Source: an uncultured archaeon
GTDB taxonomy: Archaea; Asgardarchaeota; Thorarchaeia; Thorarchaeales; Thorarchaeaceae
Length of the DNA: 64,000 bases
Assembly (NCBI GenBank): GCA_964473825.1
Contig: CAYYQL010000001.1
Location: 1 to 64,000 of the forward strand
Direction of reading: 5' to 3'
Made by a program: the position numbers and the translations under genes. Positions 1 through 64,000 of the stretch are shown piece by piece. Under the pieces are notes generated by a model. That model was not told the origin of the DNA and did no database searches. It worked only from the letters and a program-made list of their open reading frames with translations. Positions within the stretch are counted from its first letter, which is position 1; each line of letters starts with the position of its first letter.

Positions 1-113
1 AACAAGAGCCCAATCCATGGCATCATACTGTTTTGCTGTCAGAACAAGGTTTTTCTGCGTTTAAATTGGGTTGTCGATATCAGAACATGGGATCTCACAA
101 CCTGGGGTGTTGA

Positions 114-746
114 GTGTTGTTAAGAACCAACCACAAGAACAATGCAGTAAATGGCATCTTGGATCAGGCCTCTGTCCTGATGAAGAAATCCAGATTCTCT
201 GAGGCTGTGGACACTCTTGAAGAGGGAGCGCTCATTGACCCAGACAACTATCATATCTGGGAGCGAATTGTTGTCTGCAATCTTGAACTGAAACGACCCA
301 AGAAGGCCTTAGAGGCGCTTGAGAACGTGGTTAGAATTAGACCTTGTTCTGAGAAGGCATGGGCTGAGAAAGGATATCTACACCTGCTTCTTAATGAGAG
401 TGATGAGGGAATTGACGCTCTTCAAGAGAGTCTTCGGATAAGACCCAAGCGGAGCAGGGATTGGGAGTTCCTCGCTATTGCCCTTATTGCCCATGAGCGA
501 TGGGAGGAAGCTAAACACTCGCTTGAACGTGCCCTGAGCCTCAATCCAAACTCGGCTGTAGCTTGGTTCAACCTCGCTGTTTGTTTCCTCATCGAGGAAT
601 CCTATAGTGAGGCCTTGCAGGCCGCAGAAACGGCTTTTGCCATTGACCCAGGTCTCCAACCCTTGGCTGACGAATGGATTGACCTGTTGCGTCAAGACGA
701 TCTTTTCGAGCTGGGCATTTCTGACGAGTATCCAGCTGCAGGCTAG
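114..746 (+). CDS. Tetratricopeptide repeat protein
   Basis: Repeated ~34-aa TPR-like units (AWAEKG, DWEFLA, AWFNLA ... A..L.P). Confidence 0.85.
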   Translation: MLLRTNHKNNAVNGILDQASVLMKKSRFSEAVDTLEEGALIDPDNYHIWERIVVCNLELKRPKKALEALENVVRIRPCSEKAWAEKGYLHLLLNESDEGIDALQESLRIRPKRSRDWEFLAIALIAHERWEEAKHSLERALSLNPNSAVAWFNLAVCFLIEESYSEALQAAETAFAIDPGLQPLADEWIDLLRQDDLFELGISDEYPAAG

Positions 747-758
747 AGAGATCTGCGG

Positions 759-2705
759 TTACTCCTCTTCAGTGTCCATTGTATCTACGTCTGATGACAC
801 ATGCTCTCTAGCTGGATCGATTCCTTCCAGCGCATTGAGTTCATTCTCAATGTTCCGAATCTCTTCCTTTAGACCATGTTGTTCTGCGGTTTCAAGCGCT
901 TGTTGCAGTGCGCCCTTCAGACGTTCCCTCTCCTGCTGCCGTTCCACAGAATCCTCGATTGAGAGCAATGTGCTCCTTCTCTTTGGCATGACTTTCAGAA
1001 GGCCGTTGACTGCCGCCATAGCCTCATCCCTATCAGTGATTTCTTCTTCTTCACCGTTCTCTGAAGCTTCAAGAATGCGAAATATCTGGTCTTCTATCTG
1101 TTTGTGTTCTTCTATCGCTTCTTCGAGAATGGCACGAACCTCTTCATCATCGTCATCCACTTCATCAAGCCGCTTTTCGAGCCTCTCCACGGCATTCTCA
1201 AGAAACGCCTTCCTTTGAGCAAGTGTGGTCCTCCGACGCTCCATCCAGCGCCATTCACTCATTATGCCATGAGTCAGCGCGACAACCTGCTGTACCTTGT
1301 CACGATATTGCTCAACTTTTTGCTTAGCGTCCCGAAGGTCTGACTCTAGGCTATCGGCAACATATGACAACTGGTAAGCAAGCATATCTCCAGCCTGCGC
1401 TTCTGCAAGCACACGGCTCTCTTTGACTGCAGATGCAGCCTCCCTCCAGAGCTTTTCGAGTTCCTTCTCCTCTATTTCTGTCCTACCTTTCAATTCTAGC
1501 TCATCTGATATCTGTTCAATGCGGGCATTGATATCCTGAAGCTCCACAATCTTGCTGCGGAGAAGCGCCCTTCCCAGCTTCGTGTTAAGCTCACGTGTGA
1601 GTTTCTCTTGTTCCTCAGGAACCTCTAGCAGTGCATGGCTATTGTCAATCAGTAGTTGAAGTGCTTTCTCGAATTGGGTCACAGCATTGTGATACTCTCC
1701 CTCTTTGAGCAAGGATTCACCCTTCTGTTTCAATTCAAGAACGCCTTCTAGAACGTCATATGGAGAAGTACTTAGTAAACTCGCACCAAACTCCATGCCA
1801 GCCTCAGAGTCAAGATCAAGAGGAACCTCACCAAGAGAGAAGTGCTCAACCAGAATTCCCTCATCAGTCGCGAGGTACATATATTCGCCATCAACACTGA
1901 GGAAGCTGATATCGCCATCTTCAATCTCTGTTGATCCAATCTCAGCCCCGCTTTTCAAGTCCCAGATGCCGATGGTTTTGGTGCCGATGACTGCAACAAG
2001 ATACTGGTTGTTATTCCACATATGCCTGACTGGTTCATTAATGCCAAGGCTTAGCGTCTTCACAAGGTGAAATTCAACTCGATCCCAGAGCTTTATCTCA
2101 CCTGAACCAAACCCTGCTATCAGGAATTCGTTGTTCCCAGAAATATCTGTGCATTTCTCTTTTCCCTCAAGCTCTGTTATTTCAGATGGGGCTTGGTCTG
2201 CGTTGTAGCTCCATACTCTGGGCCTATCCTTCTTCGAGCAAGTGCATATGATATCAGCGTTTGCCCACAGTGATGAGATGTCCGAGTTATGCAGCTGCCA
2301 CGAACTTGTTTCGTGTGTGTCTTTGCGAATCGAAACGAGCCGCCCCTCTTTGGCGCCAACGTAAAGATATTCTCCATGAATCATCGATGTGGCAGCTTGG
2401 TAACTCAGCTCGAACCATCCTATCATGCCCCAAGTATGCTTTTTCCATACATAGACTCGTTTCTCACATGTGGTGTAGATGTACTCATCATCGATATGAA
2501 GTCCAAAGGGTGCAGAACTTGTGTCACCTAGCGTGGCAACTAGATGCCAATTGGACTTGGCCCATACTCTGACCTTCATATCCTTACAAGCAGCATAGAC
2601 ATGTTCATCGTCATGCACAACCGATAAGACGTCGGTCTCGAGCAGCGTAATAGTCTCATGACGAAGAGGAACTGTCTCCGCTGAACCTCCAGTAGGGCTC
2701 GACAT
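759..2705 (-). CDS. WD40/beta-propeller protein with C-terminal helical (TPR/MIT-like) and coiled-coil region
   Basis: N-terminal ~290 aa of WD-like repeats (VRVW, VYVW, IKLWD, IGIWD), then GEYHNAVTQFEKALQL helix and long acidic/basic heptads. Confidence 0.8.
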   Translation of the reverse strand: MSSPTGGSAETVPLRHETITLLETDVLSVVHDDEHVYAACKDMKVRVWAKSNWHLVATLGDTSSAPFGLHIDDEYIYTTCEKRVYVWKKHTWGMIGWFELSYQAATSMIHGEYLYVGAKEGRLVSIRKDTHETSSWQLHNSDISSLWANADIICTCSKKDRPRVWSYNADQAPSEITELEGKEKCTDISGNNEFLIAGFGSGEIKLWDRVEFHLVKTLSLGINEPVRHMWNNNQYLVAVIGTKTIGIWDLKSGAEIGSTEIEDGDISFLSVDGEYMYLATDEGILVEHFSLGEVPLDLDSEAGMEFGASLLSTSPYDVLEGVLELKQKGESLLKEGEYHNAVTQFEKALQLLIDNSHALLEVPEEQEKLTRELNTKLGRALLRSKIVELQDINARIEQISDELELKGRTEIEEKELEKLWREAASAVKESRVLAEAQAGDMLAYQLSYVADSLESDLRDAKQKVEQYRDKVQQVVALTHGIMSEWRWMERRRTTLAQRKAFLENAVERLEKRLDEVDDDDEEVRAILEEAIEEHKQIEDQIFRILEASENGEEEEITDRDEAMAAVNGLLKVMPKRRSTLLSIEDSVERQQERERLKGALQQALETAEQHGLKEEIRNIENELNALEGIDPAREHVSSDVDTMDTEEE

Positions 2706-2902
2706 TCTATCGACTCGCCTAGCTTTCCCTTACGCAGGGTCCTATGTAGAACTTAAGGCATTTTCGTGTGCTAATAAAACAATGCTTTGTCACAATAGGA
2801 GAGGCCTGTCATAGAAATATACAAGTCTGGGAGGAGCTACGGAGAACACACTTAAAACATAGCGCACTGACAAAGACTAGGCCCCATGAAGGAGGTAGGC
2901 AT

Positions 2903-5590
2903 TTGGACTTGAATACTTGGCGACGCGAGCTAGACCGTGTTTCCGAAATGAAAGGTATGCTAGTGCTACTTAATCTCTCACTAGAAGAACAAGTAGACAG
3001 AAAGGTGAGGCATCTTTATGATGCCTTTGCAAAATTGTCGAAGACAGAAAGCGAGCTTGAAGACGCCGGATTCTTCTCAAAGAGGAAGGTCAAATCCAAA
3101 GTCGAGAATACCGAGGGCGACGTTGAAGAGGACTTCATGCGTCTCATTCGTGATTTCGCAGAGCTTTTCCGCAAGACACATCGGGAAGTCATGGGCATGG
3201 TCCCAACAATTCAGGAGATCAAGCCAGCAGATGCAAAAGCACTTTCAGCTGTCTCTGTTCCAGCGATAGGAGCTGGCGACTTCAAGGATGCAGCGCACTT
3301 GTACGAATTTGCAGATGCGTTCACGAAGAAGTACAGCAGCCTCCATCAGGAACTAGCTCGGGATGCAAAGGAACTCCTGGATGAAAACAAGAGAATTGTT
3401 GAAACCTACGAGAGGCATATCACTATAGACCGGAGTGAAGTTGCAACAACGGTCTCTATTGACGAAGTATCTCACCTGCCGATTCCCGAGATTCTATCTC
3501 TTATGAAGAAGCTCCAAGTAGAGAGGACATACCTTGACGGTCGCAAGGATGAAGTCTCACGAATGCTCAGCGTCTCTCTCATGTCTGATATCGAGTCCCT
3601 CCAGGCCTCGGTTGAAACTGCTACTAGACTGGGTCTGAGCCTTCCAATGGACTTTCCCCAGAAGCTTCGCGAATTAGCAAGAGATGCATCCAAAGCCACG
3701 ACGCTTACTACCCTACTGTCTTTGGAGAACCAACTCGATACTGCTAGGCTCCAAGTTGCCAACATGTTAAGGGACAGAATCATCAACATGAAGCATGAGG
3801 TGACTAGTAAGATAGTTGAAGGGGGCATCCCCACGTCTTCAGCAGTTATACCTCAAGCTCCCGTATTCTCAGTCGACAACGAGGACATTGCCTCCCTGCT
3901 CTCCTCCTATCAGAAGATGGTTGAATGGGAGGGGCAAGTCAAGATTGCTTTGAAGGACAAAGTTGAAGAAACCCTCGATGAGGTTGACAAGGCAGCTGAT
4001 GTTCCCGACGACACTGGAATAAAGGATCTATCAAGCGTACGCAAGTTTGTATCGAGTTCAAGGAAGGAGCTTGAGAAGGCCGACGTTGACGGCATGATCA
4101 AGATCTACCTCAAGGCCAAGAGCATACGCGATGATGCCAAGCAGGAGCTGGCCGACAAGATACGGAGCTACCTTGCTAGATTCAACGAGCTCGCAACATC
4201 TGCCGACAGGGTGCTAGATTATGCACAACTGAGTAAGAAAGCGCCCAAGGTTGAAGATCTCGAAGGGAGCATAGTCTATCTTATTGAGAGTCTCAACAAT
4301 CTCAGGAATGCGGTTGAAAGCGGTGTGGCAACTTTCAGAGATGCCTGCAAACAGGAGGTAAACGCTATCATCGAGGACCTCCAAACGATAAAACCGGAAT
4401 ATGCAGAAATCTTCATGCCGATAATCGTGAATCTAGAAGACGGTGCCACTACCCTGGACAAGAAAGATGATTTCGGTGCACTGAGGTCTGAGATGCGGAC
4501 AATCAAGGATTCAATTCTGGCAAAGGCAAGAGACTCATTGGAGAATCTCAGATACCGGCTACGTGTTAAGATTCGACTTGCCGCGGCAAAACTCATGGGA
4601 GCAGGTGTAACGATACCCCCAGATGTTCAAGAAGCAATCAGTGAACTGAACAACATTGGAGTCGCAGCGGATACTGTATTCAGCCTGCCGGCAATAGCTC
4701 GCAAGATGATTGAGATATACGAGCAAAAGATCAGTTCTGAAGTGATCGACCTGCTCATGGAAGAAGTCGATGACTTGGAGCAGTCATTTGAGAAGGCAGA
4801 GAGCATTGGAGTGGAGGTAACGAAGGAGCTTGATGCTCTCAGAAAAATCAAGTCGGAACCACCACGTGACCTTGAAGCCGCTGCCGAGGACTTTGACAGG
4901 CTTGCCAATCTCACAACATCCCAAGATCTTCACAAGAAGATCAGAAGCAGAGTGGATGAAGCATACAATCAGATCAAAGATGCAATTCATCTCTTCGAGG
5001 AAGAAGGCATGTCGGAGTTTGTGGCGCGCTTGAACACGTTGGTTGAGCAGGTACCAGTACAACTGGAAGCAGAATCTAAACATATCAACGAGGCACTAGA
5101 TGTCTGCCTGACATTGGCAAACGTGCAAGAGGAGATGCTCACAGTAATCAAGAGCATTGCTAACAAGGACTCGGAGATTTTTGAGTCTGAACTGCGTGAG
5201 AAGAGCGAGTACTATTCGACAATAGAACGTGTCTTTGAGAAACATCCGAAGGACTTCAGTGCGAAGATCTACCCGCTTGACCGTATGTATGAATTGGAAG
5301 CGAAGCTGAATGAGGCACTGGTTCTGGATGAAGCACTTGAACATTTTAAAGAGCTCAAGAAACTCCGCAAGGGATGGATTGACAAAGCAGAGAAGATGGA
5401 CGACTGGCACAAATCACTGAAAATGTTCATGGGCGGATTCAGTCCAGCTGAGAGCGCAGAGAAACGGGATGAATTCTTGGATGATGCTGTACGGAAAATC
5501 CGCGAGACCTACAGCAGAGAGGACATAAGCTCATACCTATCATGGGCAGTTCGAGTTATAGCGGACACAATGGTTCAGAAACGGGGATAA
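2903..5590 (+). CDS. Large all-helical/coiled-coil protein (~895 aa)
   Basis: Long ORF 2768-5590; likely TTG start at 2903 after GGAGGT at 2891-2896; heptad-rich with no recognisable catalytic motif. Confidence 0.75.
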   Translation: MDLNTWRRELDRVSEMKGMLVLLNLSLEEQVDRKVRHLYDAFAKLSKTESELEDAGFFSKRKVKSKVENTEGDVEEDFMRLIRDFAELFRKTHREVMGMVPTIQEIKPADAKALSAVSVPAIGAGDFKDAAHLYEFADAFTKKYSSLHQELARDAKELLDENKRIVETYERHITIDRSEVATTVSIDEVSHLPIPEILSLMKKLQVERTYLDGRKDEVSRMLSVSLMSDIESLQASVETATRLGLSLPMDFPQKLRELARDASKATTLTTLLSLENQLDTARLQVANMLRDRIINMKHEVTSKIVEGGIPTSSAVIPQAPVFSVDNEDIASLLSSYQKMVEWEGQVKIALKDKVEETLDEVDKAADVPDDTGIKDLSSVRKFVSSSRKELEKADVDGMIKIYLKAKSIRDDAKQELADKIRSYLARFNELATSADRVLDYAQLSKKAPKVEDLEGSIVYLIESLNNLRNAVESGVATFRDACKQEVNAIIEDLQTIKPEYAEIFMPIIVNLEDGATTLDKKDDFGALRSEMRTIKDSILAKARDSLENLRYRLRVKIRLAAAKLMGAGVTIPPDVQEAISELNNIGVAADTVFSLPAIARKMIEIYEQKISSEVIDLLMEEVDDLEQSFEKAESIGVEVTKELDALRKIKSEPPRDLEAAAEDFDRLANLTTSQDLHKKIRSRVDEAYNQIKDAIHLFEEEGMSEFVARLNTLVEQVPVQLEAESKHINEALDVCLTLANVQEEMLTVIKSIANKDSEIFESELREKSEYYSTIERVFEKHPKDFSAKIYPLDRMYELEAKLNEALVLDEALEHFKELKKLRKGWIDKAEKMDDWHKSLKMFMGGFSPAESAEKRDEFLDDAVRKIRETYSREDISSYLSWAVRVIADTMVQKRG

Positions 5591-5594
5591 TATC

Positions 5595-6980
5595 ATGTTT
5601 CGAGATAGTTCAAAGAAGAGTGAGGATGAGTCTACGAAAGCGGCCGAGGTATTCGCCATAGGTATTGGTGAGGCAGGCTCAAACATAGTCGGTTCATACC
5701 TCAAGGCGAGCCGAGACCGTAAGCTACCATCACGGGTCAGAGGATATCTTCTGATGAACACCGACAGAGCAGACCTTACTAAGGTCAGATCGAAATATGG
5801 CATTCCTAAGGAACACACCTTGCTCTATGGTTCATCGGAAATCGGAGTTGGTGGTCGTTTCATGGATGGGTATCAGGCTGTCATGGACTCGAAGGACATA
5901 ATCTTTGACCAACTCAGTAACCTCGGGTTTGAGGGTGTTTCTGGCTTCTGTATATTCACTAGCCTCGGGGGCGGAACTGGATGCGGCGGTACGCCGGCAG
6001 TGATTGAGCTCCTCAAGCAGCGATTCCAAGAGGAGGAAGGCCGCAGGATTTTCGTCTATGTGATCGGCATTCTTCCCTTTGAAGGACAATCAAGTGAAGC
6101 ACTCAACTCCATATGGGCGGTCTCCAAACTATTGCGTGCACAGCTACAGGAACGTGGGGCGGACCTAACCATTCTCCTGAGTAACAGGACAATGCTGAAA
6201 CGAATCCTCCAGTCACGAAGAGGCGACAGCGTTGATTATCTTGAGCGAGAGCTTAACGTCGACATAGCCAGTGTAGGCTCAATCGAAACAATGGTACCCT
6301 CAACTCTCGATGAGGCGACTGAGATCGAGGAGAGAACCGAACAAGCCTTTGTAGAGCTTGTCAATCCGCTTGCTCTTGATGTTGTTGAAGCAATGCTCTC
6401 ACCAGGCGTCTATGAGGCACATAAGGATGTATTCCCCACAACAGATCTCGCAGATTATGCGCGGAAGCTGGATCCAGTAGTCGTGCCTGCACTGTACACA
6501 GACGTAGGGCTGATTCCCGACGCCGGGAGCATGCCAAAACAGCTCCGAACCATGATCGAGTATGCCGTGAAGGAGTGTTCATATGCAGACGTCGGCGAGG
6601 AGCCTAATGCCGAGAGCGTCTACTACGTCTTCAGCGGACCGCGACATATCTCGAAGGCAGAATATGGTATGCATCTCAAAGAAGCTCTCGACCAGTTCAT
6701 TGCACCAGGAGCTGCCATCACCCCATGTTATGTTCAATATGAAACGAGGGACTACGCAACTAATCTCTTGTTGCTTCTCGGATTACCGAAGATTCCAGAG
6801 CTTGTTCAGCTTATCAAAGAAGCGACACAGCTCGTCAATCTCCATAGTGGCCCATCTCCGTTGAAACAGAGTTGGTTCATGAGATCTAAGGGGACATCAC
6901 GGAAAGAACTCGTCAGCGCTATCAACGACTTCCGAGAGTTGTTCAGCTATTACATGGAAGCGAGTACACCAACAGACTAG
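5595..6980 (+). CDS. Divergent tubulin/FtsZ-superfamily GTPase (CetZ/tubulin-like)
   Basis: IGIGEAGSNI (T1), NTD, GVGG, SLGGGTGCG signature (T4), ILPFEGQ...LNS, TDLAD (T7-like). Confidence 0.85.
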   Translation: MFRDSSKKSEDESTKAAEVFAIGIGEAGSNIVGSYLKASRDRKLPSRVRGYLLMNTDRADLTKVRSKYGIPKEHTLLYGSSEIGVGGRFMDGYQAVMDSKDIIFDQLSNLGFEGVSGFCIFTSLGGGTGCGGTPAVIELLKQRFQEEEGRRIFVYVIGILPFEGQSSEALNSIWAVSKLLRAQLQERGADLTILLSNRTMLKRILQSRRGDSVDYLERELNVDIASVGSIETMVPSTLDEATEIEERTEQAFVELVNPLALDVVEAMLSPGVYEAHKDVFPTTDLADYARKLDPVVVPALYTDVGLIPDAGSMPKQLRTMIEYAVKECSYADVGEEPNAESVYYVFSGPRHISKAEYGMHLKEALDQFIAPGAAITPCYVQYETRDYATNLLLLLGLPKIPELVQLIKEATQLVNLHSGPSPLKQSWFMRSKGTSRKELVSAINDFRELFSYYMEASTPTD

Positions 6981-8060
6981 ATGAAGGAGTTAATAGGTTT
7001 GACAGAAGAATTCCGAGTGGAGGACCTTATCGACAGGGTGCTTCTAGTTGAGACCCTTAACTCTACTCTGATTCACTTCCTGCTCAGTTCACAGGTGGAG
7101 GGATCAATAGATCCAGATCGTGTTGACTCCCTCACACAGGGACTCCTTCGCACCCGAAGATGGATTGAAGAGACCACGTCCACCAAAGGTATTCCTCAAT
7201 CTACCGCCAACATTCTCGGACTTATCGTCAAGAGGATGGCGCAGCTGGAGAGTTTGTTGCCCAAGCTCTCCCAGAAGGCCAAAGCTCTAGAAGTGGGCAA
7301 AGAAGCTCAGGAGATCCTCACGATACTTGAAGGAGGACCCAAAGCCACCGGAAAGGCTATTCCTTCTAAAGATGCGTCAGCGAAAGAACACGAGGGAATC
7401 GGCACTATGATACGTGCTGAATCAGGAACACCGCCAGAGCCTTACAAGAAGGTAGAAGTCGAAGACGACGAATGGGGGATGATTGGACAGACAAACCGAA
7501 TGATCAACCAGTATTCGAAGCGTTGTCATGTTCTCCTTCCCATGTTCTGGCTTGAAGTCATGAAGGAGATCCACAGGTACCGCTCTGAATCGCCTCACAT
7601 GTCTGACGCAATAGAGATTCCTAATCAGATACTTGTCAGGATTGTGAAAGGACTTCTCACTGAAGCCCCAGGAGCACGGCTGCTTCAAGATCTTGCTAAA
7701 CATCGCCCACCAGAGAAGTACTTGGATCCAGGCGAAAAAGAGAGGATTGAACGAGCTGTTGCGAAGTACTTCGCTGGTCTTGAGGGCATCCTCAAGGGTG
7801 AAGAACCCAACCCTGATGAGAAAATCAGTGAGGCGCAGACTGCGTTTGACGGATTCGGCTGGGGCGGCCCCGAACTGGAAAAGCGACTCATCAAGAGAAT
7901 AAACCAGAGATGCCAAGAGGCAATCCAGAGTGCCGAACAAGTAACCGATGCCCCCCGAAAGGTGATCTTCGCTGAGACCGCCAAGATGCTCTGCAAGCTC
8001 CAGCATGCGATTCTGGCCGAGCCGAGACTGCGGGAGATTCTCGCTCAGATGAAGCCTTAA
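6981..8060 (+). CDS. Hypothetical helical protein, third gene of the tubulin-like operon
   Basis: 359-aa ORF starting immediately after the GTPase stop codon. Confidence 0.7.
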   Translation: MKELIGLTEEFRVEDLIDRVLLVETLNSTLIHFLLSSQVEGSIDPDRVDSLTQGLLRTRRWIEETTSTKGIPQSTANILGLIVKRMAQLESLLPKLSQKAKALEVGKEAQEILTILEGGPKATGKAIPSKDASAKEHEGIGTMIRAESGTPPEPYKKVEVEDDEWGMIGQTNRMINQYSKRCHVLLPMFWLEVMKEIHRYRSESPHMSDAIEIPNQILVRIVKGLLTEAPGARLLQDLAKHRPPEKYLDPGEKERIERAVAKYFAGLEGILKGEEPNPDEKISEAQTAFDGFGWGGPELEKRLIKRINQRCQEAIQSAEQVTDAPRKVIFAETAKMLCKLQHAILAEPRLREILAQMKP

Positions 8061-8137
8061 TCCAAGTATGGAAGACAGAAGTCGTATTCCATATAAGGAG
8101 CAAATGTAATCTCTACTAAAGTTCACAGGGGATTACA

Positions 8138-9544
8138 GTGTTAGGTCTCGACATCATGCTCAACCCAAAAGTCGCCGCAGTTGTAGGTGTTTCAACGTCA
8201 AATCCGTTCAGCCCCGGCAATGTCATCTTCCGCAAGCTACGCTTTGAGAACGGATTGAAGACATTTCCCATCAATCCAAAGGGCGGAAAAGTCGAGGGAA
8301 TCAAGGTCTATCCCACTCTGACCGACTGTCCCAACGAAATCGACTTAGTGGTCATCTCTGTCCCGGCCAAGTACGTCCCATCAGTCTTGAAAGAGGTGGG
8401 CGAACTAGGCATTGAGGCGGCCATCGTTGTATCTGGCGGTTTCAGCGAAACGGGGAAGACTGGAGCAAACCTGCAAGAAGAAATCGTTGAGATCGCTGAA
8501 CAATACAACATCACCATGGTAGGGCCAAACTGTATCGGCGTCTTTGTCCCGGACAGAGTAGACACTTTCTTTCTGCCCTCGGAGAGAGTTGCACGGCCAC
8601 GACACGGCAATGTTGCCATCATCTCACAGAGCGGGGGATGGCTTGTGGAGAGACTGGAGGAGTTTGCCTCTCGTGACCTTGGCATTGCGGCTGCAGTGTC
8701 GATAGGCAATGCCGCCCAGACTGAAGTAACGGACTTTATCCGTCATTTCGGACGAGATGAACGCGTTCGAGTGATTCTTGCATACATCGAAGGATTCTCC
8801 AAAGGAGAAGGTCGAGAGTTTGTCAAAGCTTGTTCTGAGATAGCACCCAAGAAACCAGTCGTCGTGTTGAAGGGTGGTCAGTCAGAGTCGGGACACAGAG
8901 CCACACAGAGTCATACATCTTCGCTTGCAGGTGATTCAGAGGTGACATCAGCAGCCTTCAGACAATATGGCGTGATTGAGGCGGAAGATGAGGACCATGT
9001 GATGGCTTACTCCAAGGTCTTCTCATCTGAAGTGAAGCCCATGATGGGCAAGAGAGTGGGGGCTCTCACCGTCAGCGGCGGACACGGCGTTATTGCAACT
9101 GATGAGGCTGCATATCATGGTCTCGAGTTTCCGCTCTTCAAAGAAGAGGATCAAGAGAGAATGAGGCAGGCAATGACAGAAGCATACAGAGGGATATCAT
9201 CTTTCCAAAACCCATGCGATTTGACAGGAAGTGCATCAGACATTGACTACGAGCGCGTCCTTGACGTTATGCTTGAAATCGACTACATCGATGCAGCATT
9301 ACTGCTTCTCCTTCCATACGCACCCGGGATCTCGTTGCAGATTGGCGCAAGAGTGGCGAATGTGGCCAAGAAGTACAGAAAAACCGTCGTGGCATACGTA
9401 CCCAATCTGGAGAAGTACAACATCATAATTCGGGGCTTTGAGCTCAATGGCATTCCTGTCGGGGACACTATCGAAGAGGCAGTCCAGATGCTGGACGGTA
9501 TCTGGGAGAGGTCCAGATTTCTTCGCAGGATAGGCGAACTCTGA
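8138..9544 (+). CDS. acdA: Acyl-CoA synthetase (ADP-forming) alpha subunit
   Basis: CoA-binding N-terminus (VAAVVGVS, PINPKG), GPNCIG, ISQSGG, SHTSSLAG phospho-His, NPCDLTG. Confidence 0.9.
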   Translation: MLGLDIMLNPKVAAVVGVSTSNPFSPGNVIFRKLRFENGLKTFPINPKGGKVEGIKVYPTLTDCPNEIDLVVISVPAKYVPSVLKEVGELGIEAAIVVSGGFSETGKTGANLQEEIVEIAEQYNITMVGPNCIGVFVPDRVDTFFLPSERVARPRHGNVAIISQSGGWLVERLEEFASRDLGIAAAVSIGNAAQTEVTDFIRHFGRDERVRVILAYIEGFSKGEGREFVKACSEIAPKKPVVVLKGGQSESGHRATQSHTSSLAGDSEVTSAAFRQYGVIEAEDEDHVMAYSKVFSSEVKPMMGKRVGALTVSGGHGVIATDEAAYHGLEFPLFKEEDQERMRQAMTEAYRGISSFQNPCDLTGSASDIDYERVLDVMLEIDYIDAALLLLLPYAPGISLQIGARVANVAKKYRKTVVAYVPNLEKYNIIIRGFELNGIPVGDTIEEAVQMLDGIWERSRFLRRIGEL

Positions 9545-9667
9545 ACACGAGCATAATGCATTGATACCCTTCAATAGATTGCTGCATATACCTTACGCGG
9601 AGAGATGCAACGGAGATTCAAGTTTCACGGGCCAAAATCACAGAATGAGCCACAAGTGAACGGACAT

Positions 9668-10792
9668 CTAGAAACGAGTGAACTTCCGATAGTCAATATC
9701 CACAGACTCAAGTGCCTTTGCCAGCTCTGCGCTTAGCAGAAGGGGACGTTCAACCAAATCCTCAGTAATCTCACAGCCATTGAGGTACATGGCAACTCGA
9801 AGCCCCTCTGTCAACTTCTTGATCTCCTGTACCACGAGGTCAGTGCTTCCTTCTACTGCAGGTCTGAGGAATGGATGTGCCACTCCAGCAGCCACAGCTC
9901 CGAGACTCAACGCTTTTGCAACGTCAAGGCCAGAACGGACCCCTCCAGTAGCTATGATATCCAAATCAGTGGCCTCCCTGACCATTATGATGCTGAGGGC
10001 TGTAGGAATTCCCCAGTCCCAGAAGTCGAGTCCTAACTGCGCCTTGATAAGGTTGTTTTCACGGAGAGCACGATAGTATTCCACAGCTGCCCAACTCGTT
10101 CCACCAACACCGCCCACATCCACTCCGTCGACGTCGGCCTCCTCAAGTGCTAGAGCTACGTTTGACGATATTCCGGCACCTGTCTCCTTGACAATCACGG
10201 GGATGTCAACAGAGTCCACAATCAATGCGATATTTTCAAGGACTCCAATGGAATTGCAGTCACCCTCGGGTTGAACAGCCTCCTGTAGCGTATTAAGGTG
10301 AATCGCCAGGATGTCTGCCTCAATCATTTGAACGGCCTCAGGTGCGCTCTTTACATGGGTTGCCCCAATATTGGCAATCACTGGAACAGAGGGCGCACTC
10401 TCTCTCACAATCTTGAAGGTATTCACTAAGGTCGGGTCTTCGAGTGCAGACCTCTGACTGCCAACGCCTATGGGAATCCGCATTTCTTCGGCAGCCTCTG
10501 CAAGGCGCTTGTTGATTTCAAGTGTATCTGGATGGCCGCCTGTCATGCCGGCTATGACAAGAGGAGCATCCGCGCGCAGTCCAAAGAAATTCGTCGTGAG
10601 ATCAATATCGTTCTTGTCAATCTCAGGTAGTGCATTATGAATGAACTCGATGTGTTCAAACATTGTTGAGCGTCTGCATTGCACATCTTCCTGAAGACAT
10701 ATCTCGATGTGTTCAAGCTTCCTACGCCGGGTCCGCGCGGCTTCAGGCGATGACGAATCGTTTCTCACTTCGGACTTGCTTCCTCGCGACAT
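9668..10792 (-). CDS. fni: Type 2 isopentenyl-diphosphate delta-isomerase
   Basis: RKLEH, GMTGG, GVGSQR, HLNTLQE..QPEGD, VIVKETGAG, GGTSW motifs; start uncertain (ORF extends to 10825). Confidence 0.95.
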   Translation of the reverse strand: MSRGSKSEVRNDSSSPEAARTRRRKLEHIEICLQEDVQCRRSTMFEHIEFIHNALPEIDKNDIDLTTNFFGLRADAPLVIAGMTGGHPDTLEINKRLAEAAEEMRIPIGVGSQRSALEDPTLVNTFKIVRESAPSVPVIANIGATHVKSAPEAVQMIEADILAIHLNTLQEAVQPEGDCNSIGVLENIALIVDSVDIPVIVKETGAGISSNVALALEEADVDGVDVGGVGGTSWAAVEYYRALRENNLIKAQLGLDFWDWGIPTALSIIMVREATDLDIIATGGVRSGLDVAKALSLGAVAAGVAHPFLRPAVEGSTDLVVQEIKKLTEGLRVAMYLNGCEITEDLVERPLLLSAELAKALESVDIDYRKFTRF

Positions 10793-10963
10793 TCTCATTC
10801 TCCATAGGAGTCGAGCGGCTAGCACCGCCGTTTGCTCATCGTTTCACTACATCATAAAGGTAACTCATGTTTCACGGAGATGTTTCTCTTGATAACATCG
10901 AAATACATTTGCGCAAGGCGAAGCCTTTATTCCGTGATACCTGTAGGAAAACAAGTGCATAAG

Positions 10964-11497
10964 ATGGCAGAAGAAGACCGCTATCGGGTGGAAGCTCCAG
11001 ACGATGAGGAGAAGAAGGAGAAGAGGGGTCTATTCAGGCCTTTGCCCGCTGCTGAAACAGAGGTGTCGCGCAAGGGTGTGCCCATGGTCAGATTTCTCGG
11101 AATCGAGATGCAAGAAGGCCACAGAGACATTCTTCTCGTAATCATGATGCCAATTCTGGTTGGAATCATTGATGCGGCAGTCTATGCACAGATTGTCATT
11201 GACGTATTCCCTGACGATGCGCTCTTTGTCTTTGTTATTCCCATGTTAGCGGCAGTGCCTGTTGGACTGACTATTCCACAGGCCGGCCGAGCTCTTCTCT
11301 CTGCATTCGTTTCTGCAGTCGCATTCGTGTGCTTCTTCTTGCTATTCCTGGTCACTCCCGGACTGTTGGTCCCAGAGGTGGGAATCGGAGAGTTCCTCGT
11401 CAGCGGAGGGGTTGTCAGTGCCATCTACTTCCTCTTTGTTGTCATGGCCTCGCTACTAGGAACACTGATTGGTATAATTGCAAGAGAATTCTTCTAG
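10964..11497 (+). CDS. Hypothetical membrane protein (~4 TM)
   Basis: Charged N-terminus followed by hydrophobic helices. Confidence 0.7.
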   Translation: MAEEDRYRVEAPDDEEKKEKRGLFRPLPAAETEVSRKGVPMVRFLGIEMQEGHRDILLVIMMPILVGIIDAAVYAQIVIDVFPDDALFVFVIPMLAAVPVGLTIPQAGRALLSAFVSAVAFVCFFLLFLVTPGLLVPEVGIGEFLVSGGVVSAIYFLFVVMASLLGTLIGIIAREFF

Positions 11498-11550
11498 ACA
11501 CAGCATTTTTGAGTAAGTCATAAATAGTCGTGTTAAAGCGGCCGTTTTAC

Positions 11551-12156
11551 ATGACACGTATCGGGGTTCTGATAAGTGGAAGAGGCACAAACCTTCAGGC
11601 CCTAATCGATGCGCAGCAACGTGGGGATTTTGACGGTAGAATAGTCTTGGTCATCAGCAACAAGAGCAGTGCATACGGCTTGCAGCGCGCGGAAGAAGCG
11701 GGAATCAAGACTCAAATCATCACGAAGATTGATTACCCGAAGCGAGAAGACCATGATCGCGCTGTTGTTCAGGTCTTGAAGGCCAACGGCGTGGATCTGG
11801 TCGTCCTAGCGGGGTACATGCGGATTCTTACACCCTTTTTCTGTAGAGAGTACAAACACAGGATGATAAACGTACACCCATCCCTCCTCCCTGCTTTCAA
11901 GGGTGTTAAGGCTCAATGGCAAGCAGTGGAATATGGAGTGAGAGTCTCGGGTTGCACCACGCACTTCGTCGACGTAGACATGGATGCGGGGCCAATAATC
12001 TTGCAGAGTCCAGTCCAAATCAGGCAGAACGATACTGGAGAAACTCTGGCCGACAGGATACTCCCTGAAGAACATCGAATACTGGTTGAGAGTGTGAGGC
12101 TCTTCTGTGAGAACCGACTCTCGGTAGATGGGAGAATTGTGAGAATCAGGGAGTGA
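11551..12156 (+). CDS. purN: Phosphoribosylglycinamide formyltransferase (folate-dependent)
   Basis: ISGRGTNLQA, LAGYMRIL, INVHPSLLP, GCTTHFV, DAGPII. Confidence 0.95.
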   Translation: MTRIGVLISGRGTNLQALIDAQQRGDFDGRIVLVISNKSSAYGLQRAEEAGIKTQIITKIDYPKREDHDRAVVQVLKANGVDLVVLAGYMRILTPFFCREYKHRMINVHPSLLPAFKGVKAQWQAVEYGVRVSGCTTHFVDVDMDAGPIILQSPVQIRQNDTGETLADRILPEEHRILVESVRLFCENRLSVDGRIVRIRE

Positions 12157-12163
12157 AGATTAC

Positions 12164-13561
12164 ATGTGTGGAGTGCTTGGTATCCTCGGCAGCTATGAAC
12201 TAGAGGCCTCTAGAGAACTACTACGTCTCTTAACACATCGGGGACAGGACGCATCAGGTTTGCTTTGGATGTCTGGGTCTGACTTCCGGGTGTCGAAGAC
12301 GATAGGTAGCCCTTCGAATCTGTCTTTGCAGGACAAAGAGTCAGACATAATTCTTGGAAGTACCAGATATCCAACATCTGGACACCGGGTGACCTCTGAG
12401 GACAGCCTTCATGATTTTGTGGGGCCTTTCTATAAAGACCAAGTGGCAGTCACTCACAACGGAAACATAACGAACCTTCGCTCGTTGGTTCATGAGGACT
12501 ATGAATGTGACACCAAGTTCATATGCGATAGGCTAAGGCAGCATCTTTCCGAGAGAGATGGAGACCTGCCCACCGCCCTCACCCGACTCACATCAGAGAT
12601 AGACGGTGCATACAGTATCATTGGAATCCACCATGGAAGACTCTTTGCATATCGTGACTCTCGAGGGTTCAAGCCCCTTGTCTTTGGAAGATCATCTGAA
12701 CACACCATAGTAGCATCAGAGAGCACTGTTCTCGACATGGCTCAGGTCAAACTCGAAAGAGATGTCTACCCCGGGGAACTCGTTATCTTTGGACCCGACA
12801 AGTCGGTTCAGTGCTACAGCATATCTCAACAAGACACGCACAAACACTGCTTCTTTGAGTATGTGTATTTCGCCAATCCGGCAGCGAAAATAGAGAACCA
12901 GCTTGTGTATGATGTTCGATTCCGGCTGGGAAGAGCACTTGCAAATACATTTACGAATCTTCAACTGGAGAAACCTGATTACGTGATTCCTGTACCAGAC
13001 ACGAGTCGACCGGCTGCACAGGCCCTTGCTGAAGAACTGGGAGTGCCCATGAGGGAGGTCATCCTGAAGAACAGATATCTGGGCCGAACGTTCATTGCTC
13101 AGTCCCAAGAAGCCAGAAACTCGATGGCGCATTACAAGTACATCTACCTAGACGACAAGATCAGGGGAAGGAATCTGCTGGTTGTTGACGATAGTATCGT
13201 AAGGGGTACAACAGCCAAGATGATAGTCAATGATTTGAAGAGAAGAGGGGCATCCAGAGTCTATTTTGCAGTGACATGTCCACCACAGAGCCATCCCTGC
13301 TACTATGGCATCGACATATCAACTTCAAACGAGTTGATCGCCTCAGAGGCCGGCTTGGAAAGTATATGTGATTTCATCGGCGCAGATGCCCTCATCTATC
13401 AAGACATAGACGCGCTCGTCAATGCCATTGGAATTCAAGACATGTGCCTGGCATGTTTGGATGGCGACTATCCCACAGAGCATGCAAGAAGGATACGGAA
13501 AGCCGTCCACACGGGTGGCATGCAAGAAGGAATCAGAGACTATGAGAGGGAGATACCATGA
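12164..13561 (+). CDS. purF: Amidophosphoribosyltransferase
   Basis: N-terminal MCG, HRGQDA, HNGNITN, CFFEYVYFA, VVDDSIVRGTT. Confidence 0.95.
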   Translation: MCGVLGILGSYELEASRELLRLLTHRGQDASGLLWMSGSDFRVSKTIGSPSNLSLQDKESDIILGSTRYPTSGHRVTSEDSLHDFVGPFYKDQVAVTHNGNITNLRSLVHEDYECDTKFICDRLRQHLSERDGDLPTALTRLTSEIDGAYSIIGIHHGRLFAYRDSRGFKPLVFGRSSEHTIVASESTVLDMAQVKLERDVYPGELVIFGPDKSVQCYSISQQDTHKHCFFEYVYFANPAAKIENQLVYDVRFRLGRALANTFTNLQLEKPDYVIPVPDTSRPAAQALAEELGVPMREVILKNRYLGRTFIAQSQEARNSMAHYKYIYLDDKIRGRNLLVVDDSIVRGTTAKMIVNDLKRRGASRVYFAVTCPPQSHPCYYGIDISTSNELIASEAGLESICDFIGADALIYQDIDALVNAIGIQDMCLACLDGDYPTEHARRIRKAVHTGGMQEGIRDYEREIP

Positions 13562-14511
13562 AGATTGGAACTATTGCTAGCCACAGTGCCCTTAACATTC
13601 TCTCTGGAGCAAGGGCCGAAGGTTTCCAGACAGCTCTCTACTGCCACTCAGATAGAGAAGAATTCTACAGCACGTTCGGGCTGTCAGATTCTATTATCAG
13701 AGTGTCCGCGTTCGATGAGATTCTTGATATGGACCTATCCGACACCATAATGATACCTCATGGTTCCTTTGTTGCCTATATTGGAGCCGACCGGATCATC
13801 AAGTCTAATCTACGACTGTTTGGCAGTAAGGAGTTGCTGCGGTGGGAAGAAGATAGAAAGCTAAAATCGGAGTTGATGAGGGCGGCTGGACTTCTTGTTC
13901 CCAGAGAATTCCCAACCATCGATGAGGTCGACTGTCCGGTCATAGTCAAATCCCATGGAGCGGCAGGAGGCGAGGGATACTTCATTGCTGAGAACAAGGA
14001 TGAGGCTCGTGCCAAGATGAACGCTGATACTCCGGGGGCTATGCAGGAGTACATTGTCGGCACGAAGGTCTTCGTCACATACTTTAACTCGGTGGCGAGA
14101 GAACGAATGGAGGTCTTTGGCGCCGACATCCGATATGAAACAGACGCAGATGCAAATCTCAGATTCGATGAACGACCCTCGTTTGTCGTGATTGGCAATC
14201 TGCCAATGGTGCTGAGAGAATCCACGCTTGTAAGATACTATGAGATGGGAAAGAACTTTGCCAGAGCGTTTCGGAAGCTTACAGGAAAGAGTCTGGTCGG
14301 ACCTTTTTGTCTCGAAACCATAATTGACCGGAACCAGCAGATCTACACCTTCGAGTTTAGTGGTCGTATAGTTGCAGGTACGAACATATGGATTCCATAC
14401 TCCCCCTACAGTTATCTCATGTTCTCCGAGCCCATGTGGATGGGACGAAGGATAGCTCGCGAAATCAAAGAACTAGAAGCAATGAATAGGCTTGAAGAGG
14501 TGGTCGAATGA
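13558..14511 (+). CDS. purP: PurP (formate:AICAR ligase, ATP-grasp)
   Basis: IASHSAL, IPHGSFVAY, GAAGGEGYF, GNLPMVLRES, GPFCLE, RIVAGTN. Confidence 0.85.
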   Translation: MKIGTIASHSALNILSGARAEGFQTALYCHSDREEFYSTFGLSDSIIRVSAFDEILDMDLSDTIMIPHGSFVAYIGADRIIKSNLRLFGSKELLRWEEDRKLKSELMRAAGLLVPREFPTIDEVDCPVIVKSHGAAGGEGYFIAENKDEARAKMNADTPGAMQEYIVGTKVFVTYFNSVARERMEVFGADIRYETDADANLRFDERPSFVVIGNLPMVLRESTLVRYYEMGKNFARAFRKLTGKSLVGPFCLETIIDRNQQIYTFEFSGRIVAGTNIWIPYSPYSYLMFSEPMWMGRRIAREIKELEAMNRLEEVVE

Positions 14512-15581
14512 AGCTACCGACAATCGGAATGCTCGGTTCGCACAGTGCGGAAGAAATAGCGGTCTCTGCCAAGACAAACGGATTCCAAACAGTAGTGGTT
14601 TGTCAGAGGGGGCGAGAAAAACTCTACAGCCACTACAATAGGCATCTCTACGATAGTATCATCGTGCTTGATAGTTTCTCCCAGATGATTCAAGATGATA
14701 TTCAGAATCAGCTGAACGAGCTGGACACACTATGGATACCAAATCGGTCCTTCTCAGTCTATGTTGGTTACGACAATATTGAAGATAGATTCAGGATACC
14801 CATATACGGAAACAGACATATCCTAAGAGTGGAGGAGAGAGGGCTAGAAAGAGACCAGTATTGGCTCATGGAAGAGTCAGGTATCAGAATTCCAAAAATG
14901 ATTGAGCCTGAAGACATCGACAGACTCGTTATTGTCAAGGTCCAGCAGAAAGAGCGGCCTTTGGAGCGTGCATTCTTCTATGCGAGTTCCGCCGAGGAAT
15001 ATGAAATCAAGAGTCGTCAGATGATTGAAGAGGGAGTCATAGCGGAGGAACATCTTGCGAACGCGACCGTCGAGGAGTTCATTATTGCTCCGCGATTCAA
15101 TGCGAATTTTCAGGCTTATGCCATGGATGACCACTTTGGCCAGCTTGACTTCGTAGGATTTGATGATAGAATCCAGACGAATCTCAGTGGCTTGTTGAAT
15201 CTCCCCGCTGAGGATCAGATTGGACTGGATGTGAACATCGTCAATGAAGAGGTAGGTCATAAGGGAGTTACAATGCGGGAGAGTAAGAAGCCCCTTGTCT
15301 ATCAAGCTGCCGAAAAGCTTCTTGAAGGAGCAAGAAAGCATTTTCCGCCTGGGATTATAGGCCTCTTCGCATTACAGGGGGCTTTGACTGTTGATTCAGA
15401 GTTCGTTGTCTTCGATCTTAGCCCACGGGTGCCGGGCTCGCCATGTGTGGGTCCCACAAGTCCTGAGATGCGTCGTCTGGCTCTCAAGATGAATAGAGAG
15501 ATTCACAGCCCCCTAGACCTGTGCATGATTGACATCGAAACAGCTGCTAAAGAAGACTGCCTGAGTGAGATTTCCACATAG
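14508..15581 (+). CDS. PurP-like paralog (ATP-grasp, second PurP cluster)
   Basis: GSHSA, IPNRSFSVY, ERAFF, RIQTN, EVGH...TMRES, GLFALQ, DLSPRVPGSP. Confidence 0.85.
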   Translation: MKLPTIGMLGSHSAEEIAVSAKTNGFQTVVVCQRGREKLYSHYNRHLYDSIIVLDSFSQMIQDDIQNQLNELDTLWIPNRSFSVYVGYDNIEDRFRIPIYGNRHILRVEERGLERDQYWLMEESGIRIPKMIEPEDIDRLVIVKVQQKERPLERAFFYASSAEEYEIKSRQMIEEGVIAEEHLANATVEEFIIAPRFNANFQAYAMDDHFGQLDFVGFDDRIQTNLSGLLNLPAEDQIGLDVNIVNEEVGHKGVTMRESKKPLVYQAAEKLLEGARKHFPPGIIGLFALQGALTVDSEFVVFDLSPRVPGSPCVGPTSPEMRRLALKMNREIHSPLDLCMIDIETAAKEDCLSEIST

Positions 15582-15598
15582 TTCATAAAGAAGACAGA

Positions 15599-16606
15599 TT
15601 GCGAGAGAACCCAAGCATACCGAAAAAGGAGAGATTGAAGCTGGACTTAATCAATGAAGGTAAGGTTAAGCGTGTTTACGCCGACCCAGACTCGCCACAA
15701 AGAGTCATCATAGAATTCACAGATGCAATTACAGCTGGTGATGGTGAGAAAAGAGACGAGATTGAGGGTAAGGCCCTTGTGACCTGCGATACATCCGAGT
15801 TTCTGCTCAAGTATCTGCAAGACAAGGGCATTGCAACCCATTTCATCAAGAGTCTTGAGGAAACAAAATGGCTTTGTCGAAAGGTTAAGATCTTTCCACT
15901 AGAGGTTGTATGCCGCAACTTCGCGGCAGGATCATTCTGTAAGAGATATGGCATCCAGCGAGGACAAGTGTTTACCGAACCTTTGGTCGAGTTCTTCCTC
16001 AAAGATGACTCGCTCCATGACCCACTCCTCTCCACCGACGCCATAGAAAGGCTTGGCTTCGCCACGGCAGACGAAATTGCCTTCATGCATGCAGTGACAC
16101 TGTCCGTCAATTACTACCTACGAGAACTTCTTTCTCAAGCTGGACTACGGTTCGTTGACTTCAAGCTTGAGTTTGGGAAGACAGAAGATGGGCGAATCCT
16201 GCTGGCAGACGAGATCTCAGGAGACACCATCAGAGTCTGGGACAAAGATGAAGACTCGTTGGACAAAGACATCTTCAGAGACGACACAGGAGATGTCGTC
16301 GATGCCTACAGACGACTGCTCGACAGAATCAGAGAAACGAACCCTGAAGAGATTCCTAACAGGATGGAAATCGTGTCAGTCCTCGTCTTGCCAAAGGACG
16401 GTATCAAGAATCCTCCGGGTGAAGTAACTCGGAAAGCGATGACAAGACTGGGATTCGAGCATGCAGCAGATGTTCGTGAGGGAAGGATATACAGAATCAC
16501 CGTCAACCGCCCGGTGAACCCCGACCTCCTAGAAAAGCTTGAGGAGATGAACATGAAGCTTCTCTCCAATCCTATTGCAGAAAAAACAGAATTGAGGCTG
16601 ACATAG
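15599..16606 (+). CDS. purC: SAICAR synthetase fused to C-terminal PurS (PurC-PurS)
   Basis: EGKVKRVY, PLEVVCRN, LVEFFLKDD.LHDP, DFKLEFG, ADEISGD; C-terminal LPKDGIKNPPGE...LLSNPIAE is PurS-like. Confidence 0.9.
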   Translation: MRENPSIPKKERLKLDLINEGKVKRVYADPDSPQRVIIEFTDAITAGDGEKRDEIEGKALVTCDTSEFLLKYLQDKGIATHFIKSLEETKWLCRKVKIFPLEVVCRNFAAGSFCKRYGIQRGQVFTEPLVEFFLKDDSLHDPLLSTDAIERLGFATADEIAFMHAVTLSVNYYLRELLSQAGLRFVDFKLEFGKTEDGRILLADEISGDTIRVWDKDEDSLDKDIFRDDTGDVVDAYRRLLDRIRETNPEEIPNRMEIVSVLVLPKDGIKNPPGEVTRKAMTRLGFEHAADVREGRIYRITVNRPVNPDLLEKLEEMNMKLLSNPIAEKTELRLT

Positions 16607-17299
16607 TTGGCAATCGCAGTCCTGCGTTTCCCTGGAACGAACAATGAACAAGACGTGATTCGGGTGCTCAATGGAATACCCGGCGCCGACCCGTTCCTTG
16701 TACCAAGTCGTCTTGGCCCAACTGCCCTTCAAGAAGCCGACGGAGTTATAATCCCTGGAGGCTTCTCATACGGCGACTATTTACGAGCAGGGGCTGTGGG
16801 ATCAGTCGGAGATATCATAGAAGGTGTGAAGGAACTCATCGATGACGACAAGCCGGTTCTAGGCATCTGTAACGGTTTTCAAATCCTTACCGAAGCAGGA
16901 CTTCTGCCAGGCGCTCTCCTTGCCAATGAATCTGCTCACTTCATCTGCAAATGGGTCTACCTTAAAGTATCCGAGAATGTTTCGCGATTCACAGAAGGGC
17001 TAGAGAATGCTATAATCAGGGTACCTATCGCACACGCTGAGGGCAACTACTTCTGCACCCATGACACGCTGGAAAGACTCGTATCTGAAAAGAGGGTGTT
17101 ATTCAGATACTGTGACAAGGACGGGAATATCTCAGAAGAGACGAATCCCAACGGGTCTGTCAAGAGCATCGCGGGGATTGTCAATGAGAGGGGTAATGTG
17201 ATGGGCATGATGCCTCATCCCGAACGTGCGTCCAGAATTGCCGTTGGCTCTCGCGATGGTAGTCTTATCCTAGAGAACTTCGTGAGGGGAACCCTATGA
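16607..17299 (+). CDS. purQ: FGAM synthase glutaminase subunit
   Basis: FPGTN, PGGFSYGDYLRAG, GICNGFQIL, AHAEG, NPNGS, MMPHPER. Confidence 0.95.
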   Translation: MAIAVLRFPGTNNEQDVIRVLNGIPGADPFLVPSRLGPTALQEADGVIIPGGFSYGDYLRAGAVGSVGDIIEGVKELIDDDKPVLGICNGFQILTEAGLLPGALLANESAHFICKWVYLKVSENVSRFTEGLENAIIRVPIAHAEGNYFCTHDTLERLVSEKRVLFRYCDKDGNISEETNPNGSVKSIAGIVNERGNVMGMMPHPERASRIAVGSRDGSLILENFVRGTL

Positions 17300-19464
17300 T
17301 AACTAAAGCCGAACTAGAACACGCATCAAAGGTTCTTGGGAGGAAGCCCAATGAAACCGAGCTGGCCATGCTCGATGTGCTCTGGAGTGAGCATTGCAGC
17401 TACAAGAGCAGCAAGAGATGGTTCCACCTCTTCAAGACCAAGGGAGAGAGAGTCTATCTCGGTATAGGAGAAGGCGCAGGGCTAGTAGATATTGGTGATG
17501 GAACTCTTCTGGGGGTTGCAATGGAGTCCCACAATCATCCTAGCCAGATAGATCCGTACAACGGTGCTGCCACGGGTGTCGGCGGCATCATTCGTGATGT
17601 CATATCCCAAGGGTGCAAAGCTGTTGGACTCATGAACTGCCTTCATTTCGGTCATCCAGAAAGGCCAAGGAATGCGTATCTTCTGGAGCACGTTGTCCGT
17701 GGTATCTCTGATTACGGTAATAGCGTCGGCATCCCTACGATTGGCGGCGACCTCAGCTTTGATGAATCGTATGAGGGAAACTGTCTTGTCAATGTCGTCT
17801 GCATTGGAGTAGTAAAACCCGAGAAGGTGATCAGGAGCAGTGCGAAAACCCCGGGGCATCACTTGGTCATCTTCGGGTCGACGACAGGAAGAGATGGTAT
17901 CGCAGGAGTGAGTTTCGCCTCTGAAGCTTTCTCGGATCTTGAGGAAGAGAATAGAGCAGCAGTTCAGATAGGCGATCCTCTTGCCAAGAAAGTGCTCATA
18001 GATGCACTGAACGAACTAATAGAGCAGAAGCTCATCGATGGCCTCCAAGATCTGGGTGGAGGTGGATTGACATCTTGTGCTGGAGAGATGGCGTCGAATG
18101 GCGGAACAGGGGTCACTATTGATGTTGGCAGGGTGCCGTTACGAGAACAGAACATGGCTCCCTGGGAGATAGTCGTATCTGAATCTCAAGAACGTATGTT
18201 GGCGGTAGTATCTCCTGAGAATCTTGATGATACACTCGAAATCCTTGCAAATAGCGAGGCGCCACATGCAGTCATTGGTCAAGTCACCGATGACCATCAC
18301 TACACAGTGCTAGAGGGAGGAGAGGTCAAGGCCAGATTACCCATCAGTCTTCTGGTTGACGGATGCCCTATTCCCGAGAGGGTCGAGGGCGTGATCCCAG
18401 TTCAGAAGGCGAGTCTAGATTGGGTGAAAGACGACTACGAGTTCGATAAGGTAATAATGGAGATGCTTGGGTCGCTCAATATATGCGACAGATCTTGGGT
18501 TTACTCACAGTATGACCAGCACGTTCAGATCAACACAATTGTGGATATCGGCGAAAATGCAGGAGTCCTTGAGTTTCCCTTCAACAAGAGAATAGCCTTC
18601 TCGAGTGACTGCAATTCTCAGTGGTGCTTCCTTGACCCTCAGCAAGGCACAGCCAACTCTGCTGCAGAGTGCCTGAGAAACATTGTTTCAATGGGCGCAA
18701 AACCAATTCTCATTGCGGATTGCCTCAACTTCGGAAACCCTGAAAGACCGGATTCGTATGCAGAGTTTGTCGAATCGATTAGGGGGTTGGGCCGTTTTTC
18801 AAATGATTTCGAAATCCCAGTAGTAGCAGGAAATGTGTCGCTCTATAATGAAGCAGAAACCGAAGGCAAGACACGCAGGATAAATCCCACTCCACAAATA
18901 ATGCTGGCCGGCATCTTTGAACCCGGATACGTACCAATCAGACGGAATCTCTGCACTCCTTGGGCCAATCTCCTCCTAGTTGGAGAAACGTTGCCCGAGC
19001 TCAACGGGAGTGAATTCCAGAGCATGATTACCGGAAGGGTTCAGGGAATACCCCCGGTATACCGACCGAAACGCGAAAAGAACGCCATGAATGCGATTCT
19101 CCAGTGTCACAGGTCTGGACTGATAAGATCCTGCAATAATCTGGGAAGGGGGGGTCTTGCCATAGCTTTGATGAAAATGGTCATGAACAGCGACTATGGC
19201 TTCAAGGTGGATTTGGACTATGTTCCGGGTACAACTTCGAGAAATGTGGAGATTCTGTTCTCTGAGACCTCAGCCCGATATGTCGCCGAGGTGACGGAAT
19301 CAAATCAACAGCAGTTCATGGATATAATGGAGAAACATGAAACACCTGTAGTTGAGATCGGATTGACTGTGAACAATAGAGTTGCAGACTTTGGCGATTT
19401 CGAGATTGATATGAAGGATGCTGCAACAGCCTTCAGGATGGGTCTAAGGAAACACATGGAGTGA
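17296..19464 (+). CDS. purL: FGAM synthase synthetase subunit
   Basis: [57 protein letters not shown]. Confidence 0.95.
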
Positions 19465-20906
19465 GTTCATTGGTAGATGTACTTGTAATTGCAGGAAGCA
19501 AGAGCGATGCGAAGATAGTGGAAAAGTGCGCCTCGGTCCTTCAAGAGCTTTCAATCTCATACGAAGAGAAGTATGCCTCTGCTCACAGAGAACCTGAGAT
19601 GGTAAAAGAGATAGTAGAACGAAGCGACGCGCGCGTTATCGTCACAGTCGCAGGACTCGCTGCAGCTCTTCCCGGGGTAGTTGCATCGCTCACTGACAAA
19701 CCCGTGATCGGTGTCCCGGTCTCTGCAGCCCTTGGAGGGCTTGATGCCCTGCTGTCAATCGTTCAGATGCCCAAAGGTGTACCTGTGGCCACGGTGGGGA
19801 TAGACAACGGTCAGAACGCGGCTCACTTAGCTGCGAGAATCATAGGCATTCGAACCGACCAATCAAAGAAGATACCAGCCACATATGCTGAGGCAGGCGT
19901 CAATGAAACAGAAGTGTCAGAAGGCCTCAGAGTCCTAGGAAAATATGTGCGAAAATCATTCGAACACGGAGATGTCATGCAAGACTATGGTCACTATGCC
20001 AACACGGTGCGGGTCTCTGCTGACCTCTGTATCGCCATGTCTACCGATGGAGTTGGAAGTAAGGTATTGGTTGCCGAGATGGCTGGGAGATATGATACAA
20101 TCGGGCAAGACTGTGTTGCAATGAATGTAAACGACTTGGTTTCTGTAGGTGTATTGCCGATAGGTTTTGTAGACTACTTAGCTGCCCAGAAACCTCTACC
20201 GAAGGAGATTCTTAGCCAGATTGGGCAAGGGCTCCTTGATGGATGCAGAGTATCCGGTATTCCGATTTTGGGGGGAGAAACAGCCATCCTACCTGATATG
20301 ATAAGAGGAACAACCGACATGGGTATAGACCTAGCCGGAACAGCAGTTGGAACGGCCCACCCAGATGAGCTTATTGACGGTAGCATGATTGGGGACGGGG
20401 ACGTCATACTAGGCGTTTCATCCAACGGAGTCCATTCAAATGGATTCACGTTAGCACGAAAGGTCATATTCTCGAAACTGGGTATAGACGATACATTCCC
20501 ATGGGGAACCAGAGTAGCAGACGAGCTTCTAAGACCAACTCGGATCTACGTTCCTCACCTGAAGGCCCTAAGAAAGAGCGGGGTCGAAATCCATGGAATA
20601 GCCCACGTCACCGGTTCAGGGTTCAAGAAGTTACTCAGACTCAAGGCTGCAAGATTTAGGATTAGAACACTCCCGGATATCCAGCACATTTTCTCATATT
20701 TGCAGAAGGAGGGACAGATCGAGTGGAAAGAGATGTTCTCAACCTTCAATATGTCTGTGGGTCTGGTTGTGATTGTGCTTGACAAACAGAAAGAGCAGGC
20801 TTTGCGGGTGTTATCAGACCTCGACGAGAGCTATGAGCTCGGAGTTGTCGAGGAATCAGATAGAGCATCAGTCATTATAGAGCCGTATGAGGTAGAGCTA
20901 CAGTGA
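19461..20906 (+). CDS. purM: PurE-PurM fusion (AIR carboxylase/mutase plus AIR synthetase)
   Basis: N-terminal [26 protein letters not shown] (PurE), then [43 protein letters not shown] (PurM). Confidence 0.9.
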
Positions 20907-22159
20907 GCAGAGTACTCCTAGTCGGAAATGGGGGGAGAGAACATGCAATAGCTTCTGCTCTTCACGACTCAGGAGTCACGCTTTGGTCATTGATGGATAG
21001 GCTCAATCCGGGTATCGAGGCCCTGTCTGAGCAATGGTTTGAAACGAAACTGGATGACATTGATGCCATACCCAATCTGGAACAGATAGACTATGCCATC
21101 ATTGGACCTGAGGGACCGCTGGCAAAGGGAATGGTTGATAGACTTGAGTCACGCGGCATTCCGACGGTCGGCCCGAGCCTTCGAACTGCAAGACTCGAAA
21201 CGAGCAAGGTCTATGCAAGAAGACTCTTGCAAAGAAATCGACCTGATGCCAATCCCAAATTCAGAGTCTTGCAGAGCCCCGACAGTATCAACGCTGCAAT
21301 AGACGAGATTGGTCTCGAGAATCTCGTGATCAAGCCCGATGGGCTGACTGGCGGCAAGGGCGTTAAGCTCTTTGCAGAACATGTGCACTCTCGAGATGAG
21401 GTCTTGGACTATGCCGAGAAGATGATTCAACGGGATGGGAGTGTTGTCTTAGAGGAGAAGATTTCGGGAACTGAGTTCACAGTGCAGGCTTTCGTGGACT
21501 CTGCGGGAAAGATAGAACCCATGCCACTTGTCCGTGATTTCAAGAGAGCCTATGATAGTGACATAGGACCCAACACTGGGTCGATGGGATCTTACTCCAG
21601 AGAATCCCACGGGCTTGAATATGTCAAGAAGGATGATCTAGAAAAGGCTCTTGGGATCATGACGAGTGCCATCAACGGGGTCAATGAAGACACAGGCGAG
21701 AGGTACAAGGGCATTCTCTACGGGCAGTTCATGAAGACTTCTGATGGAATCAAGGTTATAGAGTTCAATGTGAGATTCGGAGACCCGGAGGCAATGAACG
21801 TGCTCTCTATACTCGAATCGTCCATGGACGAAATCTGTCGGGATATTCTGAGCGGGAACCTTAGCAAACCCACCTTCTCGCGTCTTGCCACCGTCTGTGT
21901 GTACGTGGTGCCTGAGGGTTATCCAGGAAACGGTGTAAGAGCAGACGAACCCATCTCAATACGCGGAGAAGTTGGAAGTGAGATGTATTATGCTTCGGTG
22001 TACGAGAGAAATGGAACCGTTTATACAACAGGCAGCCGATCGATAGCCGTCCTAGCAAAAGGTGAATCGGTAACCGAGGCCCGGACGAAAGCTTACAGAG
22101 ACGTCAGCAAGATAGAGGGGCAGATTAGATATCGTCGTGACATCGCAGCAGAGCTCTAG
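20903..22159 (+). CDS. purD: Phosphoribosylamine-glycine ligase
   Basis: [44 protein letters not shown]. Confidence 0.95.
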
Positions 22160-22176
22160 TTGGCGGAGGGAGTGAC

Positions 22177-23739
22177 TTGAACGTAAGAGAACGAGTTCTT
22201 GTGGTTGACTACGGGGGACAGTACACACATCTGATCTCGAGAAGGTGCCGTGAACTGGGTGTATATGCCGAAATCATCCCCGAGGAATCTGCAATGCCTA
22301 AGCTAGACCTTGTGGGCGTCAAGGGGGTCATACTCTCCGGGGGACCGAGATCCATCAGAGCAGCTGACTTGAATGAAACTTTCCAGTTGAACATGAGGAT
22401 TCTTCGTGAGAGGGAGGTTCCCGTATTAGGTATCTGTTTTGGACACCAGCTGCTAGCAGTCTGGAAAGGTGCAAGGCTCTCTCCACGAGGAAATCCCGAA
22501 TATGGAAATACGAAGATACAGGTCATTGACACGGATTCCATCCTGCAGGGGCTCACGGACGGACAGCATGTATGGATGAGTCACAGCGATGAAGTGGTCG
22601 AGCTTCCAGAAGATATGCAGTCTCTTGCATTGAGCGGCAATAGCAAGATTGCATCCTTCAAGACCCATGACGATTTGATCTTTGGAGTTCAGTTTCATCC
22701 TGAAGTCGCTCATACTCCCAACGGGACGCGGGTTCTGGGAGCATTTCTACGCGACGTGTGTGGATGTGTCCACGAGTGGACGCCCGAGAGCGAAACTGCC
22801 AGCATCATCAAATCGATACGGAATGAAGTGAGAAACGGAAGCGTGTTGATGGGGACAAGTGGTGGAGTCGATTCCACTGTGGCAGCATTCCTCATTCACG
22901 AGGCAATAGGTGACAGGCTTCACTGCGTCTTTGTCGATAATGGCCTTCTCCGATTGGGGGAACGTGAAGAGGTTGTAAAAGCCTTCGAGGAGATGGACTT
23001 TGAACACTTTGTGGTCGTCGATGCCTCTCAGAGATTCCTGAATGGACTAGAAGGTGTCAGCGACCCCGAAGAAAAACGGAAAGTGATAGCAGACACATTC
23101 ATAGAAGTCTTTGAAAAGAAGGCCAAAGAACTCGAAGGTGAGTTTGGGCGGTTTGACTTCCTTGGACAGGGCACAATCTATCCAGATCGGGTGGAGAGCG
23201 CGGCGACAGGGAAAGGAACAGTAGTCATAAAGAGCCATCACAACGTTCGCTTGCCCAGCTGGATGACGCTCAAGATTGTAGAGCCTCTGAAGAACCTCTA
23301 CAAAGACGAAGTCAGGAAGGTCGGGTCGAGTCTTGGTATACCAGACTATATGCTCAATAGACAGCCATTCCCAGGACCGTCTCTTGCGATCAGAATAGGT
23401 GGACCTGTCACAAGAGAGCAACTCCAATTTCTCAGGAAAGCTGACAGAATCCTGCAAAGAGAGCTAGAGAAAGAGGATATCTACTCGTCGATATGGCAGT
23501 CTTTCTGTGTCCTTCTTCCTGTAAGATCGGTTGGTGTCATGGGTGACGAACGCACATACGAACAAGCAGCCGTGATAAGAATAGTTGAGAGCTCGGACGC
23601 TATGACAGCATCCGTAGCAAGACCTGAGTGGGATCTTCTTCTGCATATCGCCTCAAGAATAGTAAACGAGGTAGACGGAATCAATCGCGTGGTCTACGAT
23701 GTAACTTCCAAGCCTCCGGGAACTATCGAATGGTACTAA
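22177..23739 (+). CDS. guaA: GMP synthase (glutamine-hydrolysing), single chain
   Basis: DYGGQY, GICFGHQ, QFHPEV, SGGVDS, IKSHHNV, KPPGTIEW. Confidence 0.95.
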   Translation: MNVRERVLVVDYGGQYTHLISRRCRELGVYAEIIPEESAMPKLDLVGVKGVILSGGPRSIRAADLNETFQLNMRILREREVPVLGICFGHQLLAVWKGARLSPRGNPEYGNTKIQVIDTDSILQGLTDGQHVWMSHSDEVVELPEDMQSLALSGNSKIASFKTHDDLIFGVQFHPEVAHTPNGTRVLGAFLRDVCGCVHEWTPESETASIIKSIRNEVRNGSVLMGTSGGVDSTVAAFLIHEAIGDRLHCVFVDNGLLRLGEREEVVKAFEEMDFEHFVVVDASQRFLNGLEGVSDPEEKRKVIADTFIEVFEKKAKELEGEFGRFDFLGQGTIYPDRVESAATGKGTVVIKSHHNVRLPSWMTLKIVEPLKNLYKDEVRKVGSSLGIPDYMLNRQPFPGPSLAIRIGGPVTREQLQFLRKADRILQRELEKEDIYSSIWQSFCVLLPVRSVGVMGDERTYEQAAVIRIVESSDAMTASVARPEWDLLLHIASRIVNEVDGINRVVYDVTSKPPGTIEWY

Positions 23740-23808
23740 CAGCTGGCTCTATTGCTGGTGCCGGAATGCACAAGGTATAAGCAGGTGTTTCATAATCACG
23801 AAATCACA

Positions 23809-24954
23809 ATGAGACGAAGACTCGTCTACCCGTATTCAGATGAACTTCTTGACTATGAGTTCAGCAAGACCCATCCGCTAAAGCCAGACAGGCTAAGACT
23901 CACTCGAGCCCTCTCTCAGCAATTGGGTCTTTTGGATTTGACTGAGAATATTAGACCCGCACTCCCGACTCGCGAAGAACTCGAGCTCTTCCACGATCCA
24001 GAATACATAGATGCGGTTGAGGCATGCCAAGATGCCTCCTGTGTAGACGTCCGCTACGGTCTAGGTATCGCCGATAATCCATCTTTCCCAGGCCTCTATG
24101 AGGCTGCAAGAAGGTACGTGGGAGCAACTCTCGACGGTATGCGAGCAATCATGGAAGGAGCGAGCAATGCTTTTGTCATCTCAGGTGGACTCCACCATGC
24201 ACAGAGAAGTGAGGCTTCAGGATTCTGTATCTTCAACGACATTGTCATCGCCATCATGTATCTTCTGAAAGCACAGAAGTGCCGAGTGCTCTATTTCGAT
24301 TTCGACGCCCATCACGGCGATGGTGTTCAGAATGCATTTTATCGATCTGATGAGGTCCTCACGGTTTCAATCCATCAGTCCGGCAAGACTCTCTTTCCAG
24401 GAACGGGCAATGTCTTCGAGAACGGCGCTGGAGAGGGAGAGGGATTCTCCGTCAACATACCTTTAGCTGTTGGCGCAGGCAACCCAGAACTCATTCGGGC
24501 CTTTGATGAGATTGTTGTTCCGCTCTTTGAGGCCTATCAACCCAATATCTTAGTAACTCAGATGGGAGTTGACGGGCACTATATGGACCCTCTAGCGCAT
24601 CTTGCGTACACAAGCCACGGGTACGAGTACGTGATTGAGAAACTCAAGAAGATGTCCGAGGAAATCTGCGACATTGGCTGGCTTGCCGTGGGTGGGGGTG
24701 GATACCATGTCACAAATGTAGCCAGACTCTGGACATTGTTCCTCGCTCTCATGATAGGAGTTGATGTCCCGCAGCAGATTCCAGCTGGCTTCCTCGAAAC
24801 CTGCGAGCGTATTGACTATACAAAGTGTCCTCTCACTATGAGAGATGAGCAGAAATTCATGCAGCTCTATACTCCCCGAGAATACGTGGAAGATGACTTG
24901 GATAGGGTCCTAGAGAGATTGAGAGAACTAGTATTCCCCTTCCATGGATTATGA
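23809..24954 (+). CDS. Histone deacetylase/AcuC family protein
   Basis: HPLKPDR, GGLHHA, SGFCIFND, DFDAHHGDGVQ, FPGTG, DPLA, GGGGY. Confidence 0.92.
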   Translation: MRRRLVYPYSDELLDYEFSKTHPLKPDRLRLTRALSQQLGLLDLTENIRPALPTREELELFHDPEYIDAVEACQDASCVDVRYGLGIADNPSFPGLYEAARRYVGATLDGMRAIMEGASNAFVISGGLHHAQRSEASGFCIFNDIVIAIMYLLKAQKCRVLYFDFDAHHGDGVQNAFYRSDEVLTVSIHQSGKTLFPGTGNVFENGAGEGEGFSVNIPLAVGAGNPELIRAFDEIVVPLFEAYQPNILVTQMGVDGHYMDPLAHLAYTSHGYEYVIEKLKKMSEEICDIGWLAVGGGGYHVTNVARLWTLFLALMIGVDVPQQIPAGFLETCERIDYTKCPLTMRDEQKFMQLYTPREYVEDDLDRVLERLRELVFPFHGL

Positions 24955-24963
24955 GCCTGGCCT

Positions 24964-25578
24964 CTAGACTGAGCTCACATGGACATCAATCCAACGTTTC
25001 AGGAGTCTTGTGACAAGATCGGATGCAGTCGCCATTATTACTGAATCTGCATCCTCTGCATGCAAAGAAGAAGGGTCTATACCAGACCTTGCCATCTGCA
25101 GGAGTGTCGGGAAGACCAGAAATCCCAGTGCTTCTGCTACCTCGCAGGCATCAAAACCCTCCACCTTAAGGTCACCGTCTAACACGTCCAGAGGAGAAAG
25201 CCGTGAATCTCCACCAAAAAGCTCCAAGAGAACATCCTCTGGGGCTGACATGACGACATTCTCATGATGGCAACCTTGTTTCAGAGATGCCAAGCCTTCT
25301 TCGAAGACAACCGAAAACTGTGAATCGCCCTCAGGAGTGGTGATACAGAAGGCTACATCCTGAAACGAGTCACCTGTCATATCCAAGACTTCAGTGAATT
25401 CCCGTTCACTTATACTGTCCAGTTTCTTAGCGCTCTCAACATCCATCTGAAATGCCGCACGACATCCATCGACCACAGGACCGAGGTATTCCATGAGCAT
25501 GTACTTATCTTCATTCATCTCGTCGAGCATGCTCTGCAAGCGTGTTCCAAGTTGAGATGTCTCATTATCCGAATTCAA
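24964..25578 (-). CDS. Hypothetical protein, possible SCP2-like domain
   Basis: Acidic ORF; segment ...LDGDLKVEG resembles the SCP2 sterol-binding fold. Confidence 0.5.
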   Translation of the reverse strand: MNSDNETSQLGTRLQSMLDEMNEDKYMLMEYLGPVVDGCRAAFQMDVESAKKLDSISEREFTEVLDMTGDSFQDVAFCITTPEGDSQFSVVFEEGLASLKQGCHHENVVMSAPEDVLLELFGGDSRLSPLDVLDGDLKVEGFDACEVAEALGFLVFPTLLQMARSGIDPSSLHAEDADSVIMATASDLVTRLLKRWIDVHVSSV

Positions 25579-25684
25579 CGTGAATCAGCTTCAGCTAGTC
25601 TAGTCACCATATAGAGATGGTGTTCTCTCGTATAATACACGAAAAGAAAAGGATGGGCAATGTACAGAAGATAGGGTTGACAAA

Positions 25685-26431
25685 TTGACAATTGACATCC
25701 ATTGTCATCTAGGTTCTGACCGAATGAATGTAGATAGGGTAACACGTGATACCCTTGATGAGAACGTAGATTGGCTCATTGAAAGAATGGACGAATACAA
25801 TGTAGAGAAGACTGTACTAACTCCAATCGAGTTCAAAGTACCAACAGAACTCTACGTTGAAGCAGCCGAAATGCAACCTGATAGGCTGGAGTTCGCTTGC
25901 TCTGTCATGCCCAGACCGATCAACCTAGCAAGAGAGAGAATAGGTCAGTTCGCGGATCAAGGCTGCAAGGCCCTCGTCCTTGACGAACATATGTATCATC
26001 CTTCAGATCCGGCCGCGTATGCAGTCGCTCAGATTGCAGTCGAGAAGGGGCTTGCAATCTATTTCCATCACAAAGAAATATCAAATGAGGTAATCGGCTT
26101 TCTTGACCGCCTGTCACTGACACATCCCTCTGCCCAGTTTGTTGTGCTTCATATGGGAGGGCTCTTCGGTTTCTCGAAGCTCATCCCTCTCATAGCAAGA
26201 AACAACGTGTGGCTAGAGATATCAGTGACTCTGCCTAGACTCGTCGAATCCCCCCTCCGCGTCTTTCTCGATGCCTTGATTCAGGACCTTGGAGTAAGGA
26301 AACTAGTTTTTGGCTCAGAACACCATTCAGAGTACCGGGATCTGATGGCCAGTTTGAACATGATTAATCTGAATGTTGAAACAATTCGGCTTATCACCGA
26401 GAGGAATGCACAGCTGATCCTAGATATCTAA
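25685..26431 (+). CDS. Amidohydrolase-2 family (TIM-barrel) protein
   Basis: IDIHCH, VVLHMGG, NVWLEIS, KLVFGSE. Confidence 0.85.
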   Translation: MTIDIHCHLGSDRMNVDRVTRDTLDENVDWLIERMDEYNVEKTVLTPIEFKVPTELYVEAAEMQPDRLEFACSVMPRPINLARERIGQFADQGCKALVLDEHMYHPSDPAAYAVAQIAVEKGLAIYFHHKEISNEVIGFLDRLSLTHPSAQFVVLHMGGLFGFSKLIPLIARNNVWLEISVTLPRLVESPLRVFLDALIQDLGVRKLVFGSEHHSEYRDLMASLNMINLNVETIRLITERNAQLILDI

Positions 26432-26443
26432 GCCTGCCCCGAT

Positions 26444-26695
26444 TCATTTCCTTGTCCGTATACTCAGGAAGCTCGGTTTCTGCAGGGCCTTCTCAAATGT
26501 TTCACGAAAGATGTGCTTGCAGTCCGTAGTTGGTGTGGACTCCACAATCCGATCCAGTAGGAATCCTGCATCATGAATAGGTTCCAGCATTGCATTGAGT
26601 GGCCTGCGGATTGATGGCATGGCTACCTCCTCTCCGAAGCCTGTCCACAGATACTCCATGCGTTCAGTCTTGAAGTAATACTCGTGACATATCAT
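26444..26695 (-). pseudogene. C-terminal fragment of a class I SAM-dependent methyltransferase
   Basis: YF...RRPL..M...I.DAGF.LD.I.E..P...P.FL.IR pattern typical of methyltransferase C-termini; no SAM-binding N-terminus. Confidence 0.55.
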
Positions 26696-26795
26696 GTTTC
26701 CGACTTGAGGTTCAGCATGGTTCCTCGACGTTTCGGAGTAGTTTCTCCATCATCTAGCACTAAGAAATTGCATAACGGACATGGGAAACTTTCTT

Positions 26796-27173
26796 TCAGA
26801 CCTCGTGCCTCCCAGCGGGCACCAGTCTATCAGTGAGCATGACCTCGTGGATTATCTGCTCAACGTCTTCAACTTTCGGGAGACCTGTAATTGTAGCTCG
26901 TCCGATTCTTATTGTCGGAATGGCGGTTATTCTATGCTGGTCCAAAACATCGCGATTGTTCTCTATCCGGGTTTCGATAACTTCAAGGTGTTGGGAGTAG
27001 TAATGGAGGCGAGCTGCGGCCTCCCTTGCCAAACGAAGGGCTTCACCACAGAATGGGCACTGCCTGCTGGTGAACACCAGTATCTTCCCCGAGTTGTCTT
27101 CACTGTCCGTTTCAGCTTGTTCGTAATCCTGGCGTGTGCATTCAACATCGGTCTTCACTGCATATTCCTCCAC
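26796..27173 (-). CDS. Thioredoxin/glutaredoxin-like protein
   Basis: FTSRQCPFC, ITAIPTI, ITGLP. Confidence 0.8.
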   Translation of the reverse strand: MEEYAVKTDVECTRQDYEQAETDSEDNSGKILVFTSRQCPFCGEALRLAREAAARLHYYSQHLEVIETRIENNRDVLDQHRITAIPTIRIGRATITGLPKVEDVEQIIHEVMLTDRLVPAGRHEV

Positions 27174-27218
27174 CTCTGTCAGAATGGTGCGATTTATGCT
27201 CGTGCTATTGGCAACTGC

Positions 27219-27464
27219 TCACTCTGCAAACACTGGGGGCTTGAGTCGCACTTCATCAGATACTGAGTGGACTGCTGTGAGAGGAATCGCCTCCCATCTT
27301 GTCGTGGCATTAGGATCAGTACGACGCTCCACAATAACCAAGGGACCCTTGGCGTCGTCAAGCCAGAGCTTCTTGACCCGTCCAACAGGATAGCCTCGAA
27401 AGTCGCAGACGACTTTGTTCTTCAAGACCCACTTTATCGCATCCTCGTGCATAGTTCTCATCAA
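27219..27464 (-). CDS. PRC-barrel-like protein
   Basis: KVVCDFRGYPVGRVKKL...IPLTAVHSVSDEVRL. Confidence 0.7.
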   Translation of the reverse strand: MMRTMHEDAIKWVLKNKVVCDFRGYPVGRVKKLWLDDAKGPLVIVERRTDPNATTRWEAIPLTAVHSVSDEVRLKPPVFAE

Positions 27465-27547
27465 AAGGTAGATGCCAGAACACTAGATTAGATTGTGTAC
27501 AACAGGGACAAGTCTGTGGTAACACACACCCCGATGCTGTAGTCGGG

Positions 27548-28078
27548 TTAACACAGGATCATATGACAGACTTGTAGGAGTAAGGCCATCAGGAACGGAA
27601 ACAAGAACCATACGAAGTAGTTGCCGAATGGTGCTATCAACCTGTTCAGCTGAGCAGGTACAAAACTGAAAAAGCCCCCGGGAACAGGAGTCCAATTCCA
27701 CAATTGTCTCATTCTGCAGAGAATCGGCTCAACCATAACCATATCGAGGACTAATCCTAGGAGACCCGCAACTACACAGAGACCGTGACCTGAAACGCCC
27801 AGTGAGAGAGGGATCAGATATGTAATCTGTACTGCAAAGACCCACATGAACGGAATCCAAAGGGGTACTCGTCCGATGAAGACTCCGTTCTCCGAGGTAT
27901 AGTGATAGTATCCTTTCCCTGATACGTAGTGCTCCCCTACTGACGCTATGAGTAGAGTCACTAGCACCTGTACACCAACACTCGCACCATATGCAAGCCA
28001 GAGAAAGTAGCTCGTGACAGCACCTAGTGAAGCCAGAGCTGTAGTAGCCAGAATTCCAAGTCTGAAAGACATGGTCAA
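27548..28078 (-). CDS. CruF/DUF422-like membrane protein
   Basis: GYYHY, GRVPLWIPFMW, LD.V.VEP, W.W, PFGNYFVW. Confidence 0.65.
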   Translation of the reverse strand: MTMSFRLGILATTALASLGAVTSYFLWLAYGASVGVQVLVTLLIASVGEHYVSGKGYYHYTSENGVFIGRVPLWIPFMWVFAVQITYLIPLSLGVSGHGLCVVAGLLGLVLDMVMVEPILCRMRQLWNWTPVPGGFFSFVPAQLNRLIAPFGNYFVWFLFPFLMALLLQVCHMILC

Positions 28079-28386
28079 TCTCTACCTCTCTTCAGTCGCT
28101 TGCCAGCATTTGAGATCCGTTCCTTTGCCCTATTGGTTCGCTCTCTAAGCGCGACGGCATAACTTCTGCCTAGCTTCCTCTTTGTAAGCTTCTTGAAACT
28201 CAATGTGTGCTGCACTTCTATAATCATGTCTATGACCTTGTCTACCGTTCTTCGGTCAAGACCCGTCTTTCGTGCGAGGTCAGAGATGGAGAGAGCTGCT
28301 CCTTCGCTCAGGACATTCAAGACCATGCTCATGGCATCGGAGATGCCAACTCTTGAAATATCAAGGCCATTCTGCATCAGATTCAC
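28075..28386 (-). CDS. Winged-helix DNA-binding protein
   Basis: LSISDLARKTGLDRRTV. Confidence 0.75.
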   Translation of the reverse strand: MNLMQNGLDISRVGISDAMSMVLNVLSEGAALSISDLARKTGLDRRTVDKVIDMIIEVQHTLSFKKLTKRKLGRSYAVALRERTNRAKERISNAGKRLKRGRD

Positions 28387-28497
28387 TCAAGTCCCGAATA
28401 AGCACTGCTCAAATATATACATTGTTATGTACAGATAATTATGTAAGTGAACTGGCGAACTCCATGTTCTGAGATGAGGCTGAAATAGAACTATGCC

Positions 28498-29088
28498 TTA
28501 CTCCTCAGCATATTGCCCAGATTCTTCCTCATACTGCCAATCAACAATGGTCTCTTGATCACCTGACATGACCGACCCGCTCACACACCAACCAATCAGA
28601 GCAGCTGCAAGCCCGATGATGTTCATCATCCCACCAGTGACAATGTAGGTACGGGAATCGCTTAGCTGTTTGTAGCTGATATCCAGCGAGCTGGCACCTT
28701 CCACGCTATCTATGTAGATTGTATAATTGCCGTATGGAACATCAATTACCTCTCTCTTAACGCGAACCGGCGGATTGCTGCCGGGTATAGTGTCCTGTGA
28801 GTCGAGTGTCATGTTAAGAATGTAGACTGCATCTGTTTGGTTTTCTACAATCCTGAAGTCCACAGATATGACAGAAACGTTCACTCCTTGAACAGTGACT
28901 GAGATCTCCAACTGCTCATAGTACCCAGGAAGACTCCAGATGTTGAATGGTTGTCTATCGCCCTCTCCAGCCACGAAGCCATAATAGTGATAGGGTGCAC
29001 TAAGAATGACTGCACCGCCCCCGAGAAGCAGTATGATAGAGGACAGATACAGAAGCCCTTTCTTGGACAACCAGATATTTCGAGGCAT
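28498..29088 (-). CDS. Hypothetical membrane protein (N- and C-terminal TM)
   Basis: Two hydrophobic segments flanking a beta-rich domain. Confidence 0.65.
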   Translation of the reverse strand: MPRNIWLSKKGLLYLSSIILLLGGGAVILSAPYHYYGFVAGEGDRQPFNIWSLPGYYEQLEISVTVQGVNVSVISVDFRIVENQTDAVYILNMTLDSQDTIPGSNPPVRVKREVIDVPYGNYTIYIDSVEGASSLDISYKQLSDSRTYIVTGGMMNIIGLAAALIGWCVSGSVMSGDQETIVDWQYEEESGQYAEE

Positions 29089-29177
29089 CCCGTTTCACGT
29101 AAATGACATGACGGGTTCAAATATAGGCATTATGTACTGGGTATTCCTGCTCAAGAAAAAACATTTCCATCACGTGG

Positions 29178-30869
29178 ATGGTGTATCATATGACTCTGTT
29201 CCAGGAACTGGCAGATGCACTTCAGAGCATTAGCGGGGTCACAAGCCGACTCGAGAAGACATCACTTGCAGCAGGTCTTTTGAAGAAACTGGAGAAGTCA
29301 GAGATTGGAACAGCTGCTCTCTTTCTTTCAGGCAAGGGCTTTTCAGAACGGGACAGTAGAACGCTGAAGACTTCTTGGTCTACACTGAAGGACGCACTGC
29401 ACAAAGTCGTCCAGTTCGATGAAAATGACATGGAGAAGGCATACGGCGGAGACGCAGGAGAAGCGATTCAATACCTCCTCAGCTCAAATGAATATGCGCG
29501 CCAGTCAGGTCTGCTCTCTGAGGAACTCACAATCGACCACGTCAGGACTGTATTCGACGCTATTGCTCAAGCCGAAGGACCGGGCTCCAGACGAGAGCGC
29601 GAGGCCATTCTTGCAGGCATCTTAAGAGACGCCACACCACTGGAAGCCAGATATCTGGCCGCAATCATTCTCGGTGACCTTCGTACCGGGGTATCAGAGG
29701 GACTTGTGATTGACGCTATCGCGAAGGCCTTCGAAACAGATCCGAACCTGACTCGAAGAGCATGGCACTACTCAGGAGACTTGCACGCCGTTGCAGAAAC
29801 TGCAGCTAACCTTGGAGACAAGGGATTGCAGGACATCAAGATAGAGTTGTTCAGACCTGTCAAGCCAATGCTGGGTACAGCGGCAGATGATTTAGGAATG
29901 GCACTGAATGAAATTGAAGATAGAGCATCTCTTGAGTTCAAACTTGACGGCGCACGCATCCAGGTCCACAAGCAAGATGAGATGATAAGAATCTACTCTC
30001 GAAGACTATCCAATGTTACAGAGAGCATGCCTGAGGTCGAGGAGGAAATCAGACAAAACCTCAGCGTATCTTCAGCCATTTTAGATGGGGAAGTCATCGC
30101 TCTGAATGCAGATGGAACGCCTTACCCCTTTCAGGTTGTAATGAGAAGGTATGGCAGCACTTCAGACACCGAAGAGAAATCAAAGACCATCAGGCTCAGG
30201 CCATTCATCTTCGACGTGCTCTATCTCGATGGAAGAGATCTTGTGCGTCTCCCATATACAGAGCGGAAACAGATGCTCGAGGGCGTCATACCGCCGAAGC
30301 TGCAGGTCGAAACACTGGAGACCGACAGTCTTGCAGCAGCCACGAAGTTCTTCGAGAGAAGCAAGCGTCTCGGCCATGAGGGCGTCATGGTGAAAAGGAC
30401 CAGCTCGGAGTATGTCCCGGGGACCAGAGGAAGAAACTGGTTCAAAGTCAAGCACGTCCTCGAACTTGTTGACCTTGTGATAATCGCTGCTGAATGGGGC
30501 CACGGTAGAAGGCATAGATGGCTATCAGACTATCATCTTGCCGTCCGTAATGAAGAAACTGGCTCTTTCGAGATGGTTGGAAAGACCTTCAAGGGCCTTA
30601 GCGATCAGGAGTTCGAAGAAATCACGAGAAGGCTCCAAGAGATCGCACTAGAATCCGGGTCGAGAGTGGTCAGGGTGAAACCTGAGATTGTGGTCGAGGT
30701 GCTTGCATCAGAGATTCAGAAGAGCCCCAAGTACAAGTCTGGTATGGCCCTCCGCTTCGCCCGCATCACGGCAATAAGATATGACAAGGGGCCAGAAGAT
30801 GCAACAACTCTTAGACAGCTTGAGAAGATGTTCGAAAGCCAGTTCAAGTTCAAAGCGACTTATTCTTAG
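29178..30869 (+). CDS. lig: ATP-dependent DNA ligase
   Basis: EFKLDGAR (motif I), LDGE, FDVL, EGVMVK, WFKVK, LRFARI. Confidence 0.95.
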   Translation: MVYHMTLFQELADALQSISGVTSRLEKTSLAAGLLKKLEKSEIGTAALFLSGKGFSERDSRTLKTSWSTLKDALHKVVQFDENDMEKAYGGDAGEAIQYLLSSNEYARQSGLLSEELTIDHVRTVFDAIAQAEGPGSRREREAILAGILRDATPLEARYLAAIILGDLRTGVSEGLVIDAIAKAFETDPNLTRRAWHYSGDLHAVAETAANLGDKGLQDIKIELFRPVKPMLGTAADDLGMALNEIEDRASLEFKLDGARIQVHKQDEMIRIYSRRLSNVTESMPEVEEEIRQNLSVSSAILDGEVIALNADGTPYPFQVVMRRYGSTSDTEEKSKTIRLRPFIFDVLYLDGRDLVRLPYTERKQMLEGVIPPKLQVETLETDSLAAATKFFERSKRLGHEGVMVKRTSSEYVPGTRGRNWFKVKHVLELVDLVIIAAEWGHGRRHRWLSDYHLAVRNEETGSFEMVGKTFKGLSDQEFEEITRRLQEIALESGSRVVRVKPEIVVEVLASEIQKSPKYKSGMALRFARITAIRYDKGPEDATTLRQLEKMFESQFKFKATYS

Positions 30870-31025
30870 ATTCACTCCGTTCTAAAACCATCGCCAGGAT
30901 ATTATCTGAGAGCTTTTCTTATTCGATACAGTGGTGCACAATTGAGAAGTGGTTGAACCAGCTCTGAGTCAGGTTCAAGATAGCGACAACGATATTCTTG
31001 TATAGACAGTCACCTACTGGCAGCT

Positions 31026-32099
31026 ATGGAATCTCTATTTGAACCTGTGGAAATCGGGAATATTAGAAGCAGGAATCGCTTCATGAGGAGTGCAACCACA
31101 TCTGCATATGCCAACACAGATGGAACACTACGGCAACCTATTATTGAACTATATCGCGAACTTGCGAGGGGTGAGATCGGGCTCATTGTGACCGGCCACC
31201 TCTTTGTACTCGAAACAGGAAAGGCACATCAAGGAATGGCCGGCATCAGTCAGGATAGTCATGTCAGGGGGCTAAGTCAAATCACAGACGTCGTTCATGA
31301 AAGCGGAGGTGCTGTTGTAGCCCAGTTGAACCATGCGGGGATTCAGTGCAAAGATGACCGTGCGGGTCCAAGCAAGTACCAAGGTGAAGGCTGGCAATCA
31401 AGAGCGTTGTCGGAAAGAGAGATTGAAGACATCATTGCGGCATTTGGTGATGCTGCACAAAGAGCAGTGAGTGCAAGATTCGACGGGGTACAGATACACG
31501 GAGCCCATGGATATCTCGTCAGCCAGTTCCTAAGCAGGCTTGTGAACAAACGAAATGACCAGTGGGGTGGTAGCCTTGAGAACAGAATGAAACTCTTGGA
31601 AGCCGTCTACGATGAGATACGGTCTCGGCTAGGTAGTGTCCCAGTTATGCTCAAGCTGAACTGCGATGATTTCAGTCCCGATGGGTTCACCATTCAGGAC
31701 AGCATAATTGTTGCCCAGCGGATGCTCAAGAAGGGCGTTGATCTTCTAGAAATCAGTGGAGGTGGAGTAGGCCGTCAGGAAGAGCTCAAGTCACGAGCGA
31801 AACACAGTGACCCAAATTTGGAGGAGCTACCTCTTGCAGGACACGCCGCCAGAATCCGAGAGAAGACAAGGCCGAACCTGATAGCGCTTGTAAACGGATT
31901 CAAATCGGTGGAAACCATGAAATATGTGATTGAGAGAGGGTTGTGTGACATGGTAAGCATGAGTCGTCCCTTCATTCGTAATCCCAATCTTGTCCGTGAC
32001 TTGAGAAGAGGCCAGAAGAATGTGTCATGCATACGATGTAACAGATGTCTGGGCCCTGAAGTATTCGGCAAAGAGATGCTGAAATGTCACATAGACTAG
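31026..32099 (+). CDS. NADH:flavin oxidoreductase (Old Yellow Enzyme family)
   Basis: QLNHAG, DGVQIHGAHGYLVSQFLS, NKRNDQWGGSLENR, C-terminal CIRCNRC. Confidence 0.92.
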   Translation: MESLFEPVEIGNIRSRNRFMRSATTSAYANTDGTLRQPIIELYRELARGEIGLIVTGHLFVLETGKAHQGMAGISQDSHVRGLSQITDVVHESGGAVVAQLNHAGIQCKDDRAGPSKYQGEGWQSRALSEREIEDIIAAFGDAAQRAVSARFDGVQIHGAHGYLVSQFLSRLVNKRNDQWGGSLENRMKLLEAVYDEIRSRLGSVPVMLKLNCDDFSPDGFTIQDSIIVAQRMLKKGVDLLEISGGGVGRQEELKSRAKHSDPNLEELPLAGHAARIREKTRPNLIALVNGFKSVETMKYVIERGLCDMVSMSRPFIRNPNLVRDLRRGQKNVSCIRCNRCLGPEVFGKEMLKCHID

Positions 32100-32144
32100 G
32101 GCATCCAAGAACGGATAGAGGCGCAGGAAACTCGCTTGAGCAAA

Positions 32145-32528
32145 CTACCTCCGATGCAATACTCTGAACCATGTGTATAATGACATGGCGAAGAAGAAAT
32201 CCGCCACAATACTGAATCCACCACCAACCGTGCTGAAACCAATCAGTCCTTGACTCAGACTCTGGATCAAATAGTGTATAGACCACGCTGTCCCCATTAC
32301 GGCAAGAACAACACCCACAATGACAAGACGGCTGTCAAGAACGAATAGTCCAATCAGTAGGATGATGCTGAATCCCACGATCTGGATGATGAAGACAGTC
32401 GATTCAGAAACATCAAGACTTGTGATCAGCCCTCCTATGTAGTAAAAGAGCAGGCCAAATATTGGAAACACCCGTAGAAATTTCTGCAAACCATCCGACG
32501 TTACTGATTCTTTCATCTCGAACACCAC
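32145..32528 (-). CDS. Hypothetical membrane protein
   Basis: Four hydrophobic segments. Confidence 0.6.
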   Translation of the reverse strand: MVFEMKESVTSDGLQKFLRVFPIFGLLFYYIGGLITSLDVSESTVFIIQIVGFSIILLIGLFVLDSRLVIVGVVLAVMGTAWSIHYLIQSLSQGLIGFSTVGGGFSIVADFFFAMSLYTWFRVLHRR

Positions 32529-32678
32529 TCATCACTTAACAGGATTCTAGGTGACATATACACGACCCACTTCTGCTTAAATCTGCTTCTTGTTGTTCTC
32601 TAGAATTCGTTGACCATAGCCTTTAAATCCTCAATGCTATGCGGTCTGTTCATAAGACCCTAAGGGAGACAGACCAAA

Positions 32679-33071
32679 TTGTGGTTCGAGATTACAATGG
32701 TTCCATTGATCCTGTTGCTTGTGCTCTTCCTCATCTTCTTCATCGTCCAGGAAGGATCGAAATGGCAGAAACACAGACATCTCGGAGTGTTCGCTAGATT
32801 CATTCAGACTAGTCCTCGCCGAGGTTTCTTGACCTTTTTCATTCTGACTATTCTGATAATTCCTTCCACACTCATGGTCCTTCACGGCTGGTGGTTAGAC
32901 CAACTCGCAGGACCTGGAATGCCTAGCACACAGGTGCCCATCGTCAATACGCTTCTTATCCTTATTATCCTCCTAGCCGCAACAATTCCCGTCATGTGGG
33001 GCAGCTTCAGAACTTGGCGTCAAGCAGTGAGGAGTTCAGCGGACATGCGGGTCAGAACTACATCCGATTAG
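32679..33071 (+). CDS. Hypothetical membrane protein
   Basis: Three TM segments; TTTAAA box and GGGAG upstream. Confidence 0.65.
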   Translation: MWFEITMVPLILLLVLFLIFFIVQEGSKWQKHRHLGVFARFIQTSPRRGFLTFFILTILIIPSTLMVLHGWWLDQLAGPGMPSTQVPIVNTLLILIILLAATIPVMWGSFRTWRQAVRSSADMRVRTTSD

Positions 33072-33414
33072 TAGTAGATATCAAAGCTTTCGAAGTGGTC
33101 CCCTCGGGGATCACTTTTCCTTCAATCTTGTCGTCTAGTCATCACGTTCTACTGCTTCATTGCAGGATGCACAATCTAGGACACAAGAGTCACATATGTC
33201 CATTCGACGGCCATGGGACAGTTCTGCGGCACCCATGGAGCGACAGGTTAGCCCGGTCTCAAGTGACTGTAAGTATGGTGTATGACTCCACCAGTTGTCT
33301 CGTCCAGTAATCTGCTTCACTTCTAGGTTTCACAAGTATGGCAAAGAATACTCTGAGCTGTTGTAGACTTGAATAACGAAAGATTGATTAACTATTGTTA
33401 TTGATACACCCTGA

Positions 33415-35520
33415 GTGAACATGACTTCAGAGAAAGAAGCAGAATCTGGAAACCGCTTGGCTGGAGAGAGTAGCCCTTATCTTCTCCAACATGCAGATAA
33501 CCCAGTCGATTGGTATCCATGGTCGGAGGAGGCCTTCGAGCAGGCACGAAGAGAGAACAAGCCGATTTTCTTGTCAATAGGTTACTCAACCTGCCATTGG
33601 TGTCACGTTATGGCTCACGAGTCATTCGAAGACGATGGTGTTGCTAGCCTCATGAATGAAAGCTTCATCAATATCAAGGTGGACCGAGAAGAGAGACCAG
33701 ATATCGACAAGGCATACATGAAAGTGGCGCAGATGATGACGGGGAGAGGTGGTTGGCCCCTTACAATCATCATGACACCGGACAGGGAGCCCTTCTTCGC
33801 AGGAACATACATACCAAAGAACAATCGATATGGGCAGATTGGACTAGAGTCACTCATACCAAAGATCAAGGAACTGTGGGACAATGATCAGAACAATATC
33901 CAAGAGGTCATAGCCAGAATCAAGTCAGCTCTCCAACGAGACCTGCAAACAAGCGGAGGTTCTATGCCCAGTGAACGACTAGTAACTCAAGCTGTATCAG
34001 CTCTCGCTACGCGGTTCGATGATGAGAGAGGTGGATTCGGGAGAGCTCCCAAATTCCCATCCCCCCACAACATTCTCTTGCTTCTTAGACACTGGAAAAA
34101 CACAGACGAAACCAGCGCACTGAAGATGGTCGAGAAGACACTCCGAGAGATGCGGAGAGGAGGCATCTTCGACCAAATTGGAAAGGGATTTCACCGTTAT
34201 TCTACGGACAACGAATGGCTTGTCCCGCATTTCGAGAAGATGCTCTATGACCAAGCTATGATGATGATCGCTTATGTGGAGGCATACGTGGCTACTGGAA
34301 ACCGAGTGTATGCTGATGTAGTGGATGAAATTGCAGCCTATGTAAGTAGAGAGCTTAGAGATGAGAAGGGTGGTTTCTTCTCGGCCCAGGATGCCGACTC
34401 TGAAGGAGAAGAGGGCAGATTCTATGTCTGGGAATATGAAGAGATTGAGTCGCTCTTGGAACCAGAGGAAATGAAGGTCTTCGTTGAAGCATACAACATC
34501 AGGCCGGGTGGAAACTTCAGGGACGAGTCCACTGGTAAGAATACAGGCAAGAACATTCCACATCGCTCACGTGGGATTGATGGAGTTGCAGAAAGACTGT
34601 CCAAGTCCCCAGAAGAGGTCACCCATCTTCTAGAGAGCGCAATATCCACACTGTTCAAATCTCGAGAAGAGAGGATTAAGCCGCATCTTGACGATAAGAT
34701 CCTCACAGACTGGAATGCTCTCATGATAGCGGCTCTGGCAATGGCAGGACGATTCATTAACGACCGGTATACCTCGCTCGCCACTGAAGCCATAGAATTT
34801 GTTCTCACGCATCACCAACGTCAAGGCAAATTGTTGCATCGTTATCGAGACGGTGAAGCCGGCATCCCTGGCTTTCTCGATGACTATGTTTTCTTGACTT
34901 GGGCCCTTATTGAGCTCTATCAGACAACATTCGAAACGGAGTATCTCAAGGAGGCCATCCGTCTACAAGACATTACCAATGAAGAATTCTGGGATCAGGA
35001 CGCGGGTGGATTCTTCTTCACTGGAAAGAATTCTGAAGAGCTCATTACACGAGAGAAGAATGCATACGACGGAGCCATCCCTTCAGGAAATTCGATTGCT
35101 GCGCTCAACCTAATCAGATTGTCGCGGCTTACGGGCAAGACGGAATTTGAAAGCTACTCAGAAGGAGTCTTCAAGGCATTTGCCTCCGACCTTGAAGCTG
35201 CACCTGGAGGCTACTCCATGATGATGGTCGCTCTGCAGTACATGACCCAGCAGTCATTAGAGATCGTCATCGCAGGAGATCCCGAAGACGAGCGGACCAT
35301 GGAAATGATAGAAGTCATTCGCAGTGCCTATCTGCCCCAATCTGTTGTCATTCTGAAAGGCGACCAAAGACAAATCAAGGAAATAGACAGGTTGGCTTCC
35401 TATGCTCGATTCTATAACGAAGTCGATGGAAAGCCGACTGCCCACGTCTGTATTGACCACAACTGCAAACTACCAACCCATGACATCGAGAGAGTGAGAG
35501 AGCTGCTTCGAATCACCTGA
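33415..35520 (+). CDS. YyaL/SPATA20-like thioredoxin domain plus (alpha/alpha)6 barrel protein
   Basis: [46 protein letters not shown]. Confidence 0.92.
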
Positions 35521-35626
35521 CGAATCCGATAAACACAAGCGTCTATCCATACTCTTATTTTGTGAGTTCAATGCAACAGAGGGCAAGCCGTTTTGGGCTT
35601 GGACTTTGCTATGGAGAACCCTTTGA

Positions 35627-37774
35627 ATGAACCGACGACGGACGACGACCACCTTGGTTCTTGCACTGGCCATTATGATGCTCGGGCTTTTCTCACCAAT
35701 CTTGGGTACAACCCACATGGAATCCCTCCAAGGTATTGACGGCGACTTTGTCACGACTGAGAACAGCGAGTATCCAATCTATAGTATAGGAACGCTGGAA
35801 CAAATCCAAGTCATTGAATACTCCACAATATATGATGCCTTACAGGCGGTCAACGAAGGAGAGGCGGACTTGTTCGGACACAGAATACAAGCCGCGGACT
35901 ACTCAATTCTCGACGGTTTCACGGATGTCGTCAGGCAGTGGGCACACGACAAACAACAATGCTGGCTTTCACTGAATGCTAAGACGTATCCCCTGAGCTC
36001 CTATCACTTGCGGCAGGCAATTGCATATGCGATCAACAAGACAGAGATTGCCGAGCTCTCTTTCAACAATCAAGTTGATCCTGTAGACTTACCCATTTTT
36101 CTTGGAGACCCTCTCTCAGTAGAAAGAGAGGAGGGCGGGCAGTATTACAATTCTGATGTGAATGCAGCGCAATCGGTGCTGGGTCAAGGAGGCATGTTAG
36201 ATGTTGATGATGACGGATATGTGGAAGCCCCGAATGGCAGCGATTTCTCGCTGAAGCTGACATACCCCAGTGATGTTCAGGGACTGGCTGCTGCTGCAGG
36301 AATTGTCCATTCCAACCTTCATTCCGTCGGAATCAACTGCACCATGGAATCTGAGTTGAATACAATCATTCAGAGTGGACTAGAGGCCCATAATCTCAGC
36401 TACGACATGGCAATCACCACTGTGAATTTCAGCATGAGTAACCCACAATGGGGCCTCACAACTTTCCATTCATCAAGGCGGAGTGAAATAGGAGAGAATA
36501 TGGCACAGATATCTGACGGCGAGATAAACAGTGCTGTCTTCCAGTATGAAGACTCGTTCTCACTCAAAGCCAGACAAACTGCAGTGATGGACGGCATGAG
36601 AGTGATCAGAGACAGATGCCCGGTCATACCCCTCTTCAACTATCGCTGGCTCTCGGTATATAGCACTGCTAACTTCGACAACTGGCCTGATGACTGGAAT
36701 GGCGGTGCCTTTGGGGTCTGGACCCCCGTTAAAGTCACCGCGAGACCTGATAGTGACAACACCCTCCGAGTCGCAGTACTACCAGAGTATTTCACTGATT
36801 TCTTCAAGACTCCTAACCCGTTGGATTCTTCTGATACTCTTGACCACGATTGGGCGGTCATGGAGCAATTCAACCCCTATCTTCTGGTCTATGATGCTGC
36901 GGTAGTATTGTCACCTGAAAGAAAGTACGTGCCCAGAGCATCCACATCATGGGATGTCTTGTATCGCGGCGCCATATCTGATATCAGACCAGATCAGACG
37001 CGCGTGAGGTTCTATAGCGATCCAAATGCAAACTGGACAGATGAAGTCAATCTGAATAGCGAGGATTATCGCTTCACTTACAACCTATTAGTGAATCAGT
37101 CGAAGGTCGAGTATGCGAATCTGACAGCAGGACTGAAGACAACTGGAGAATTCATGGCGGGAATAACGGTTGACAGTCTCAATCCATTCTACTATAGGCT
37201 CTACTCTCAATTGCCGATTCTTCCCAGACATATCTGGGAACCTCAGAATCTTTCAATCTGGAATCCATCTATCGAAGATGCTGTTGGATCCGGGCCTTAC
37301 ATAATAACTGAGTTCACTCCGGGTTCCTCACTCACATTAGTGATGAATGGAGGGTACTATCCACTCATTGATGAAGAGCCTCCAGAACTCAACAGGTTCA
37401 ACCAGTATCCTGAAAATCCAATACCGGCTGAAAGAGTGGTCATACGGGCCTATATCAATGACCGATCGCGCATCCAAAATGTGACTCTTGAATGGACGCA
37501 TAGAGTAGGGCACTTGAATTTCACATCCTCGGCAGCCATGAATGAAACAGTGTTCGGATACTTGGGAACAATACCTTCCCGGATAACAGCCACATCCACA
37601 GAATGGGTCATCACCGCCACAGACATCTGGGGAAACACGGCTGAGATTGCATCAGGCTACTATGAACGTTCAACAAGCGAAGCCCAAAACGACAACTATC
37701 TTGTTTCTGCGGTGGCTCTAGCAGTCGGCTTCGCATCAGTTGGCATATTCTTGGTTCTTAGGAGAAAGCAGTGA
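35627..37774 (+). CDS. ABC transporter substrate-binding protein (family 5-like), membrane anchored
   Basis: Signal peptide, LRQAIAYAINK, ILPRHIW, VGSGPY, C-terminal TM with basic tail. Confidence 0.8.
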   Translation: MNRRRTTTTLVLALAIMMLGLFSPILGTTHMESLQGIDGDFVTTENSEYPIYSIGTLEQIQVIEYSTIYDALQAVNEGEADLFGHRIQAADYSILDGFTDVVRQWAHDKQQCWLSLNAKTYPLSSYHLRQAIAYAINKTEIAELSFNNQVDPVDLPIFLGDPLSVEREEGGQYYNSDVNAAQSVLGQGGMLDVDDDGYVEAPNGSDFSLKLTYPSDVQGLAAAAGIVHSNLHSVGINCTMESELNTIIQSGLEAHNLSYDMAITTVNFSMSNPQWGLTTFHSSRRSEIGENMAQISDGEINSAVFQYEDSFSLKARQTAVMDGMRVIRDRCPVIPLFNYRWLSVYSTANFDNWPDDWNGGAFGVWTPVKVTARPDSDNTLRVAVLPEYFTDFFKTPNPLDSSDTLDHDWAVMEQFNPYLLVYDAAVVLSPERKYVPRASTSWDVLYRGAISDIRPDQTRVRFYSDPNANWTDEVNLNSEDYRFTYNLLVNQSKVEYANLTAGLKTTGEFMAGITVDSLNPFYYRLYSQLPILPRHIWEPQNLSIWNPSIEDAVGSGPYIITEFTPGSSLTLVMNGGYYPLIDEEPPELNRFNQYPENPIPAERVVIRAYINDRSRIQNVTLEWTHRVGHLNFTSSAAMNETVFGYLGTIPSRITATSTEWVITATDIWGNTAEIASGYYERSTSEAQNDNYLVSAVALAVGFASVGIFLVLRRKQ

Positions 37775-37782
37775 TACGACAG

Positions 37783-39267
37783 TCACTGCGAGTCTGACTT
37801 GCGAATGAAGTACACTACAGTGATTACGACAGCTGCGACCCCCACCACACCGAAGACCAAGAAAGAGCCGTATACAATGAGCGGGTTACTTGGCCAGATT
37901 TCGGCCAGAGCATTCCCCGAATCAAGCCACGCATCAGCAATGCCGAGGAGATGATAGGATATTTGTTCTAGCTCGGCCCGGTAGGTCTCAAGAACTGCTT
38001 CGAGGTCTCCAGATGAGTTGAACGAGTCAGCAAGACCTCCGAAGGTTGAGGATATCAGGCTGTCATGAATGGATAGATTCCCAATCTGAACAAGAGTTCT
38101 GTTCTCAGATAGTGCCTCGAAGTGTGGAAGGGCATTATCGGCCTTATCCAAGAAGGTGGAGATGTCTGTATCGAGGAAGAAACGGTCAATAGTCTGAAGG
38201 GCTCCTCTATAAGCAAGATACTGAAGTGTGACCTCGGAACCTAGGCCCAAGCCGATGAATTTCAGAAGTGCGGCCTTGAATGATATCTCATTGTTCATGC
38301 CATCAAAGACACTGAGGTAAGTCCTGAGGCCATCTGGCGTGATATCCCGAGCGAGAGCCCGGAATGCTTTTTCACCAAAATTCCAAAGGTAGGCACTCGG
38401 GCTTCCCGGGGCATAAACGTCTCCCACCCCCAGAAGACAGTCGCGGATGTACGGGCCCAGCTGCTCAGATACGCTTTCAGGAGCGCTGCCGTCCGGTTTG
38501 ATCAGAATCGAGATGTATTCCCTTGAAGACCAGGCGAGGTTGAGATTTGCGTAGCTGATTTCGGAATAGTTACCTCTGCCATCAACAGGATAGCCAAAGT
38601 CATCGCCGAAGGAACCAACCCCGGGGTCCAGTATCGTTGCTCTTCCAGAGGTGTCATTGTAGCCTGCAATTATGATAGCATGTCCTCCACCCGAGAGGCC
38701 ATTCTCCCTAAGGAAGTTATAATCATCGGCTGGCAGCCACAGAGGGTCAACACTCGCAATCACTGGATTCCCATCATCAATAGAATTCTTCATGAAGCTG
38801 AATGCTTCGTTTTCTCCGTCAAGCAAGCCAGCATCGATCCCCCAACTCTTGAGGAGACTCACTTGTTGGTCTATCCCTTCGATTCCTGAACTGAAGTATA
38901 CCGAGTAGTTCATACCAACAAGCTCACAGGCTAGATTCGCTGGATCAATCTGCTGGTATAATGCCCCTGGAAACATCAGGAGTGTGTCATTGTACCGGAT
39001 ATACGCAAAGGCGAACCCTATGCCAGAGAGAGCAAATAGATCATGCAACGTGATATCGGCCCCATGATATTGCATGACCGATGATGTTGCAGCCCACGCA
39101 CAGAATCCGTTGATCTCCTGCCACACGTATGGAACACCTGATATCAGTACGTCTTCTTGGGCGACAATCTGCATTGCTGGTATATCGGCCCTCACATCCG
39201 AGGAATAGCTGGAAGGAAGCATCACCGCAAGCATCAGAACCAAGAACAGAACTTGAAGCCGTTTCAT
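37783..39267 (-). CDS. Secreted C39-like cysteine peptidase domain protein, membrane anchored
   Basis: VPYVWQ...FCAWA (Gln/Cys), GHAIIIAGY (His), ILDP (Asp); signal peptide and C-terminal TM. Confidence 0.75.
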   Translation of the reverse strand: MKRLQVLFLVLMLAVMLPSSYSSDVRADIPAMQIVAQEDVLISGVPYVWQEINGFCAWAATSSVMQYHGADITLHDLFALSGIGFAFAYIRYNDTLLMFPGALYQQIDPANLACELVGMNYSVYFSSGIEGIDQQVSLLKSWGIDAGLLDGENEAFSFMKNSIDDGNPVIASVDPLWLPADDYNFLRENGLSGGGHAIIIAGYNDTSGRATILDPGVGSFGDDFGYPVDGRGNYSEISYANLNLAWSSREYISILIKPDGSAPESVSEQLGPYIRDCLLGVGDVYAPGSPSAYLWNFGEKAFRALARDITPDGLRTYLSVFDGMNNEISFKAALLKFIGLGLGSEVTLQYLAYRGALQTIDRFFLDTDISTFLDKADNALPHFEALSENRTLVQIGNLSIHDSLISSTFGGLADSFNSSGDLEAVLETYRAELEQISYHLLGIADAWLDSGNALAEIWPSNPLIVYGSFLVFGVVGVAAVVITVVYFIRKSDSQ

Positions 39268-39707
39268 CAGATGTTCGCCGCGCTCAGAGGTCACAGTGCA
39301 GACATAAGCGTGTTGATGGGACCCTAATCGTTCTTTACTACTTGGGCCATCGTTCATCATCAACAACCATGCCAAACTCTATGAGCTAGTTGAGTTCGTC
39401 AAGAAGGGAATCCTCAGGGATTTCATTCGTTTCAGAGAACGCTCCGTCCCCGGTACTTCTTTGTTGGAACATTCTTCACAACTGTGACGCCGCATACTTC
39501 CTTTCATCGTTCTCCATCCCAATTGGACTATTTGACCACATGATTGCTTCTATCGTCATCTTGGGTGGAATCATCTTCAGCTGGCTTGAAACCTATCGAC
39601 TATGGCAGTTGAGATATCATTAGCATAAGCAGGGTCGCTGGACCGTGTCTCAAAGACAAGACTTATCGCGGATATCTCTGGGCTTTTATTTCAGGACTGA
39701 GTGTGAA

Positions 39708-40790
39708 TTGAACTACCATATCGTGCTCACGAAGAGGTGCAATCTCAACTGTACTTACTGCCTTGAGGGTGAGGAGGATATGGCGGATACCGAGATTCGG
39801 TACTCGATGGACCAGCTAGCGGAATTCCTTGACCAAGATGAGAATCTACAACTCATGTTCTACGGGGGAGAACCAACCCTTCGGATCCCTCTTATGATGG
39901 AAATCATGGACCGATTCGAAGAAGCTAGATTCATGCTGCAGACCAACGCACTCCTTCTTCACAAGATTCCTGAGGAATACATCCGGCGCATGCATTCAAT
40001 CCTTGTGTCAATCGATGGCACAAAGGAAACCACAGACCTCTATCGGTCAGCTGGTGTATACGATAGGGTCATCAAGAATGTTCGCTGGCTGCGAGCTATC
40101 GCGTACGAGGGAGATGTGGTGGCTCGGATGGCGGTGTCGGAAGAAAGCGATATCTTCAGAGATGTGACTCATCTCCTCAAACTGGAAGACCCCCATTTCG
40201 ATAATGTGCACTGGCAACTCAATGTGGTATGGGATGCTGAAGGAAACTGGACAGACTTCGATGGCTGGCTGAGAAACTCCTACAAGCCGGGACTGGAAAG
40301 ACTGGCGGAGTACTGGGCGAAGAAGATGCACTCAGGGAAGGTACCGGGGATTGTGCCCTTCCTACCTACCATGTATACCATATTGACTGGCACGAAGACC
40401 AGACTGAGATGCGGGTCCGGAATAGACACCTTTGCCATTCATCTGGATGGAAGTATCGGTGTGTGTCCTATATCCCCTGACTGGGACTTCTCTATTGTAG
40501 GACACATATCCAGAACACGGCCCCAAGACCTTGAGAACATCATGCAGATAGAAGAGCCATGCCCATCCTGCGATATTTATGACATCTGTGGAGGACGGTG
40601 TCTCTTTGCAAACAGACAGAGACTCTGGGGCGAGGAAGGCTTCAGAAAGGTATGCAGTACTGTTGAACATCTTGTAGATGTCCTCAGAGATTCAGAAGAA
40701 CAAATACGTGAACTCATAGAACAAGGTGTTGTAAGTCTCGCAGATTTCCGGTATCCTGAGTACAATAACGGTTGTGAAATCATTCCTTGA
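39708..40790 (+). CDS. Radical SAM/SPASM protein (AF0577-like family)
   Basis: CNLNCTYC, FYGGEP, SIDG, SPASM cysteines, C-terminal CEIIP. Confidence 0.88.
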   Translation: MNYHIVLTKRCNLNCTYCLEGEEDMADTEIRYSMDQLAEFLDQDENLQLMFYGGEPTLRIPLMMEIMDRFEEARFMLQTNALLLHKIPEEYIRRMHSILVSIDGTKETTDLYRSAGVYDRVIKNVRWLRAIAYEGDVVARMAVSEESDIFRDVTHLLKLEDPHFDNVHWQLNVVWDAEGNWTDFDGWLRNSYKPGLERLAEYWAKKMHSGKVPGIVPFLPTMYTILTGTKTRLRCGSGIDTFAIHLDGSIGVCPISPDWDFSIVGHISRTRPQDLENIMQIEEPCPSCDIYDICGGRCLFANRQRLWGEEGFRKVCSTVEHLVDVLRDSEEQIRELIEQGVVSLADFRYPEYNNGCEIIP

Positions 40791-40817
40791 GTCTGGGAAC
40801 GATGCCTACAGCGACCT

Positions 40818-41363
40818 CTAATAGTCATCCTCGATGATCGCTTCTTCCTCTAAGTCTTTCTCCATAACGACAATCTCTTCACCGGCCCGCTCATGGCGGC
40901 TTTTCTCTTCGTATCCCAGTTTTCTGTAGAAGTCAATCTGCGGATCAATTGCACCATAGACCTCTAGCTCAATAGATCTGGCGTTGTTGGAACTCAAAAG
41001 GCTCTCGGCGTAGTCCATAAGGGCCGTGCCTATGCGTCTACCCCTGAATCTCTCTCGCACAGCAACTCGGCTTATCACACCGAGCCTCCCGCGTAGTTCG
41101 GCACGCATGGTGCCAGCGATAATGTCACCCACCAATGCCACGTAGATGTTCCCCATCTGAATGTGCCGAGCTATCTTATCCATGCCTTCCTGAAGCGCTG
41201 CGGGCGGACGACATAGCTGTTTCATGATGGGCTTGTATGCCTCCTGTATTATGTCTCTGACAACATCCACCTCATTCATTCCAGCACGACGTACCCGAAC
41301 TTCTGCATAGTTGTAGATTAGATGCACCACCTTAAAGACTGCTAAGTAATGGAGAGGTATCAC
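40818..41363 (-). CDS. GNAT acetyltransferase
   Basis: VAVRERFRGRRIGTAL, FYRKLGY; start uncertain. Confidence 0.85.
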   Translation of the reverse strand: MIPLHYLAVFKVVHLIYNYAEVRVRRAGMNEVDVVRDIIQEAYKPIMKQLCRPPAALQEGMDKIARHIQMGNIYVALVGDIIAGTMRAELRGRLGVISRVAVRERFRGRRIGTALMDYAESLLSSNNARSIELEVYGAIDPQIDFYRKLGYEEKSRHERAGEEIVVMEKDLEEEAIIEDDY

Positions 41364-41405
41364 AACGACATAAACTATTTGGAATAGAACCCCTAGGAGC
41401 TACTA

Positions 41406-41899
41406 GTGATTGTTCCCATGTCGAGGATATGCGTAAGAAAGGCAACAAAGCAAGACCAGCAATGGATTGATTGGGTTACCAGAGAGAAGTGGGTAGGAGA
41501 CTTCATTGTATCACGAGGACACAAGCATATCCCAAGCAGATTGCCCGGCCTTGTTGCCACAATAGATGAAAAGCCATGCGGTCTGCTCACTTTCCATGTC
41601 ATTGATAATGAATTTGAGATTGTGACTCTGAACAGACTCCAAGAGCGAAGAGGCATCGGCAAGGCTCTGGTCAGAATGCGATTAAGGCGGCAGAGAAGAG
41701 GGGTTGCAGGCGCGTGTGGCGGATAACCACAAATGACAATACTGATGTGATGCGGTTCTACCAGAAGCTCGGCTTCCGTTTCTCAGTGATACATCGCGAC
41801 GGAATCGTACAGGCTCGAAAGCTGAAACAGTCTATTCCACAATACGGGCATTCGGGGATAAGAGTCGTTGATGAAGTCGAAATGGACTACCGAGTGTAG
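41406..41899 (+). pseudogene. Frameshifted GNAT acetyltransferase
   Basis: N-half (EIVTLN...RGIGKAL) and C-half (ITTNDN...FYQKLGF...ARKLK.SIP) lie in different frames; shift near 41675. Confidence 0.75.
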
Positions 41900-41973
41900 C
41901 CTTCTCGCAGATGGCTTGTGAAGACGCTTAGCTTAATTAGGGAAAAGGCCTGAATATGAGAGGAGATACAAAC

Positions 41974-42126
41974 ATGACCGAAGATGAAAGAAACGAAGAA
42001 GAGATACTAGAGTCACAGAAGCTCTCATCCAAAGACAAACAAGAGATCCAAGAGGGTCTCTGTGTCAACTGTGCTGTGGTGATGTTCATCTTCATGATCA
42101 TAGCTCTCACTACATTTGTGCTGTGA
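41974..42126 (+). CDS. Small tail-anchored membrane protein (50 aa)
   Basis: MTEDERNEEEILESQK...CVNCAVVMFIFMIIALTTFVL; AGGAG upstream; not in the ORF track. Confidence 0.6.
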   Translation: MTEDERNEEEILESQKLSSKDKQEIQEGLCVNCAVVMFIFMIIALTTFVL

Positions 42127-42144
42127 CGTGGAAGTGACGACTAG

Positions 42145-42317
42145 GTGACTTTTCTTATAGACCCGCCCTTGCTGGTCACGTTCGGTTTCATCTCCTATGC
42201 GATTGGTGCTAGGCTACAGGATTGCACAGATCTTCCCATAGGTAAAATCCTGGCACTGTTCAGCACAGTCACAATAATCTTCACAAGCACTTCTCTGTAT
42301 CTGAACCTCTGGTACAT
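42145..42317 (+). pseudogene. 5' half of host membrane-protein gene interrupted by the integrated element
   Basis: ...SLYLNLWY ends in the att core; joins in frame to 58552-58743. Confidence 0.85.
42308..42317 (+). repeat. attL core TCTGGTACAT
   Basis: Identical to 58544-58553. Confidence 0.9.
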
Positions 42318-42377
42318 AGCAGACAATTCCCTCTCAATATGTAACGGATAATGCCCTTTAGAGATATCATTGCGATA

Positions 42378-42416
42378 TTTTGTGTAGATTCTACCCCCAC
42401 CCCCGTGATATATATC
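42378..42416. repeat. 39-bp sequence, inverted copy of 57056-57094
   Basis: TTTTGTGTAGATTCTACCCCCACCCCCGTGATATATATC versus reverse complement of 57056-57094: 34/39 ungapped identity. Confidence 0.85.
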
Positions 42417-42583
42417 TCACTGAGCTCTCCGGATACCTGGTCCCTCAACTCGTTGGTAAAAGCAGAGAGCATGTCTGAGATGTTCTTGAGGAGTGCTCGG
42501 CGAGGACTCCTATAGGGAGTGGTTCAGTCCAGAACGTGAGAGTCGCCCATGTCAGACTCTTCTGACTTGGAGGATGCCTTGAG

Positions 42584-42742
42584 ATGACTGATACGCGCAA
42601 CAAAATCGATATCACGGAGGAACTGAAGAACGCAGTTCTCGAACTGGTTGGCAGTTTTCTTCGTGAGGCCCGTTCCATGTGCTCTAGCGACGAGGAGTTC
42701 TATCGAGTGATCGACTGGCTGATCTCGCGCGATAAGAAGTGA
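42584..42742 (+). CDS. Small helical protein (52 aa), similar to 55229-55366
   Basis: MTDTRNKIDITEELKNAVLELVGSFLREARSMCSSDEEFYRVIDWLISRDKK; GGAGG upstream; stop codon abuts a repeat core. Confidence 0.6.
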   Translation: MTDTRNKIDITEELKNAVLELVGSFLREARSMCSSDEEFYRVIDWLISRDKK

Positions 42743-43228
42743 CTCGTTGGTAAGAAGAGAGGTCTCCTTGTCTGATGTTGCTGGGTAACTAGCGGCCAAC
42801 AGCTCGAGGGCTAGTTGCAGGGTAACGACTCGAGAATGCATCCCTCCGAGTTGGCGCCCGCCAACTCTCTGAGTCTTCTCTCTACGAGACTAAATAGTAC
42901 CGAGGACCTAGACCACTTGGACCACCTAGACCGGAGAGTACTCATGCTCAAGGAGATCTCATCTGAGACTGCCAGTTACCAACGAGTGAGAAGTCCGCCG
43001 TTTCTGAGCAGATAGGTATAGCTGAACCCATTTCACGGGGATAAAAATGCATGGGCCTCTCATTGGTAAGAATGCCCTTGAGAGCGTCTCTGAGACTCGG
43101 CCAATCATCAAGAGTCCTGTAGTCTGGTTCCTCACCCGGTAGCTGAGTCGTCTTCTGTGGTGCCGAGAGCGTGATTTGACCTCCTTAATAGTCCTGTAGA
43201 ATCACCTTTTGATAGGACTGTGCTGATT

Positions 43229-43510
43229 ATGACAGACAACGATGAGAGCCCGCTCCTGGTCAGGATCCCTGGACGAGATGAGGACCGGTCCGCCGCGAAG
43301 CATCCCCGGCCCCGATGTGGGATCTGTGGACGTCCAACAGTGGTCGCCACCATAGACCGGGGCAAGACCGAGAAGAAGGGGAAGAGGCCAGTGGGCCGAC
43401 CCAGGAAGGGCGCAAGATACACTCGCTACCGAAAGATCGGGAGGTACTGCGCCTATTGCGAGATCTTCTACTATCCCAACGGCACCCCTGACTACAGGTT
43501 GAGAGGCTAG
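43229..43510 (+). CDS. Small Zn-finger protein with AT-hook-like motif
   Basis: CGIC ... RPVGRPRKG ... CAYC. Confidence 0.6.
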   Translation: MTDNDESPLLVRIPGRDEDRSAAKHPRPRCGICGRPTVVATIDRGKTEKKGKRPVGRPRKGARYTRYRKIGRYCAYCEIFYYPNGTPDYRLRG

Positions 43511-43556
43511 AGAAGAATAGCTTCTCCAAGTTCACGGGGCACGGTCTCCTGTCCTG

Positions 43557-44153
43557 GTGAACCTTGGTCTCCCTCGAGCATCGAGGCCCACACGTATGGA
43601 TCAACACTCGTTGGTAACTGCTGAGCAGCTGAGGAAGTTGGCGCCCGCCAACTCGTTGGTAACTGTAGAGAACATATCCATCGTCCTGCCTTACTCATAC
43701 ACTATAGCTGAAGAGCAAGAAGACGGGCGACTTTTCACTCACCCTCTGATAACAGCCTCGAAACGGCCTCTCGCGCTTGTCTACGATTCGTCTGGGCAGA
43801 CTTGGTCCAGAGAAGAATTTGCCTTCCATACGATCTCTCCGCTGAAGATTCGGCATCGGAGGGTTGTGCGAGCTCCCCGAGGTTCCCAGAAGAAGGTCTC
43901 AGAACTCGTTGGTAACTGGACGTCAGGTGTCCTTCTCCCTGTAGGTCGCAATGAGATCCTCGAGTCGCTTTCTGATTGCCTCTTTGACGAACTCAGCAAA
44001 GGACGTGTAGCCGAGGCCGATCTCTTCATTCTTCTTCTCAACAAGATCCCTCAAGGACTCGGGAATGCGTACCGTGATGTATTCGTCAGACATGATTCAT
44101 CCGAGACCACCGCGAGAGATAATCCCTTCCTATCAATATTGAATCACCTATGA
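43557..44153 (+). CDS. Hypothetical protein (contains three repeat copies; 5' end doubtful)
   Basis: 198-aa ORF; N-terminus is made of repeat DNA. Confidence 0.35.
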   Translation: MNLGLPRASRPTRMDQHSLVTAEQLRKLAPANSLVTVENISIVLPYSYTIAEEQEDGRLFTHPLITASKRPLALVYDSSGQTWSREEFAFHTISPLKIRHRRVVRAPRGSQKKVSELVGNWTSGVLLPVGRNEILESLSDCLFDELSKGRVAEADLFILLLNKIPQGLGNAYRDVFVRHDSSETTARDNPFLSILNHL

Positions 44154-44170
44154 CGCAAAGGCTTAAGTAT
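44152..44170 (+). promoter_or_regulatory. Putative BRE/TATA promoter of the RHH-TFB operon
   Basis: GACGCAAAGG-CTTAAGTA about 25-30 bp upstream of ATG 44187/44193. Confidence 0.45.
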
Positions 44171-44192
44171 CACGGATGAATCATAGATGGCT

Positions 44193-44351
44193 ATGACTGA
44201 ATACAAGGGCGTCAAGATCCCGGCTGAACTGGCTGAGATCATTGACGTTAAACTGGTCAAGGAATCCGGCTACACTTCTCGAGCAGACTACATCAAGGAG
44301 TGCATCCGCAACGATCTCAGAAAGCGTGGGCTCCTGGGAGGGTCGGAGTGA
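44193..44351 (+). CDS. Ribbon-helix-helix (CopG-like) regulator, 52 aa
   Basis: MTEYKGVKIPAELAEIID...GYTSRADYIKECIRNDL; missed by the ORF track. Confidence 0.8.
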   Translation: MTEYKGVKIPAELAEIIDVKLVKESGYTSRADYIKECIRNDLRKRGLLGGSE

Positions 44352-44635
44352 TGCGTAGGGTCGACACCGACTACTTCTCCGTCGAGTACCCCGAGGACGT
44401 GACCTGCAGGCCCTTCGCGGTGCAGGAACCTCCGCTCCTCATGATGGTCTTTCGCAGAAGGGACGGACAGGAGATACACTTCGAGACCAAGCCCGGGGCC
44501 AGGGCCAAGACTATTCTCTTCGACAAGGACATCCTCATCATTGTTGTACGTCGCGACGCAGATACCCCCGATCTTGGCGACGGAGAGCAGGTCCCTGATA
44601 TCATCTCGAGAAGACTCTCAGGGGAGGGCAACTGA
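44351..44635 (+). CDS. Hypothetical protein
   Basis: TGATG coupling to upstream and downstream genes. Confidence 0.65.
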   Translation: MRRVDTDYFSVEYPEDVTCRPFAVQEPPLLMMVFRRRDGQEIHFETKPGARAKTILFDKDILIIVVRRDADTPDLGDGEQVPDIISRRLSGEGN

Positions 44636-44988
44636 TGGACTGCTATGAGTTTTCCTCGATTTCTCGGGTATCAGACACGACCGGCTTCCATCCGATCAAG
44701 AGCGGAAGGGACTATGCCTTCGAGCCAGACAGGGAGTTCGTGACCTTCTCCCAGGAGATCAACCTCGGTAACACTCCCCTGGAGAACTGCGCTGCACTCT
44801 TGGTGAGGACTCGGAGCCCTGCCGCTGATGTCGCGAGAAGCATCAAGAAGACTGAGACCGACAGGGAGCATGCCTGGGCCGATACCTCATTCTCGAGTGC
44901 TGTGGGCCTCATCCACGTGGTCTCCGACGTGGAGGTCTCACTCTCAGTGGTCCGACCCGACCTGCTCCTGGTCTTCCTGCAGAAGTGA
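44635..44988 (+). CDS. Hypothetical protein
   Basis: TGATG translational coupling, GGGAG upstream. Confidence 0.6.
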   Translation: MDCYEFSSISRVSDTTGFHPIKSGRDYAFEPDREFVTFSQEINLGNTPLENCAALLVRTRSPAADVARSIKKTETDREHAWADTSFSSAVGLIHVVSDVEVSLSVVRPDLLLVFLQK

Positions 44989-44997
44989 TCTAGGAGG

Positions 44998-45129
44998 ATG
45001 ATGAGTCTGCCAGATCCAACAAAGCAAGAGGTCCTTGCGTGGTATCGAAAGGTCGCTCGAGAAGAAGTCAAGAAGGTCCTCGGGGAGATCAGTCCCAAGC
45101 AGCGGAGAACCCTCCAGGAGGGGATGTAG
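44998..45129 (+). CDS. Small hypothetical protein (43 aa)
   Basis: MMSLPDPTKQEVLAWYRKVAREEVKKVLGEISPKQRRTLQEGM after AGGAGG. Confidence 0.55.
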   Translation: MMSLPDPTKQEVLAWYRKVAREEVKKVLGEISPKQRRTLQEGM

Positions 45130-45130
45130 T

Positions 45131-45472
45131 GTGGAGCGGCCTGATTCTATCTCTATTGCGAAGGGCCATGTTGCTCCTGCGAATAGCCTACAGAACAAGC
45201 AGCCACTCTGTCAATCCTGTGCCAAGCGACACTTCTGCAACCAGTTCGTCTGGCAAGTTGCTCCCATGACTACCTGTGAGATGCGGATAGCCTATAGCCT
45301 GTCCTCAGAGTTATGGCTTCTATGGCTCTACCATCTTGCTCCACTCTGCCATGAATGCGCTATCTACCTGGACTGCGAGGAAGAATGCTGCGAAGAGTAC
45401 CACGATCCCCCGGCGGTCTGGTATCTCATGCTTGCCTATTCGTGGCTTGAGAAGTACAAGGAGGAGAACTAG
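45131..45472 (+). CDS. Cys-rich protein with two PLCxxCA repeats
   Basis: PLCQSCAKRHFC and PLCHECAIYLDC; GTG start likely. Confidence 0.55.
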   Translation: MERPDSISIAKGHVAPANSLQNKQPLCQSCAKRHFCNQFVWQVAPMTTCEMRIAYSLSSELWLLWLYHLAPLCHECAIYLDCEEECCEEYHDPPAVWYLMLAYSWLEKYKEEN

Positions 45473-46444
45473 ATGCAGGTACTGGTCAGGAATCAACATC
45501 TCTGCACCGAGTGTGGAGCTCCCCTCATCTCCCACAATGGGGCTCTCGTCTGCAGAGAGTGTGGTCTCGAGCACAGACGCGAACTGGTCCCAGGGACATT
45601 CAAGATCGGGGAGTCCATTGACTACGGCGAGGACTACTCCGCAAGCAGGTCGACGTCCGTCAACGATGCAGATGTCCTCGTAGATGGTGATGGTCTCGGG
45701 ACTTATATCTCCAGCTCGGTGAGAATGAGCTCCAGTTACCAACGAGCCAAGATCTACCGACTGCAGCAGCTCAATCGTCGCATCGCCTTGAAGCACCTGG
45801 AGCAAGAACGCAAGGTCCTTGTCTGGCTGGGTCGCTACGCCTCTGAGCTCGGACTCTCAGGCCAGATAGTGAGAAGAGCCAAGCATCTCTGCAAGCAGGC
45901 AATGAGACGCCTTCAGCAGGTCGGCGACGAGTTCAACAACTGCAGTCTGAACCGGGTCATCCTGGGCTGCTCTTCAACGATCTTCGCAGCTCGAGAGGCA
46001 AGAGTCCCGATGGATCCCCAGGAGATCATTGACGTCTGGGCCCAGCGTCATCGGGTCACTCTCTGCAACGTCAGGAAGGGCCTGTACTGGATCCAGAAAC
46101 AGACAGGGATTCCGTTCTCCTTCTCGAGGCCGATCGATTATGTTGACAAGACGGTCTCCGAGCTCAGGGCCTGCAATGAACTGATGGAACGAATCAGTGA
46201 CAGGGGACTTGATCTAGAGCGACTGATGCAGAGGCTGCGGCAAGATCTCAGCATGATTCTCAGTGCTACTCCCTCGGTTGTCTATCAGGGACGAAAGCCC
46301 TCAACCCTGACCCCAGCCCTTGCGTACGTTCTGCTGAAACGGCAGTGTGTCGGGGTGAGCCAGAAGGTGGTCGCTAGGGCCTGCGGAATCAGCTACCTGA
46401 CAATGCGGTACGGCTCTAGCCTTTGGAGGGAATACCTGAGATGA
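45473..46444 (+). CDS. Divergent transcription initiation factor B (TFB/TFIIB) homolog
   Basis: N-terminal Zn ribbon CTECG...LVCRECGL, DGLGTYI linker, cyclin folds (ASELGL, IFAAREARVP, RPIDYV, QGRKPS, SQKVVARACGIS). Confidence 0.85.
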   Translation: MQVLVRNQHLCTECGAPLISHNGALVCRECGLEHRRELVPGTFKIGESIDYGEDYSASRSTSVNDADVLVDGDGLGTYISSSVRMSSSYQRAKIYRLQQLNRRIALKHLEQERKVLVWLGRYASELGLSGQIVRRAKHLCKQAMRRLQQVGDEFNNCSLNRVILGCSSTIFAAREARVPMDPQEIIDVWAQRHRVTLCNVRKGLYWIQKQTGIPFSFSRPIDYVDKTVSELRACNELMERISDRGLDLERLMQRLRQDLSMILSATPSVVYQGRKPSTLTPALAYVLLKRQCVGVSQKVVARACGISYLTMRYGSSLWREYLR

Positions 46445-46641
46445 CGATCAGGATCATCGGTCGGGAGCAGGTGGTCTGTGACTGCACCGGCAACACCTCT
46501 GAGACCTACCAGGACAGGCTTCTGGTGGGCATATCCCACAGCAGGGACAGCATTATCGTCCGGGTGTTCTGTCCCGAGTGCGACGCGACCCGTGATTTCA
46601 CCATCAGGAGTGGTCTGCACCTGGACTGGATGTCTCACTAG
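46441..46641 (+). CDS. Small Zn-binding protein
   Basis: CDC ... CPEC; ATGA overlap with TFB; stop TAG is part of a repeat copy. Confidence 0.6.
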   Translation: MTIRIIGREQVVCDCTGNTSETYQDRLLVGISHSRDSIIVRVFCPECDATRDFTIRSGLHLDWMSH

Positions 46642-46925
46642 TTACCAACGAGTTGAACCGACCAGGAGAGATTTCCTCCCTGGCGGGAATTCGCTCTATC
46701 GAGCGAGGTGATGAATGGGAACTGACGGACCTGGAGTACACTGTCATGCTCTCGGCCTCTCTCAGCTAGAACAGGCGGTTTCAGATCGCCCTCTCCTATT
46801 TCTTGAGATGGTGCTTAGCCAGAGGTCACGTCGACCAGCTTGACAAGTTGGCGCGCGCCAACTCGTTGGTAACTTGAAACAGCTGCAGAAGTTAGCGCGC
46901 CAAGTGTCAGAGGATAAAAGGGGGG

Positions 46926-47381
46926 CTAATCAGGTATTCTACTGGACGAAGACACATCAGATACATTCGTTGATGAAACAACATAGACGGGCTCTTGGAA
47001 CTGGTTAATGCGAGATGATCTGACAACCCTTGATACGATTAGTCTGACCTTCAGAATGTCTCCATTCTCCAGTCGATGTGTATTCCACACTTCCTTAACT
47101 GGCTCGAAATCAACCATTGTCCGAGTTTCTTCAATTCCTTCCTCTTCAGACAAGGCAAGTGATTTTGCTTCTTTGGATACTCTCACACTGGTGACATTGG
47201 TAGCAGCATAGGCAATAAGAGGTCCGCCCGATATCTTGAGCTGGTGGGTGTCGAAGACTTTGAATACGATGGGTCTGATTCTCATCCTCGAACCATCTAC
47301 TAAATCATATTCATTCCATCCTTCATGGATGGGTTCGAAATCAAGTTCTGTAGCTTCTTCGCTGAGTTTCCTTATCTCCAA
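46926..47381 (-). CDS. Hypothetical protein with internally duplicated ~70-aa domain
   Basis: DFEPIHEGWNEYDLVDGSRMRIRPIV / DFEPVKEVWNTHRLENGDILKVRLIV. Confidence 0.75.
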   Translation of the reverse strand: MEIRKLSEEATELDFEPIHEGWNEYDLVDGSRMRIRPIVFKVFDTHQLKISGGPLIAYAATNVTSVRVSKEAKSLALSEEEGIEETRTMVDFEPVKEVWNTHRLENGDILKVRLIVSRVVRSSRINQFQEPVYVVSSTNVSDVSSSSRIPD

Positions 47382-47383
47382 TG

Positions 47384-47947
47384 CTATCCTCTCATCTTGT
47401 TTGCCTTCACATCATAAATCTTGATTGGATGTGTGTCTGACCAGAATCCCTTGTCAAATGTGGCCAGATAGTCACATCCGAAGTAGCATGCAAGCGAAAT
47501 ATGGAATGCATCGTTTCCACCAATCCCCACCAGCTTCTGGTTCGAGCCTCTCATGGCGACACGGTAGTTGGAATTCCTTAGCTGGTCCAGACCAAGCTCT
47601 AGCACTGCCCATACAAGGGGAGCATTTCTTCCTAGAATTGACAGCTCAAACTGAGTACCTGAAACAAACTCAAGATTCTTTAGAGCCATGATCTTTCCGA
47701 CTCCTTGTACTACATCCTGCTCAATGACTCCATAGTTCGTGTAGTTCTTGCGGACACAAGCTTTCCGAATGACGCTAATCATCTCCATCAATGCCCAAGT
47801 TGAAACAATCCCTGTTGCTGTTCCTTGTGCTATCTGCTGAAAGAAAGCCTTAGTGGCTCGTCTATCTCTACTGCGTCCGTAGCCGCTGAGATAGTTTAGA
47901 AGGACCGATGTATCGATGTAACAGAAACCGGCGGGAATCGAAGACAT
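47384..47947 (-). CDS. PIN-domain (VapC-like) nuclease/toxin
   Basis: YIDTSVL, ME, NDAFHISLA, LATFDKGF acidic PIN residues. Confidence 0.85.
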   Translation of the reverse strand: MSSIPAGFCYIDTSVLLNYLSGYGRSRDRRATKAFFQQIAQGTATGIVSTWALMEMISVIRKACVRKNYTNYGVIEQDVVQGVGKIMALKNLEFVSGTQFELSILGRNAPLVWAVLELGLDQLRNSNYRVAMRGSNQKLVGIGGNDAFHISLACYFGCDYLATFDKGFWSDTHPIKIYDVKANKMRG

Positions 47948-47960
47948 CCTTTCTCCCTCT

Positions 47961-48359
47961 CTACTTGAGTCTGACCTCTCTCAGCAGGTCCTCGACAGTC
48001 TTATCTTCCTCTCCATCGAATAGATGGGCAAGTGAGCCAAACCCATCTTCAATTGATTCAAAGCATGGATGAGGTAAGGGTCTATCCCCGGCTATAATCC
48101 TCCAGATGCGTTGTCTGCTGTGCTCGGCAACACGCCGTCCCTCTACGGACGTAGTTAGTGAATATGTAGGAACTATGGACACCTGTAGTTGAAGCATGGA
48201 GAAATGTTGTCTTGAATCGGTAGAGCACTCGACAGGATTCTGGGTTTCTTCAGGAGCAACTCGGACTAGAACGCAGTCCATCAGGTTCTCCGACGTTTCC
48301 GGGGATATCTGAAGAATGGATTCATTTTGTTCTTTTGAAACCAGCACTGGACCCACCAC
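47961..48359 (-). CDS. Putative antitoxin (VapB-like C-terminus)
   Basis: Upstream of PIN gene; C-terminal GSL...TVEDLLREVR typical of VapB tails. Confidence 0.5.
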   Translation of the reverse strand: MVGPVLVSKEQNESILQISPETSENLMDCVLVRVAPEETQNPVECSTDSRQHFSMLQLQVSIVPTYSLTTSVEGRRVAEHSRQRIWRIIAGDRPLPHPCFESIEDGFGSLAHLFDGEEDKTVEDLLREVRLK

Positions 48360-48560
48360 CAGGAGTACCTCTCCGAATTCTAGTATGCCTTCCTCAGATA
48401 AAAGGGTTTTTCGTCAGGGCAATCAGGTCAACCCTATTAGAATCCACAGTGTATCCAGTACCCTATCCACCTTGACCAAGAACTAGAGGGCACTCCTGCT
48501 TGAATGGTCACAGGACTATTCAACTCGTTGGTAACTACGACTTGAGGTTGTTAAAAGGCA

Positions 48561-49289
48561 TTGGCACTACTAGAGACCATGAGTCTAACAGGTGGGATCT
48601 ATCGAACCCAGGATGAGAATGCGAATCTCCTGACGGTGATCTACATCGTCGCTGGTGCATTGACTGCGACCTTCTCGGCTCGAGCAGTCATGAATGACCC
48701 TACTCAGCTCAGCCGATGGCTACTCTTCTTGGTGTGGCTGGCATTGGGCATCAGTATCGCTGCACTCATCGGCGTGCAGGCTCGACCCGAGCGGGTCATC
48801 GGAGAGGGCTTTGCTCTCTCGATTGGTATCATAGGCTACTCGGTCATCATGGTGATCCAGTACTGCATGGTGCTGGTCTCGGCCTTCATGCCCTTCTCCC
48901 AGATGAACTTCTACTTCGCGATTTTGGCCCCGATATCGGAGACCTTCTTTTTCACGGTCACGCTGTACAGGATCATCCGCGTGGCCCTTCCTGCCTTCAC
49001 CTGGCTCTTCTCGAACCTGATCTCGTCGATTACCTTCGCGCTGTATCACTACTTCGTCTATGGTCTGGACCCGATTTCGCTCATCGTCCTCTTCTTGGGC
49101 AACACCGTCCTCAACTACACCTTTGAACTGACGAAGAACCCTGCAGCACCCATCACGGCACATCTCCTCGTGAATCTGACGCCCTACTGGTGGGACGTCG
49201 CGGGTCTCTTGGTTGCCAACTGGTGGATGATTGCACTCCCGATCTTCCTCACTGTGGTGTGCATCATCTGCGGCGGGACCCGGCGCTAG
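48561..49289 (+). CDS. CPBP/type II CAAX-like intramembrane protease
   Basis: Multi-TM; APISETFF (EE motif degenerate), FALYH, AHLLVN. Confidence 0.75.
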   Translation: MALLETMSLTGGIYRTQDENANLLTVIYIVAGALTATFSARAVMNDPTQLSRWLLFLVWLALGISIAALIGVQARPERVIGEGFALSIGIIGYSVIMVIQYCMVLVSAFMPFSQMNFYFAILAPISETFFFTVTLYRIIRVALPAFTWLFSNLISSITFALYHYFVYGLDPISLIVLFLGNTVLNYTFELTKNPAAPITAHLLVNLTPYWWDVAGLLVANWWMIALPIFLTVVCIICGGTRR

Positions 49290-49637
49290 TTACCAACGAG
49301 TGGACTGAGACCGTCCTCTCATCTCCTTGCTTCATGTTGCTCAGTAACTACTGGCCAGTTACCAACGAGTCAGAAGAAGCGATTCTCGACCTGTGACACT
49401 GTCTTGTTGCTCCCCTCAGCATTCAACAGTGACGAAGTTATTAAGAATCGGTCATATCTTGATAGTGTGACCTAAGGTGCTTCTTGACCCAGAGAGCGGG
49501 AGGGACCGCTGCTATCTGTTCTCTATGTTTGACACCACTGAGAGTGGTGGTAGTCTAGACACTTCAGGGAGTCGGTGTCAACCACTGAGATTTTCGCGAA
49601 AAACGAGAATCCGTCTACACCCTTCTCTTCATTGGCG

Positions 49638-49773
49638 CGGAGGAGATGGGGCAGGGGATCTCTGGGGACAGGTGGGAGGGCTGGAGGGGAACGGGAGCGC
49701 CAGGGACCAGGAGCGGAGGGGCGAGAGGGCGGTGGTGGGGGCGCCATGAAATTTTTGCGGAGGAGGGGGAGTG
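49638..49773 (+). other. Strongly G-skewed non-coding tract with G-quadruplex potential
   Basis: More than ten runs of GGG to GGGGG in ~135 bp. Confidence 0.7.
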
Positions 49774-49814
49774 TAGACGATTAACTATGAAGAATCTCAA
49801 GGAGACGATAGACG

Positions 49815-50102
49815 GTGACCACTGAGAAACCTAACTTCGTGGAGAGGAATCTGGATGAGGCGACGGCTGAGGTTTTTGCCCTGCTTGCAGAGCAGCGACG
49901 TCGCACAGGGACCTTCCTGATATCGCAGAAGGCTCTTCGGAAACAGATTCAAGACCGATTCGGCGGGAGTCCCACGCAGGCCGGCTACCTTGCCAGGGGT
50001 GTGATGAAACGCTTGCAGGAGCGGGGAATCGCGGAGATCTGGGACCAAGAGAAGATGTCCAGCTTCAAGAAGAAGATCTACAAGGTCCATGCGGAGGTCT
50101 GA
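49815..50102 (+). CDS. Winged-helix-like DNA-binding protein, paralog 1
   Basis: ARGVMKRLQERGIAEIW...KKIYKV; similar to next gene. Confidence 0.7.
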   Translation: MTTEKPNFVERNLDEATAEVFALLAEQRRRTGTFLISQKALRKQIQDRFGGSPTQAGYLARGVMKRLQERGIAEIWDQEKMSSFKKKIYKVHAEV

Positions 50103-50104
50103 CT

Positions 50105-50374
50105 GTGACAAGATATGTCGAGCAGAATCTCGAGGAGGCCTACCAGGAGGTTCTCAGCATCCTGGAGGAGCAACGACGCCGCATGGGAACATTCGTTATC
50201 TCGCTGAAACGCATCAGGACCTATGTATCCGAGAGGGTCGGGGGACACAAGAGCCAGGTGGGACGTCTGAGCCGGGCAGTGATGGAACGGCTCGAGCAGG
50301 AGGGCGTTGTCCAGATCTGGGATGAGTGGGAGATGAGGAAGTACAATCGCCGGGTCTACCAGGTCCGTGCCTGA
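50105..50374 (+). CDS. Winged-helix-like DNA-binding protein, paralog 2
   Basis: SRAVMERLEQEGVVQIW...RRVYQV. Confidence 0.7.
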   Translation: MTRYVEQNLEEAYQEVLSILEEQRRRMGTFVISLKRIRTYVSERVGGHKSQVGRLSRAVMERLEQEGVVQIWDEWEMRKYNRRVYQVRA

Positions 50375-50908
50375 GACCCTGAAGGTAAGTTTATTAAGTC
50401 TAGACGGAATCGTAATAACATGCCTTGCGAAATCCTCCCCGGACTTCTTGAAGCAAGGTATTCCTCTCGTGATTTCTGGTCCTGATCTCATCATCAGGAC
50501 CTCTTTTCCTTGTTCATCAAAAGAGCATTATTTACCAACGACGGCTTTTTATATTTCTAGACAGAAGGACTGAGTGTCTTTTCTCTCGGGGAGGGACGAA
50601 AGGACTCGCGCCTCGGCGCGGATTTGCATAGGAAATCATGAGATGAAAAGAATGAAAACTGCCCTACGTGAAGTTGGGACTGGGCGTGGAAGAGCCCTAG
50701 CCTCTCAAAAGCAAGGCTCTCGTCACGACTGCTGCAGTCCCAGAAAGAACAAAGCTGACTCCCCTTATGAAGGCAGCTGTAATACCAGTGGCGTCAGCCA
50801 CTGCGGCAAGATACTGTTTCTCAAGTACTCCAGGGTCTGTTTCGAGAGGCTTTATGGTCCTCTGCATAGTTTCCGGAGTCCGAGCGACATCATCCAGGGG
50901 GTGCATTC

Positions 50909-51631
50909 TTGAACTCCAAGAATGAGTCCACATATATCGTTGAGGCTCAGCCTGTCGAGATTCCGACTCTCTGGATCGACAAGACCAAACACGCTCTCAA
51001 GGAGCTCGAGCGCTTCAAGCGAGAGATAGCGACTCCTGATGACTATCAGACCATCAGGGGCAAGCCGTGGCCCACGAAATCATTCTCTCGAAAGATGGGC
51101 CTGTCGGCCAATCTCCGCGATGAGATTGTAGAGAAAGAGAGAATTGACCGGCAGGACGAGAGCTTTGTGTGGTTTCTAACCGTGAGAGTGACTGCTCCGA
51201 ACGGCCGGTTCTGCACTGCTGTCGGTGCTTGCGACAGTAGGGAGCGGAACTTCAACCACGTAGAGCATGATGTCTTTGCCACTGCCCACACGAGGGCAAA
51301 GAACAGGGCGATTCTGGATATGGTCGGCGGGGGAATGATCTCCGCTGAAGAGATTGAGTCGATTCCTAGTGAAGAGTCGGCCTCGCATGAATCTTCAGCA
51401 ATAGGTAACGAGTCATTATCCGGGGAGAAAATCATCGACACGGTGCAGGGACACGGCCTTGAGACCGATGGAATGGAGGTATCCACGGAGAACGGCCAGC
51501 TCATCGTCCTGCTCAAGGGCTATGTTGGGCGTGACCTCTGGGACCGGTACGACGCAATCATGCGCCAGCTGGGCCTTGCCTATACCAAGCCAGAGGGCAA
51601 GGATAGGGGATTCTGGGGGGTGATTGCTTGA
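50909..51631 (+). CDS. Rad52/Sak-like single-strand annealing protein
   Basis: VRVTAPNGR..TAVGAC, ATAHTRAKNRAILDMVGGG.ISAEEI. Confidence 0.6.
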   Translation: MNSKNESTYIVEAQPVEIPTLWIDKTKHALKELERFKREIATPDDYQTIRGKPWPTKSFSRKMGLSANLRDEIVEKERIDRQDESFVWFLTVRVTAPNGRFCTAVGACDSRERNFNHVEHDVFATAHTRAKNRAILDMVGGGMISAEEIESIPSEESASHESSAIGNESLSGEKIIDTVQGHGLETDGMEVSTENGQLIVLLKGYVGRDLWDRYDAIMRQLGLAYTKPEGKDRGFWGVIA

Positions 51632-53826
51632 CCATCGAAGACCTCGGAGACAGCATCGAGCTAGACGCGAACAACCTCGCAGTGAGGATAGCCCTATCTG
51701 TCGAGCAAGACGGCGGGTTCCTCTTCCACGACGGAGGAGAGCCCTATGTCCACATGGCCGACAACGGTCGGTCTGAGATCACCCACCTTCGCAACGCGCG
51801 TTTCCGCAGTATGCTAACTCATAAGTCGATGAGATATGAGGGGCTACCCGCAGGGAAGGAAACCGTCGAGAACGCAATCCGAATCCTAGAGGCTGTCGCG
51901 CTGTTCAGTAGTCCAGAGATCCGGTTGCATAACCGGGTTGCCATGCAGGACGGGGGTATCTACTTCGACCTCTCAGACATGGGGGGCCGATGTGTACATA
52001 TCACGCCGGACGGCTGGGAGATTGAGAAGGCGCCTATCCTCTTCAGGCGATACAAGCACCAACGCCCGGCGGTCCTTCCAAGCAAGAGCGAGCGTCCCAT
52101 CAAGGAACGACTGGAGAGCTTCTTGGAGCTGGTCAACTATGACCGCGACACCGAGCTCTTGCACCTGGTTGAGCTGGTCTTCAGCTTTGTCCCTGACGTC
52201 CCGCATCCTATCCCGGTTGTGTACGGGCAACAGGGCTCTGCGAAGTCCTCATTCTTCAGAGTCTGGGGTCGCCTGGTTGACCCCTCAGACCTTGAGGATG
52301 CGGTGCTTCCGCGCAAGGAGGTCGAGATGATCCAGAAGCTGGAGCACCACTGGTTTCTTGCTTTTGATAACGTTTCTAAGCTGTGGGAGTGGCAATCTGA
52401 CGATCTGTGTCGCGCAGCCACCGGCACCGGGTTCTCAAAGCGCAAGCTCTACAGTGACGATGAGGATATCATCTATAAGTACAAGAGAGTCGTGGGACTC
52501 AATGGTATCAATGTCGCAGCCGAGAGACCGGACCTTCTGGACCGGTCGATACTGCATGAGTTCCCCGAGATACCCCTAGAGGACCGGATGGAAGAGCGCG
52601 AGATCTGGGAGAGGTTCGAACGGGCTGCACCTGATATCATGGGTGCAATCTTTGACGCACTCTCTGAGGCATTACGAATACTGCCTACTGTAAATCTTAC
52701 CGGCCTCTACCGAATGGCGGACTTCACACGGTGGGGTTGTGCCATAGCCGAGGCCATTGGCTACAGCCAACAGGACTTTCTGAATGAGTATTGCAACAAC
52801 ATCAACACGCAGAACACGGAGGCCTTGGAGAACAACCCGGTCGGTACTGCAGTACTGTCGTTCTGGAATAGCCTGGACCTGATTGACGAACGGTGGAGAA
52901 ATACCCCGACCCAGGCGTACCAGACCCTGACAAAACACGCCGAGGGACTCGATATCAAGGTGTCCGGGAAGGACTGGCCGAAGAGCCCCGCAGCCATGAG
53001 TCGGGAACTAAACCGCCTCAAGACGAACCTCAAGAAGGAGGGGATCCTGTTCGAACGGCCACGAGAGGGGAATGTCCGATACTGGCAACTGAGCCCCGTA
53101 GAAGGTTCCGAGTATGTCGTCACAGTCGTCATGTCGTCACAGAGCAGCGCAGAAGGCGAAATTCCGCCTTCTAACGATGACGATACTTGTGACGATATTA
53201 GCGATACCCGAGAATGTCGTCATAATGTCGTCACCGAGAACGGGCCCGAAACGGCCTCTCCTGATGATTGTGACGCTGTGACGACAATGACGATAAAGTC
53301 GGAAACACTTGGGGGCACCCCGGAAGAGCTCAGAGCCTTCGTGGGTAAGGACCAGTACTCAGTCAGGTTCCTGATAGGTCGCGGTTTCAGCCTTGGAACG
53401 ATGCAGGAGCTACACAGTCAGGGACGAGGAGAGATCGTCAGGGTCGGATCTGGTGAGATACACTTCAGACTGACAGAGAATGGCCGTCAACAGCCTTGTG
53501 AACCGGAGACGCGGTCGCGTCAACCACTACTGAATAGCGCCGGGAACCCAGATCATGACGGTCAAACGGCGGACGTGGACAACCCGGGGATCTCGAGCAC
53601 CACACCCAGACTCTTCGAGCAATTTCTCGACTGGCTCAAGGCTCACGGCCTCGATATGCGAGGTAAGGCGATCACGCGACAGGAGATAGAGGCCTTCTGG
53701 CATGGCCCAGATAAGCAGCTGCATGACTGGATGTTCAAGGCACTCGATGAAAACTACATTAGAGAAGTGGAACCCGGCGTCTATTGCTGGGACACCCGGG
53801 CAACGCGGGAGGGGGTGGTCTCCTGA
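51628..53826 (+). CDS. Putative replicative P-loop ATPase/helicase (SF3-like) with C-terminal wH domain
   Basis: Walker A GQQGSAKS, Walker B LAFDNVS, RKLYSD, LNGI, DLLDR, RMADF. Confidence 0.75.
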   Translation: MTIEDLGDSIELDANNLAVRIALSVEQDGGFLFHDGGEPYVHMADNGRSEITHLRNARFRSMLTHKSMRYEGLPAGKETVENAIRILEAVALFSSPEIRLHNRVAMQDGGIYFDLSDMGGRCVHITPDGWEIEKAPILFRRYKHQRPAVLPSKSERPIKERLESFLELVNYDRDTELLHLVELVFSFVPDVPHPIPVVYGQQGSAKSSFFRVWGRLVDPSDLEDAVLPRKEVEMIQKLEHHWFLAFDNVSKLWEWQSDDLCRAATGTGFSKRKLYSDDEDIIYKYKRVVGLNGINVAAERPDLLDRSILHEFPEIPLEDRMEEREIWERFERAAPDIMGAIFDALSEALRILPTVNLTGLYRMADFTRWGCAIAEAIGYSQQDFLNEYCNNINTQNTEALENNPVGTAVLSFWNSLDLIDERWRNTPTQAYQTLTKHAEGLDIKVSGKDWPKSPAAMSRELNRLKTNLKKEGILFERPREGNVRYWQLSPVEGSEYVVTVVMSSQSSAEGEIPPSNDDDTCDDISDTRECRHNVVTENGPETASPDDCDAVTTMTIKSETLGGTPEELRAFVGKDQYSVRFLIGRGFSLGTMQELHSQGRGEIVRVGSGEIHFRLTENGRQQPCEPETRSRQPLLNSAGNPDHDGQTADVDNPGISSTTPRLFEQFLDWLKAHGLDMRGKAITRQEIEAFWHGPDKQLHDWMFKALDENYIREVEPGVYCWDTRATREGVVS
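53115..53295. repeat. Iteron-like cluster TGTCGTCA / TGACGA(C/T)A inside the ATPase gene
   Basis: + copies at 53115, 53124 (1 mismatch), 53132, 53215, 53226; - copies at 53178, 53190, 53279, 53288, partial 53271. Confidence 0.75.
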
Positions 53827-53886
53827 TGTCTGCGGCAGAGAAGGAGAGTCTCAAGCCTCTTGTCCGCGCAAAGGGGATTGAGAAAC

Positions 53887-54612
53887 CTACTTGGGATCCA
53901 GACCATCCCGTCCATGTCGTTCGAGGGGATCTACATACATGGCTTCTTCGAGTTTCCAAATCCTAGAGAATTGCTGCTCTAGATGCGCCTGGTATTGAAT
54001 GAAGAACCACTCAAGGTATCTGTCAAGATCGTGACGTCGTATCAGTTTCTTGACAACAAACTGTGCCTCAAGCGGAACCAGATTCTCCTTTGCCAGATCT
54101 GAATGCCACGGTGGCAATCTCGCGGGAGGAATCACCAAGTATGTGAGGAAGGTTCGCTCAAAAGCGTCTTGATATACTTCTTGGTCTGCGAGTTCCTCGG
54201 GATACTCTCCCTCCCAGTGAATCATCCGTTTGACGGTGATCTGTAGCACATGTAGCACATCAGAGAGCATCAGTGTAATTGTAGCCTCGTTCCCCGGACC
54301 GATCGAGTTGAAGACAGCAAATACACGCGGGAAAAGACCCTTCCAATGGTCGGCCAGTAGTATAGTTGCAGGATTATCGCTGATTGCCAATGCATGAATT
54401 AGGCCTCGATGTGTCAAGGAGAGAAGGTCAGATGGGTGAGTATGGGGCTGCAAATCATGGACTCCGTAATCACCGGTTACCAATTTCTTCTCTTTGAGCA
54501 ATCCCGCTGCTCGGGAGGCATTAGACACGCCACCCATTCGATTCCCAATAGAAGACCCCTGAAGGGCCAGATGTAGCAGCATGGCCTTCTCGTCCTTTGT
54601 TTTATCATACAT
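53887..54612 (-). CDS. Hypothetical protein with N-terminal wHTH-like region
   Basis: GVSNASRAAGLLKEKKLV...LSLTHRGL; divergent from the RHH gene. Confidence 0.55.
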   Translation of the reverse strand: MYDKTKDEKAMLLHLALQGSSIGNRMGGVSNASRAAGLLKEKKLVTGDYGVHDLQPHTHPSDLLSLTHRGLIHALAISDNPATILLADHWKGLFPRVFAVFNSIGPGNEATITLMLSDVLHVLQITVKRMIHWEGEYPEELADQEVYQDAFERTFLTYLVIPPARLPPWHSDLAKENLVPLEAQFVVKKLIRRHDLDRYLEWFFIQYQAHLEQQFSRIWKLEEAMYVDPLERHGRDGLDPK

Positions 54613-54689
54613 TAGAAGTTATACACCTCGCGCCTTACTTCTGTAGAGCATCTAACTGGTTAATAATACTTACTGCATGGCTTGTATTC

Positions 54690-54899
54690 ATGAAAGATAG
54701 TATTGTCACGAGCTTTCGCTTGTCTAGGGATACTCACAGTCTGGTTTCTCAGGTGTGTGAGAGCAGGAGCGAAACCCTGGGCACTTTCATCCGCAGAGCA
54801 ATTCTGAAAGAACTCGCGAATCTGAGTTTTCTCCCCGATGAGCAGAAGAAGGCTCTGGGTATCGAAGTCCCAGACGAGGCGTCTACAGGAGGGCAGTGA
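54690..54899 (+). CDS. Ribbon-helix-helix regulator
   Basis: IVTSFRLSRDTHSLV...TLGTFIRRAILKEL. Confidence 0.7.
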   Translation: MKDSIVTSFRLSRDTHSLVSQVCESRSETLGTFIRRAILKELANLSFLPDEQKKALGIEVPDEASTGGQ

Positions 54900-54902
54900 T
54901 CT

Positions 54903-55217
54903 GTGGATGCCTACAACGAGGCCAACCTAGCGGTGCTCCGCGAGAAAGCAGAACTTGCAGACCAGAGAGCCGAGGAGGTCCAACGTCTTCAGCAACAGAT
55001 CATCCGCATGGCAGCAACCAACAATACTCTCGAGAGCGAGCTCAAGGCTCTTCGCAAGAATGCTGAGCTCCTGGCGGTCGAAGATGCTTGGATCCGGGAC
55101 GGCTCATCGGCCTATGACTTCTGTGGCTGCGGCGGCAAGAAGAAGACCTGCTATGAGATCATCATGACGGAGTGCCTGGAATGCGGAGAGGAGATCCGGG
55201 CCTTTCCCGATGAGTAG
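54903..55217 (+). CDS. Coiled-coil plus Zn-finger protein
   Basis: Heptads followed by CGCG...CLECG. Confidence 0.6.
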   Translation: MDAYNEANLAVLREKAELADQRAEEVQRLQQQIIRMAATNNTLESELKALRKNAELLAVEDAWIRDGSSAYDFCGCGGKKKTCYEIIMTECLECGEEIRAFPDE

Positions 55218-55228
55218 GGGGAGAGAGA

Positions 55229-55366
55229 GTGAATAACACAGCTGAGACCCCGATGCGGGATCTTGTTCTGCAGATCATGAGAGAGACCCGAAAGCAGTGC
55301 AGCCGAGAGGAGTTCCAGGAGCTGCTAGACGAGTTTGAGACCATGCTCGACGAGGTCGAGGAATAG
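55229..55366 (+). CDS. Small helical protein (45 aa), similar to 42584-42742
   Basis: DLVLQIMRETRKQCSREEFQELLD; GGGGGAG upstream. Confidence 0.55.
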   Translation: MNNTAETPMRDLVLQIMRETRKQCSREEFQELLDEFETMLDEVEE

Positions 55367-55382
55367 GAGGTCTTGCACACGC

Positions 55383-55619
55383 ATGAGTAATGACATCATC
55401 GAACGCCTAGACTTTGACCCCGGCGACTGGAACTACATCAAGTCGCGAGAAGACCTGATTGAGGAGCTTCGCGACTACAAGCGCGAGTTCCAGATCAATG
55501 AGTGGACTGAGGAAACGATCAGCCACTTCCTGCAGCTCAAGGACTGGCTCATCAGCCAGGGCCCACATCTGCGACATATCAGGACCCTCTACACGATCCT
55601 GTCGGAGGTCGACCTCTAG
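55383..55619 (+). CDS. Hypothetical protein
   Basis: AGGAGGT upstream; abuts the helicase gene. Confidence 0.6.
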   Translation: MSNDIIERLDFDPGDWNYIKSREDLIEELRDYKREFQINEWTEETISHFLQLKDWLISQGPHLRHIRTLYTILSEVDL

Positions 55620-57329
55620 ATGCCGGAGATAACGGACAAGCGAATACTGAGTATTCCTGCAGATGTACGAAAATTCGTAGATGTGGAAAGGTGCCAGAGT
55701 ATTCCTTCTTCTGTCTACCCTGTCTCCGAGGACTTGCCGGAAATCTCTCTGGATGAGGTCGCCGACGTACTTAGCTCCACAATTGCCAAGGACTGGACCA
55801 CAAAACTCGTCACCTTTATGGTCCTGTTGCTGACCTACACACACGAGGATCAGACAGGAATTCTCTATCAGGCTGGGTCCAGCACCGGCAAGTCACATAA
55901 TGCACTTGAAGTCACAAAGGGATACTTCCCGGCAGAGGATGTTATTAAGAAGGACTATGCCTCTCCAACTGCGTTCTTTCACAAGCAGACTGAGCTATGC
56001 GTTCGCAGCCGCGACGACTGTTTCTATCCTGTCCTCTCGAAGCGAGAGTATGTCAATCGCCAGATGCAAGAGTGGGATAAGGCAAATCCCAAACCAGAAG
56101 AACGGGGAGAGAAGACAGAGCACAGAAACCATCGGAATGCTGCGAAGGGGAGGTTCGCCGACGAGTGGGATAGCCTAGAGAAAGTGTGGTTCTGGGATTT
56201 ATCACGTAGAATTCTTCTCTTCAAAGATATGCCTCATGACCTGGTTTTGGCGAATCTGAGACCTTTGATTTCGAAAGACGAGCAATACTTTGAAGCAGAT
56301 ATCACGGACAAGAGTACATCTGGGCAACATGCCACTAAGACCATCGTTCTGAAGGGTTTCTCTACCTTCCTCTTCTGTTCTGCGTCATACTCTCAGGATG
56401 AGCAGGAACGCACACGATTCTTTCTACTTAGTCCCGAGGTCCAGAGTGAGAAAATCAAGGCGGGAGTCAGAATGGCAATTCAGCGTTCCTGCAATCGCCC
56501 TAGATTCGAGGGGAATATTAGAAAAGATGAGAGGAGGGCAGCACTTCGAGAGCGTGTTCTCAGCATTCGCGCAGCATCTATCACAGACGTAATCATTCCT
56601 GATGACCTCACGCAAGAGATTGAGAACAGAATCTTCGACGAACATGATAGCCTGCAACCACGTCTCATGCGAGATGCCCCCAGGATGATTGCCCTTATGA
56701 AAGCTCACGCACTTCTGAACTTCTCGAACCGGCAACAGAGAAACGGCATCATCGTAGCGACGGAGCGCGATGTCCAGGTTGGCTACGAGCTCTATAGACC
56801 CATTGCTGAAGCAAACGAGAGAGGAGTACCGCCTCAGGTCTATGACTTCTACGAGAAGCGACTAGAACCTTCGATTAGGGCCAAAGCAGAAGAGGACGGT
56901 ATCCAGGGAATCTCCAGAAAGGACTTTGTCCGTCTCTGGTTTGATGAATTCAATGAGCAGATTGGCTACAAACGCATGGTAGAGATTCTCCATCTCATGG
57001 ACAACGCCGGACTTGCATCTGAGAGAGAGAATCCAGCAGACAAGCGCGAGAAGCTGATATATATCCCTGGGGGTGGGGTAGAATCTGCACAAAAAGAAGC
57101 AATGCCTTCAGCGCCTTTTGACAGGTTTCTCTCATGGCTGATCACTCATGGTCTGGATATGCGAGGTAAGACGGTCTCGAGGGCTGAGATCGCCTCAGCA
57201 TGGGAAGAGTCTGATGAGAAGCTGAATGACTACCTCTTCAAGGCCCTGGACGAGGAATACCTGAGAGAGACCGAACCAGGCGTCTATCACTGGGGGTCGA
57301 GAGCCACGAAAGAGGGAATCGTGGACTGA
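55620..57329 (+). CDS. MCM-like AAA+ helicase with C-terminal wH domain
   Basis: Walker A AGSSTGKS, ERTRF arginine finger, RDAPRMIALMKAHALL...ATERDV sensor-2/lid region. Confidence 0.7.
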   Translation: MPEITDKRILSIPADVRKFVDVERCQSIPSSVYPVSEDLPEISLDEVADVLSSTIAKDWTTKLVTFMVLLLTYTHEDQTGILYQAGSSTGKSHNALEVTKGYFPAEDVIKKDYASPTAFFHKQTELCVRSRDDCFYPVLSKREYVNRQMQEWDKANPKPEERGEKTEHRNHRNAAKGRFADEWDSLEKVWFWDLSRRILLFKDMPHDLVLANLRPLISKDEQYFEADITDKSTSGQHATKTIVLKGFSTFLFCSASYSQDEQERTRFFLLSPEVQSEKIKAGVRMAIQRSCNRPRFEGNIRKDERRAALRERVLSIRAASITDVIIPDDLTQEIENRIFDEHDSLQPRLMRDAPRMIALMKAHALLNFSNRQQRNGIIVATERDVQVGYELYRPIAEANERGVPPQVYDFYEKRLEPSIRAKAEEDGIQGISRKDFVRLWFDEFNEQIGYKRMVEILHLMDNAGLASERENPADKREKLIYIPGGGVESAQKEAMPSAPFDRFLSWLITHGLDMRGKTVSRAEIASAWEESDEKLNDYLFKALDEEYLRETEPGVYHWGSRATKEGIVD

Positions 57330-57331
57330 GA

Positions 57332-58474
57332 TCAGTCAGACTTCTCTCGTTGCTCCTTCGCGTACGCCTTGGCAAAGGCCTCAGCAAAGCTCTGCATGAG
57401 CTCGGGGTCTTCCTTGATCTGTGAAACGATCATCTGACCCGCGGAGTCAGTCGCGAGAGCCTTGTCCTGCAGCGTGTTGCAGTTGGGACAGTACTGCGAG
57501 TCTGCGCCGATTATGAAACCACAGTTCCAGCACTTGACCCTCTTCTTGACCTCGCGTTCCTGGACAATCCCAAGCGCCTCAAGCTCCTCCCTCTCATAGT
57601 CCTGGTCGAAGTACTGATGGTAGTGCTGCTCGAACACTTTTGAGTCCCGGGTATGCCCAAGCCTTCTCCTGATTGCGGAGTCCGTCAGAAGATCCTCATT
57701 CTTCCAGTGGGTTGAGGCCGACTTTCTGAACAGCGTTGCGTAGAGCTCCATGCCAAGGACTCTGCTTGCCCGCCGGTAGGCATCCGAGATATCGTGGGGT
57801 TGGATCCTGTTCCCCTTGCCATTGACAAAGAGTGGGCCGGTTCCCTTATGCGTTCGATAGTAGAACTGGAACCATTGAAGCCCTAGCTCGGTGATCATCC
57901 GCAGGGCTCGAGTCTTGGTCTTGGAGTCCTGGATGTGAAGGACATAGCCATGCTGGTCCCTGATCACGTCGTCATAGTCCAGGCTACAGAGCTCGGACGG
58001 TCTCATGCCGGTGTCCCAGAGGACTGCAGTTATCGCCTTCCAGACATGGGTGTAGTGATAGTCAATCACTCGTTCCACGTCCTCAGGAGTCAGGAGGTCC
58101 TTTGCCGTCTTGACTCGCCTGGCAGTCCTGGACCGGGACTTGAGCATGTCTTTGTAGGGCTCTTTGGATGCATCTATCCCGTGGAACCCAAGCCAGTATC
58201 GCAGGCCTTGGGCTGCAGTGTTGAAAGTGTTGTTGGAGACCCTACCCCGCTTGAGCTGATTGCCTCCCTCTGAGAATGTCCTTGAGACCTTGTAGTTGAG
58301 TCGTCTGGTCAGGACTCCCCTGATATCGTCGGGAGAGGGTCTCTTCAGGGGTAGATCGAAGTAGGTCAGTAGAGCCCTGATCGCATCAGTGTTGGTCTTG
58401 ATGGATCTCTCTCGAGCCTGACCACCGACCTCAGCCCGGAGGTAGTCTCCGAATCTGTCCAGTGTTGCCTGCAT
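57332..58474 (-). CDS. Tyrosine recombinase/integrase with C-terminal Zn ribbon
   Basis: TGMRPSEL, SKT, LFRKSAST, RLGH, HY catalytic residues; CWNC...CPNC. Confidence 0.93.
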   Translation of the reverse strand: MQATLDRFGDYLRAEVGGQARERSIKTNTDAIRALLTYFDLPLKRPSPDDIRGVLTRRLNYKVSRTFSEGGNQLKRGRVSNNTFNTAAQGLRYWLGFHGIDASKEPYKDMLKSRSRTARRVKTAKDLLTPEDVERVIDYHYTHVWKAITAVLWDTGMRPSELCSLDYDDVIRDQHGYVLHIQDSKTKTRALRMITELGLQWFQFYYRTHKGTGPLFVNGKGNRIQPHDISDAYRRASRVLGMELYATLFRKSASTHWKNEDLLTDSAIRRRLGHTRDSKVFEQHYHQYFDQDYEREELEALGIVQEREVKKRVKCWNCGFIIGADSQYCPNCNTLQDKALATDSAGQMIVSQIKEDPELMQSFAEAFAKAYAKEQREKSD

Positions 58475-58543
58475 TGAATCACCAGGATACCAAGGACAAC
58501 GGTCTCAGATAAGTCTTTCATGTTCAGGTTTAGTTATGTCTTA

Positions 58544-58553
58544 TCTGGTACAT
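58544..58553 (+). repeat. attR core TCTGGTACAT
   Basis: Identical to 42308-42317; 70 bp upstream of the integrase start. Confidence 0.9.
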
Positions 58554-58743
58554 GGATTGGTTCTGGATACCCTTCTATCCAGCCGTGACATCGGGGAGGG
58601 ATCTCATGATTAACTCTGGCATCTTTTCTCTTGAAGCTGTGAACACTCAAGGCATAATTGACGTCTTGGCCATGTTACAGATTGCCCTCTATCCTCTCTG
58701 GGTCATCTTAGGCACGCAGGCCTATCGGCGGCATAATCGTTAG
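58552..58743 (+). pseudogene. 3' half of the interrupted host membrane-protein gene
   Basis: MDWFWIPF... continues ...LNLWY in frame. Confidence 0.85.
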
Positions 58744-59071
58744 GTCTTAGCTAAGTGCTCTTCAGATTGCCGCCCCGACACAGTGCGTACAACAGCGTCA
58801 TCTGACGATAGACACTCGATAGACTTGTGACATCCGCTCCTATTGAGATGAAATACATCAACAATCGGTGTATCAGATGATCTGGATAAAGAAGAAACAA
58901 TACCAGGCCTGTCCCGGGTTACACCAATTCAACTATTGGTGACGGCATAAGAGTACTGCGCCCAGAAGAGCTAGCTCATATTCAATAATACTAATTAGGT
59001 CAGAATCCGAGCTCTGTTATGCGCAACGGGACACATTCGATTAGAAGGTAGAAAAGGATTCTCTAAGGTGA

Positions 59072-59578
59072 ATGACGAAAATGCAGGATAACACCGACCT
59101 ACTGGAGGGACCCATTGTCAGGCTCTTCGCAAAGCTCTCAGAATGGGTTGGATTGTCAGACAATATCGCACCAGCGGCAGCATCTCTCTTTCTCCAGAGA
59201 TATGGAGACGAAAAGCCGTTGGGTTCTGAAGACATCTGTGAGATCACGGGCTACTCAAGAGCGAATGCAGGCCTAATCATATCTCAACTAGAGGCACTTG
59301 GTGTCATCAGTGGTCAGAGGGACTATCAACAGACAGGTCGGGGACGTAAACGCCTGCTATACAAAACTGACATGAACATTGAAGGATTCTTCGCACTGGG
59401 TGTAGAGAGGGTTGTTGATCAACTTCAGTCTATGCTGAGCGATATTGATGCAGTAGAAGAAGAATTCGGCGAAAAGGACAAGCGCCTACTCAAGATGATG
59501 AAAGAATTGAGGGATGAGATTGAAAATAATCTGGCTATTTTCAAGGAGCTCCCAGCAGTTCAATCGACACCAGCATAG
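59072..59578 (+). CDS. GbsR/MarR-like wHTH regulator
   Basis: EDICEITGYSRANA...LEALGVI...GRKRLLY. Confidence 0.8.
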   Translation: MTKMQDNTDLLEGPIVRLFAKLSEWVGLSDNIAPAAASLFLQRYGDEKPLGSEDICEITGYSRANAGLIISQLEALGVISGQRDYQQTGRGRKRLLYKTDMNIEGFFALGVERVVDQLQSMLSDIDAVEEEFGEKDKRLLKMMKELRDEIENNLAIFKELPAVQSTPA

Positions 59579-59669
59579 CGTCCAAGTCCTCATCCGAACA
59601 ACTAACATGCATTCAGAGAGTAGGCTTTCAGAAGAAAGAAGTAGGGGGAGAGTGTCCCCCATGCAGTGA

Positions 59670-61058
59670 CTAGTCTTCTTCCTCGTCGTCCCCCAGACGC
59701 TTGGCTTTTCCGAGGCGACGACTCTTACCCACACTGAGGCGTTTCGAGTCCGGAGCTGATAACGAGTGCCCGGGGCGCCCTTCCTTGATCCCCTCCGCTT
59801 TCTCTGAGGGCCAGGCTTCGCCAGGAGAAGGAGCACGCTCAGCAATCTCCTCGTCCACTTCACCTAGTTCGAAAGTTTCGCCTGAATCACGAGCTCGAGT
59901 GACGATGCGCTCGACCCGCTCCACTCGTAAGTAGTACAGGCTGGTTAGAATCGCGACCACCGGGAATGCCATCAGCTTGGCGATATCACGAAACAGGAAT
60001 GTTGCATAGGTCACGCTTGCGTCCCAGTTGAACCAACTTGCGATGAGTGTACCCTCAGTTGATGTGACGGCAATTATGCTGTCCACAAAGAAGAAGCCGC
60101 TAGCAAGGAAGAATGTCAGGAGAGGACCGAAATCGCGGAGTCTTCGCCGTGATTCCTCAACAGCCTCAGTCACGGTTCTACCTATGCCACTCATAGCGTA
60201 GACAAGGAAGAAAAGAGACATCCCAATGTCAACTGGAGTCATCGACGGCGCCCCTGATCTTCTGAGAACATTGAACAGGAAGTAGCCTGAGTAGATGGCT
60301 ATGAAAACCGTCAACAGGGCGACATTGAGTGCTGCCCCCTTTCGCGCGTACTTGAAGAACGACAATAGCGAAACCAGTGCAAAGAGTGCCAGGAAACCCA
60401 TGGCCGCCAAAAGGAACGGCCAGTGTGTCGTGATGTTGGTCTGATAGAGACTGAAGATTGAACCTAGGATGTCACCGATTCCAAAGAGATTGTTGGGAAT
60501 AATCACAAGTGCGAGGAGAATCTCTGCACCGATAATCCCTATTCCGATAAATAGGATGATGAAGCTACCGATGCCAATCGCAATTCCACCCTTTTTCGGC
60601 TCCGCTATCGAAGCCAGTCTAAGGCTTGTTCGAGATGAGAGGTAAGCCTGAAAAGCGATCCATCCGACCCAACAGAACATCGAGAAAACGAGCAGGGTCC
60701 CGACATCAGTGAAGACAGACAGAAATACTGACAGGGCGAACGAAACAGCTAGCCATGCCACTCCCTTCATCTCGGTTGCCTTACCTCTTCCCCTTCGGGT
60801 TATCCAGATTCTGTCTAGCTTGAGACCTGTAATCAGTGATCCTAGGCCGAAATAGATCGTACCCGTCGCACCAATATAGACGAAGAAGTTCACGAGAATC
60901 AGTTCGATAGACGAGCCTACGTAAGCGGTCATCAGCCATGAAACGAACAACGCCAAGAAGGTCGAAGCTACGAAGATGATCAGATATGCCACATATCGTT
61001 TCGTCTCGAAGAAGACCTTCAGACCTGCTATGATACTTGATAGTATGGGAATTTCCAC
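59670..61058 (-). CDS. Multi-pass membrane protein
   Basis: About 10-11 TM segments and a charged C-terminal tail. Confidence 0.75.
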   Translation of the reverse strand: MEIPILSSIIAGLKVFFETKRYVAYLIIFVASTFLALFVSWLMTAYVGSSIELILVNFFVYIGATGTIYFGLGSLITGLKLDRIWITRRGRGKATEMKGVAWLAVSFALSVFLSVFTDVGTLLVFSMFCWVGWIAFQAYLSSRTSLRLASIAEPKKGGIAIGIGSFIILFIGIGIIGAEILLALVIIPNNLFGIGDILGSIFSLYQTNITTHWPFLLAAMGFLALFALVSLLSFFKYARKGAALNVALLTVFIAIYSGYFLFNVLRRSGAPSMTPVDIGMSLFFLVYAMSGIGRTVTEAVEESRRRLRDFGPLLTFFLASGFFFVDSIIAVTSTEGTLIASWFNWDASVTYATFLFRDIAKLMAFPVVAILTSLYYLRVERVERIVTRARDSGETFELGEVDEEIAERAPSPGEAWPSEKAEGIKEGRPGHSLSAPDSKRLSVGKSRRLGKAKRLGDDEEED

Positions 61059-61569
61059 ATATAGTCCTCCCTTTTGACTTCAAGTGTAGAGTATGATGAT
61101 TTAAGCTTTGCACAGATATCGCTGAAACACTGTTCTAGGCTGTGAAATACGCATCAGGATTAGACAAGCTTATTAGGCACTATTCAGAGCATTAGTTCGT
61201 GGTCAGGTATCAATACGGCAGGGCCTAGTTTTGTAACATGCCCTCATTACACAAACTCCCCCCCTCCTACCACATAAGCTCTGTCGTGCCTGGCCACACC
61301 TCGGGGGACGAAACGAGATGCTACAAATACTTTCACTTCCACGCCATGCAAGTCACTTTGGAGAGATTACGAAACAAATCTGTCCGTGTATCGATAAATC
61401 GGTCTTTCTATATCATAACTCTGGGAAACGGACTATCAGCTATATTTCAGTCATTGTTTTCAACCTATTGAGGAATAAGCAAAGCTCAAACTTGTACGAA
61501 TTCAGCAAGGAAACACTTCGAGTTGTTAAGACTAGATGAGTGGTCCAAGGTTTTCCTCTAATGATCCTT

Positions 61570-62499
61570 TCAACTAGACTGGCCATGACTAAGTGACCGT
61601 ATTGCCTTTTGCAAGCCCCTTATCCCTGAAACTACTCTACCCATTCGTGAGAGAGGAATACCAACGTACATTTCATTATCGCCAAGTTTTCCTGCCGAGC
61701 GACAACCATAACATCCAAGACTGAAATTGATTGTGTTGCTCAGTATAGGCAGAGCTGTAACATCACCACATGATGCTTGCATACCTGCAAAGTTTGCTGT
61801 GATTCTTGGACCTCCTGCGTAAAAGAGAAGGGCATTGGCAACCCACATCGCTTGTCTGGGTGTTAGAATCAGAATAATTACATCTGGCTCAAATCGAGTA
61901 TTCTCAAGTGAAGATACAAGAGTTCCCTTGGTAGTTCCTAGTTCCACACGTGGAATTTCCTTCATGATTCTCGATGCGGCTTCTTGGCTACTAGCAAGAC
62001 CATGCATGTATGGGACTGTGCCGTTTTGGACCTTCTGAGGCAGTGGTGCTATGCCAAGAGCAGCCTTAGCGGCGCTACAAGCATGTGCTTCTGCGGGTAG
62101 AAGAAGGGCAGCACCTTGAGAAGCCATGTTTACAGAAATACAGTGCCGCAGTGGTGCCTTCATGGTCATTATATCTGCCGGAGCTTGTTCGTCATTTCTG
62201 ACAAGTCGAACAGCTACAGGATCTTTTCTCAACCCGAGCGTGTCCTTGAGGATTCTTGCCCATTCACAATATTCTTTCCTACCTTCCATTCTTGTGAAAA
62301 AACCAGAAATGTCAGAGTGATTTTGAACCACGATGGCATTTACTGGGCATTGATCTGCACATACACCACAGAGTGTGCATGAATCTTCATCAATAACCAT
62401 GGGGAAATCATCATGAATCTCAAAGACATCTGCGGGGCAAATCTCGACACATCGGCCACATGAGGTGCATCTTTCATTATTCAGTTGAATCTTCGACAA
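61570..62499 (-). CDS. 2x[4Fe-4S] ferredoxin fused to a DUF169 domain
   Basis: CTSCGRCVEICP, CTLCGVCADQCP; PVAV, HC, ACSAA..ALG, PDV, ASC, SLGCYGCR. Confidence 0.85.
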   Translation of the reverse strand: MSKIQLNNERCTSCGRCVEICPADVFEIHDDFPMVIDEDSCTLCGVCADQCPVNAIVVQNHSDISGFFTRMEGRKEYCEWARILKDTLGLRKDPVAVRLVRNDEQAPADIMTMKAPLRHCISVNMASQGAALLLPAEAHACSAAKAALGIAPLPQKVQNGTVPYMHGLASSQEAASRIMKEIPRVELGTTKGTLVSSLENTRFEPDVIILILTPRQAMWVANALLFYAGGPRITANFAGMQASCGDVTALPILSNTINFSLGCYGCRSAGKLGDNEMYVGIPLSRMGRVVSGIRGLQKAIRSLSHGQSS

Positions 62500-62573
62500 G
62501 AGCCAGTCAATCCTATTTGGTTTACAACACTAATCATATCAGATACTGAAACAACATCTTCATCCCTTTCTCA

Positions 62574-62720
62574 CTACGCGCTTACAATGGCCATTATCGC
62601 CCTCTCCAAGTCATCCTGTGATATGTAATCTAAGAAAGGCTTAGGAGTTGCTGCCAAGGGCGCTCGCTGCTCTTGGGATCCATATCACGGCTCAAGAAGA
62701 AAGCCCTCCGTGCGTCGTCT
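62574..62720 (-). pseudogene. Frameshifted remnant of a second DGC-domain gene
   Basis: LAATPKPFLDYISQDDLERAIMAIVSA* resembles LAGEPKPVMEYIAPDDLEKVAELIVEA of the adjacent gene. Confidence 0.6.
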
Positions 62721-62754
62721 GGACTCGCTGAGAACTACTCATTGCAGTGATGGA

Positions 62755-63186
62755 CTATGATATTTCTCCTATTGCCTCGACAATCAATTCTGCTACCTTT
62801 TCAAGATCATCAGGAGCAATATACTCCATGACCGGTTTTGGCTCACCAGCGAGGTCTCTTGCGAGACTGATCTTTGATATATCCGTATCTCGTGTGATGC
62901 ATATTGACGCCGTCGGTGTATATCCCGCTTTTTCAACAAGACGTTTGGCACATTCCTTGGGACACCCGTCAACTGTGATGATGCCTTTAGCTGAACGAGA
63001 CTTGTCATGAGCCGGCTGGTCGTCACATGCAAGTGAAGCCAGACATGAAATGCACGCTTTTCTCAAACCAACTTCTTTGACAGCCTCAAGTGCTGCAAGC
63101 CCTGCAATAAGTCCAGTATTCGATAATCCGCCATAACAGGTATAGATCAGAGATTCATGATTAACTGACATGATTTTGTTCCTCAT
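62755..63186 (-). CDS. DGC-domain putative zinc-binding protein
   Basis: YTCYGG.SNTG, SCLA, VDGCPKECA. Confidence 0.85.
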   Translation of the reverse strand: MRNKIMSVNHESLIYTCYGGLSNTGLIAGLAALEAVKEVGLRKACISCLASLACDDQPAHDKSRSAKGIITVDGCPKECAKRLVEKAGYTPTASICITRDTDISKISLARDLAGEPKPVMEYIAPDDLEKVAELIVEAIGEIS

Positions 63187-63580
63187 CTATTCATCGATAA
63201 ATCGCTATATTTAATATATTCGATTGTTGCTTCAAGGTCTAAAGGCTAATCCCTCTTGTTCCTGTCTGATGTTTCTCTTCGTGTAGAACCGTACGTTAAA
63301 TGTCAAACAACCGCTGATGGTGATGACAAGCATAAGGATGCCATCTGAACGTCTGAAGTGGGTATGCGAAGGGTCGCGTTAGAAGCACATCTACTCAAAG
63401 CTGAATGATCTCATGCAACCACTACAGCTCCAGAACAGTGACTATCACGCTGCTACTCGCAATCTGTCTTGGTCTATCGAAGCAGGTTACATCTTGTGAC
63501 TCGTAGTCCGCTCGATTATTGCAACTCGGGACATTTCTTTGGTTTCAAAGTCTAGTGTCCACGAACATATCATTTATATG

Positions 63581-63595
63581 TATAACAATGTTATA
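63581..63595. promoter_or_regulatory. Palindromic putative PadR operator TATAACA-A-TGTTATA
   Basis: Perfect 7-bp inverted repeat just upstream of the PadR gene. Confidence 0.45.
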
Positions 63596-63611
63596 TATGT
63601 ACGTGATGTAT

Positions 63612-63992
63612 ATGTGCGAACCACGACATGGTTTCTGTCATTTTCCCGGTAGAGGTCATGTTCAGTTACTGATTCTGCGACTGCTACATGCTAGTCCTTC
63701 GCATGGCTATCAGATAATGGAGGACTTGGAGCGGATCACCGCCGGAAATTATGTCCCCGAAACAGGCTCAATCTACACAATCCTCAGGAGGATGGAAAAG
63801 AAGGGGCTTGTGACATCGAAATGGAAAGACAACGAGTCGGGTGCTGATCGCAGAGTCTATACACTCACGAAAGATGGAATCAAAGTATTGCGGGAAGGGT
63901 TGAAGATGGTGAGGCAAAGAAGGCAATTGATGGATAGTCTCGTTCAGTATTACGACAAGCACTTTGCAGAACCGAAGGAAGGAGATGAGTGA
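63612..63992 (+). CDS. PadR family transcriptional regulator
   Basis: HGYQIM, GSIYTILRRMEKKGLV, RRVYTLT..G. Confidence 0.9.
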   Translation: MCEPRHGFCHFPGRGHVQLLILRLLHASPSHGYQIMEDLERITAGNYVPETGSIYTILRRMEKKGLVTSKWKDNESGADRRVYTLTKDGIKVLREGLKMVRQRRQLMDSLVQYYDKHFAEPKEGDE

Positions 63993-64000
63993 TTTGGAAA

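Follow-up and report, generated by a model that had tools for sequence, protein, structure and literature searches.

The closest described relatives of the locus analyzed here are the Asg.Tub proteins, an Asgard-only group named by Santana-Molina et al. 2023 (PMC9871819) from a founding set of four sequences belonging to two Thorarchaeales MAGs, Heimdallarchaeia LC-3, and B3-JM-08. The position of Asg.Tub between CetZ and the tubulins was unstable in that study and coiled-coil neighbours of unknown kind were noted; the paper reports no function, no structure, and makes no statement of a conserved fixed trio of genes (PMC9871819). It also describes the genomic contexts of CetZ and the CetZ-like groups as unrelated to one another. 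In a 2026 preprint on Asgard tubulins an apparent Asg.Tub clade served only as an outgroup, and we found no functional or bench study of Asg.Tub in the literature. A sequence-only reading of our locus, made with no database searches, had called it uncharacterised, and this holds as far as function is concerned, although the GTPase clade at its center had already been named in 2023 (PMC9871819).

The three genes of interest lie on the forward strand within the 64,000-nucleotide stretch of Thorarchaeote DNA that we analyzed (the window). They encode a protein that we refer to as partner A (2903–5590, 895 aa), a GTPase (5595–6980, 461 aa) of the tubulin/FtsZ superfamily by its match to PF00091 and of the Asg.Tub family by its position in a tree and its match to published Asg.Tub sequences, and a protein that we refer to as partner B (6981–8060, 359 aa). 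The start codon of partner A is a TTG at 2903, which gives a protein of 895 aa; this start is supported both by a Shine-Dalgarno-like AGGAGGT (2890–2896), read directly 6 bases to its 5' side, and by the lengths of most Thorarchaeota homologues of partner A (895–897 aa). Reading of both junctions agrees with the tight coupling that had been claimed for these co-oriented genes, with four bases between the partner A TAA (5588–5590) and the GTPase ATG at 5595, and none between the GTPase TAG (6978–6980) and the partner B ATG at 6981. A hairpin with a 10-nt stem and a 7-nt loop (8067–8093, forward strand) is located 6 bases past the partner B stop codon and is possibly the end of the transcription unit; no T-run follows it. 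No tRNA or Rfam family was found anywhere in the window. We count the fixed gene order and the translational coupling in favour of a single three-gene module, and we consider it rather probable that the three genes form a single Asgard-specific filament system on the chromosome, which is driven by GTP and has two dedicated accessory proteins.

Every related locus whose flanks are long enough has the trio, with gene order and strand unchanged and with two partial partner A matches, and this arrangement is far beyond chance. Partner A orthologues lie directly upstream of the GTPase gene in all loci with flank, the exceptions being a partner A match that is truncated in locus L021 and another that is displaced in locus L060, and partner B orthologues lie downstream of the GTPase gene in all lineages. 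These three genes are the only ones common to all 16 clustered loci, and the deepest family member retains all of them. The three proteins rank in the same order of identities across the loci, indicating that they co-diverge. The proposal that the neighbours are dedicated partners of the GTPase is thus upheld, as the trio stays syntenic from one Asgard class to the next while the outer flanks vary between lineages, and because it is met again in many Asgard lineages it is probably a filament system. Two other candidates were rejected. An acetate-CoA ligase gene downstream (8138–9544) is common only to Thorarchaeota- and Borrarchaeota-type loci and is therefore left out of the module, and the nearest outgroup of the GTPase (P0128) lacks partner A, with a downstream gene that matches partner B at only 23% probability. 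Divergent WD40 and TPR genes are located upstream of the operon and are conserved within Thorarchaeota only.

Another reading of the locus is a membrane-remodelling or trafficking system in which the filament together with partners A and B shapes membranes or protrusions under the control of Arf/Ras/Rag small GTPases. Small GTPase genes are adjacent or near in three non-Thorarchaeota contexts: in L001 an Arf-like gene lies three genes upstream of the module, in L003 a Ras/Roc-like gene is its immediate upstream neighbour, and in L105 a RagA-like gene is convergent to a paralogous copy. In addition, membrane systems have been linked to other divergent tubulin-superfamily proteins (PMC10936438). 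However, none of the three proteins has a transmembrane segment (the top 19-residue Kyte-Doolittle mean is ≤1.35), and no small GTPase gene adjoins the module in Thorarchaeota, in the loci with 62–63% identity (some of which are titled Hermodarchaeota), or in Borrarchaeota-type loci. Small GTPases are abundant in Asgard genomes, so that the three adjacencies may be due to chance, and we regard a system of this kind as unlikely.

The GTPase gene is present in 124 of 400 Asgard genomes and is near-universal in several Asgard families (74 of 85, 20 of 22, 15 of 19, 5 of 5, and 4 of 4 genomes). It is absent from all 135 genomes of the largest Asgard family sampled and is missing from others too, and the module is therefore not a core Asgard function. 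True tubulins were found in 8 of the 400 genomes, and in this sample they and the Asg.Tub family occur in different Asgard families; this complementary distribution is suggestive only, as chance alone would give an overlap of about 2.5 genomes and the comparison makes no correction for relatedness. The module is mostly single-copy and chromosomal, and its context is conserved within lineages. One family has a second copy that keeps an A-like gene with no adjoining B-like gene, and partner B is thus not always needed in cis.

Three-component operons around a divergent tubulin-like GTPase are also found in type III plasmid partition, and DNA segregation had been put forward as an option for this locus. 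A TubZRC-type machine would have the GTPase as its motor, partner B as an adaptor that binds DNA, and a DNA site close by as its centromere. Neither end of the operon has an array of direct repeats or iterons, and partner B, which is not basic (pI 6.1 for the whole protein and 7.1 for its C-terminal domain), has no match in Pfam, whether to a DNA-binding family or to any other. The locus belongs to the chromosome and is inherited vertically; no relatives were found on phages, and plasmids gave only one weak partial match, on a haloarchaeal megaplasmid. TubZ is not among the sequence or fold neighbours listed. Since the operon is not bordered by direct repeats and has no close relatives on plasmids or phages, the segregation option finds no support, and we think it very improbable that the locus is such a machine.

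Sequence comparisons place the GTPase within Asg.Tub. The printed start of the LC-3 sequence in the supplement of the founding study matches the start of P0117 in our family alignment, and P0117 is 51% identical to our GTPase and falls with it in the same 99-supported clade; the GTPase of the AB_25 locus (L038) is 87% identical. The earlier expectation that it would be distinct from FtsZ, tubulin, and CetZ is confirmed in each case. It scores only 35.8 bits with TIGR00065 (cut-off 295.2) and the genome has two separate FtsZ genes. There is no match to Tubulin_C (PF03953) in the GTPase, nor anywhere in this genome, and the same search finds PF03953 in 8 other Asgard genomes. In the tree the Asg.Tub family is one clade with a long stem, which lies outside both the Asgard tubulin clade (SH-aLRT 100, stem 2.02) and the canonical CetZ clade (33 sequences, SH-aLRT 95). 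The CetZ clade is anchored by a PDB search in which one of its members, P0140, matches CetZ1 at E 3e-84, as most representatives of the tree groups carry no cluster name. The Asg.Tub family, the tubulins, and two other groups meet at one unresolved fork in this tree, much as the placement was unstable in the founding study; the tree is a quick search with one support measure and no eukaryotic tubulins. One non-canonical group of 17 sequences has no solved relative at E≤1e-10. By the tree the GTPase is outside the characterised clades, and its neighbours are syntenic across genomes, so that the earlier reading was refuted on neither of the two grounds set for it.

The GTPase matches PF00091 across residues 18–202 with 68.8 bits (cut-off 33, E 9.6e-19), and all of the motifs that the earlier reading had picked out are located in its translation. 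These are GEAGSNI at T1 (residues 25–31), GGGTGCG at T4 (residues 125–131), where a Cys replaces the Ser/Thr of GGGTG[ST]G, and TTDLAD at T7 (residues 282–287, with TDLAD at 283–287). The family consensus at T1 is GECGSN, so that the Ala of this protein is a local variant, and G25, E26, G28, and N30 are invariant across the family; at T4 the invariant positions are G125–G127, G129, C130, and G131, with T128 almost invariant; at T7, T283, D284, and D287 are invariant in 15 diverse members. The insertion of about 50 residues described as acidic is also present. All members have it, at 37–55 aa, but its acidity is confined to Thorarchaeota-type sequences, the net charge being -8 in this GTPase and ranging from -9 to +2 across 15 family members. 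The insertion is family-specific and spans approximately residues 205–250 (codons at 6207–6344); in the AlphaFold model of the GTPase (pLDDT 81.7, pTM 0.83) it has low pLDDT and sits between helices 197–207 and 242–268 (H6–H7).

The model predicts a complete tubulin/FtsZ two-domain fold joined by core helix H7. When we compared the model with solved structures using VIA, it matched tubulins and CetZ with Z of 34–36 over 323–367 residues, and the predicted fold ties between OdinTubulin (Z 35.7, 366 residues aligned) and CetZ (Z 35.2 to CetZ2). The alignments to tubulins take in the final helices (H11/H12-like) and run to about residue 459, whereas those to CetZ end at 415–425, and the last helix of the model is H12-like in that it aligns with tubulins and not with CetZ structures. 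The model is folded up to residue 454 of 461, in keeping with the noted absence of an FtsZ-type tail.

Conservation is high over the entire length of the GTPase in the family alignment, and identity across Asgard classes is 50–63% for the GTPase and 21–30% for the partners. Constraint of this strength on the GTPase is typical of polymer-forming proteins. In polymers of the FtsZ and tubulin types, a subunit's two T7 acidic residues act on its neighbour. It could also be supposed that there is no polymerization at all and that the tubulin fold is a switch or assembly factor in a fixed heterotrimer with partners A and B. Both partner genes always accompany that of the GTPase, a polymer has not been seen, and the N-terminal bundle of partner B has a weak resemblance to the tubulin-binding cofactor Rbl2p (cofactor A), although we rejected this match because its Z of 8.3 is below the meaningful level for helical bundles. 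The invariance of the T7 acidic residues and the nucleotide loops across the family argues against a non-polymerizing complex, as does the conservation of the GTPase from end to end, which is consistent with several faces taking part in polymer contacts, and we give such a complex only a small chance.

Partner A is an acidic (pI 5.0), all-helical-looking orphan with no transmembrane segment, and its composition is poor in Pro and Gly and rich in Glu, Lys, Leu, and Ala. Self-alignment of its profile gives shifts of 138–151, 272, 392–419, and 540–544 residues, which points to an internal repeat of about 136 residues, and a Heimdall-type orthologue aligns twice, implying an extra stretch of two units. 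The label of coiled-coil that had been given to this protein is not borne out, as only its composition and the approximately 136-residue periodicity were seen. Comparison with Pfam, NCBIfam, and PDB sequences revealed no relative of partner A, with nothing above noise and hits that are inconsistent between members; a search of the ESM Atlas returned only its own cluster, and comparison with partner B showed no relationship between the two.

Partner B, also an orphan, is modelled with a pLDDT of 82.9 as an N-terminal three-helix bundle (residues 13–116), a disordered linker (118–150), and a conserved helical C-terminal domain (approximately 160–359) in which pLDDT exceeds 90; its sequence has conserved motifs. 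As with partner A, its Pfam and NCBIfam hits stayed within noise and differed from member to member. Foldseek gave no PDB match to the model at E≤0.001 and the ESM Atlas no usable match. VIA matched the N-terminal bundle alone, with Z values near 10, to structures that include spectrin repeats, Mrs2/CorA, Not5, and designed bundles; we rejected these as a guide to function since by the tool's guidance a Z of about 10 is unspecific for helical bundles. Searches of PDB sequences with the partner profiles returned designed or generic helical bundles only. Because neither partner has a recognizable fold or family beyond generic helical bundles, the roles that we propose for them are guesses.

In the GTP-driven filament system that we favour, the cytoskeletal role is deduced from family membership and the conserved catalytic motifs, and we infer that the GTPase binds GTP, polymerizes, and binds its partners. 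Polymerization would be head-to-tail into protofilaments, with the T7 loop of each subunit completing the GTPase site of the next; as T7 would complete the site of a neighbour, the GTPase would be a self-activating homopolymer like FtsZ and CetZ and not an obligate heterodimer. Partner A, putatively a modular helical-repeat protein whose length seems to vary by one or two units between lineages, may bind along the filaments or bridge them, serving as scaffold, bundler, or ruler. Partner B, in which a flexible linker connects the bundle to a conserved globular domain, may be an adaptor or regulator that acts in nucleation, capping, or tethering, and the likeliest docking sites would be the outer H11/H12 surface and the H6–H7 insertion. 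A function in cell shape or internal organization seems likelier than one in division or plasmid partition, since the cell retains two ordinary FtsZ genes and inherits the module vertically, on the chromosome and mostly in one copy.

A bolder interpretation, which we think has a modest chance of being correct and is on balance doubtful, is that Asg.Tub with its repeat-rod partner and its adaptor is a tubulin-superfamily cytoskeleton of a third archaeal kind, next to FtsZ/CetZ and to the microtubule-type tubulins of Asgard archaea. It would be a homopolymer with a tubulin-like H11/H12 outer face that is read by dedicated proteins, and thus the archaeal equivalent of tubulin with its microtubule-associated proteins, or even a sister lineage to that arrangement. 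Asgard archaea are the closest archaeal relatives of eukaryotes, and the module is present in Heimdall-type lineages close to eukaryotes. Work so far has centered on the rare true tubulins (8 of 400 genomes), whereas Asg.Tub is far commoner (124 of 400) and very strongly conserved. If the GTPase forms filaments that recruit the partners via their tubulin-like outer helices, the module would provide a simple and testable model for the co-evolution of filament-binding proteins with a tubulin-like polymer, and it would be a new cytoskeletal system for lineages with few known ones. The key experiments are straightforward, as the three proteins are all soluble and none is of unusual size.

Compared with known systems, the GTPase is of the same family and has the same motifs as the Asg.Tub proteins described previously (PMC9871819), with the family extended here from four sequences to 124 of 400 genomes, always with the two partners where flank is available; the H12-like last helix of the model is also new relative to that study. 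Asg.Tub resembles TubZRC in that a divergent tubulin-like GTPase is encoded with small dedicated partners, but its module is chromosomal and has neither centromere repeats nor a recognizable DNA-binding adaptor. CetZ (Haloferax volcanii CetZ1 and CetZ2, PDB 4b46 and 4b45; Duggin et al. 2015) is one side of the fold tie (Z 35.2), and CetZ1 is the best match to the family profile among sequences of solved structures (49 bits). Like Asg.Tub, CetZ is an archaeal member of the tubulin superfamily that does not serve division and is found alongside FtsZ1 and FtsZ2; unlike CetZ, Asg.Tub has the H6–H7 insertion, a further C-terminal helix beyond those in CetZ structures, and its own fixed partners. 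The other side of the tie is with the Asgard and bacterial true tubulins (OdinTubulin, 7evb; AtubA/B, 9f6t; BtubA/B, 5o09), the Z of 35.7 to OdinTubulin covering 366 residues through the C-terminal helices. Asg.Tub is unlike these true tubulins in having only 14–19% sequence identity to them and no PF03953 match, in being a single gene and not an A/B pair, and in its FtsZ-type T7 with two Asp residues. It is like them in T1, with GECGSN corresponding to GQxGNQ, and in T4 (GGGTGxG), and BtubAB, too, is encoded together with a helical accessory protein, BtubC (PMC9871819).

Three co-oriented ORFs fill the region from 2903 to 8060 and encode an 895 aa protein (partner A; 2903–5590, forward strand), a 461 aa GTPase (5595–6980, forward) and a 359 aa protein (partner B; 6981–8060, forward). 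Direct reading of the junctions agrees with the 4 bp and 0 bp gaps reported in the sequence-only reading: the partner A stop codon (TAA) ends at 5590 and the GTPase ATG is at 5595, and the GTPase stop codon (TAG) ends at 6980 with the partner B ATG at 6981. The longest frame for partner A starts with a GTG at 2768; the TTG at 2903, the start proposed earlier, is the likely one because it is preceded by AGGAGGT at 2890–2896 and gives a product of 895 aa, which matches most Thorarchaeota partner A homologues in length. A small hairpin can be read 3' of the partner B stop codon, and a gene resembling that for the alpha subunit of acetate-CoA ligase (ADP-forming) (8138–9544) starts 77 bases 3' of the operon; it is common to Thorarchaeota- and Borrarchaeota-type loci and is missing at other loci. 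Upstream are genes for a TPR protein (114–746, forward) and, divergent from the operon, a 648 aa WD40 beta-propeller protein (759–2705, reverse), and this pair is kept beside the module within Thorarchaeota only. The G+C content of the window is 0.50–0.55 at 42001–58000 and 0.45–0.51 elsewhere.

The proposal that the GTPase has dedicated partners is supported by the arrangement at 85 related loci: wherever the flanking sequence suffices, the GTPase gene is preceded by a partner A homologue and followed by a partner B homologue, all in one orientation, with a truncated or displaced partner A match in two cases. ORF clustering at 16 loci of distinct lineages shows the trio to be the only genes common to all, with outer neighbours that differ from lineage to lineage. 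Pairwise tests covered loci of three assemblies (one of Heimdallarchaeota, one of Asgardarchaeia and a third), and further loci are in records that carry Hermod-, Sif- and Borrarchaeota in their titles. Relative to the window's GTPase, partner A and partner B, identities fall in step (approximately 75/42/44, 63/28/27, 59/29/27 and 55/21/25%), and the full trio is kept in the most divergent member (43% identity). The GTPase gene is present in 124 of 400 Asgard genomes; nearly all genomes of some families have it, and other families lack it, the largest (0 of 135) among them. At two loci the copies are possibly degraded or interrupted: at L021, in a record titled as a chromosome, partner A is represented by its C-terminal portion alone (an ORF of 287 aa; 7100–7963), and at L061 two ORFs (2286–3357) take the place of a single partner B gene.

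Several genomes of one Asgard family have a second, diverged GTPase copy (~50–53% identity), and in the two cases examined (L104 in genome G067 and L105 in G072) there is an A-like gene of 1141 aa upstream and no adjacent B-like gene. In three contexts outside Thorarchaeota the module has a small GTPase gene next to it or close by: one is Arf-like (L001:102–1037), one Ras/Roc-like (L003:4532–5113), and the third, at one of the second-copy loci, is a 740 aa RagA/Gtr1-like gene (L105:7379–9601). A membrane or trafficking link of the module, drawn only from these three adjacencies, is a live alternative, but these genomes are rich in small GTPases, and the adjacencies may reflect either chance or a regulatory link.

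Neither partner has a family or solved relative in Pfam, NCBIfam, PDB profile or ESM Atlas searches, or, for the partner B model, with Foldseek. All three proteins are acidic to neutral, and no transmembrane segment was found in any of them. When the partner A family profile is compared with itself, off-diagonal alignments appear at shifts of 138–151, 272, 392–419 and 540–544 residues, suggesting a probable internal repeat of ~136 residues, although such scores could be raised by the biased composition of helical proteins. Orthologues of 1023 aa (the deepest member) and 1169 aa (the Heimdallarchaeota-assembly locus) compare with 895 aa in the window, and these lengths roughly fit one or two extra repeat units; the 1169 aa protein gives two alignments, 258 residues apart, to one stretch of Thorarchaeota partner A. 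One source names two partner A homologues (P0350 and P0377) 'tryptophanyl-tRNA synthetase', which looks like a mis-annotation, as partner A and 14 other homologues have zero synthetase matches in Pfam, NCBIfam or PDB. The partner B model has an N-terminal three-helix bundle (13–116), a disordered and poorly conserved linker (118–150), and a high-confidence helical domain (~160–359) bearing most of the invariant residues.

The GTPase motifs quoted previously (GEAGSNI, GGGTGCG and TDLAD) are present in the translation. Across 15 aligned family members of widely separated lineages, the glycines of T1 and T4 do not vary, and neither do T283, D284 and D287 of T7. The AlphaFold model (pLDDT 81.7, pTM 0.83) has a two-domain fold, with a low-confidence stretch at ~205–250 separating H6 and H7. 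The insertion noted here earlier (~50 aa, acidic) stands as a trait of the whole family, at 37–55 aa; its acidity (net charge -8 in the window's GTPase) is a Thorarchaeota feature lost in LC-3-type sequences. The C-terminus is modelled as helices at 401–416, 422–432 and 436–454 followed by a tail of seven residues, in keeping with the reported lack of an FtsZ-type tail.

From sequence, model and context we infer a mechanism in which the GTPase would form a self-activating homopolymer, because the nucleotide loops and T7 acidic pair are conserved, strong constraint extends over the whole length, and the GTPase is encoded by one gene, not by an A/B pair. Partners A and B would be its physical partners, given their tight coupling to and co-divergence with the GTPase, with the repeat protein partner A suited to be a lateral scaffold or ruler and the two-domain partner B an adaptor or regulator. 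A role in division is less likely because the genome has two FtsZ genes. The trio is unlikely to act in DNA partition, since there are no iterons at the operon ends, neither partner is basic or recognisably DNA-binding, and the context is chromosomal with no close mobile-element relatives.

Sequence searches with the GTPase find near-full-length relatives in Asgard archaea only (43–97% identity), followed by a gap to the next matches, at E values of 6e-28 and weaker. A survey by Santana-Molina et al. 2023 (PMC9871819) named an Asgard clade 'Asg.Tub', described as CetZ-like with a placement unstable between CetZ and tubulins, reported coiled-coil genes of unknown function around Asg.Tub genes, and includes four Asg.Tub sequences in its supplementary files. 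By sequence comparison the window's GTPase is an Asg.Tub orthologue, because fragments printed in the supplement have the same motifs and the LC-3 Asg.Tub sequence starts as does P0117 in our family alignment. The family is thus already named; our literature search found neither a functional or bench study of it nor any publication that describes the fixed trio and its two orphan partners.

The GTPase matches PF00091 above the cut-off. It was proposed to be distinct from canonical FtsZ and tubulin, and this is supported: it scores far under the FtsZ equivalog model and belongs to a family outside the Asgard tubulin clade. The tree (98 sequences; quick search, with SH-aLRT as the sole support measure) includes 12 family members, the two FtsZs of the genome, six Asgard tubulins recovered via PF03953 and 78 of the nearest representatives. 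The family forms a single clade (support 99, stem 0.89), sister to a small unnamed group (support 90), outside a 33-sequence clade with a CetZ1-like anchor (support 95) and outside the Asgard tubulins (support 100), the deeper branching order not being settled by this tree. The nearest outgroup, P0128 (L101:8001–9374, a metagenome contig), has 33% identity in the N-terminal domain; a 262 aa gene overlapping its 3' end (L101:9361–10149) has a weak partner B match (23% probability), and at this locus the full trio is missing, with partner A absent. True tubulins with Tubulin_C (PF03953) are encoded by 8 of the 400 Asgard genomes, among G047, G138 and G298–G304 (loci L089–L100), and in none of the families having the module, a complementary pattern with numbers too small and too phylogenetically clustered for testing.

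The best solved-structure match to the family profile is CetZ1 (49 bits), followed by other CetZs and then tubulins (~28 bits), with no FtsZ among the 60 best matches. In fold comparisons with the predicted GTPase model, OdinTubulin (Z 35.7, 366 residues aligned) ties with CetZ2 (Z 35.2, 327 aligned). The tubulin alignments extend to model residue ~459 and the CetZ ones end at 415–425, so that the last predicted helix of the GTPase has a counterpart in tubulin structures and none in those of CetZ.

Follow-up and report, generated by a model that had tools for sequence, protein, structure and literature searches.

Archaeal integrases of the pNOB8 type are non-suicidal, and those of the SSV1 type are split by integration. 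In bacteria, the skin element sits in sigK and the nifD element is an excision element. Prophages that interrupt protein-coding genes provide bacterial precedents, such as the comK prophage of Listeria (PMC7397523) and phiSa3 in hlb (PMC6597384). Of the 68 iMGEs described in Thaumarchaeota, 14 target protein-coding genes, in their 3'-distal regions; the median size of the thaumarchaeal CIEs is 17 kb and their att sites span 8-26 bp, with a median of 17 (PMC6563490). Short att cores of 11 bp are given for integrated elements of Asgard archaea in the accessible portion of the corresponding report (PMC11529989).

The locus analysed here lies in a 64-kb window (the whole stretch of DNA under analysis) from a Thorarchaeota (Asgard) MAG, G000, with a 3.27-Mb genome in 103 contigs and 4.4% contamination. 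It was compared with the related genomes of the family, including the two congeners G001 and G002. The features that define the insertion are as follows.

41956-42126, plus strand: gene for a small membrane protein of 56 aa, intact, with one predicted TM segment, directly upstream of the target gene
42145-42351, plus strand: N-terminal fragment of the target gene, by translation 57 native codons (42145-42315), 11 element codons and a stop
42308-42317, plus strand: attL core, the left copy of TCTGGTACAT, an exact repeat at the homology break-point
42318-58543, no strand assigned: element body between the two cores, 16,226 bp (16,236 bp if one core is counted in), GC above that of the flanks
57332-58474, minus strand: tyrosine integrase, 380 aa, intact, with a C-terminal CxxC...CxxC zinc ribbon and its start codon 70 bp from the attR core
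58544-58553, plus strand: attR core, the right copy of TCTGGTACAT, an exact repeat at the homology break-point
58552-58743, plus strand: C-terminal fragment of the target gene, by translation native codons 58-120 (63 aa, MDWFWIP...), from the native Met58

The original prediction placed an integrase-borne element inside a protein-coding gene and held that its excision would join 57 and 63 residues in frame into a membrane protein of 120 aa, and both claims are borne out by the repeat pair at the break-points, the intact integrase and the empty site in G002. The intact form of the target is a 120-aa ORF in G002 and a 122-aa ORF in G001, thus providing the full-length homologues that the prediction had proposed to look for; the G002 ORF reads ...LNLWYMDWFWIPF.... 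When the block and one core are removed in silico, the resulting junction is collinear with G002 over 640 of 753 nt (85%) with no gap at the junction, and the element body has no homology to the G002 empty site. The native part of the N-terminal fragment ends in LNLWY and is 88% identical to residues 1-57 of the G002 protein, while the C-terminal fragment is 82% identical to residues 54-120. The 56-aa gene lies 18 bp 5' of the 120-aa gene, an arrangement conserved in both congeners. Across most of 43-58 kb the GC content is about 0.54-0.56, vs about 0.49 outside.

TCTGGTACAT occurs exactly twice in the window (0 of 100 shuffles gave two copies) and the repeat is exactly 10 bp long, with the flanking bases differing at both ends. 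The 3.27-Mb genome holds 5 copies where about 6 are expected, so that the repeat alone is not significant genome-wide; the insertion boundaries are solid because the two copies fall at the exact homology break-points. The arms TGTCT/AGACA predicted for attP are present as claimed, but they constitute weak evidence, since 4.4% of random positions in the window show a 5-bp inverted pair this near a 10-mer. A tRNA target was rejected as there is no tRNA in the window, and no Rfam families were found at the insertion site. A search of the host genome for a longer attP match, as a possible primary attB, found none elsewhere. In the host assembly, the sole match to the empty-site string is attR with one mismatch and the circle junction string was not found; neither IMG/VR nor the host assembly yielded a free circle or attP sequence.

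As the original prediction had stated, the element does not rebuild its target: no second copy of either half was found in the host genome, and the reading frame of the N-terminal fragment continues for 11 codons of the element, which add the tail IADNSLSICNG before the stop. The ATG of the C-terminal fragment falls within the right repeat, and this half, with its native ATG, might be expressed. The gene calls P0069 and P0070 cover the C-terminal half of the target only.

The target gene encodes a helical membrane protein specific to Thorarchaeota. It is present in 26 of the 86 family genomes (about a third) and in 10 of the 16 genera, and is therefore accessory. It is split only in G000 and is uninterrupted in all other family genomes with a strong full-length match. 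Searches for its function in Pfam, NCBIfam, a protein atlas and, with a model of pLDDT 81, Foldseek returned no match; the idea that the insertion removes a surface protein thus finds no footing, the target having neither a family assignment nor a structural relative. The halves in G000 carry no stop and no frameshift, the lineage-specific residue changes number 5 each in G000 and G002, and dN/dS between the two is 0.18. The undecayed halves, the equal numbers of changes and this ratio fit a recent event; the lack of decay would be expected just as well if reversible excision had kept the gene under selection.

The integrase matches PF00589 over residues 128-287 with 57.9 bits (cut-off 27.1) and the phrog_1 integrase with an E-value of 7e-20, while its best NCBIfam match, archaeal XerA, reaches 64 bits, far below the cut-off of 220. 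Residues R158, K185, R250 and Y285 are invariant in an alignment with three homologues (33-50% identity) and would be the catalytic residues, judging from the usual order of the motifs. The gene is single copy in the host genome. Among 400 Asgard genomes, the integrase clade was encountered only in Thorarchaeota; P0002, among the closest homologues, is 51% identical. An SSV-type split integrase was rejected since the ORF is whole; as attP is located outside this ORF, integration leaves it unbroken. At loci with 42-46% identical integrases, from metagenomes and from the family, no copy of the 120-aa gene was found in the flanks examined, and one such locus is downstream of an intact 289-aa neighbour gene. 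The pairing of this integrase with this target is a single instance.

The remaining features of the element are the following.

42378-42416, plus strand: 39-bp repeat, inverted relative to 57056-57094, 87% identity
43923-44093, minus strand, and 44187-44351, plus strand: divergent pair of ribbon-helix-helix genes, weak Pfam matches to RHH_1/RHH_8
45473-46444, plus strand: TFB/TFIIB-like transcription factor, 323 aa, Zn ribbon and two cyclin folds
47384-47947, minus strand: PIN-domain protein (PF01850, E 5e-7), in a low-GC cargo block (GC 0.46)
48561-49289, plus strand: CAAX-protease/Rce1-like membrane protein (PF02517, E 5.5e-10), 5 hydrophobic segments
51628-53826, plus strand: replication protein, primase/helicase-like, 732 aa, tblastn match to a phage gene
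55620-57329, plus strand: P-loop protein, 569 aa, Walker A at residue 85, with the integrase as neighbour both in this element and in that of G020

In the circularised form, the pair of 39-bp repeats would flank the integrase gene and attP. The ribbon-helix-helix genes have homologues in the elements of G002 and G020. Among the profile-search homologues of the TFB-like protein, 25 of 40 match PF00382 and 15 of 40 match PF08271; its AF2 model (pLDDT 84) retrieves TFIIB with Foldseek (7nvu_M, E 5e-8) and aligns to Pyrococcus TFB (1ais_B) with a target-normalised Foldseek TM-score of 0.76. Residues 110-484 of the 732-aa protein match gene 37 of Microbacterium phage Zeta1847, annotated as a DNA primase or helicase (E 7e-28, 26%), and the D5/DUF5906/PriCT clusters listed for it by the protein-atlas search serve as a lead only. 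The 569-aa P-loop protein shares a C-terminal domain of 69 aa with the 732-aa protein (59% identity, E 8e-26) and has a homologue in G020:C68 (E 7e-81); it has no sequence match in Pfam, PHROG, PADLOC or PDB. Scans with Pfam, PHROG and PADLOC detected no capsid, packaging or conjugation genes among the element ORFs, nor was a His1-like small two-TM capsid candidate found among them. Cryptic integrated element or integrative plasmid is therefore the best label; since many of the ORFs are without assignment, the element may be a novel virus. CRISPR-spacer-like matches to the element were not found elsewhere in the host genome.

The element is absent from both congeners. G002 carries a related element, partly collinear with that of the host and having a different integrase, at a non-disruptive site adjoining the stop codon of a gene. 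Its core is 14 bp with one mismatch between attL and attR, a difference more readily explained by attP x attB recombination than by a target-site duplication. Scans of IMG/VR with the integrase, the 732-aa protein and the C-half-only P0069 found no relatives, and the element has no nucleotide or close protein similarity there.

A recent site-specific insertion of a plasmid-like element, knocking out an accessory gene, is considered the probable explanation of the locus. A circular element of about 16.2 kb would have integrated by site-specific recombination through its tyrosine integrase, between an attP containing TCTGGTACAT and an identical 10-bp attB at codons 55-58 of the 120-aa gene. The cut made by integration would fall after the second transmembrane helix, leaving the N-terminal 57 residues with a foreign tail of 11 residues and the C-terminal 63 without their promoter-proximal half. 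As the coding sequence is split, the gene is most likely knocked out, and the loss would be tolerated as the gene is accessory. The simple disruption that the original prediction had offered as one reading is thus the one favoured here. With an undamaged integrase and two perfect cores, the element could excise precisely and thereby restore the gene; this reversibility is best read as an ordinary property of an integrated element and not as a switch adopted by the host.

The other reading offered in that prediction, a reversible genetic switch of the active-lysogeny or skin/nifD type in which regulated excision and re-integration toggle the membrane-protein gene to the benefit of the host, appears unlikely. 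It would account for the exact restoration of the frame on excision in silico, the intact integrase with perfect cores and the absence of decay in the gene halves, and it has the bacterial precedents of comK and hlb cited above. Against it, both congeners lack the element and the gene is whole in all other family genomes that have the target, whereas an excision element would be recurrent or fixed at its site across strains or species; G000 is the sole carrier. The assembly yielded no contig with an empty-site or circle junction, the target is without functional assignment, the element retains genes for replication and regulation together with cargo, as an autonomous one does, and its relative in G002 occupies a non-disruptive site. 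The narrower proposal that the conserved LWYMDWF-coding motif is a dedicated attB of the integrase clade, with the element cycling as a switch of the active-lysogeny type, is decidedly unlikely; if true, Asgard archaea would gain their first excision element that controls a gene.

Transposition with a 10-bp target-site duplication, AGACA/TGTCT being short terminal inverted repeats, would produce the same picture of a single 10-mer in the empty site and one on either side of the insertion, with a 5-bp inverted pair at the element ends. It is nonetheless very improbable, as no transposase or casposase was detected among the scanned element ORFs and the sole recombinase is a tyrosine integrase adjoining the element end; such inverted pairs are as frequent at random positions as noted above, and the core copies of the G002 element mismatch each other. 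The number of contigs in the MAG, its contamination level and the differing GC of the element might suggest that the element was wrongly joined into the contig. Such an assembly artefact is hardly credible: both junctions lie within one 319-kb contig, in frame and at an identical 10-mer, assembler k-mers are much longer than a 10-bp repeat, and both flanks are syntenic with G002.

The locus adds a cleanly delimited and comparatively verified case to the small catalogue of Asgard (Thorarchaeota) mobile elements, with precisely mapped att sites, an empty site as control and a modular relative in which the integrase has been exchanged, and it indicates that Asgard elements of such kind can insert mid-gene and knock out host genes. 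The concept of integration is unchanged by it, since bacteria offer familiar examples of integrase elements that interrupt genes, and archaeal elements with protein-coding targets are already on record. The recognition of two ORF fragments as one gene is of practical value for annotation, and the locus is a candidate for the study of excision in Thorarchaeota populations.

Like phi10403S in comK, phiSa3int in hlb, skin in sigK and the nifD element, the host element carries a site-specific recombinase and lies within an ORF, and the frame is recovered when it is excised precisely, in the present case in silico; the bacterial elements are recurrent or fixed at their sites with excision observed, whereas the host element is a single occurrence. 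As in the pNOB8-type integrases, the integrase ORF is whole and attP lies outside it, a likeness of gene layout; the C-terminal zinc ribbon is an addition that distinguishes the host integrase from that type. An Asgard host, a tyrosine integrase, an att core of 10-11 bp, a plasmid-like character and an element-encoded TFB homologue are, as far as the accessible text of the reports goes, features shared with the integrated elements of Asgard archaea as a group: Yucahu-i of Atabeyarchaeia and others (PMC11529989), the elements of Heimdallarchaeum (PMC8813620) and the TFB-encoding 'enigmatic MGEs' (bioRxiv 10.1101/2021.07.29.453957). The Asgard elements described in those portions use an 11-bp AT-rich att motif or tRNA/rRNA-adjacent sites, and mid-gene insertion is not described in them.

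The thaumarchaeal CIEs and iMGEs (Krupovic et al. 2019, PMC6563490) resemble the host element in size, integrase, short att sites and a protein-coding target, as also in the empty-site comparison in a relative and the lack of recognisable virion or conjugation genes, although the host element belongs to an Asgard archaeon and the likeness is one of features. The host element has the integrase, the flanking att repeats and the empty site in a relative that characterise a CIE sensu Krupovic 2019. In view of the 14 thaumarchaeal iMGEs in protein-coding genes, the contrast drawn in the original prediction with typical tRNA-targeting archaeal integrases was overstated, though those sites are 3'-distal (PMC6563490): the 14 insertions alter only the end of the gene, whereas the cut made by the host element, at codon 57 of 120, divides the protein in two.

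The 16.2-kb element carried by the Thorarchaeaceae genome is a real and well delimited insertion within a protein-coding gene. Exactly two copies of the 10-mer TCTGGTACAT are present in the window, at 42308-42317 (attL) and 58544-58553 (attR), and this number was reached in none of 100 shuffles. The core repeat is exactly 10 bp long, since the bases flanking its two copies differ. With five copies in the 3.27-Mb genome against about six expected, the core is about as frequent as expected and the weight therefore rests on its position and not on its rarity. The open reading frame starting at 42145 runs for 57 codons to ...LNLWY and is followed by 11 foreign codons and a stop, and that at 58552-58743 (MDWFWIP..., 63 codons) begins with an ATG straddling the end of the right repeat. 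GC content is ~0.54-0.56 across most of 43-58 kb versus ~0.49 outside, and no tRNA or Rfam family was detected within or adjoining the element region.

Relatives were searched with the N-terminal 57 residues of the split gene. In G002, which belongs to the same genus, the match lies within an open frame whose length is exactly 120 aa, and in G001, also of this genus, within one of 128 codons (called ORF 122 aa). A script deleted one copy of the repeat together with the DNA between the two, and the resulting in-silico junction aligned to G002 with 85% identity across 753 bp, gap-free at the point of joining, where G002 reads CTCTGGTACATGGA. The gap-free alignment to the 120-aa ORF bears out the original prediction that the element lies inside a gene whose frame is restored by excision. 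The target gene is present in 26 of the 86 family genomes (10 of 16 genera) and unbroken in every other one with a strong full-length match; the prediction had been staked on the existence of such full-length homologues, and the observation is therefore confirmed. Two half-matches on one contig were seen only in the genome under study among the 86, and no second copy of the gene was found in it. The exact 10-bp core is present at the site in G002 and nine of its ten bases in G001, with remoter orthologues diverging more.

A second G001 contig (L024, G001:C278:1-3000), 97.6% identical to L003 (G001:C168), starts within the target gene at a point 22 nt upstream of the core; strain heterogeneity could explain this, as could a break of the assembly at a polymorphic insertion. 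Two database gene calls, P0069 (71 aa, on a 34-kb contig) and P0070 (68 aa), cover only the C-terminal half of the target family, and their starts lie at most a few codons from the same position; P0069 falls in the same 90%-identity cluster as the full-length P0074. Each of the two might be another gene interrupted at this site.

The target family comprises about 65 database clusters, its named members being nearly all Thorarchaeota, and the best annotation among them is 'conserved membrane protein of unknown function'; the 120-aa protein has no Pfam or NCBIfam match. Its AlphaFold model (pLDDT 81, built on 50 homologues) has predicted helices at residues 7-23, 32-53, 56-65, 72-77, 90-102 and 104-119 and no PDB neighbour. 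The insertion point separates residue 57 from residue 58 and lies where the third helix begins, within YLNxxYMDWFW, the motif with the strongest conservation. In three other Thorarchaeota genera, proteins of ~500 to 1000 aa begin with a distantly related form of the domain (27-32% identity); the G007 protein, the one of the three that was scanned, carries DUF362 (PF04015):

L039:642-2132 (G007), large protein with the N-terminal 120-aa-like domain
L040:1515-3026 (G086), large protein with the N-terminal 120-aa-like domain
L041:2500-5592 (G045), large protein with the N-terminal 120-aa-like domain

The element encodes its own recombinase:

57332-58474, minus strand, tyrosine integrase of 380 aa (PF00589, 57.9 bits; phrog_1)

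This gene is whole and present once in the genome, and 70 bp separate its start from the attR core; its product ends in a zinc ribbon with four cysteines, and R158, K185, R250 and Y285 do not vary among its homologues. A 732-aa protein (51628-53826) is similar to the primase/helicase encoded by Microbacterium phage Zeta1847 (E 7e-28), and the D5/DUF5906-type clusters returned by a protein-atlas search are only a lead to its putative function. It shares a 69-aa C-terminal domain (59% identity, E 8e-26) with an otherwise dissimilar 569-aa protein (55620-57329), which alone of the pair has a canonical Walker A motif. The 323-aa protein (45473-46444) is a divergent TFB/TFIIB homologue with a zinc ribbon and two cyclin folds. 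Its own sequence gives no Pfam detection; an exhaustive profile search gave 40 homologues, of which 25 match the repeat domain of TFIIB and 15 its zinc ribbon, and the model of the 323-aa protein (pLDDT 84) is structurally similar to TFIIB and to TFB of Pyrococcus. RHH genes, a PIN protein and a CAAX-protease-like membrane protein are also encoded, and no capsid, terminase, conjugation or transposase genes were recognised among the element ORFs. It is a cryptic integrated element by the classification of PMC6563490 and probably an integrative plasmid, a novel virus being possible. A 39-bp inverted repeat (42378-42416 / 57056-57094, 87% identity) would bracket the integrase gene and attP in the circle and is a possible marker of arm sites or of the edge of a module; the left arm also holds internal repeats of 23-30 bp (43635-43664 / 46845-46874 and 42971-42993 / 49354-49376).

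Nothing similar to the element was found in IMG/VR. The closest integrase found has 51% identity, and among 400 Asgard genomes those of 44-46% identity occur in three further Thorarchaeota only. G002 carries an element of ~10.8 kb at another locus (L064 4053-14821; G002:C1, about 460052-470820), sharing the RHH, TFB (54% identity) and 240-aa genes and the replication-gene end in the same order, whereas its integrase is only 27-30% identical. Its 14-bp core, ATTATGTTTG(T/C)ATT, lies against the end of a 310-aa gene, at its stop codon, without disrupting anything, and the empty site of this element is present in the genome under study (C24:21102-21115). This comparison suggests swapping of the integrase module with a change of target. 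On a G020 contig (L065, G020:C68, 7324 bp; no terminal overlap) a homologue of the 569-aa protein is followed by an integrase and directly by an RHH pair, a gene order that a circular form would show across its attP junction. Thus, the backbone is modular, and where an element inserts depends on its integrase.

Recombination of attP with attB by the element's integrase at the 10-bp core within the gene is the best-supported reading; integration there would inactivate an accessory gene. A transposon with a 10-bp duplication is possible and would look the same at a single locus, but no transposase is present and the two core copies of the G002 element differ at one base. The TGTCT/AGACA arms originally proposed for attP are present as a 5-bp pair but do not stand out, such arms arising by chance at 4.4% of positions, which also speaks against a transposon. 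Misassembly is unlikely because both junctions lie inside one 319-kb contig syntenic with G002 on both sides.

A regulated switch is possible, with precedents in the comK and hlb prophages (PMC7397523, PMC6597384) and in the skin/nifD type that had been proposed for this element. However, recurrence of the element at the site, one defining feature of a switch, was not seen in the family genomes searched, and the assembly holds no alternative junction, empty-site or circular; the proposal is not upheld. Returning to integrase-mediated insertion, neither gene half has a stop or frameshift, the target protein has five lineage-specific residue changes here and five in G002, and dN/dS between the two genes is 0.18. 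Therefore, either the insertion is recent or selection still acts on the target gene.

Insertion of archaeal elements into protein-coding genes is already documented. According to PMC6563490, 14 of 68 thaumarchaeal iMGEs lie in such genes, all 3'-distal and with short att sites. Integrated elements that have att motifs of 11 bp and show integration/excision dynamics have likewise been described from Asgard archaea (PMC11529989), as have TFB-encoding Asgard MGEs (bioRxiv 10.1101/2021.07.29.453957). In contrast to those accounts, the present element sits mid-gene and is truly disruptive, and this disruption together with its Thorarchaeota host sets the case apart.

Follow-up and report, generated by a model that had tools for sequence, protein, structure and literature searches.

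The operators of the phage P1 C1 repressor are asymmetric 17-bp sites, tied to promoters and scattered in both orientations over a temperate genome. Stoperators, as found in the cluster A mycobacteriophages L5 and Bxb1, are asymmetric 13-mers that lie between genes and are oriented with transcription (PMC9283540, PMC6550527), the mobile element RK2 carries about 12 dispersed OB sites for KorB, some at promoters and some distant from them (PMC11790492), and the small winged-helix (wHTH) protein Aca8 of SIRV2 has been proposed to act as a repressor at conserved regulatory sequences of early genes (PMC11065993). The short sequence that we call motif A (CTCGTTGGTAA), repeated in an integrated element of an Asgard archaeon, resembles each of these systems in part. 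With stoperators it shares a length of about 13 bp, asymmetry, numerous copies scattered through a temperate element and a preference for short intergenic spaces; it differs in its archaeal host and polymerase, in the confinement of its 14 copies to one arm, in an orientation bias that is only partial, in being common to unrelated islands and fused with other palindromes, and in having a repressor that is only a candidate. The number of dispersed OB sites on RK2 is similar, but these are palindromes to which a ParB-type clamp binds, whereas motif A lacks such symmetry and a search for ParB found none. The P1 operators are likewise asymmetric, scattered and present in both orientations, but they are 17 bp long and promoter-tied, and no counterpart of C1 was detected here. 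The SIRV2 sequences also recur across accessory genes in a mobile element of archaea, although they include BRE and TATA box and stand upstream of genes, while motif A has no TATA box of its own and often lies at 3' ends.

Site-specific recombination offers a second group of comparisons. Integron cassettes carry one attC hairpin each, in a single orientation and adjoining the integrase; motif A, in contrast, has mixed orientation and no hairpin partner, and the integrase lies 6.8 kb from its last copy. The R64 shufflon, the pdif modules of Acinetobacter and loxP/FRT share with this locus short repeated sites around genes and a tyrosine recombinase in the element, but motif A has here neither a conserved core nor partner arms. 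The Rci site of the shufflon combines a 7-bp conserved core with a 12-bp arm (PMC11852207), whereas only 14 bp are conserved here and there is no constant gene with alternative ends; pdif is a 28-bp two-arm site with a 6-bp spacer and alternating orientation (PMC13141974), unlike motif A, which has no partner arm and does not alternate. The 13-bp inverted arms and 8-bp spacer of loxP/FRT are a geometry that motif A takes only in two related loci (L104 and L108) and not in the window, the stretch of 64,000 nucleotides analysed here (L, G and X numbers denote related loci, genomes and sequencing runs, respectively).

To our knowledge, almost nothing has been described of how Asgard mobile elements are regulated. 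Papers on such elements (PMC11529989, PMC13700489, bioRxiv 10.64898/2026.02.13.705702) report attachment and methylation motifs and no dispersed site array. We favour, with a probability of about one half, the reading that motif A forms a dispersed asymmetric operator array of the stoperator or KorB kind, whose effect on the accessory arm of the element would probably be silencing or insulation; most likely, it marks docking sites of a regulatory protein rather than sites of gene shuffling.

The element and its copies of motif A

The Thorarchaeia genome (3.27 Mb) carries an integrated mobile element of 16,236 bp, bounded by a 10-bp attL core (42308–42317, forward strand) and its direct repeat, the attR core (58544–58553, forward). 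Joining the two cores restores a 120-aa host ORF, and the empty site is present in a different sample, where a contig of run X3 joins 42307 to 58544 with 10 shared letters. The tyrosine integrase (57332–58474, reverse) is the sole PF00589 gene found in the genome. The left half contains a divergent switch: rhhA (43923–44093, reverse; weak RHH_1 match), a ribbon-helix-helix (RHH) gene conserved in about 14 related loci, reads leftward, rhhB (44187–44351, forward) opens the rightward operon, and the switch region (44092–44184) contains inverted ATGAnTCAT boxes, distinct from motif A, that are probably RHH operators. Further right lie a TFB-like gene (45473–46444, forward; weak TFIIB match) with 28% identity to the host TFB and 54% to a full-length orthologue, a PIN cargo module of three genes and 46% GC between two direct copies of motif A (46926–48359, reverse), a CPBP/Rce1-like membrane protease gene between inverted copies (48579–49289, forward), and two tandem paralogous wHTH genes of 95 and 89 aa, 47% identical (49815–50374, forward).

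A recount agrees with the sequence-only reading in giving 12 exact copies, in the order + + - + + + - - + + - -, and two with one mismatch, all within the left half of the element. Copy 1 (42449–42459, +) lies 132 bp inside attL, within 22 bp that recur unchanged at the left end of the related element L023. Copy 2 (42743–42753, +) adjoins the stop of a 52-aa ORF (42584–42742), and is followed by the intergenic copy 3 (42976–42986, -), a one-mismatch copy (43059–43069, +), copy 4 (43607–43617, +) and copy 5 (43652–43662, +), the latter fused with a partner palindrome, B. Copy 6 (43905–43915, +), 8 nt beyond the rhhA stop, is matched in position and orientation in L026 and L055. Copy 7 (45736–45746, -) lies in frame within the TFB-like gene, which differs at this point by five in-place substitutions from a colinear orthologue without the motif. 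Copy 8 (46642–46652, -) adjoins the stop codon that closes the rightward operon; copy 9 (46862–46872, +), again fused with palindrome B, is 3' of the PIN operon; copy 10 (48524–48534, +) separates the PIN operon from the CPBP gene, which diverge here, and adjoins a TATA-like box; copy 11 (49290–49300, -) adjoins the CPBP stop, and copy 12 (49359–49369, -) follows. The second one-mismatch copy (50532–50542, -) is 5 nt ahead of the TATA box of the right-arm operon, and in L023 the homologous operon is preceded by a degenerate motif A. Right of 50542 there is no copy, with or without one mismatch, and the replication arm is devoid of sites.

The restriction of the motif to this part of the genome, also claimed from the sequence alone, holds: all 12 exact 11-mers are in the window and none in the other 3.25 Mb, with 0.88 expected under a 5th-order Markov model, and a position weight matrix at ≥15 bits finds 14 sites in the element versus 0.04 per equal length of host DNA. 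Conservation is sharp over a core of about 14 bp (ACTCGTTGGTAACT) and the flanks are free; the 16-mer proposed earlier is fully matched by four copies, and its initial CAA starts only five (42446, 43649, 46640, 46859, 48521). The perfect 15–16-bp pairs pointed out around individual genes do exist, but have no special status: 28 of the 78 copy pairs share ≥15 bp and 13 share ≥16 bp, as follows simply from a consensus that is itself 14 bp long. Spacing is irregular, with no regularly spaced direct repeats of 25–40 bp, in keeping with the earlier view that this is not CRISPR, and the array has no Rfam or tRNA match; dispersed and irregular, its copies are neither host ORB-like nor iteron-like.

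Placement follows transcription units. Although 70% of the arm is coding, 13 of the 14 copies are intergenic (P<5e-5), and four adjoin stop codons (P=0.007 given intergenic location). Polarity relative to the RHH switch, a pivot chosen post hoc, is the same in 11 of 14 copies (P=0.03), leaving three exceptions in this element, and in relatives the orientation is mixed. In six of seven transcription units, a copy of the majority polarity is found at or after the 3' end, and most copies have no TATA box nearby.

Motif A and partner palindromes in other Thorarchaeia

A scan of the whole genome and related assemblies, which the sequence-only reading had proposed, finds motif A confined to the element in this genome and family-wide beyond it. 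Six further Thorarchaeia assemblies carry it, at nine loci, where it is usually stacked beside other conserved palindromes: six of the ten copies at other loci are within 70 nt of one, with 0.5 expected. Both its family-wide occurrence and its membership in a stacked set of cis-motifs had escaped that reading. The 21 loci gathered through element proteins (162 kb) contain five exact 10-mers versus about 0.3 by arithmetic, and G341 carries eight copies on four contigs. The 14-mer array is absent from 399 other Asgard genomes, and scans of IMG/VR, whether with A, B and inverted pairs or with the RHH gene, yielded nothing beyond isolated chance matches.

Palindrome B, AGTTGGCG-NN-CGCCAACT, has three copies in this element (42849–42866, 43636–43653 and 46846–46863), the last two overlapping motif A, and is present in 10 of 86 genomes of the family and in one other Asgard genome. 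Palindrome E, of the CACCACTG-N-AGTGGTG type (49533–49549), also occurs in L026 and L040. All the partner motifs, B to E, are palindromic, whereas motif A is asymmetric. Palindrome C resembles parS of P. aeruginosa and is one base away from the host ORB, which upstream of orc1 reads GTTCCAGTGGAAA; another palindrome, L026:57, matches 14 of 16 positions of a Burkholderia chrII parS site (PMC7022226).

A host regulon was considered, on account of a 15/16 near-match at C1:263517, and rejected, because this site is not conserved beyond the genus and overlaps the ribosome-binding region of the SAM synthetase gene. Four inverted dyads outside Thorarchaeota in GTDB are at chance level, one of them being a plain terminator hairpin.

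A proposed operator array and its candidate binding proteins

Motif A would be a 13–14-bp asymmetric double-stranded DNA site for a sequence-specific protein, one of several conserved cis-motifs common to a family of Thorarchaeia integrative elements and islands, that may have multiplied here to 14 copies at the promoters and transcription-unit ends of the accessory arm. The bound protein would most likely repress promoters and, in the manner of stoperators, block read-through from the divergent RHH switch, including the leftward run that would cross attP toward the integrase gene in the excised circle. We count in favour of an operator array the sharp 14-bp conservation, the intergenic and stop-codon placement, the majority polarity, the positions conserved with L026, L055 and L023, the enrichment in relatives, the stacking with palindromes, and the in-place substitutions that distinguish the TFB copy. 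Against it we count the mixed orientation, the scarcity of TATA boxes, the site-free replication arm, the 13-8-13 dyads of L104 and L108 with their recombination-site geometry, the loci that bear motif A without candidate genes, and the wHTH homologues without motif A.

The evidence fits the binding-site alternative offered by the sequence-only reading, but confirms neither the wHTH nor the RHH proteins it named as binders. The tandem wHTH pair is our foremost, if unproven, candidate. Its model has winged-helix topology (pLDDT 89); in structure comparisons, Foldseek returned nothing at E<=0.001, while the matches from VIA were generic winged helices only. Homologues were found by local BLAST in L026, L061 and L148 (a word-based search gave none), and those of L148 and L061 have no exact motif A nearby. 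No homologue was found in the genomes of L023, a complete element, and L113, both carriers of motif A, so that there a factor supplied in trans would be needed; candidate binder genes were likewise not found in the incomplete assembly G341. The RHH pair was rejected, having ATGAnTCAT boxes of its own and nearest relatives (L056 and L058, both fragments) without motif A, as was a C-terminal domain common to two replicases, which was not found in five motif-bearing genomes. The model of a 241-aa protein was unusable (pLDDT 48).

More generally, and with considerable doubt, we suggest that at least six conserved cis-motifs of 10–18 bp, common to Thorarchaeia mobile elements, are read in trans, with motif A as a polar roadblock or a lox-like arm. 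If so, the host core genome would be free of these motifs, which would be stacked where genes and modules meet, and motif A would be the first known stoperator-like elongation roadblock for an archaeal, eukaryote-like RNA polymerase or, alternatively, a lox-like arm through which a helper recombinase mobilises islands. With a site delimited to 14 bp, a handful of candidate proteins and a family of elements that conserve the RHH switch, in vitro assays for binding and for a roadblock become feasible and need no cultured organism. Motifs A and B can also serve to flag mobile DNA in the genomes of Thorarchaeia.

Alternative roles for motif A

Motif A could instead be a non-regulatory loading or architectural site, a minor but real possibility. 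It might serve integration and excision as an accessory site of the arm or directionality type, or it might be a signal for packaging or transfer, or a centromere, recognised by a protein from a helper element. Motifs A and B lie about 130–600 bp from an element end or integrase gene in six loci (the window, L023, L113, L108, L038 and L059), one of which, the 2.5-kb element L113, holds little besides its integrase and yet retains both, and the partner palindromes are parS-like, with C so close to the host ORB. However, most copies here are 1–8 kb from att and follow gene ends, motif A itself is not palindromic, and the integrases that it adjoins fall into two distant clades, each of which also has members without it. 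ParB (PF02195) was not found in the host genome (G000, 96% complete; divergent forms could escape), nor in G341, G351 and G384. L113 also has a decayed HNH-like ORF, into which motif A may have been inserted.

Motif A is unlikely to represent a single arm of a site for site-specific recombination, with copies bounding invertible or exchangeable cassettes of the pdif, integron or shufflon kind, as the sequence-only reading had put first. Rci sites likewise have one variable arm (PMC11852207), direct copies flank the low-GC PIN module, and homology to other elements begins or ends near motif A at 42446 and 46658. Such a role may hold in two relatives, L104 and L108, where motif A forms inverted dyads of identical, loxP-like 13-8-13 geometry, one of which lies 95 bp ahead of a gene for a tyrosine recombinase. 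In the window, however, the sequence at the distance expected for a partner arm matches no copy (2–6 of 13 positions), the 5' flank, which would be the spacer side, is unconserved, whereas sfx and pdif require a common core, the att arms of the only tyrosine recombinase found are unlike motif A, and a search of the genome for homologues of the L108 recombinase came up empty. Comparison with relatives also speaks against the cassette reading: the conserved TFB gene holds its copy in frame where the orthologue is colinear without it, and PIN-module homologues in L179 and L180, two cases, have no motif A at their ends (for CPBP, the one distant match, at 27%, is too remote for comparing flanks). 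The copies are not followed by any series of alternative gene ends; a 236-aa frame runs through the native TFB copy only, the others giving 3–60 aa or lying antisense over the Zn-finger gene. Contigs at about 55x are unbroken across all copies, weak evidence since rare variants are dropped and two of the runs may be the source, and the contigs of three runs, with the same loss of rare variants, show no joint at motif A. The single joint from 42873 to 49356 in run X2, with seven foreign letters, no shared bases and a depth of 2.8, belongs to another element and is not a deletion at motif A.

We find it quite improbable that motif A acts in RNA, as a one-directional signal for 3'-end processing, termination or protein binding after stop codons. 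It does overlap stops, its majority polarity goes with transcription, and palindrome B could fold as a hairpin, but both orientations occur at gene ends (42743 versus 46642), one copy is mid-gene and several are upstream of genes, as are the dyads of L104 and L108, and there is neither a U-tract nor an Rfam match. Chance or an assembly artefact can practically be dismissed: the motif was chosen after the fact, but shuffles gave a mean of 0.63 matches, at most 4 and never 14, against the 14 observed, and motif A is present in the contigs of three runs and in independent genomes.

Motif A and its host element

The sequence-only reading had described a short word, motif A, as 12 exact 11-mers plus two one-mismatch copies at 42449-50542, in the order + + - + + + - - + + - -, and had seen none in host DNA. 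Both statements were borne out: shuffling that preserves dinucleotides gives a mean of 0.63 matches, and elsewhere in the 3.27-Mb genome there is no exact copy (0.88 expected). No array of the 14-mer was found among 399 other Asgard genomes. The conserved stretch is about 14 bp long and its flanking bases are free to vary. The perfect 15-16-bp pairs said to bracket genes are present but carry no separate signal, 28 of the 78 copy pairs sharing at least 15 bp. Motif A is real and conserved, and is probably regulatory.

All copies fall within the left half of an element of 16,236 bp, whose ends are marked by a 10-bp direct repeat (42308-42317 and 58544-58553). Excision in silico restores a 120-aa host ORF, the membrane-protein gene that the element splits (42145-42317 and 58554-58743), and the empty site is present in a contig from a later sample (run X3). 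The left arm carries a divergent ribbon-helix-helix pair, rhhA and rhhB (the RHH switch), a TFB-like gene, a low-GC PIN module, a CPBP protease gene and a pair of winged-helix paralogues. On the right arm are two replicase-like genes and the integrase. A 73-aa C-terminal domain (56%; 53605-53823 and 57108-57326) is common to the two replicase-like genes and also occurs on the unrelated replicase of L023, a complete 10.8-kb relative at a different host site. The helicase-gene linker region (57056-57104) has an inverted, 82% identical copy at the element's left end (42368-42416), which adjoins motif A and is possibly a Rep-binding site or second origin; L023 shows similar left-end copying, with the iteron-like repeats of its replicase (5350-5380 and 14300-14390). 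Reads from the same mat samples contain a second relative, about 90% identical (window 51616-53494, 46464-46529 and 46658-46717). At its loose end (46658) this relative, like the window, has a stop codon, but with 17 differing bases in place of motif A.

Placement and proposed action

Thirteen of the 14 copies are intergenic in an arm that is 70% coding (P<5e-5), four abut stop codons (P=0.007), and TATA-like boxes lie near only a few. Left of the RHH switch 6 of 7 copies are on the plus strand and to its right 5 of 7 are on the minus strand, a polarity with P=0.03 about a pivot picked post hoc. Read from the sequence, six of seven transcription units (the rightward and PIN operons, rhhA, CPBP, the winged-helix pair and a 52-aa ORF) carry a same-polarity copy at or beyond their 3' ends. 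Two copies are fused to palindrome B, an 18-bp sequence occurring three times in the element. On the excised circle, six plus-strand copies lie between rhhA and the integrase gene, a path of 1.6 kb.

On the most likely reading, given about even odds (roughly 0.5), a protein would bind motif A on double-stranded DNA and, seated at gene ends and some promoters, would silence or insulate the accessory arm that lies downstream of the RHH switch. Such action would be like that of cluster A mycobacteriophage stoperators (PMC9283540, PMC6550527) and the dispersed operators of RK2 KorB (PMC11790492), although motif A falls outside both families: no related repressor was found, only one arm is occupied and the polarity is partial. 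Dispersed operator arrays as such are already known; the Asgard mobile-element papers examined (PMC11529989, PMC13700489, bioRxiv 10.64898/2026.02.13.705702) make no mention of one, and the nearest archaeal case is a promoter-linked rudivirus early-gene sequence (PMC11065993). An architectural, partition or helper-read site is a less likely reading; a search for the ParB family PF02195 in the host genome (96% complete) found none.

Crossover sites or RNA signals as unlikely alternatives

The proposal that the copies are recombination sites of a cassette system fared poorly, and crossover at motif A now seems improbable. In its favour, two loci (L104 and L108, the only Thorarchaeota matches to the inverted dyad in GTDB) carry motif A as an inverted dyad in which 13-bp arms flank 8 bp of spacer, the gap being equal in both, a loxP-like geometry; but this 13-8-13 dyad is equally readable as two half-sites two helical turns apart. 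At the window copies no partner arm was found (2-6 of 13 matches) and the spacer side varies, so they depart from both the sfx (PMC11852207) and pdif (PMC13141974) rules. The element integrase is the sole tyrosine recombinase found in the genome and its att arms are unlike motif A, and integrases of two distant clades adjoin motif A while relatives within each clade lack it. One copy lies in frame within the TFB gene, whose 54%-identical orthologue is colinear, with five substitutions inside the site and, immediately before it, a 6-bp indel. No alternative gene ends were found after motif A copies, and the two PIN-module homologues compared have no motif A at their ends. Unbroken contigs at about 55-fold depth span all copies (three runs, two of them possibly the source), which rules out frequent rearrangements only. 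That motif A is an RNA signal is likewise improbable.

Relatives and candidate binders

The Thorarchaeia element family was reached via homologues of TFB, integrase and RhhB. At the left end of L023, 22 bases around copy 1 are identical to the window and are followed by B, and a degenerate copy precedes the homologous right-arm operon. There are three copies in L026 and a cluster in L055, and in each locus one copy sits just past the rhhA stop, oriented as in the window. Across 21 protein-selected loci (162 kb) there are five exact motif A 10-mers, where arithmetic predicts about 0.3. Searches by pattern gave eight copies over four contigs in islands of genome G341 and four preceding a recombinase gene in a G351 island, loci chosen by motif A itself, and one copy with B in L113, a 2.5-kb integrase element. 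Among the 86 genomes of the host's family, whose members carry the label Candidatus Thorarchaeota, 10 contain palindrome B, as does one other Asgard genome (control matches 0). Palindromes C, D, E and F recur in relatives' loci, and 6 of the 10 motif A copies there have another conserved palindrome within 70 nt (0.5 expected). Because it recurs with palindromes B-F in relatives, motif A is one word of a shared Thorarchaeia mobile-DNA cis-vocabulary, amplified in the window element.

The RHH proteins, once suggested as binders, are disfavoured: conserved ATGAnTCAT boxes of its own are present at the RHH switch, and motif A is missing from the fragmentary elements that carry the closest RHH pair. 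The tandem winged-helix proteins (49815-50374; 95 and 89 aa, fold from structure models), also suggested, fare better. In L026, 25 nt separate the end of a homologue from a motif A copy, and the operon concerned has motif A at each end; G351, one of two genomes with clustered motif A, gave the only strong genome match. Against this, the homologues of G351 and L061 have no exact copy nearby, and searches of the L023 and L113 genomes and of G341 gave no homologue. The pair is the leading candidate, no more, and at least some motif A elements need a factor in trans. Two host-side identities were rejected: the host ORB sequence differs from motif A, and the host near-match is not conserved, as a regulon would be.

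Other features accompany these palindromes and relatives. The L113 element (7360-10100) lies inside a radical-SAM gene, for which it seems to provide a substitute 5' end, and carries a decayed HNH-like ORF. Other islands of the host genome (C25:801, C25:12428, C65:8815, C1:184787) and L023 (7071-7470) are marked by palindrome C (TTCCACGTGGAA), which differs from the host ORB at one base and resembles bacterial parS. L054, a family member, has four TTCG-N6-CGAA palindromes at cargo-gene boundaries (592, 1413, 1839, 1875). In L114 (986-5046) B adjoins genes that by eye resemble a type IV CRISPR-Cas locus with a PAPS-reductase-like gene. In L040 (3717-3900) a related element has at its end a mini-CRISPR-like array of three 16-31-nt repeats, period 73 nt, with unique spacers; downstream of rhhA in L061 (2050-2310), four repeats of up to 40 nt, period 75-77 nt, are each followed by a different palindrome, possibly an RNA array. 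Judging from gene content, the family recruits basal transcription factors: TFB genes are carried by the window element, L023 and L057, and a related element in L148 (1739-2200) has a TATA-binding protein gene (PF00352, E 3e-53).
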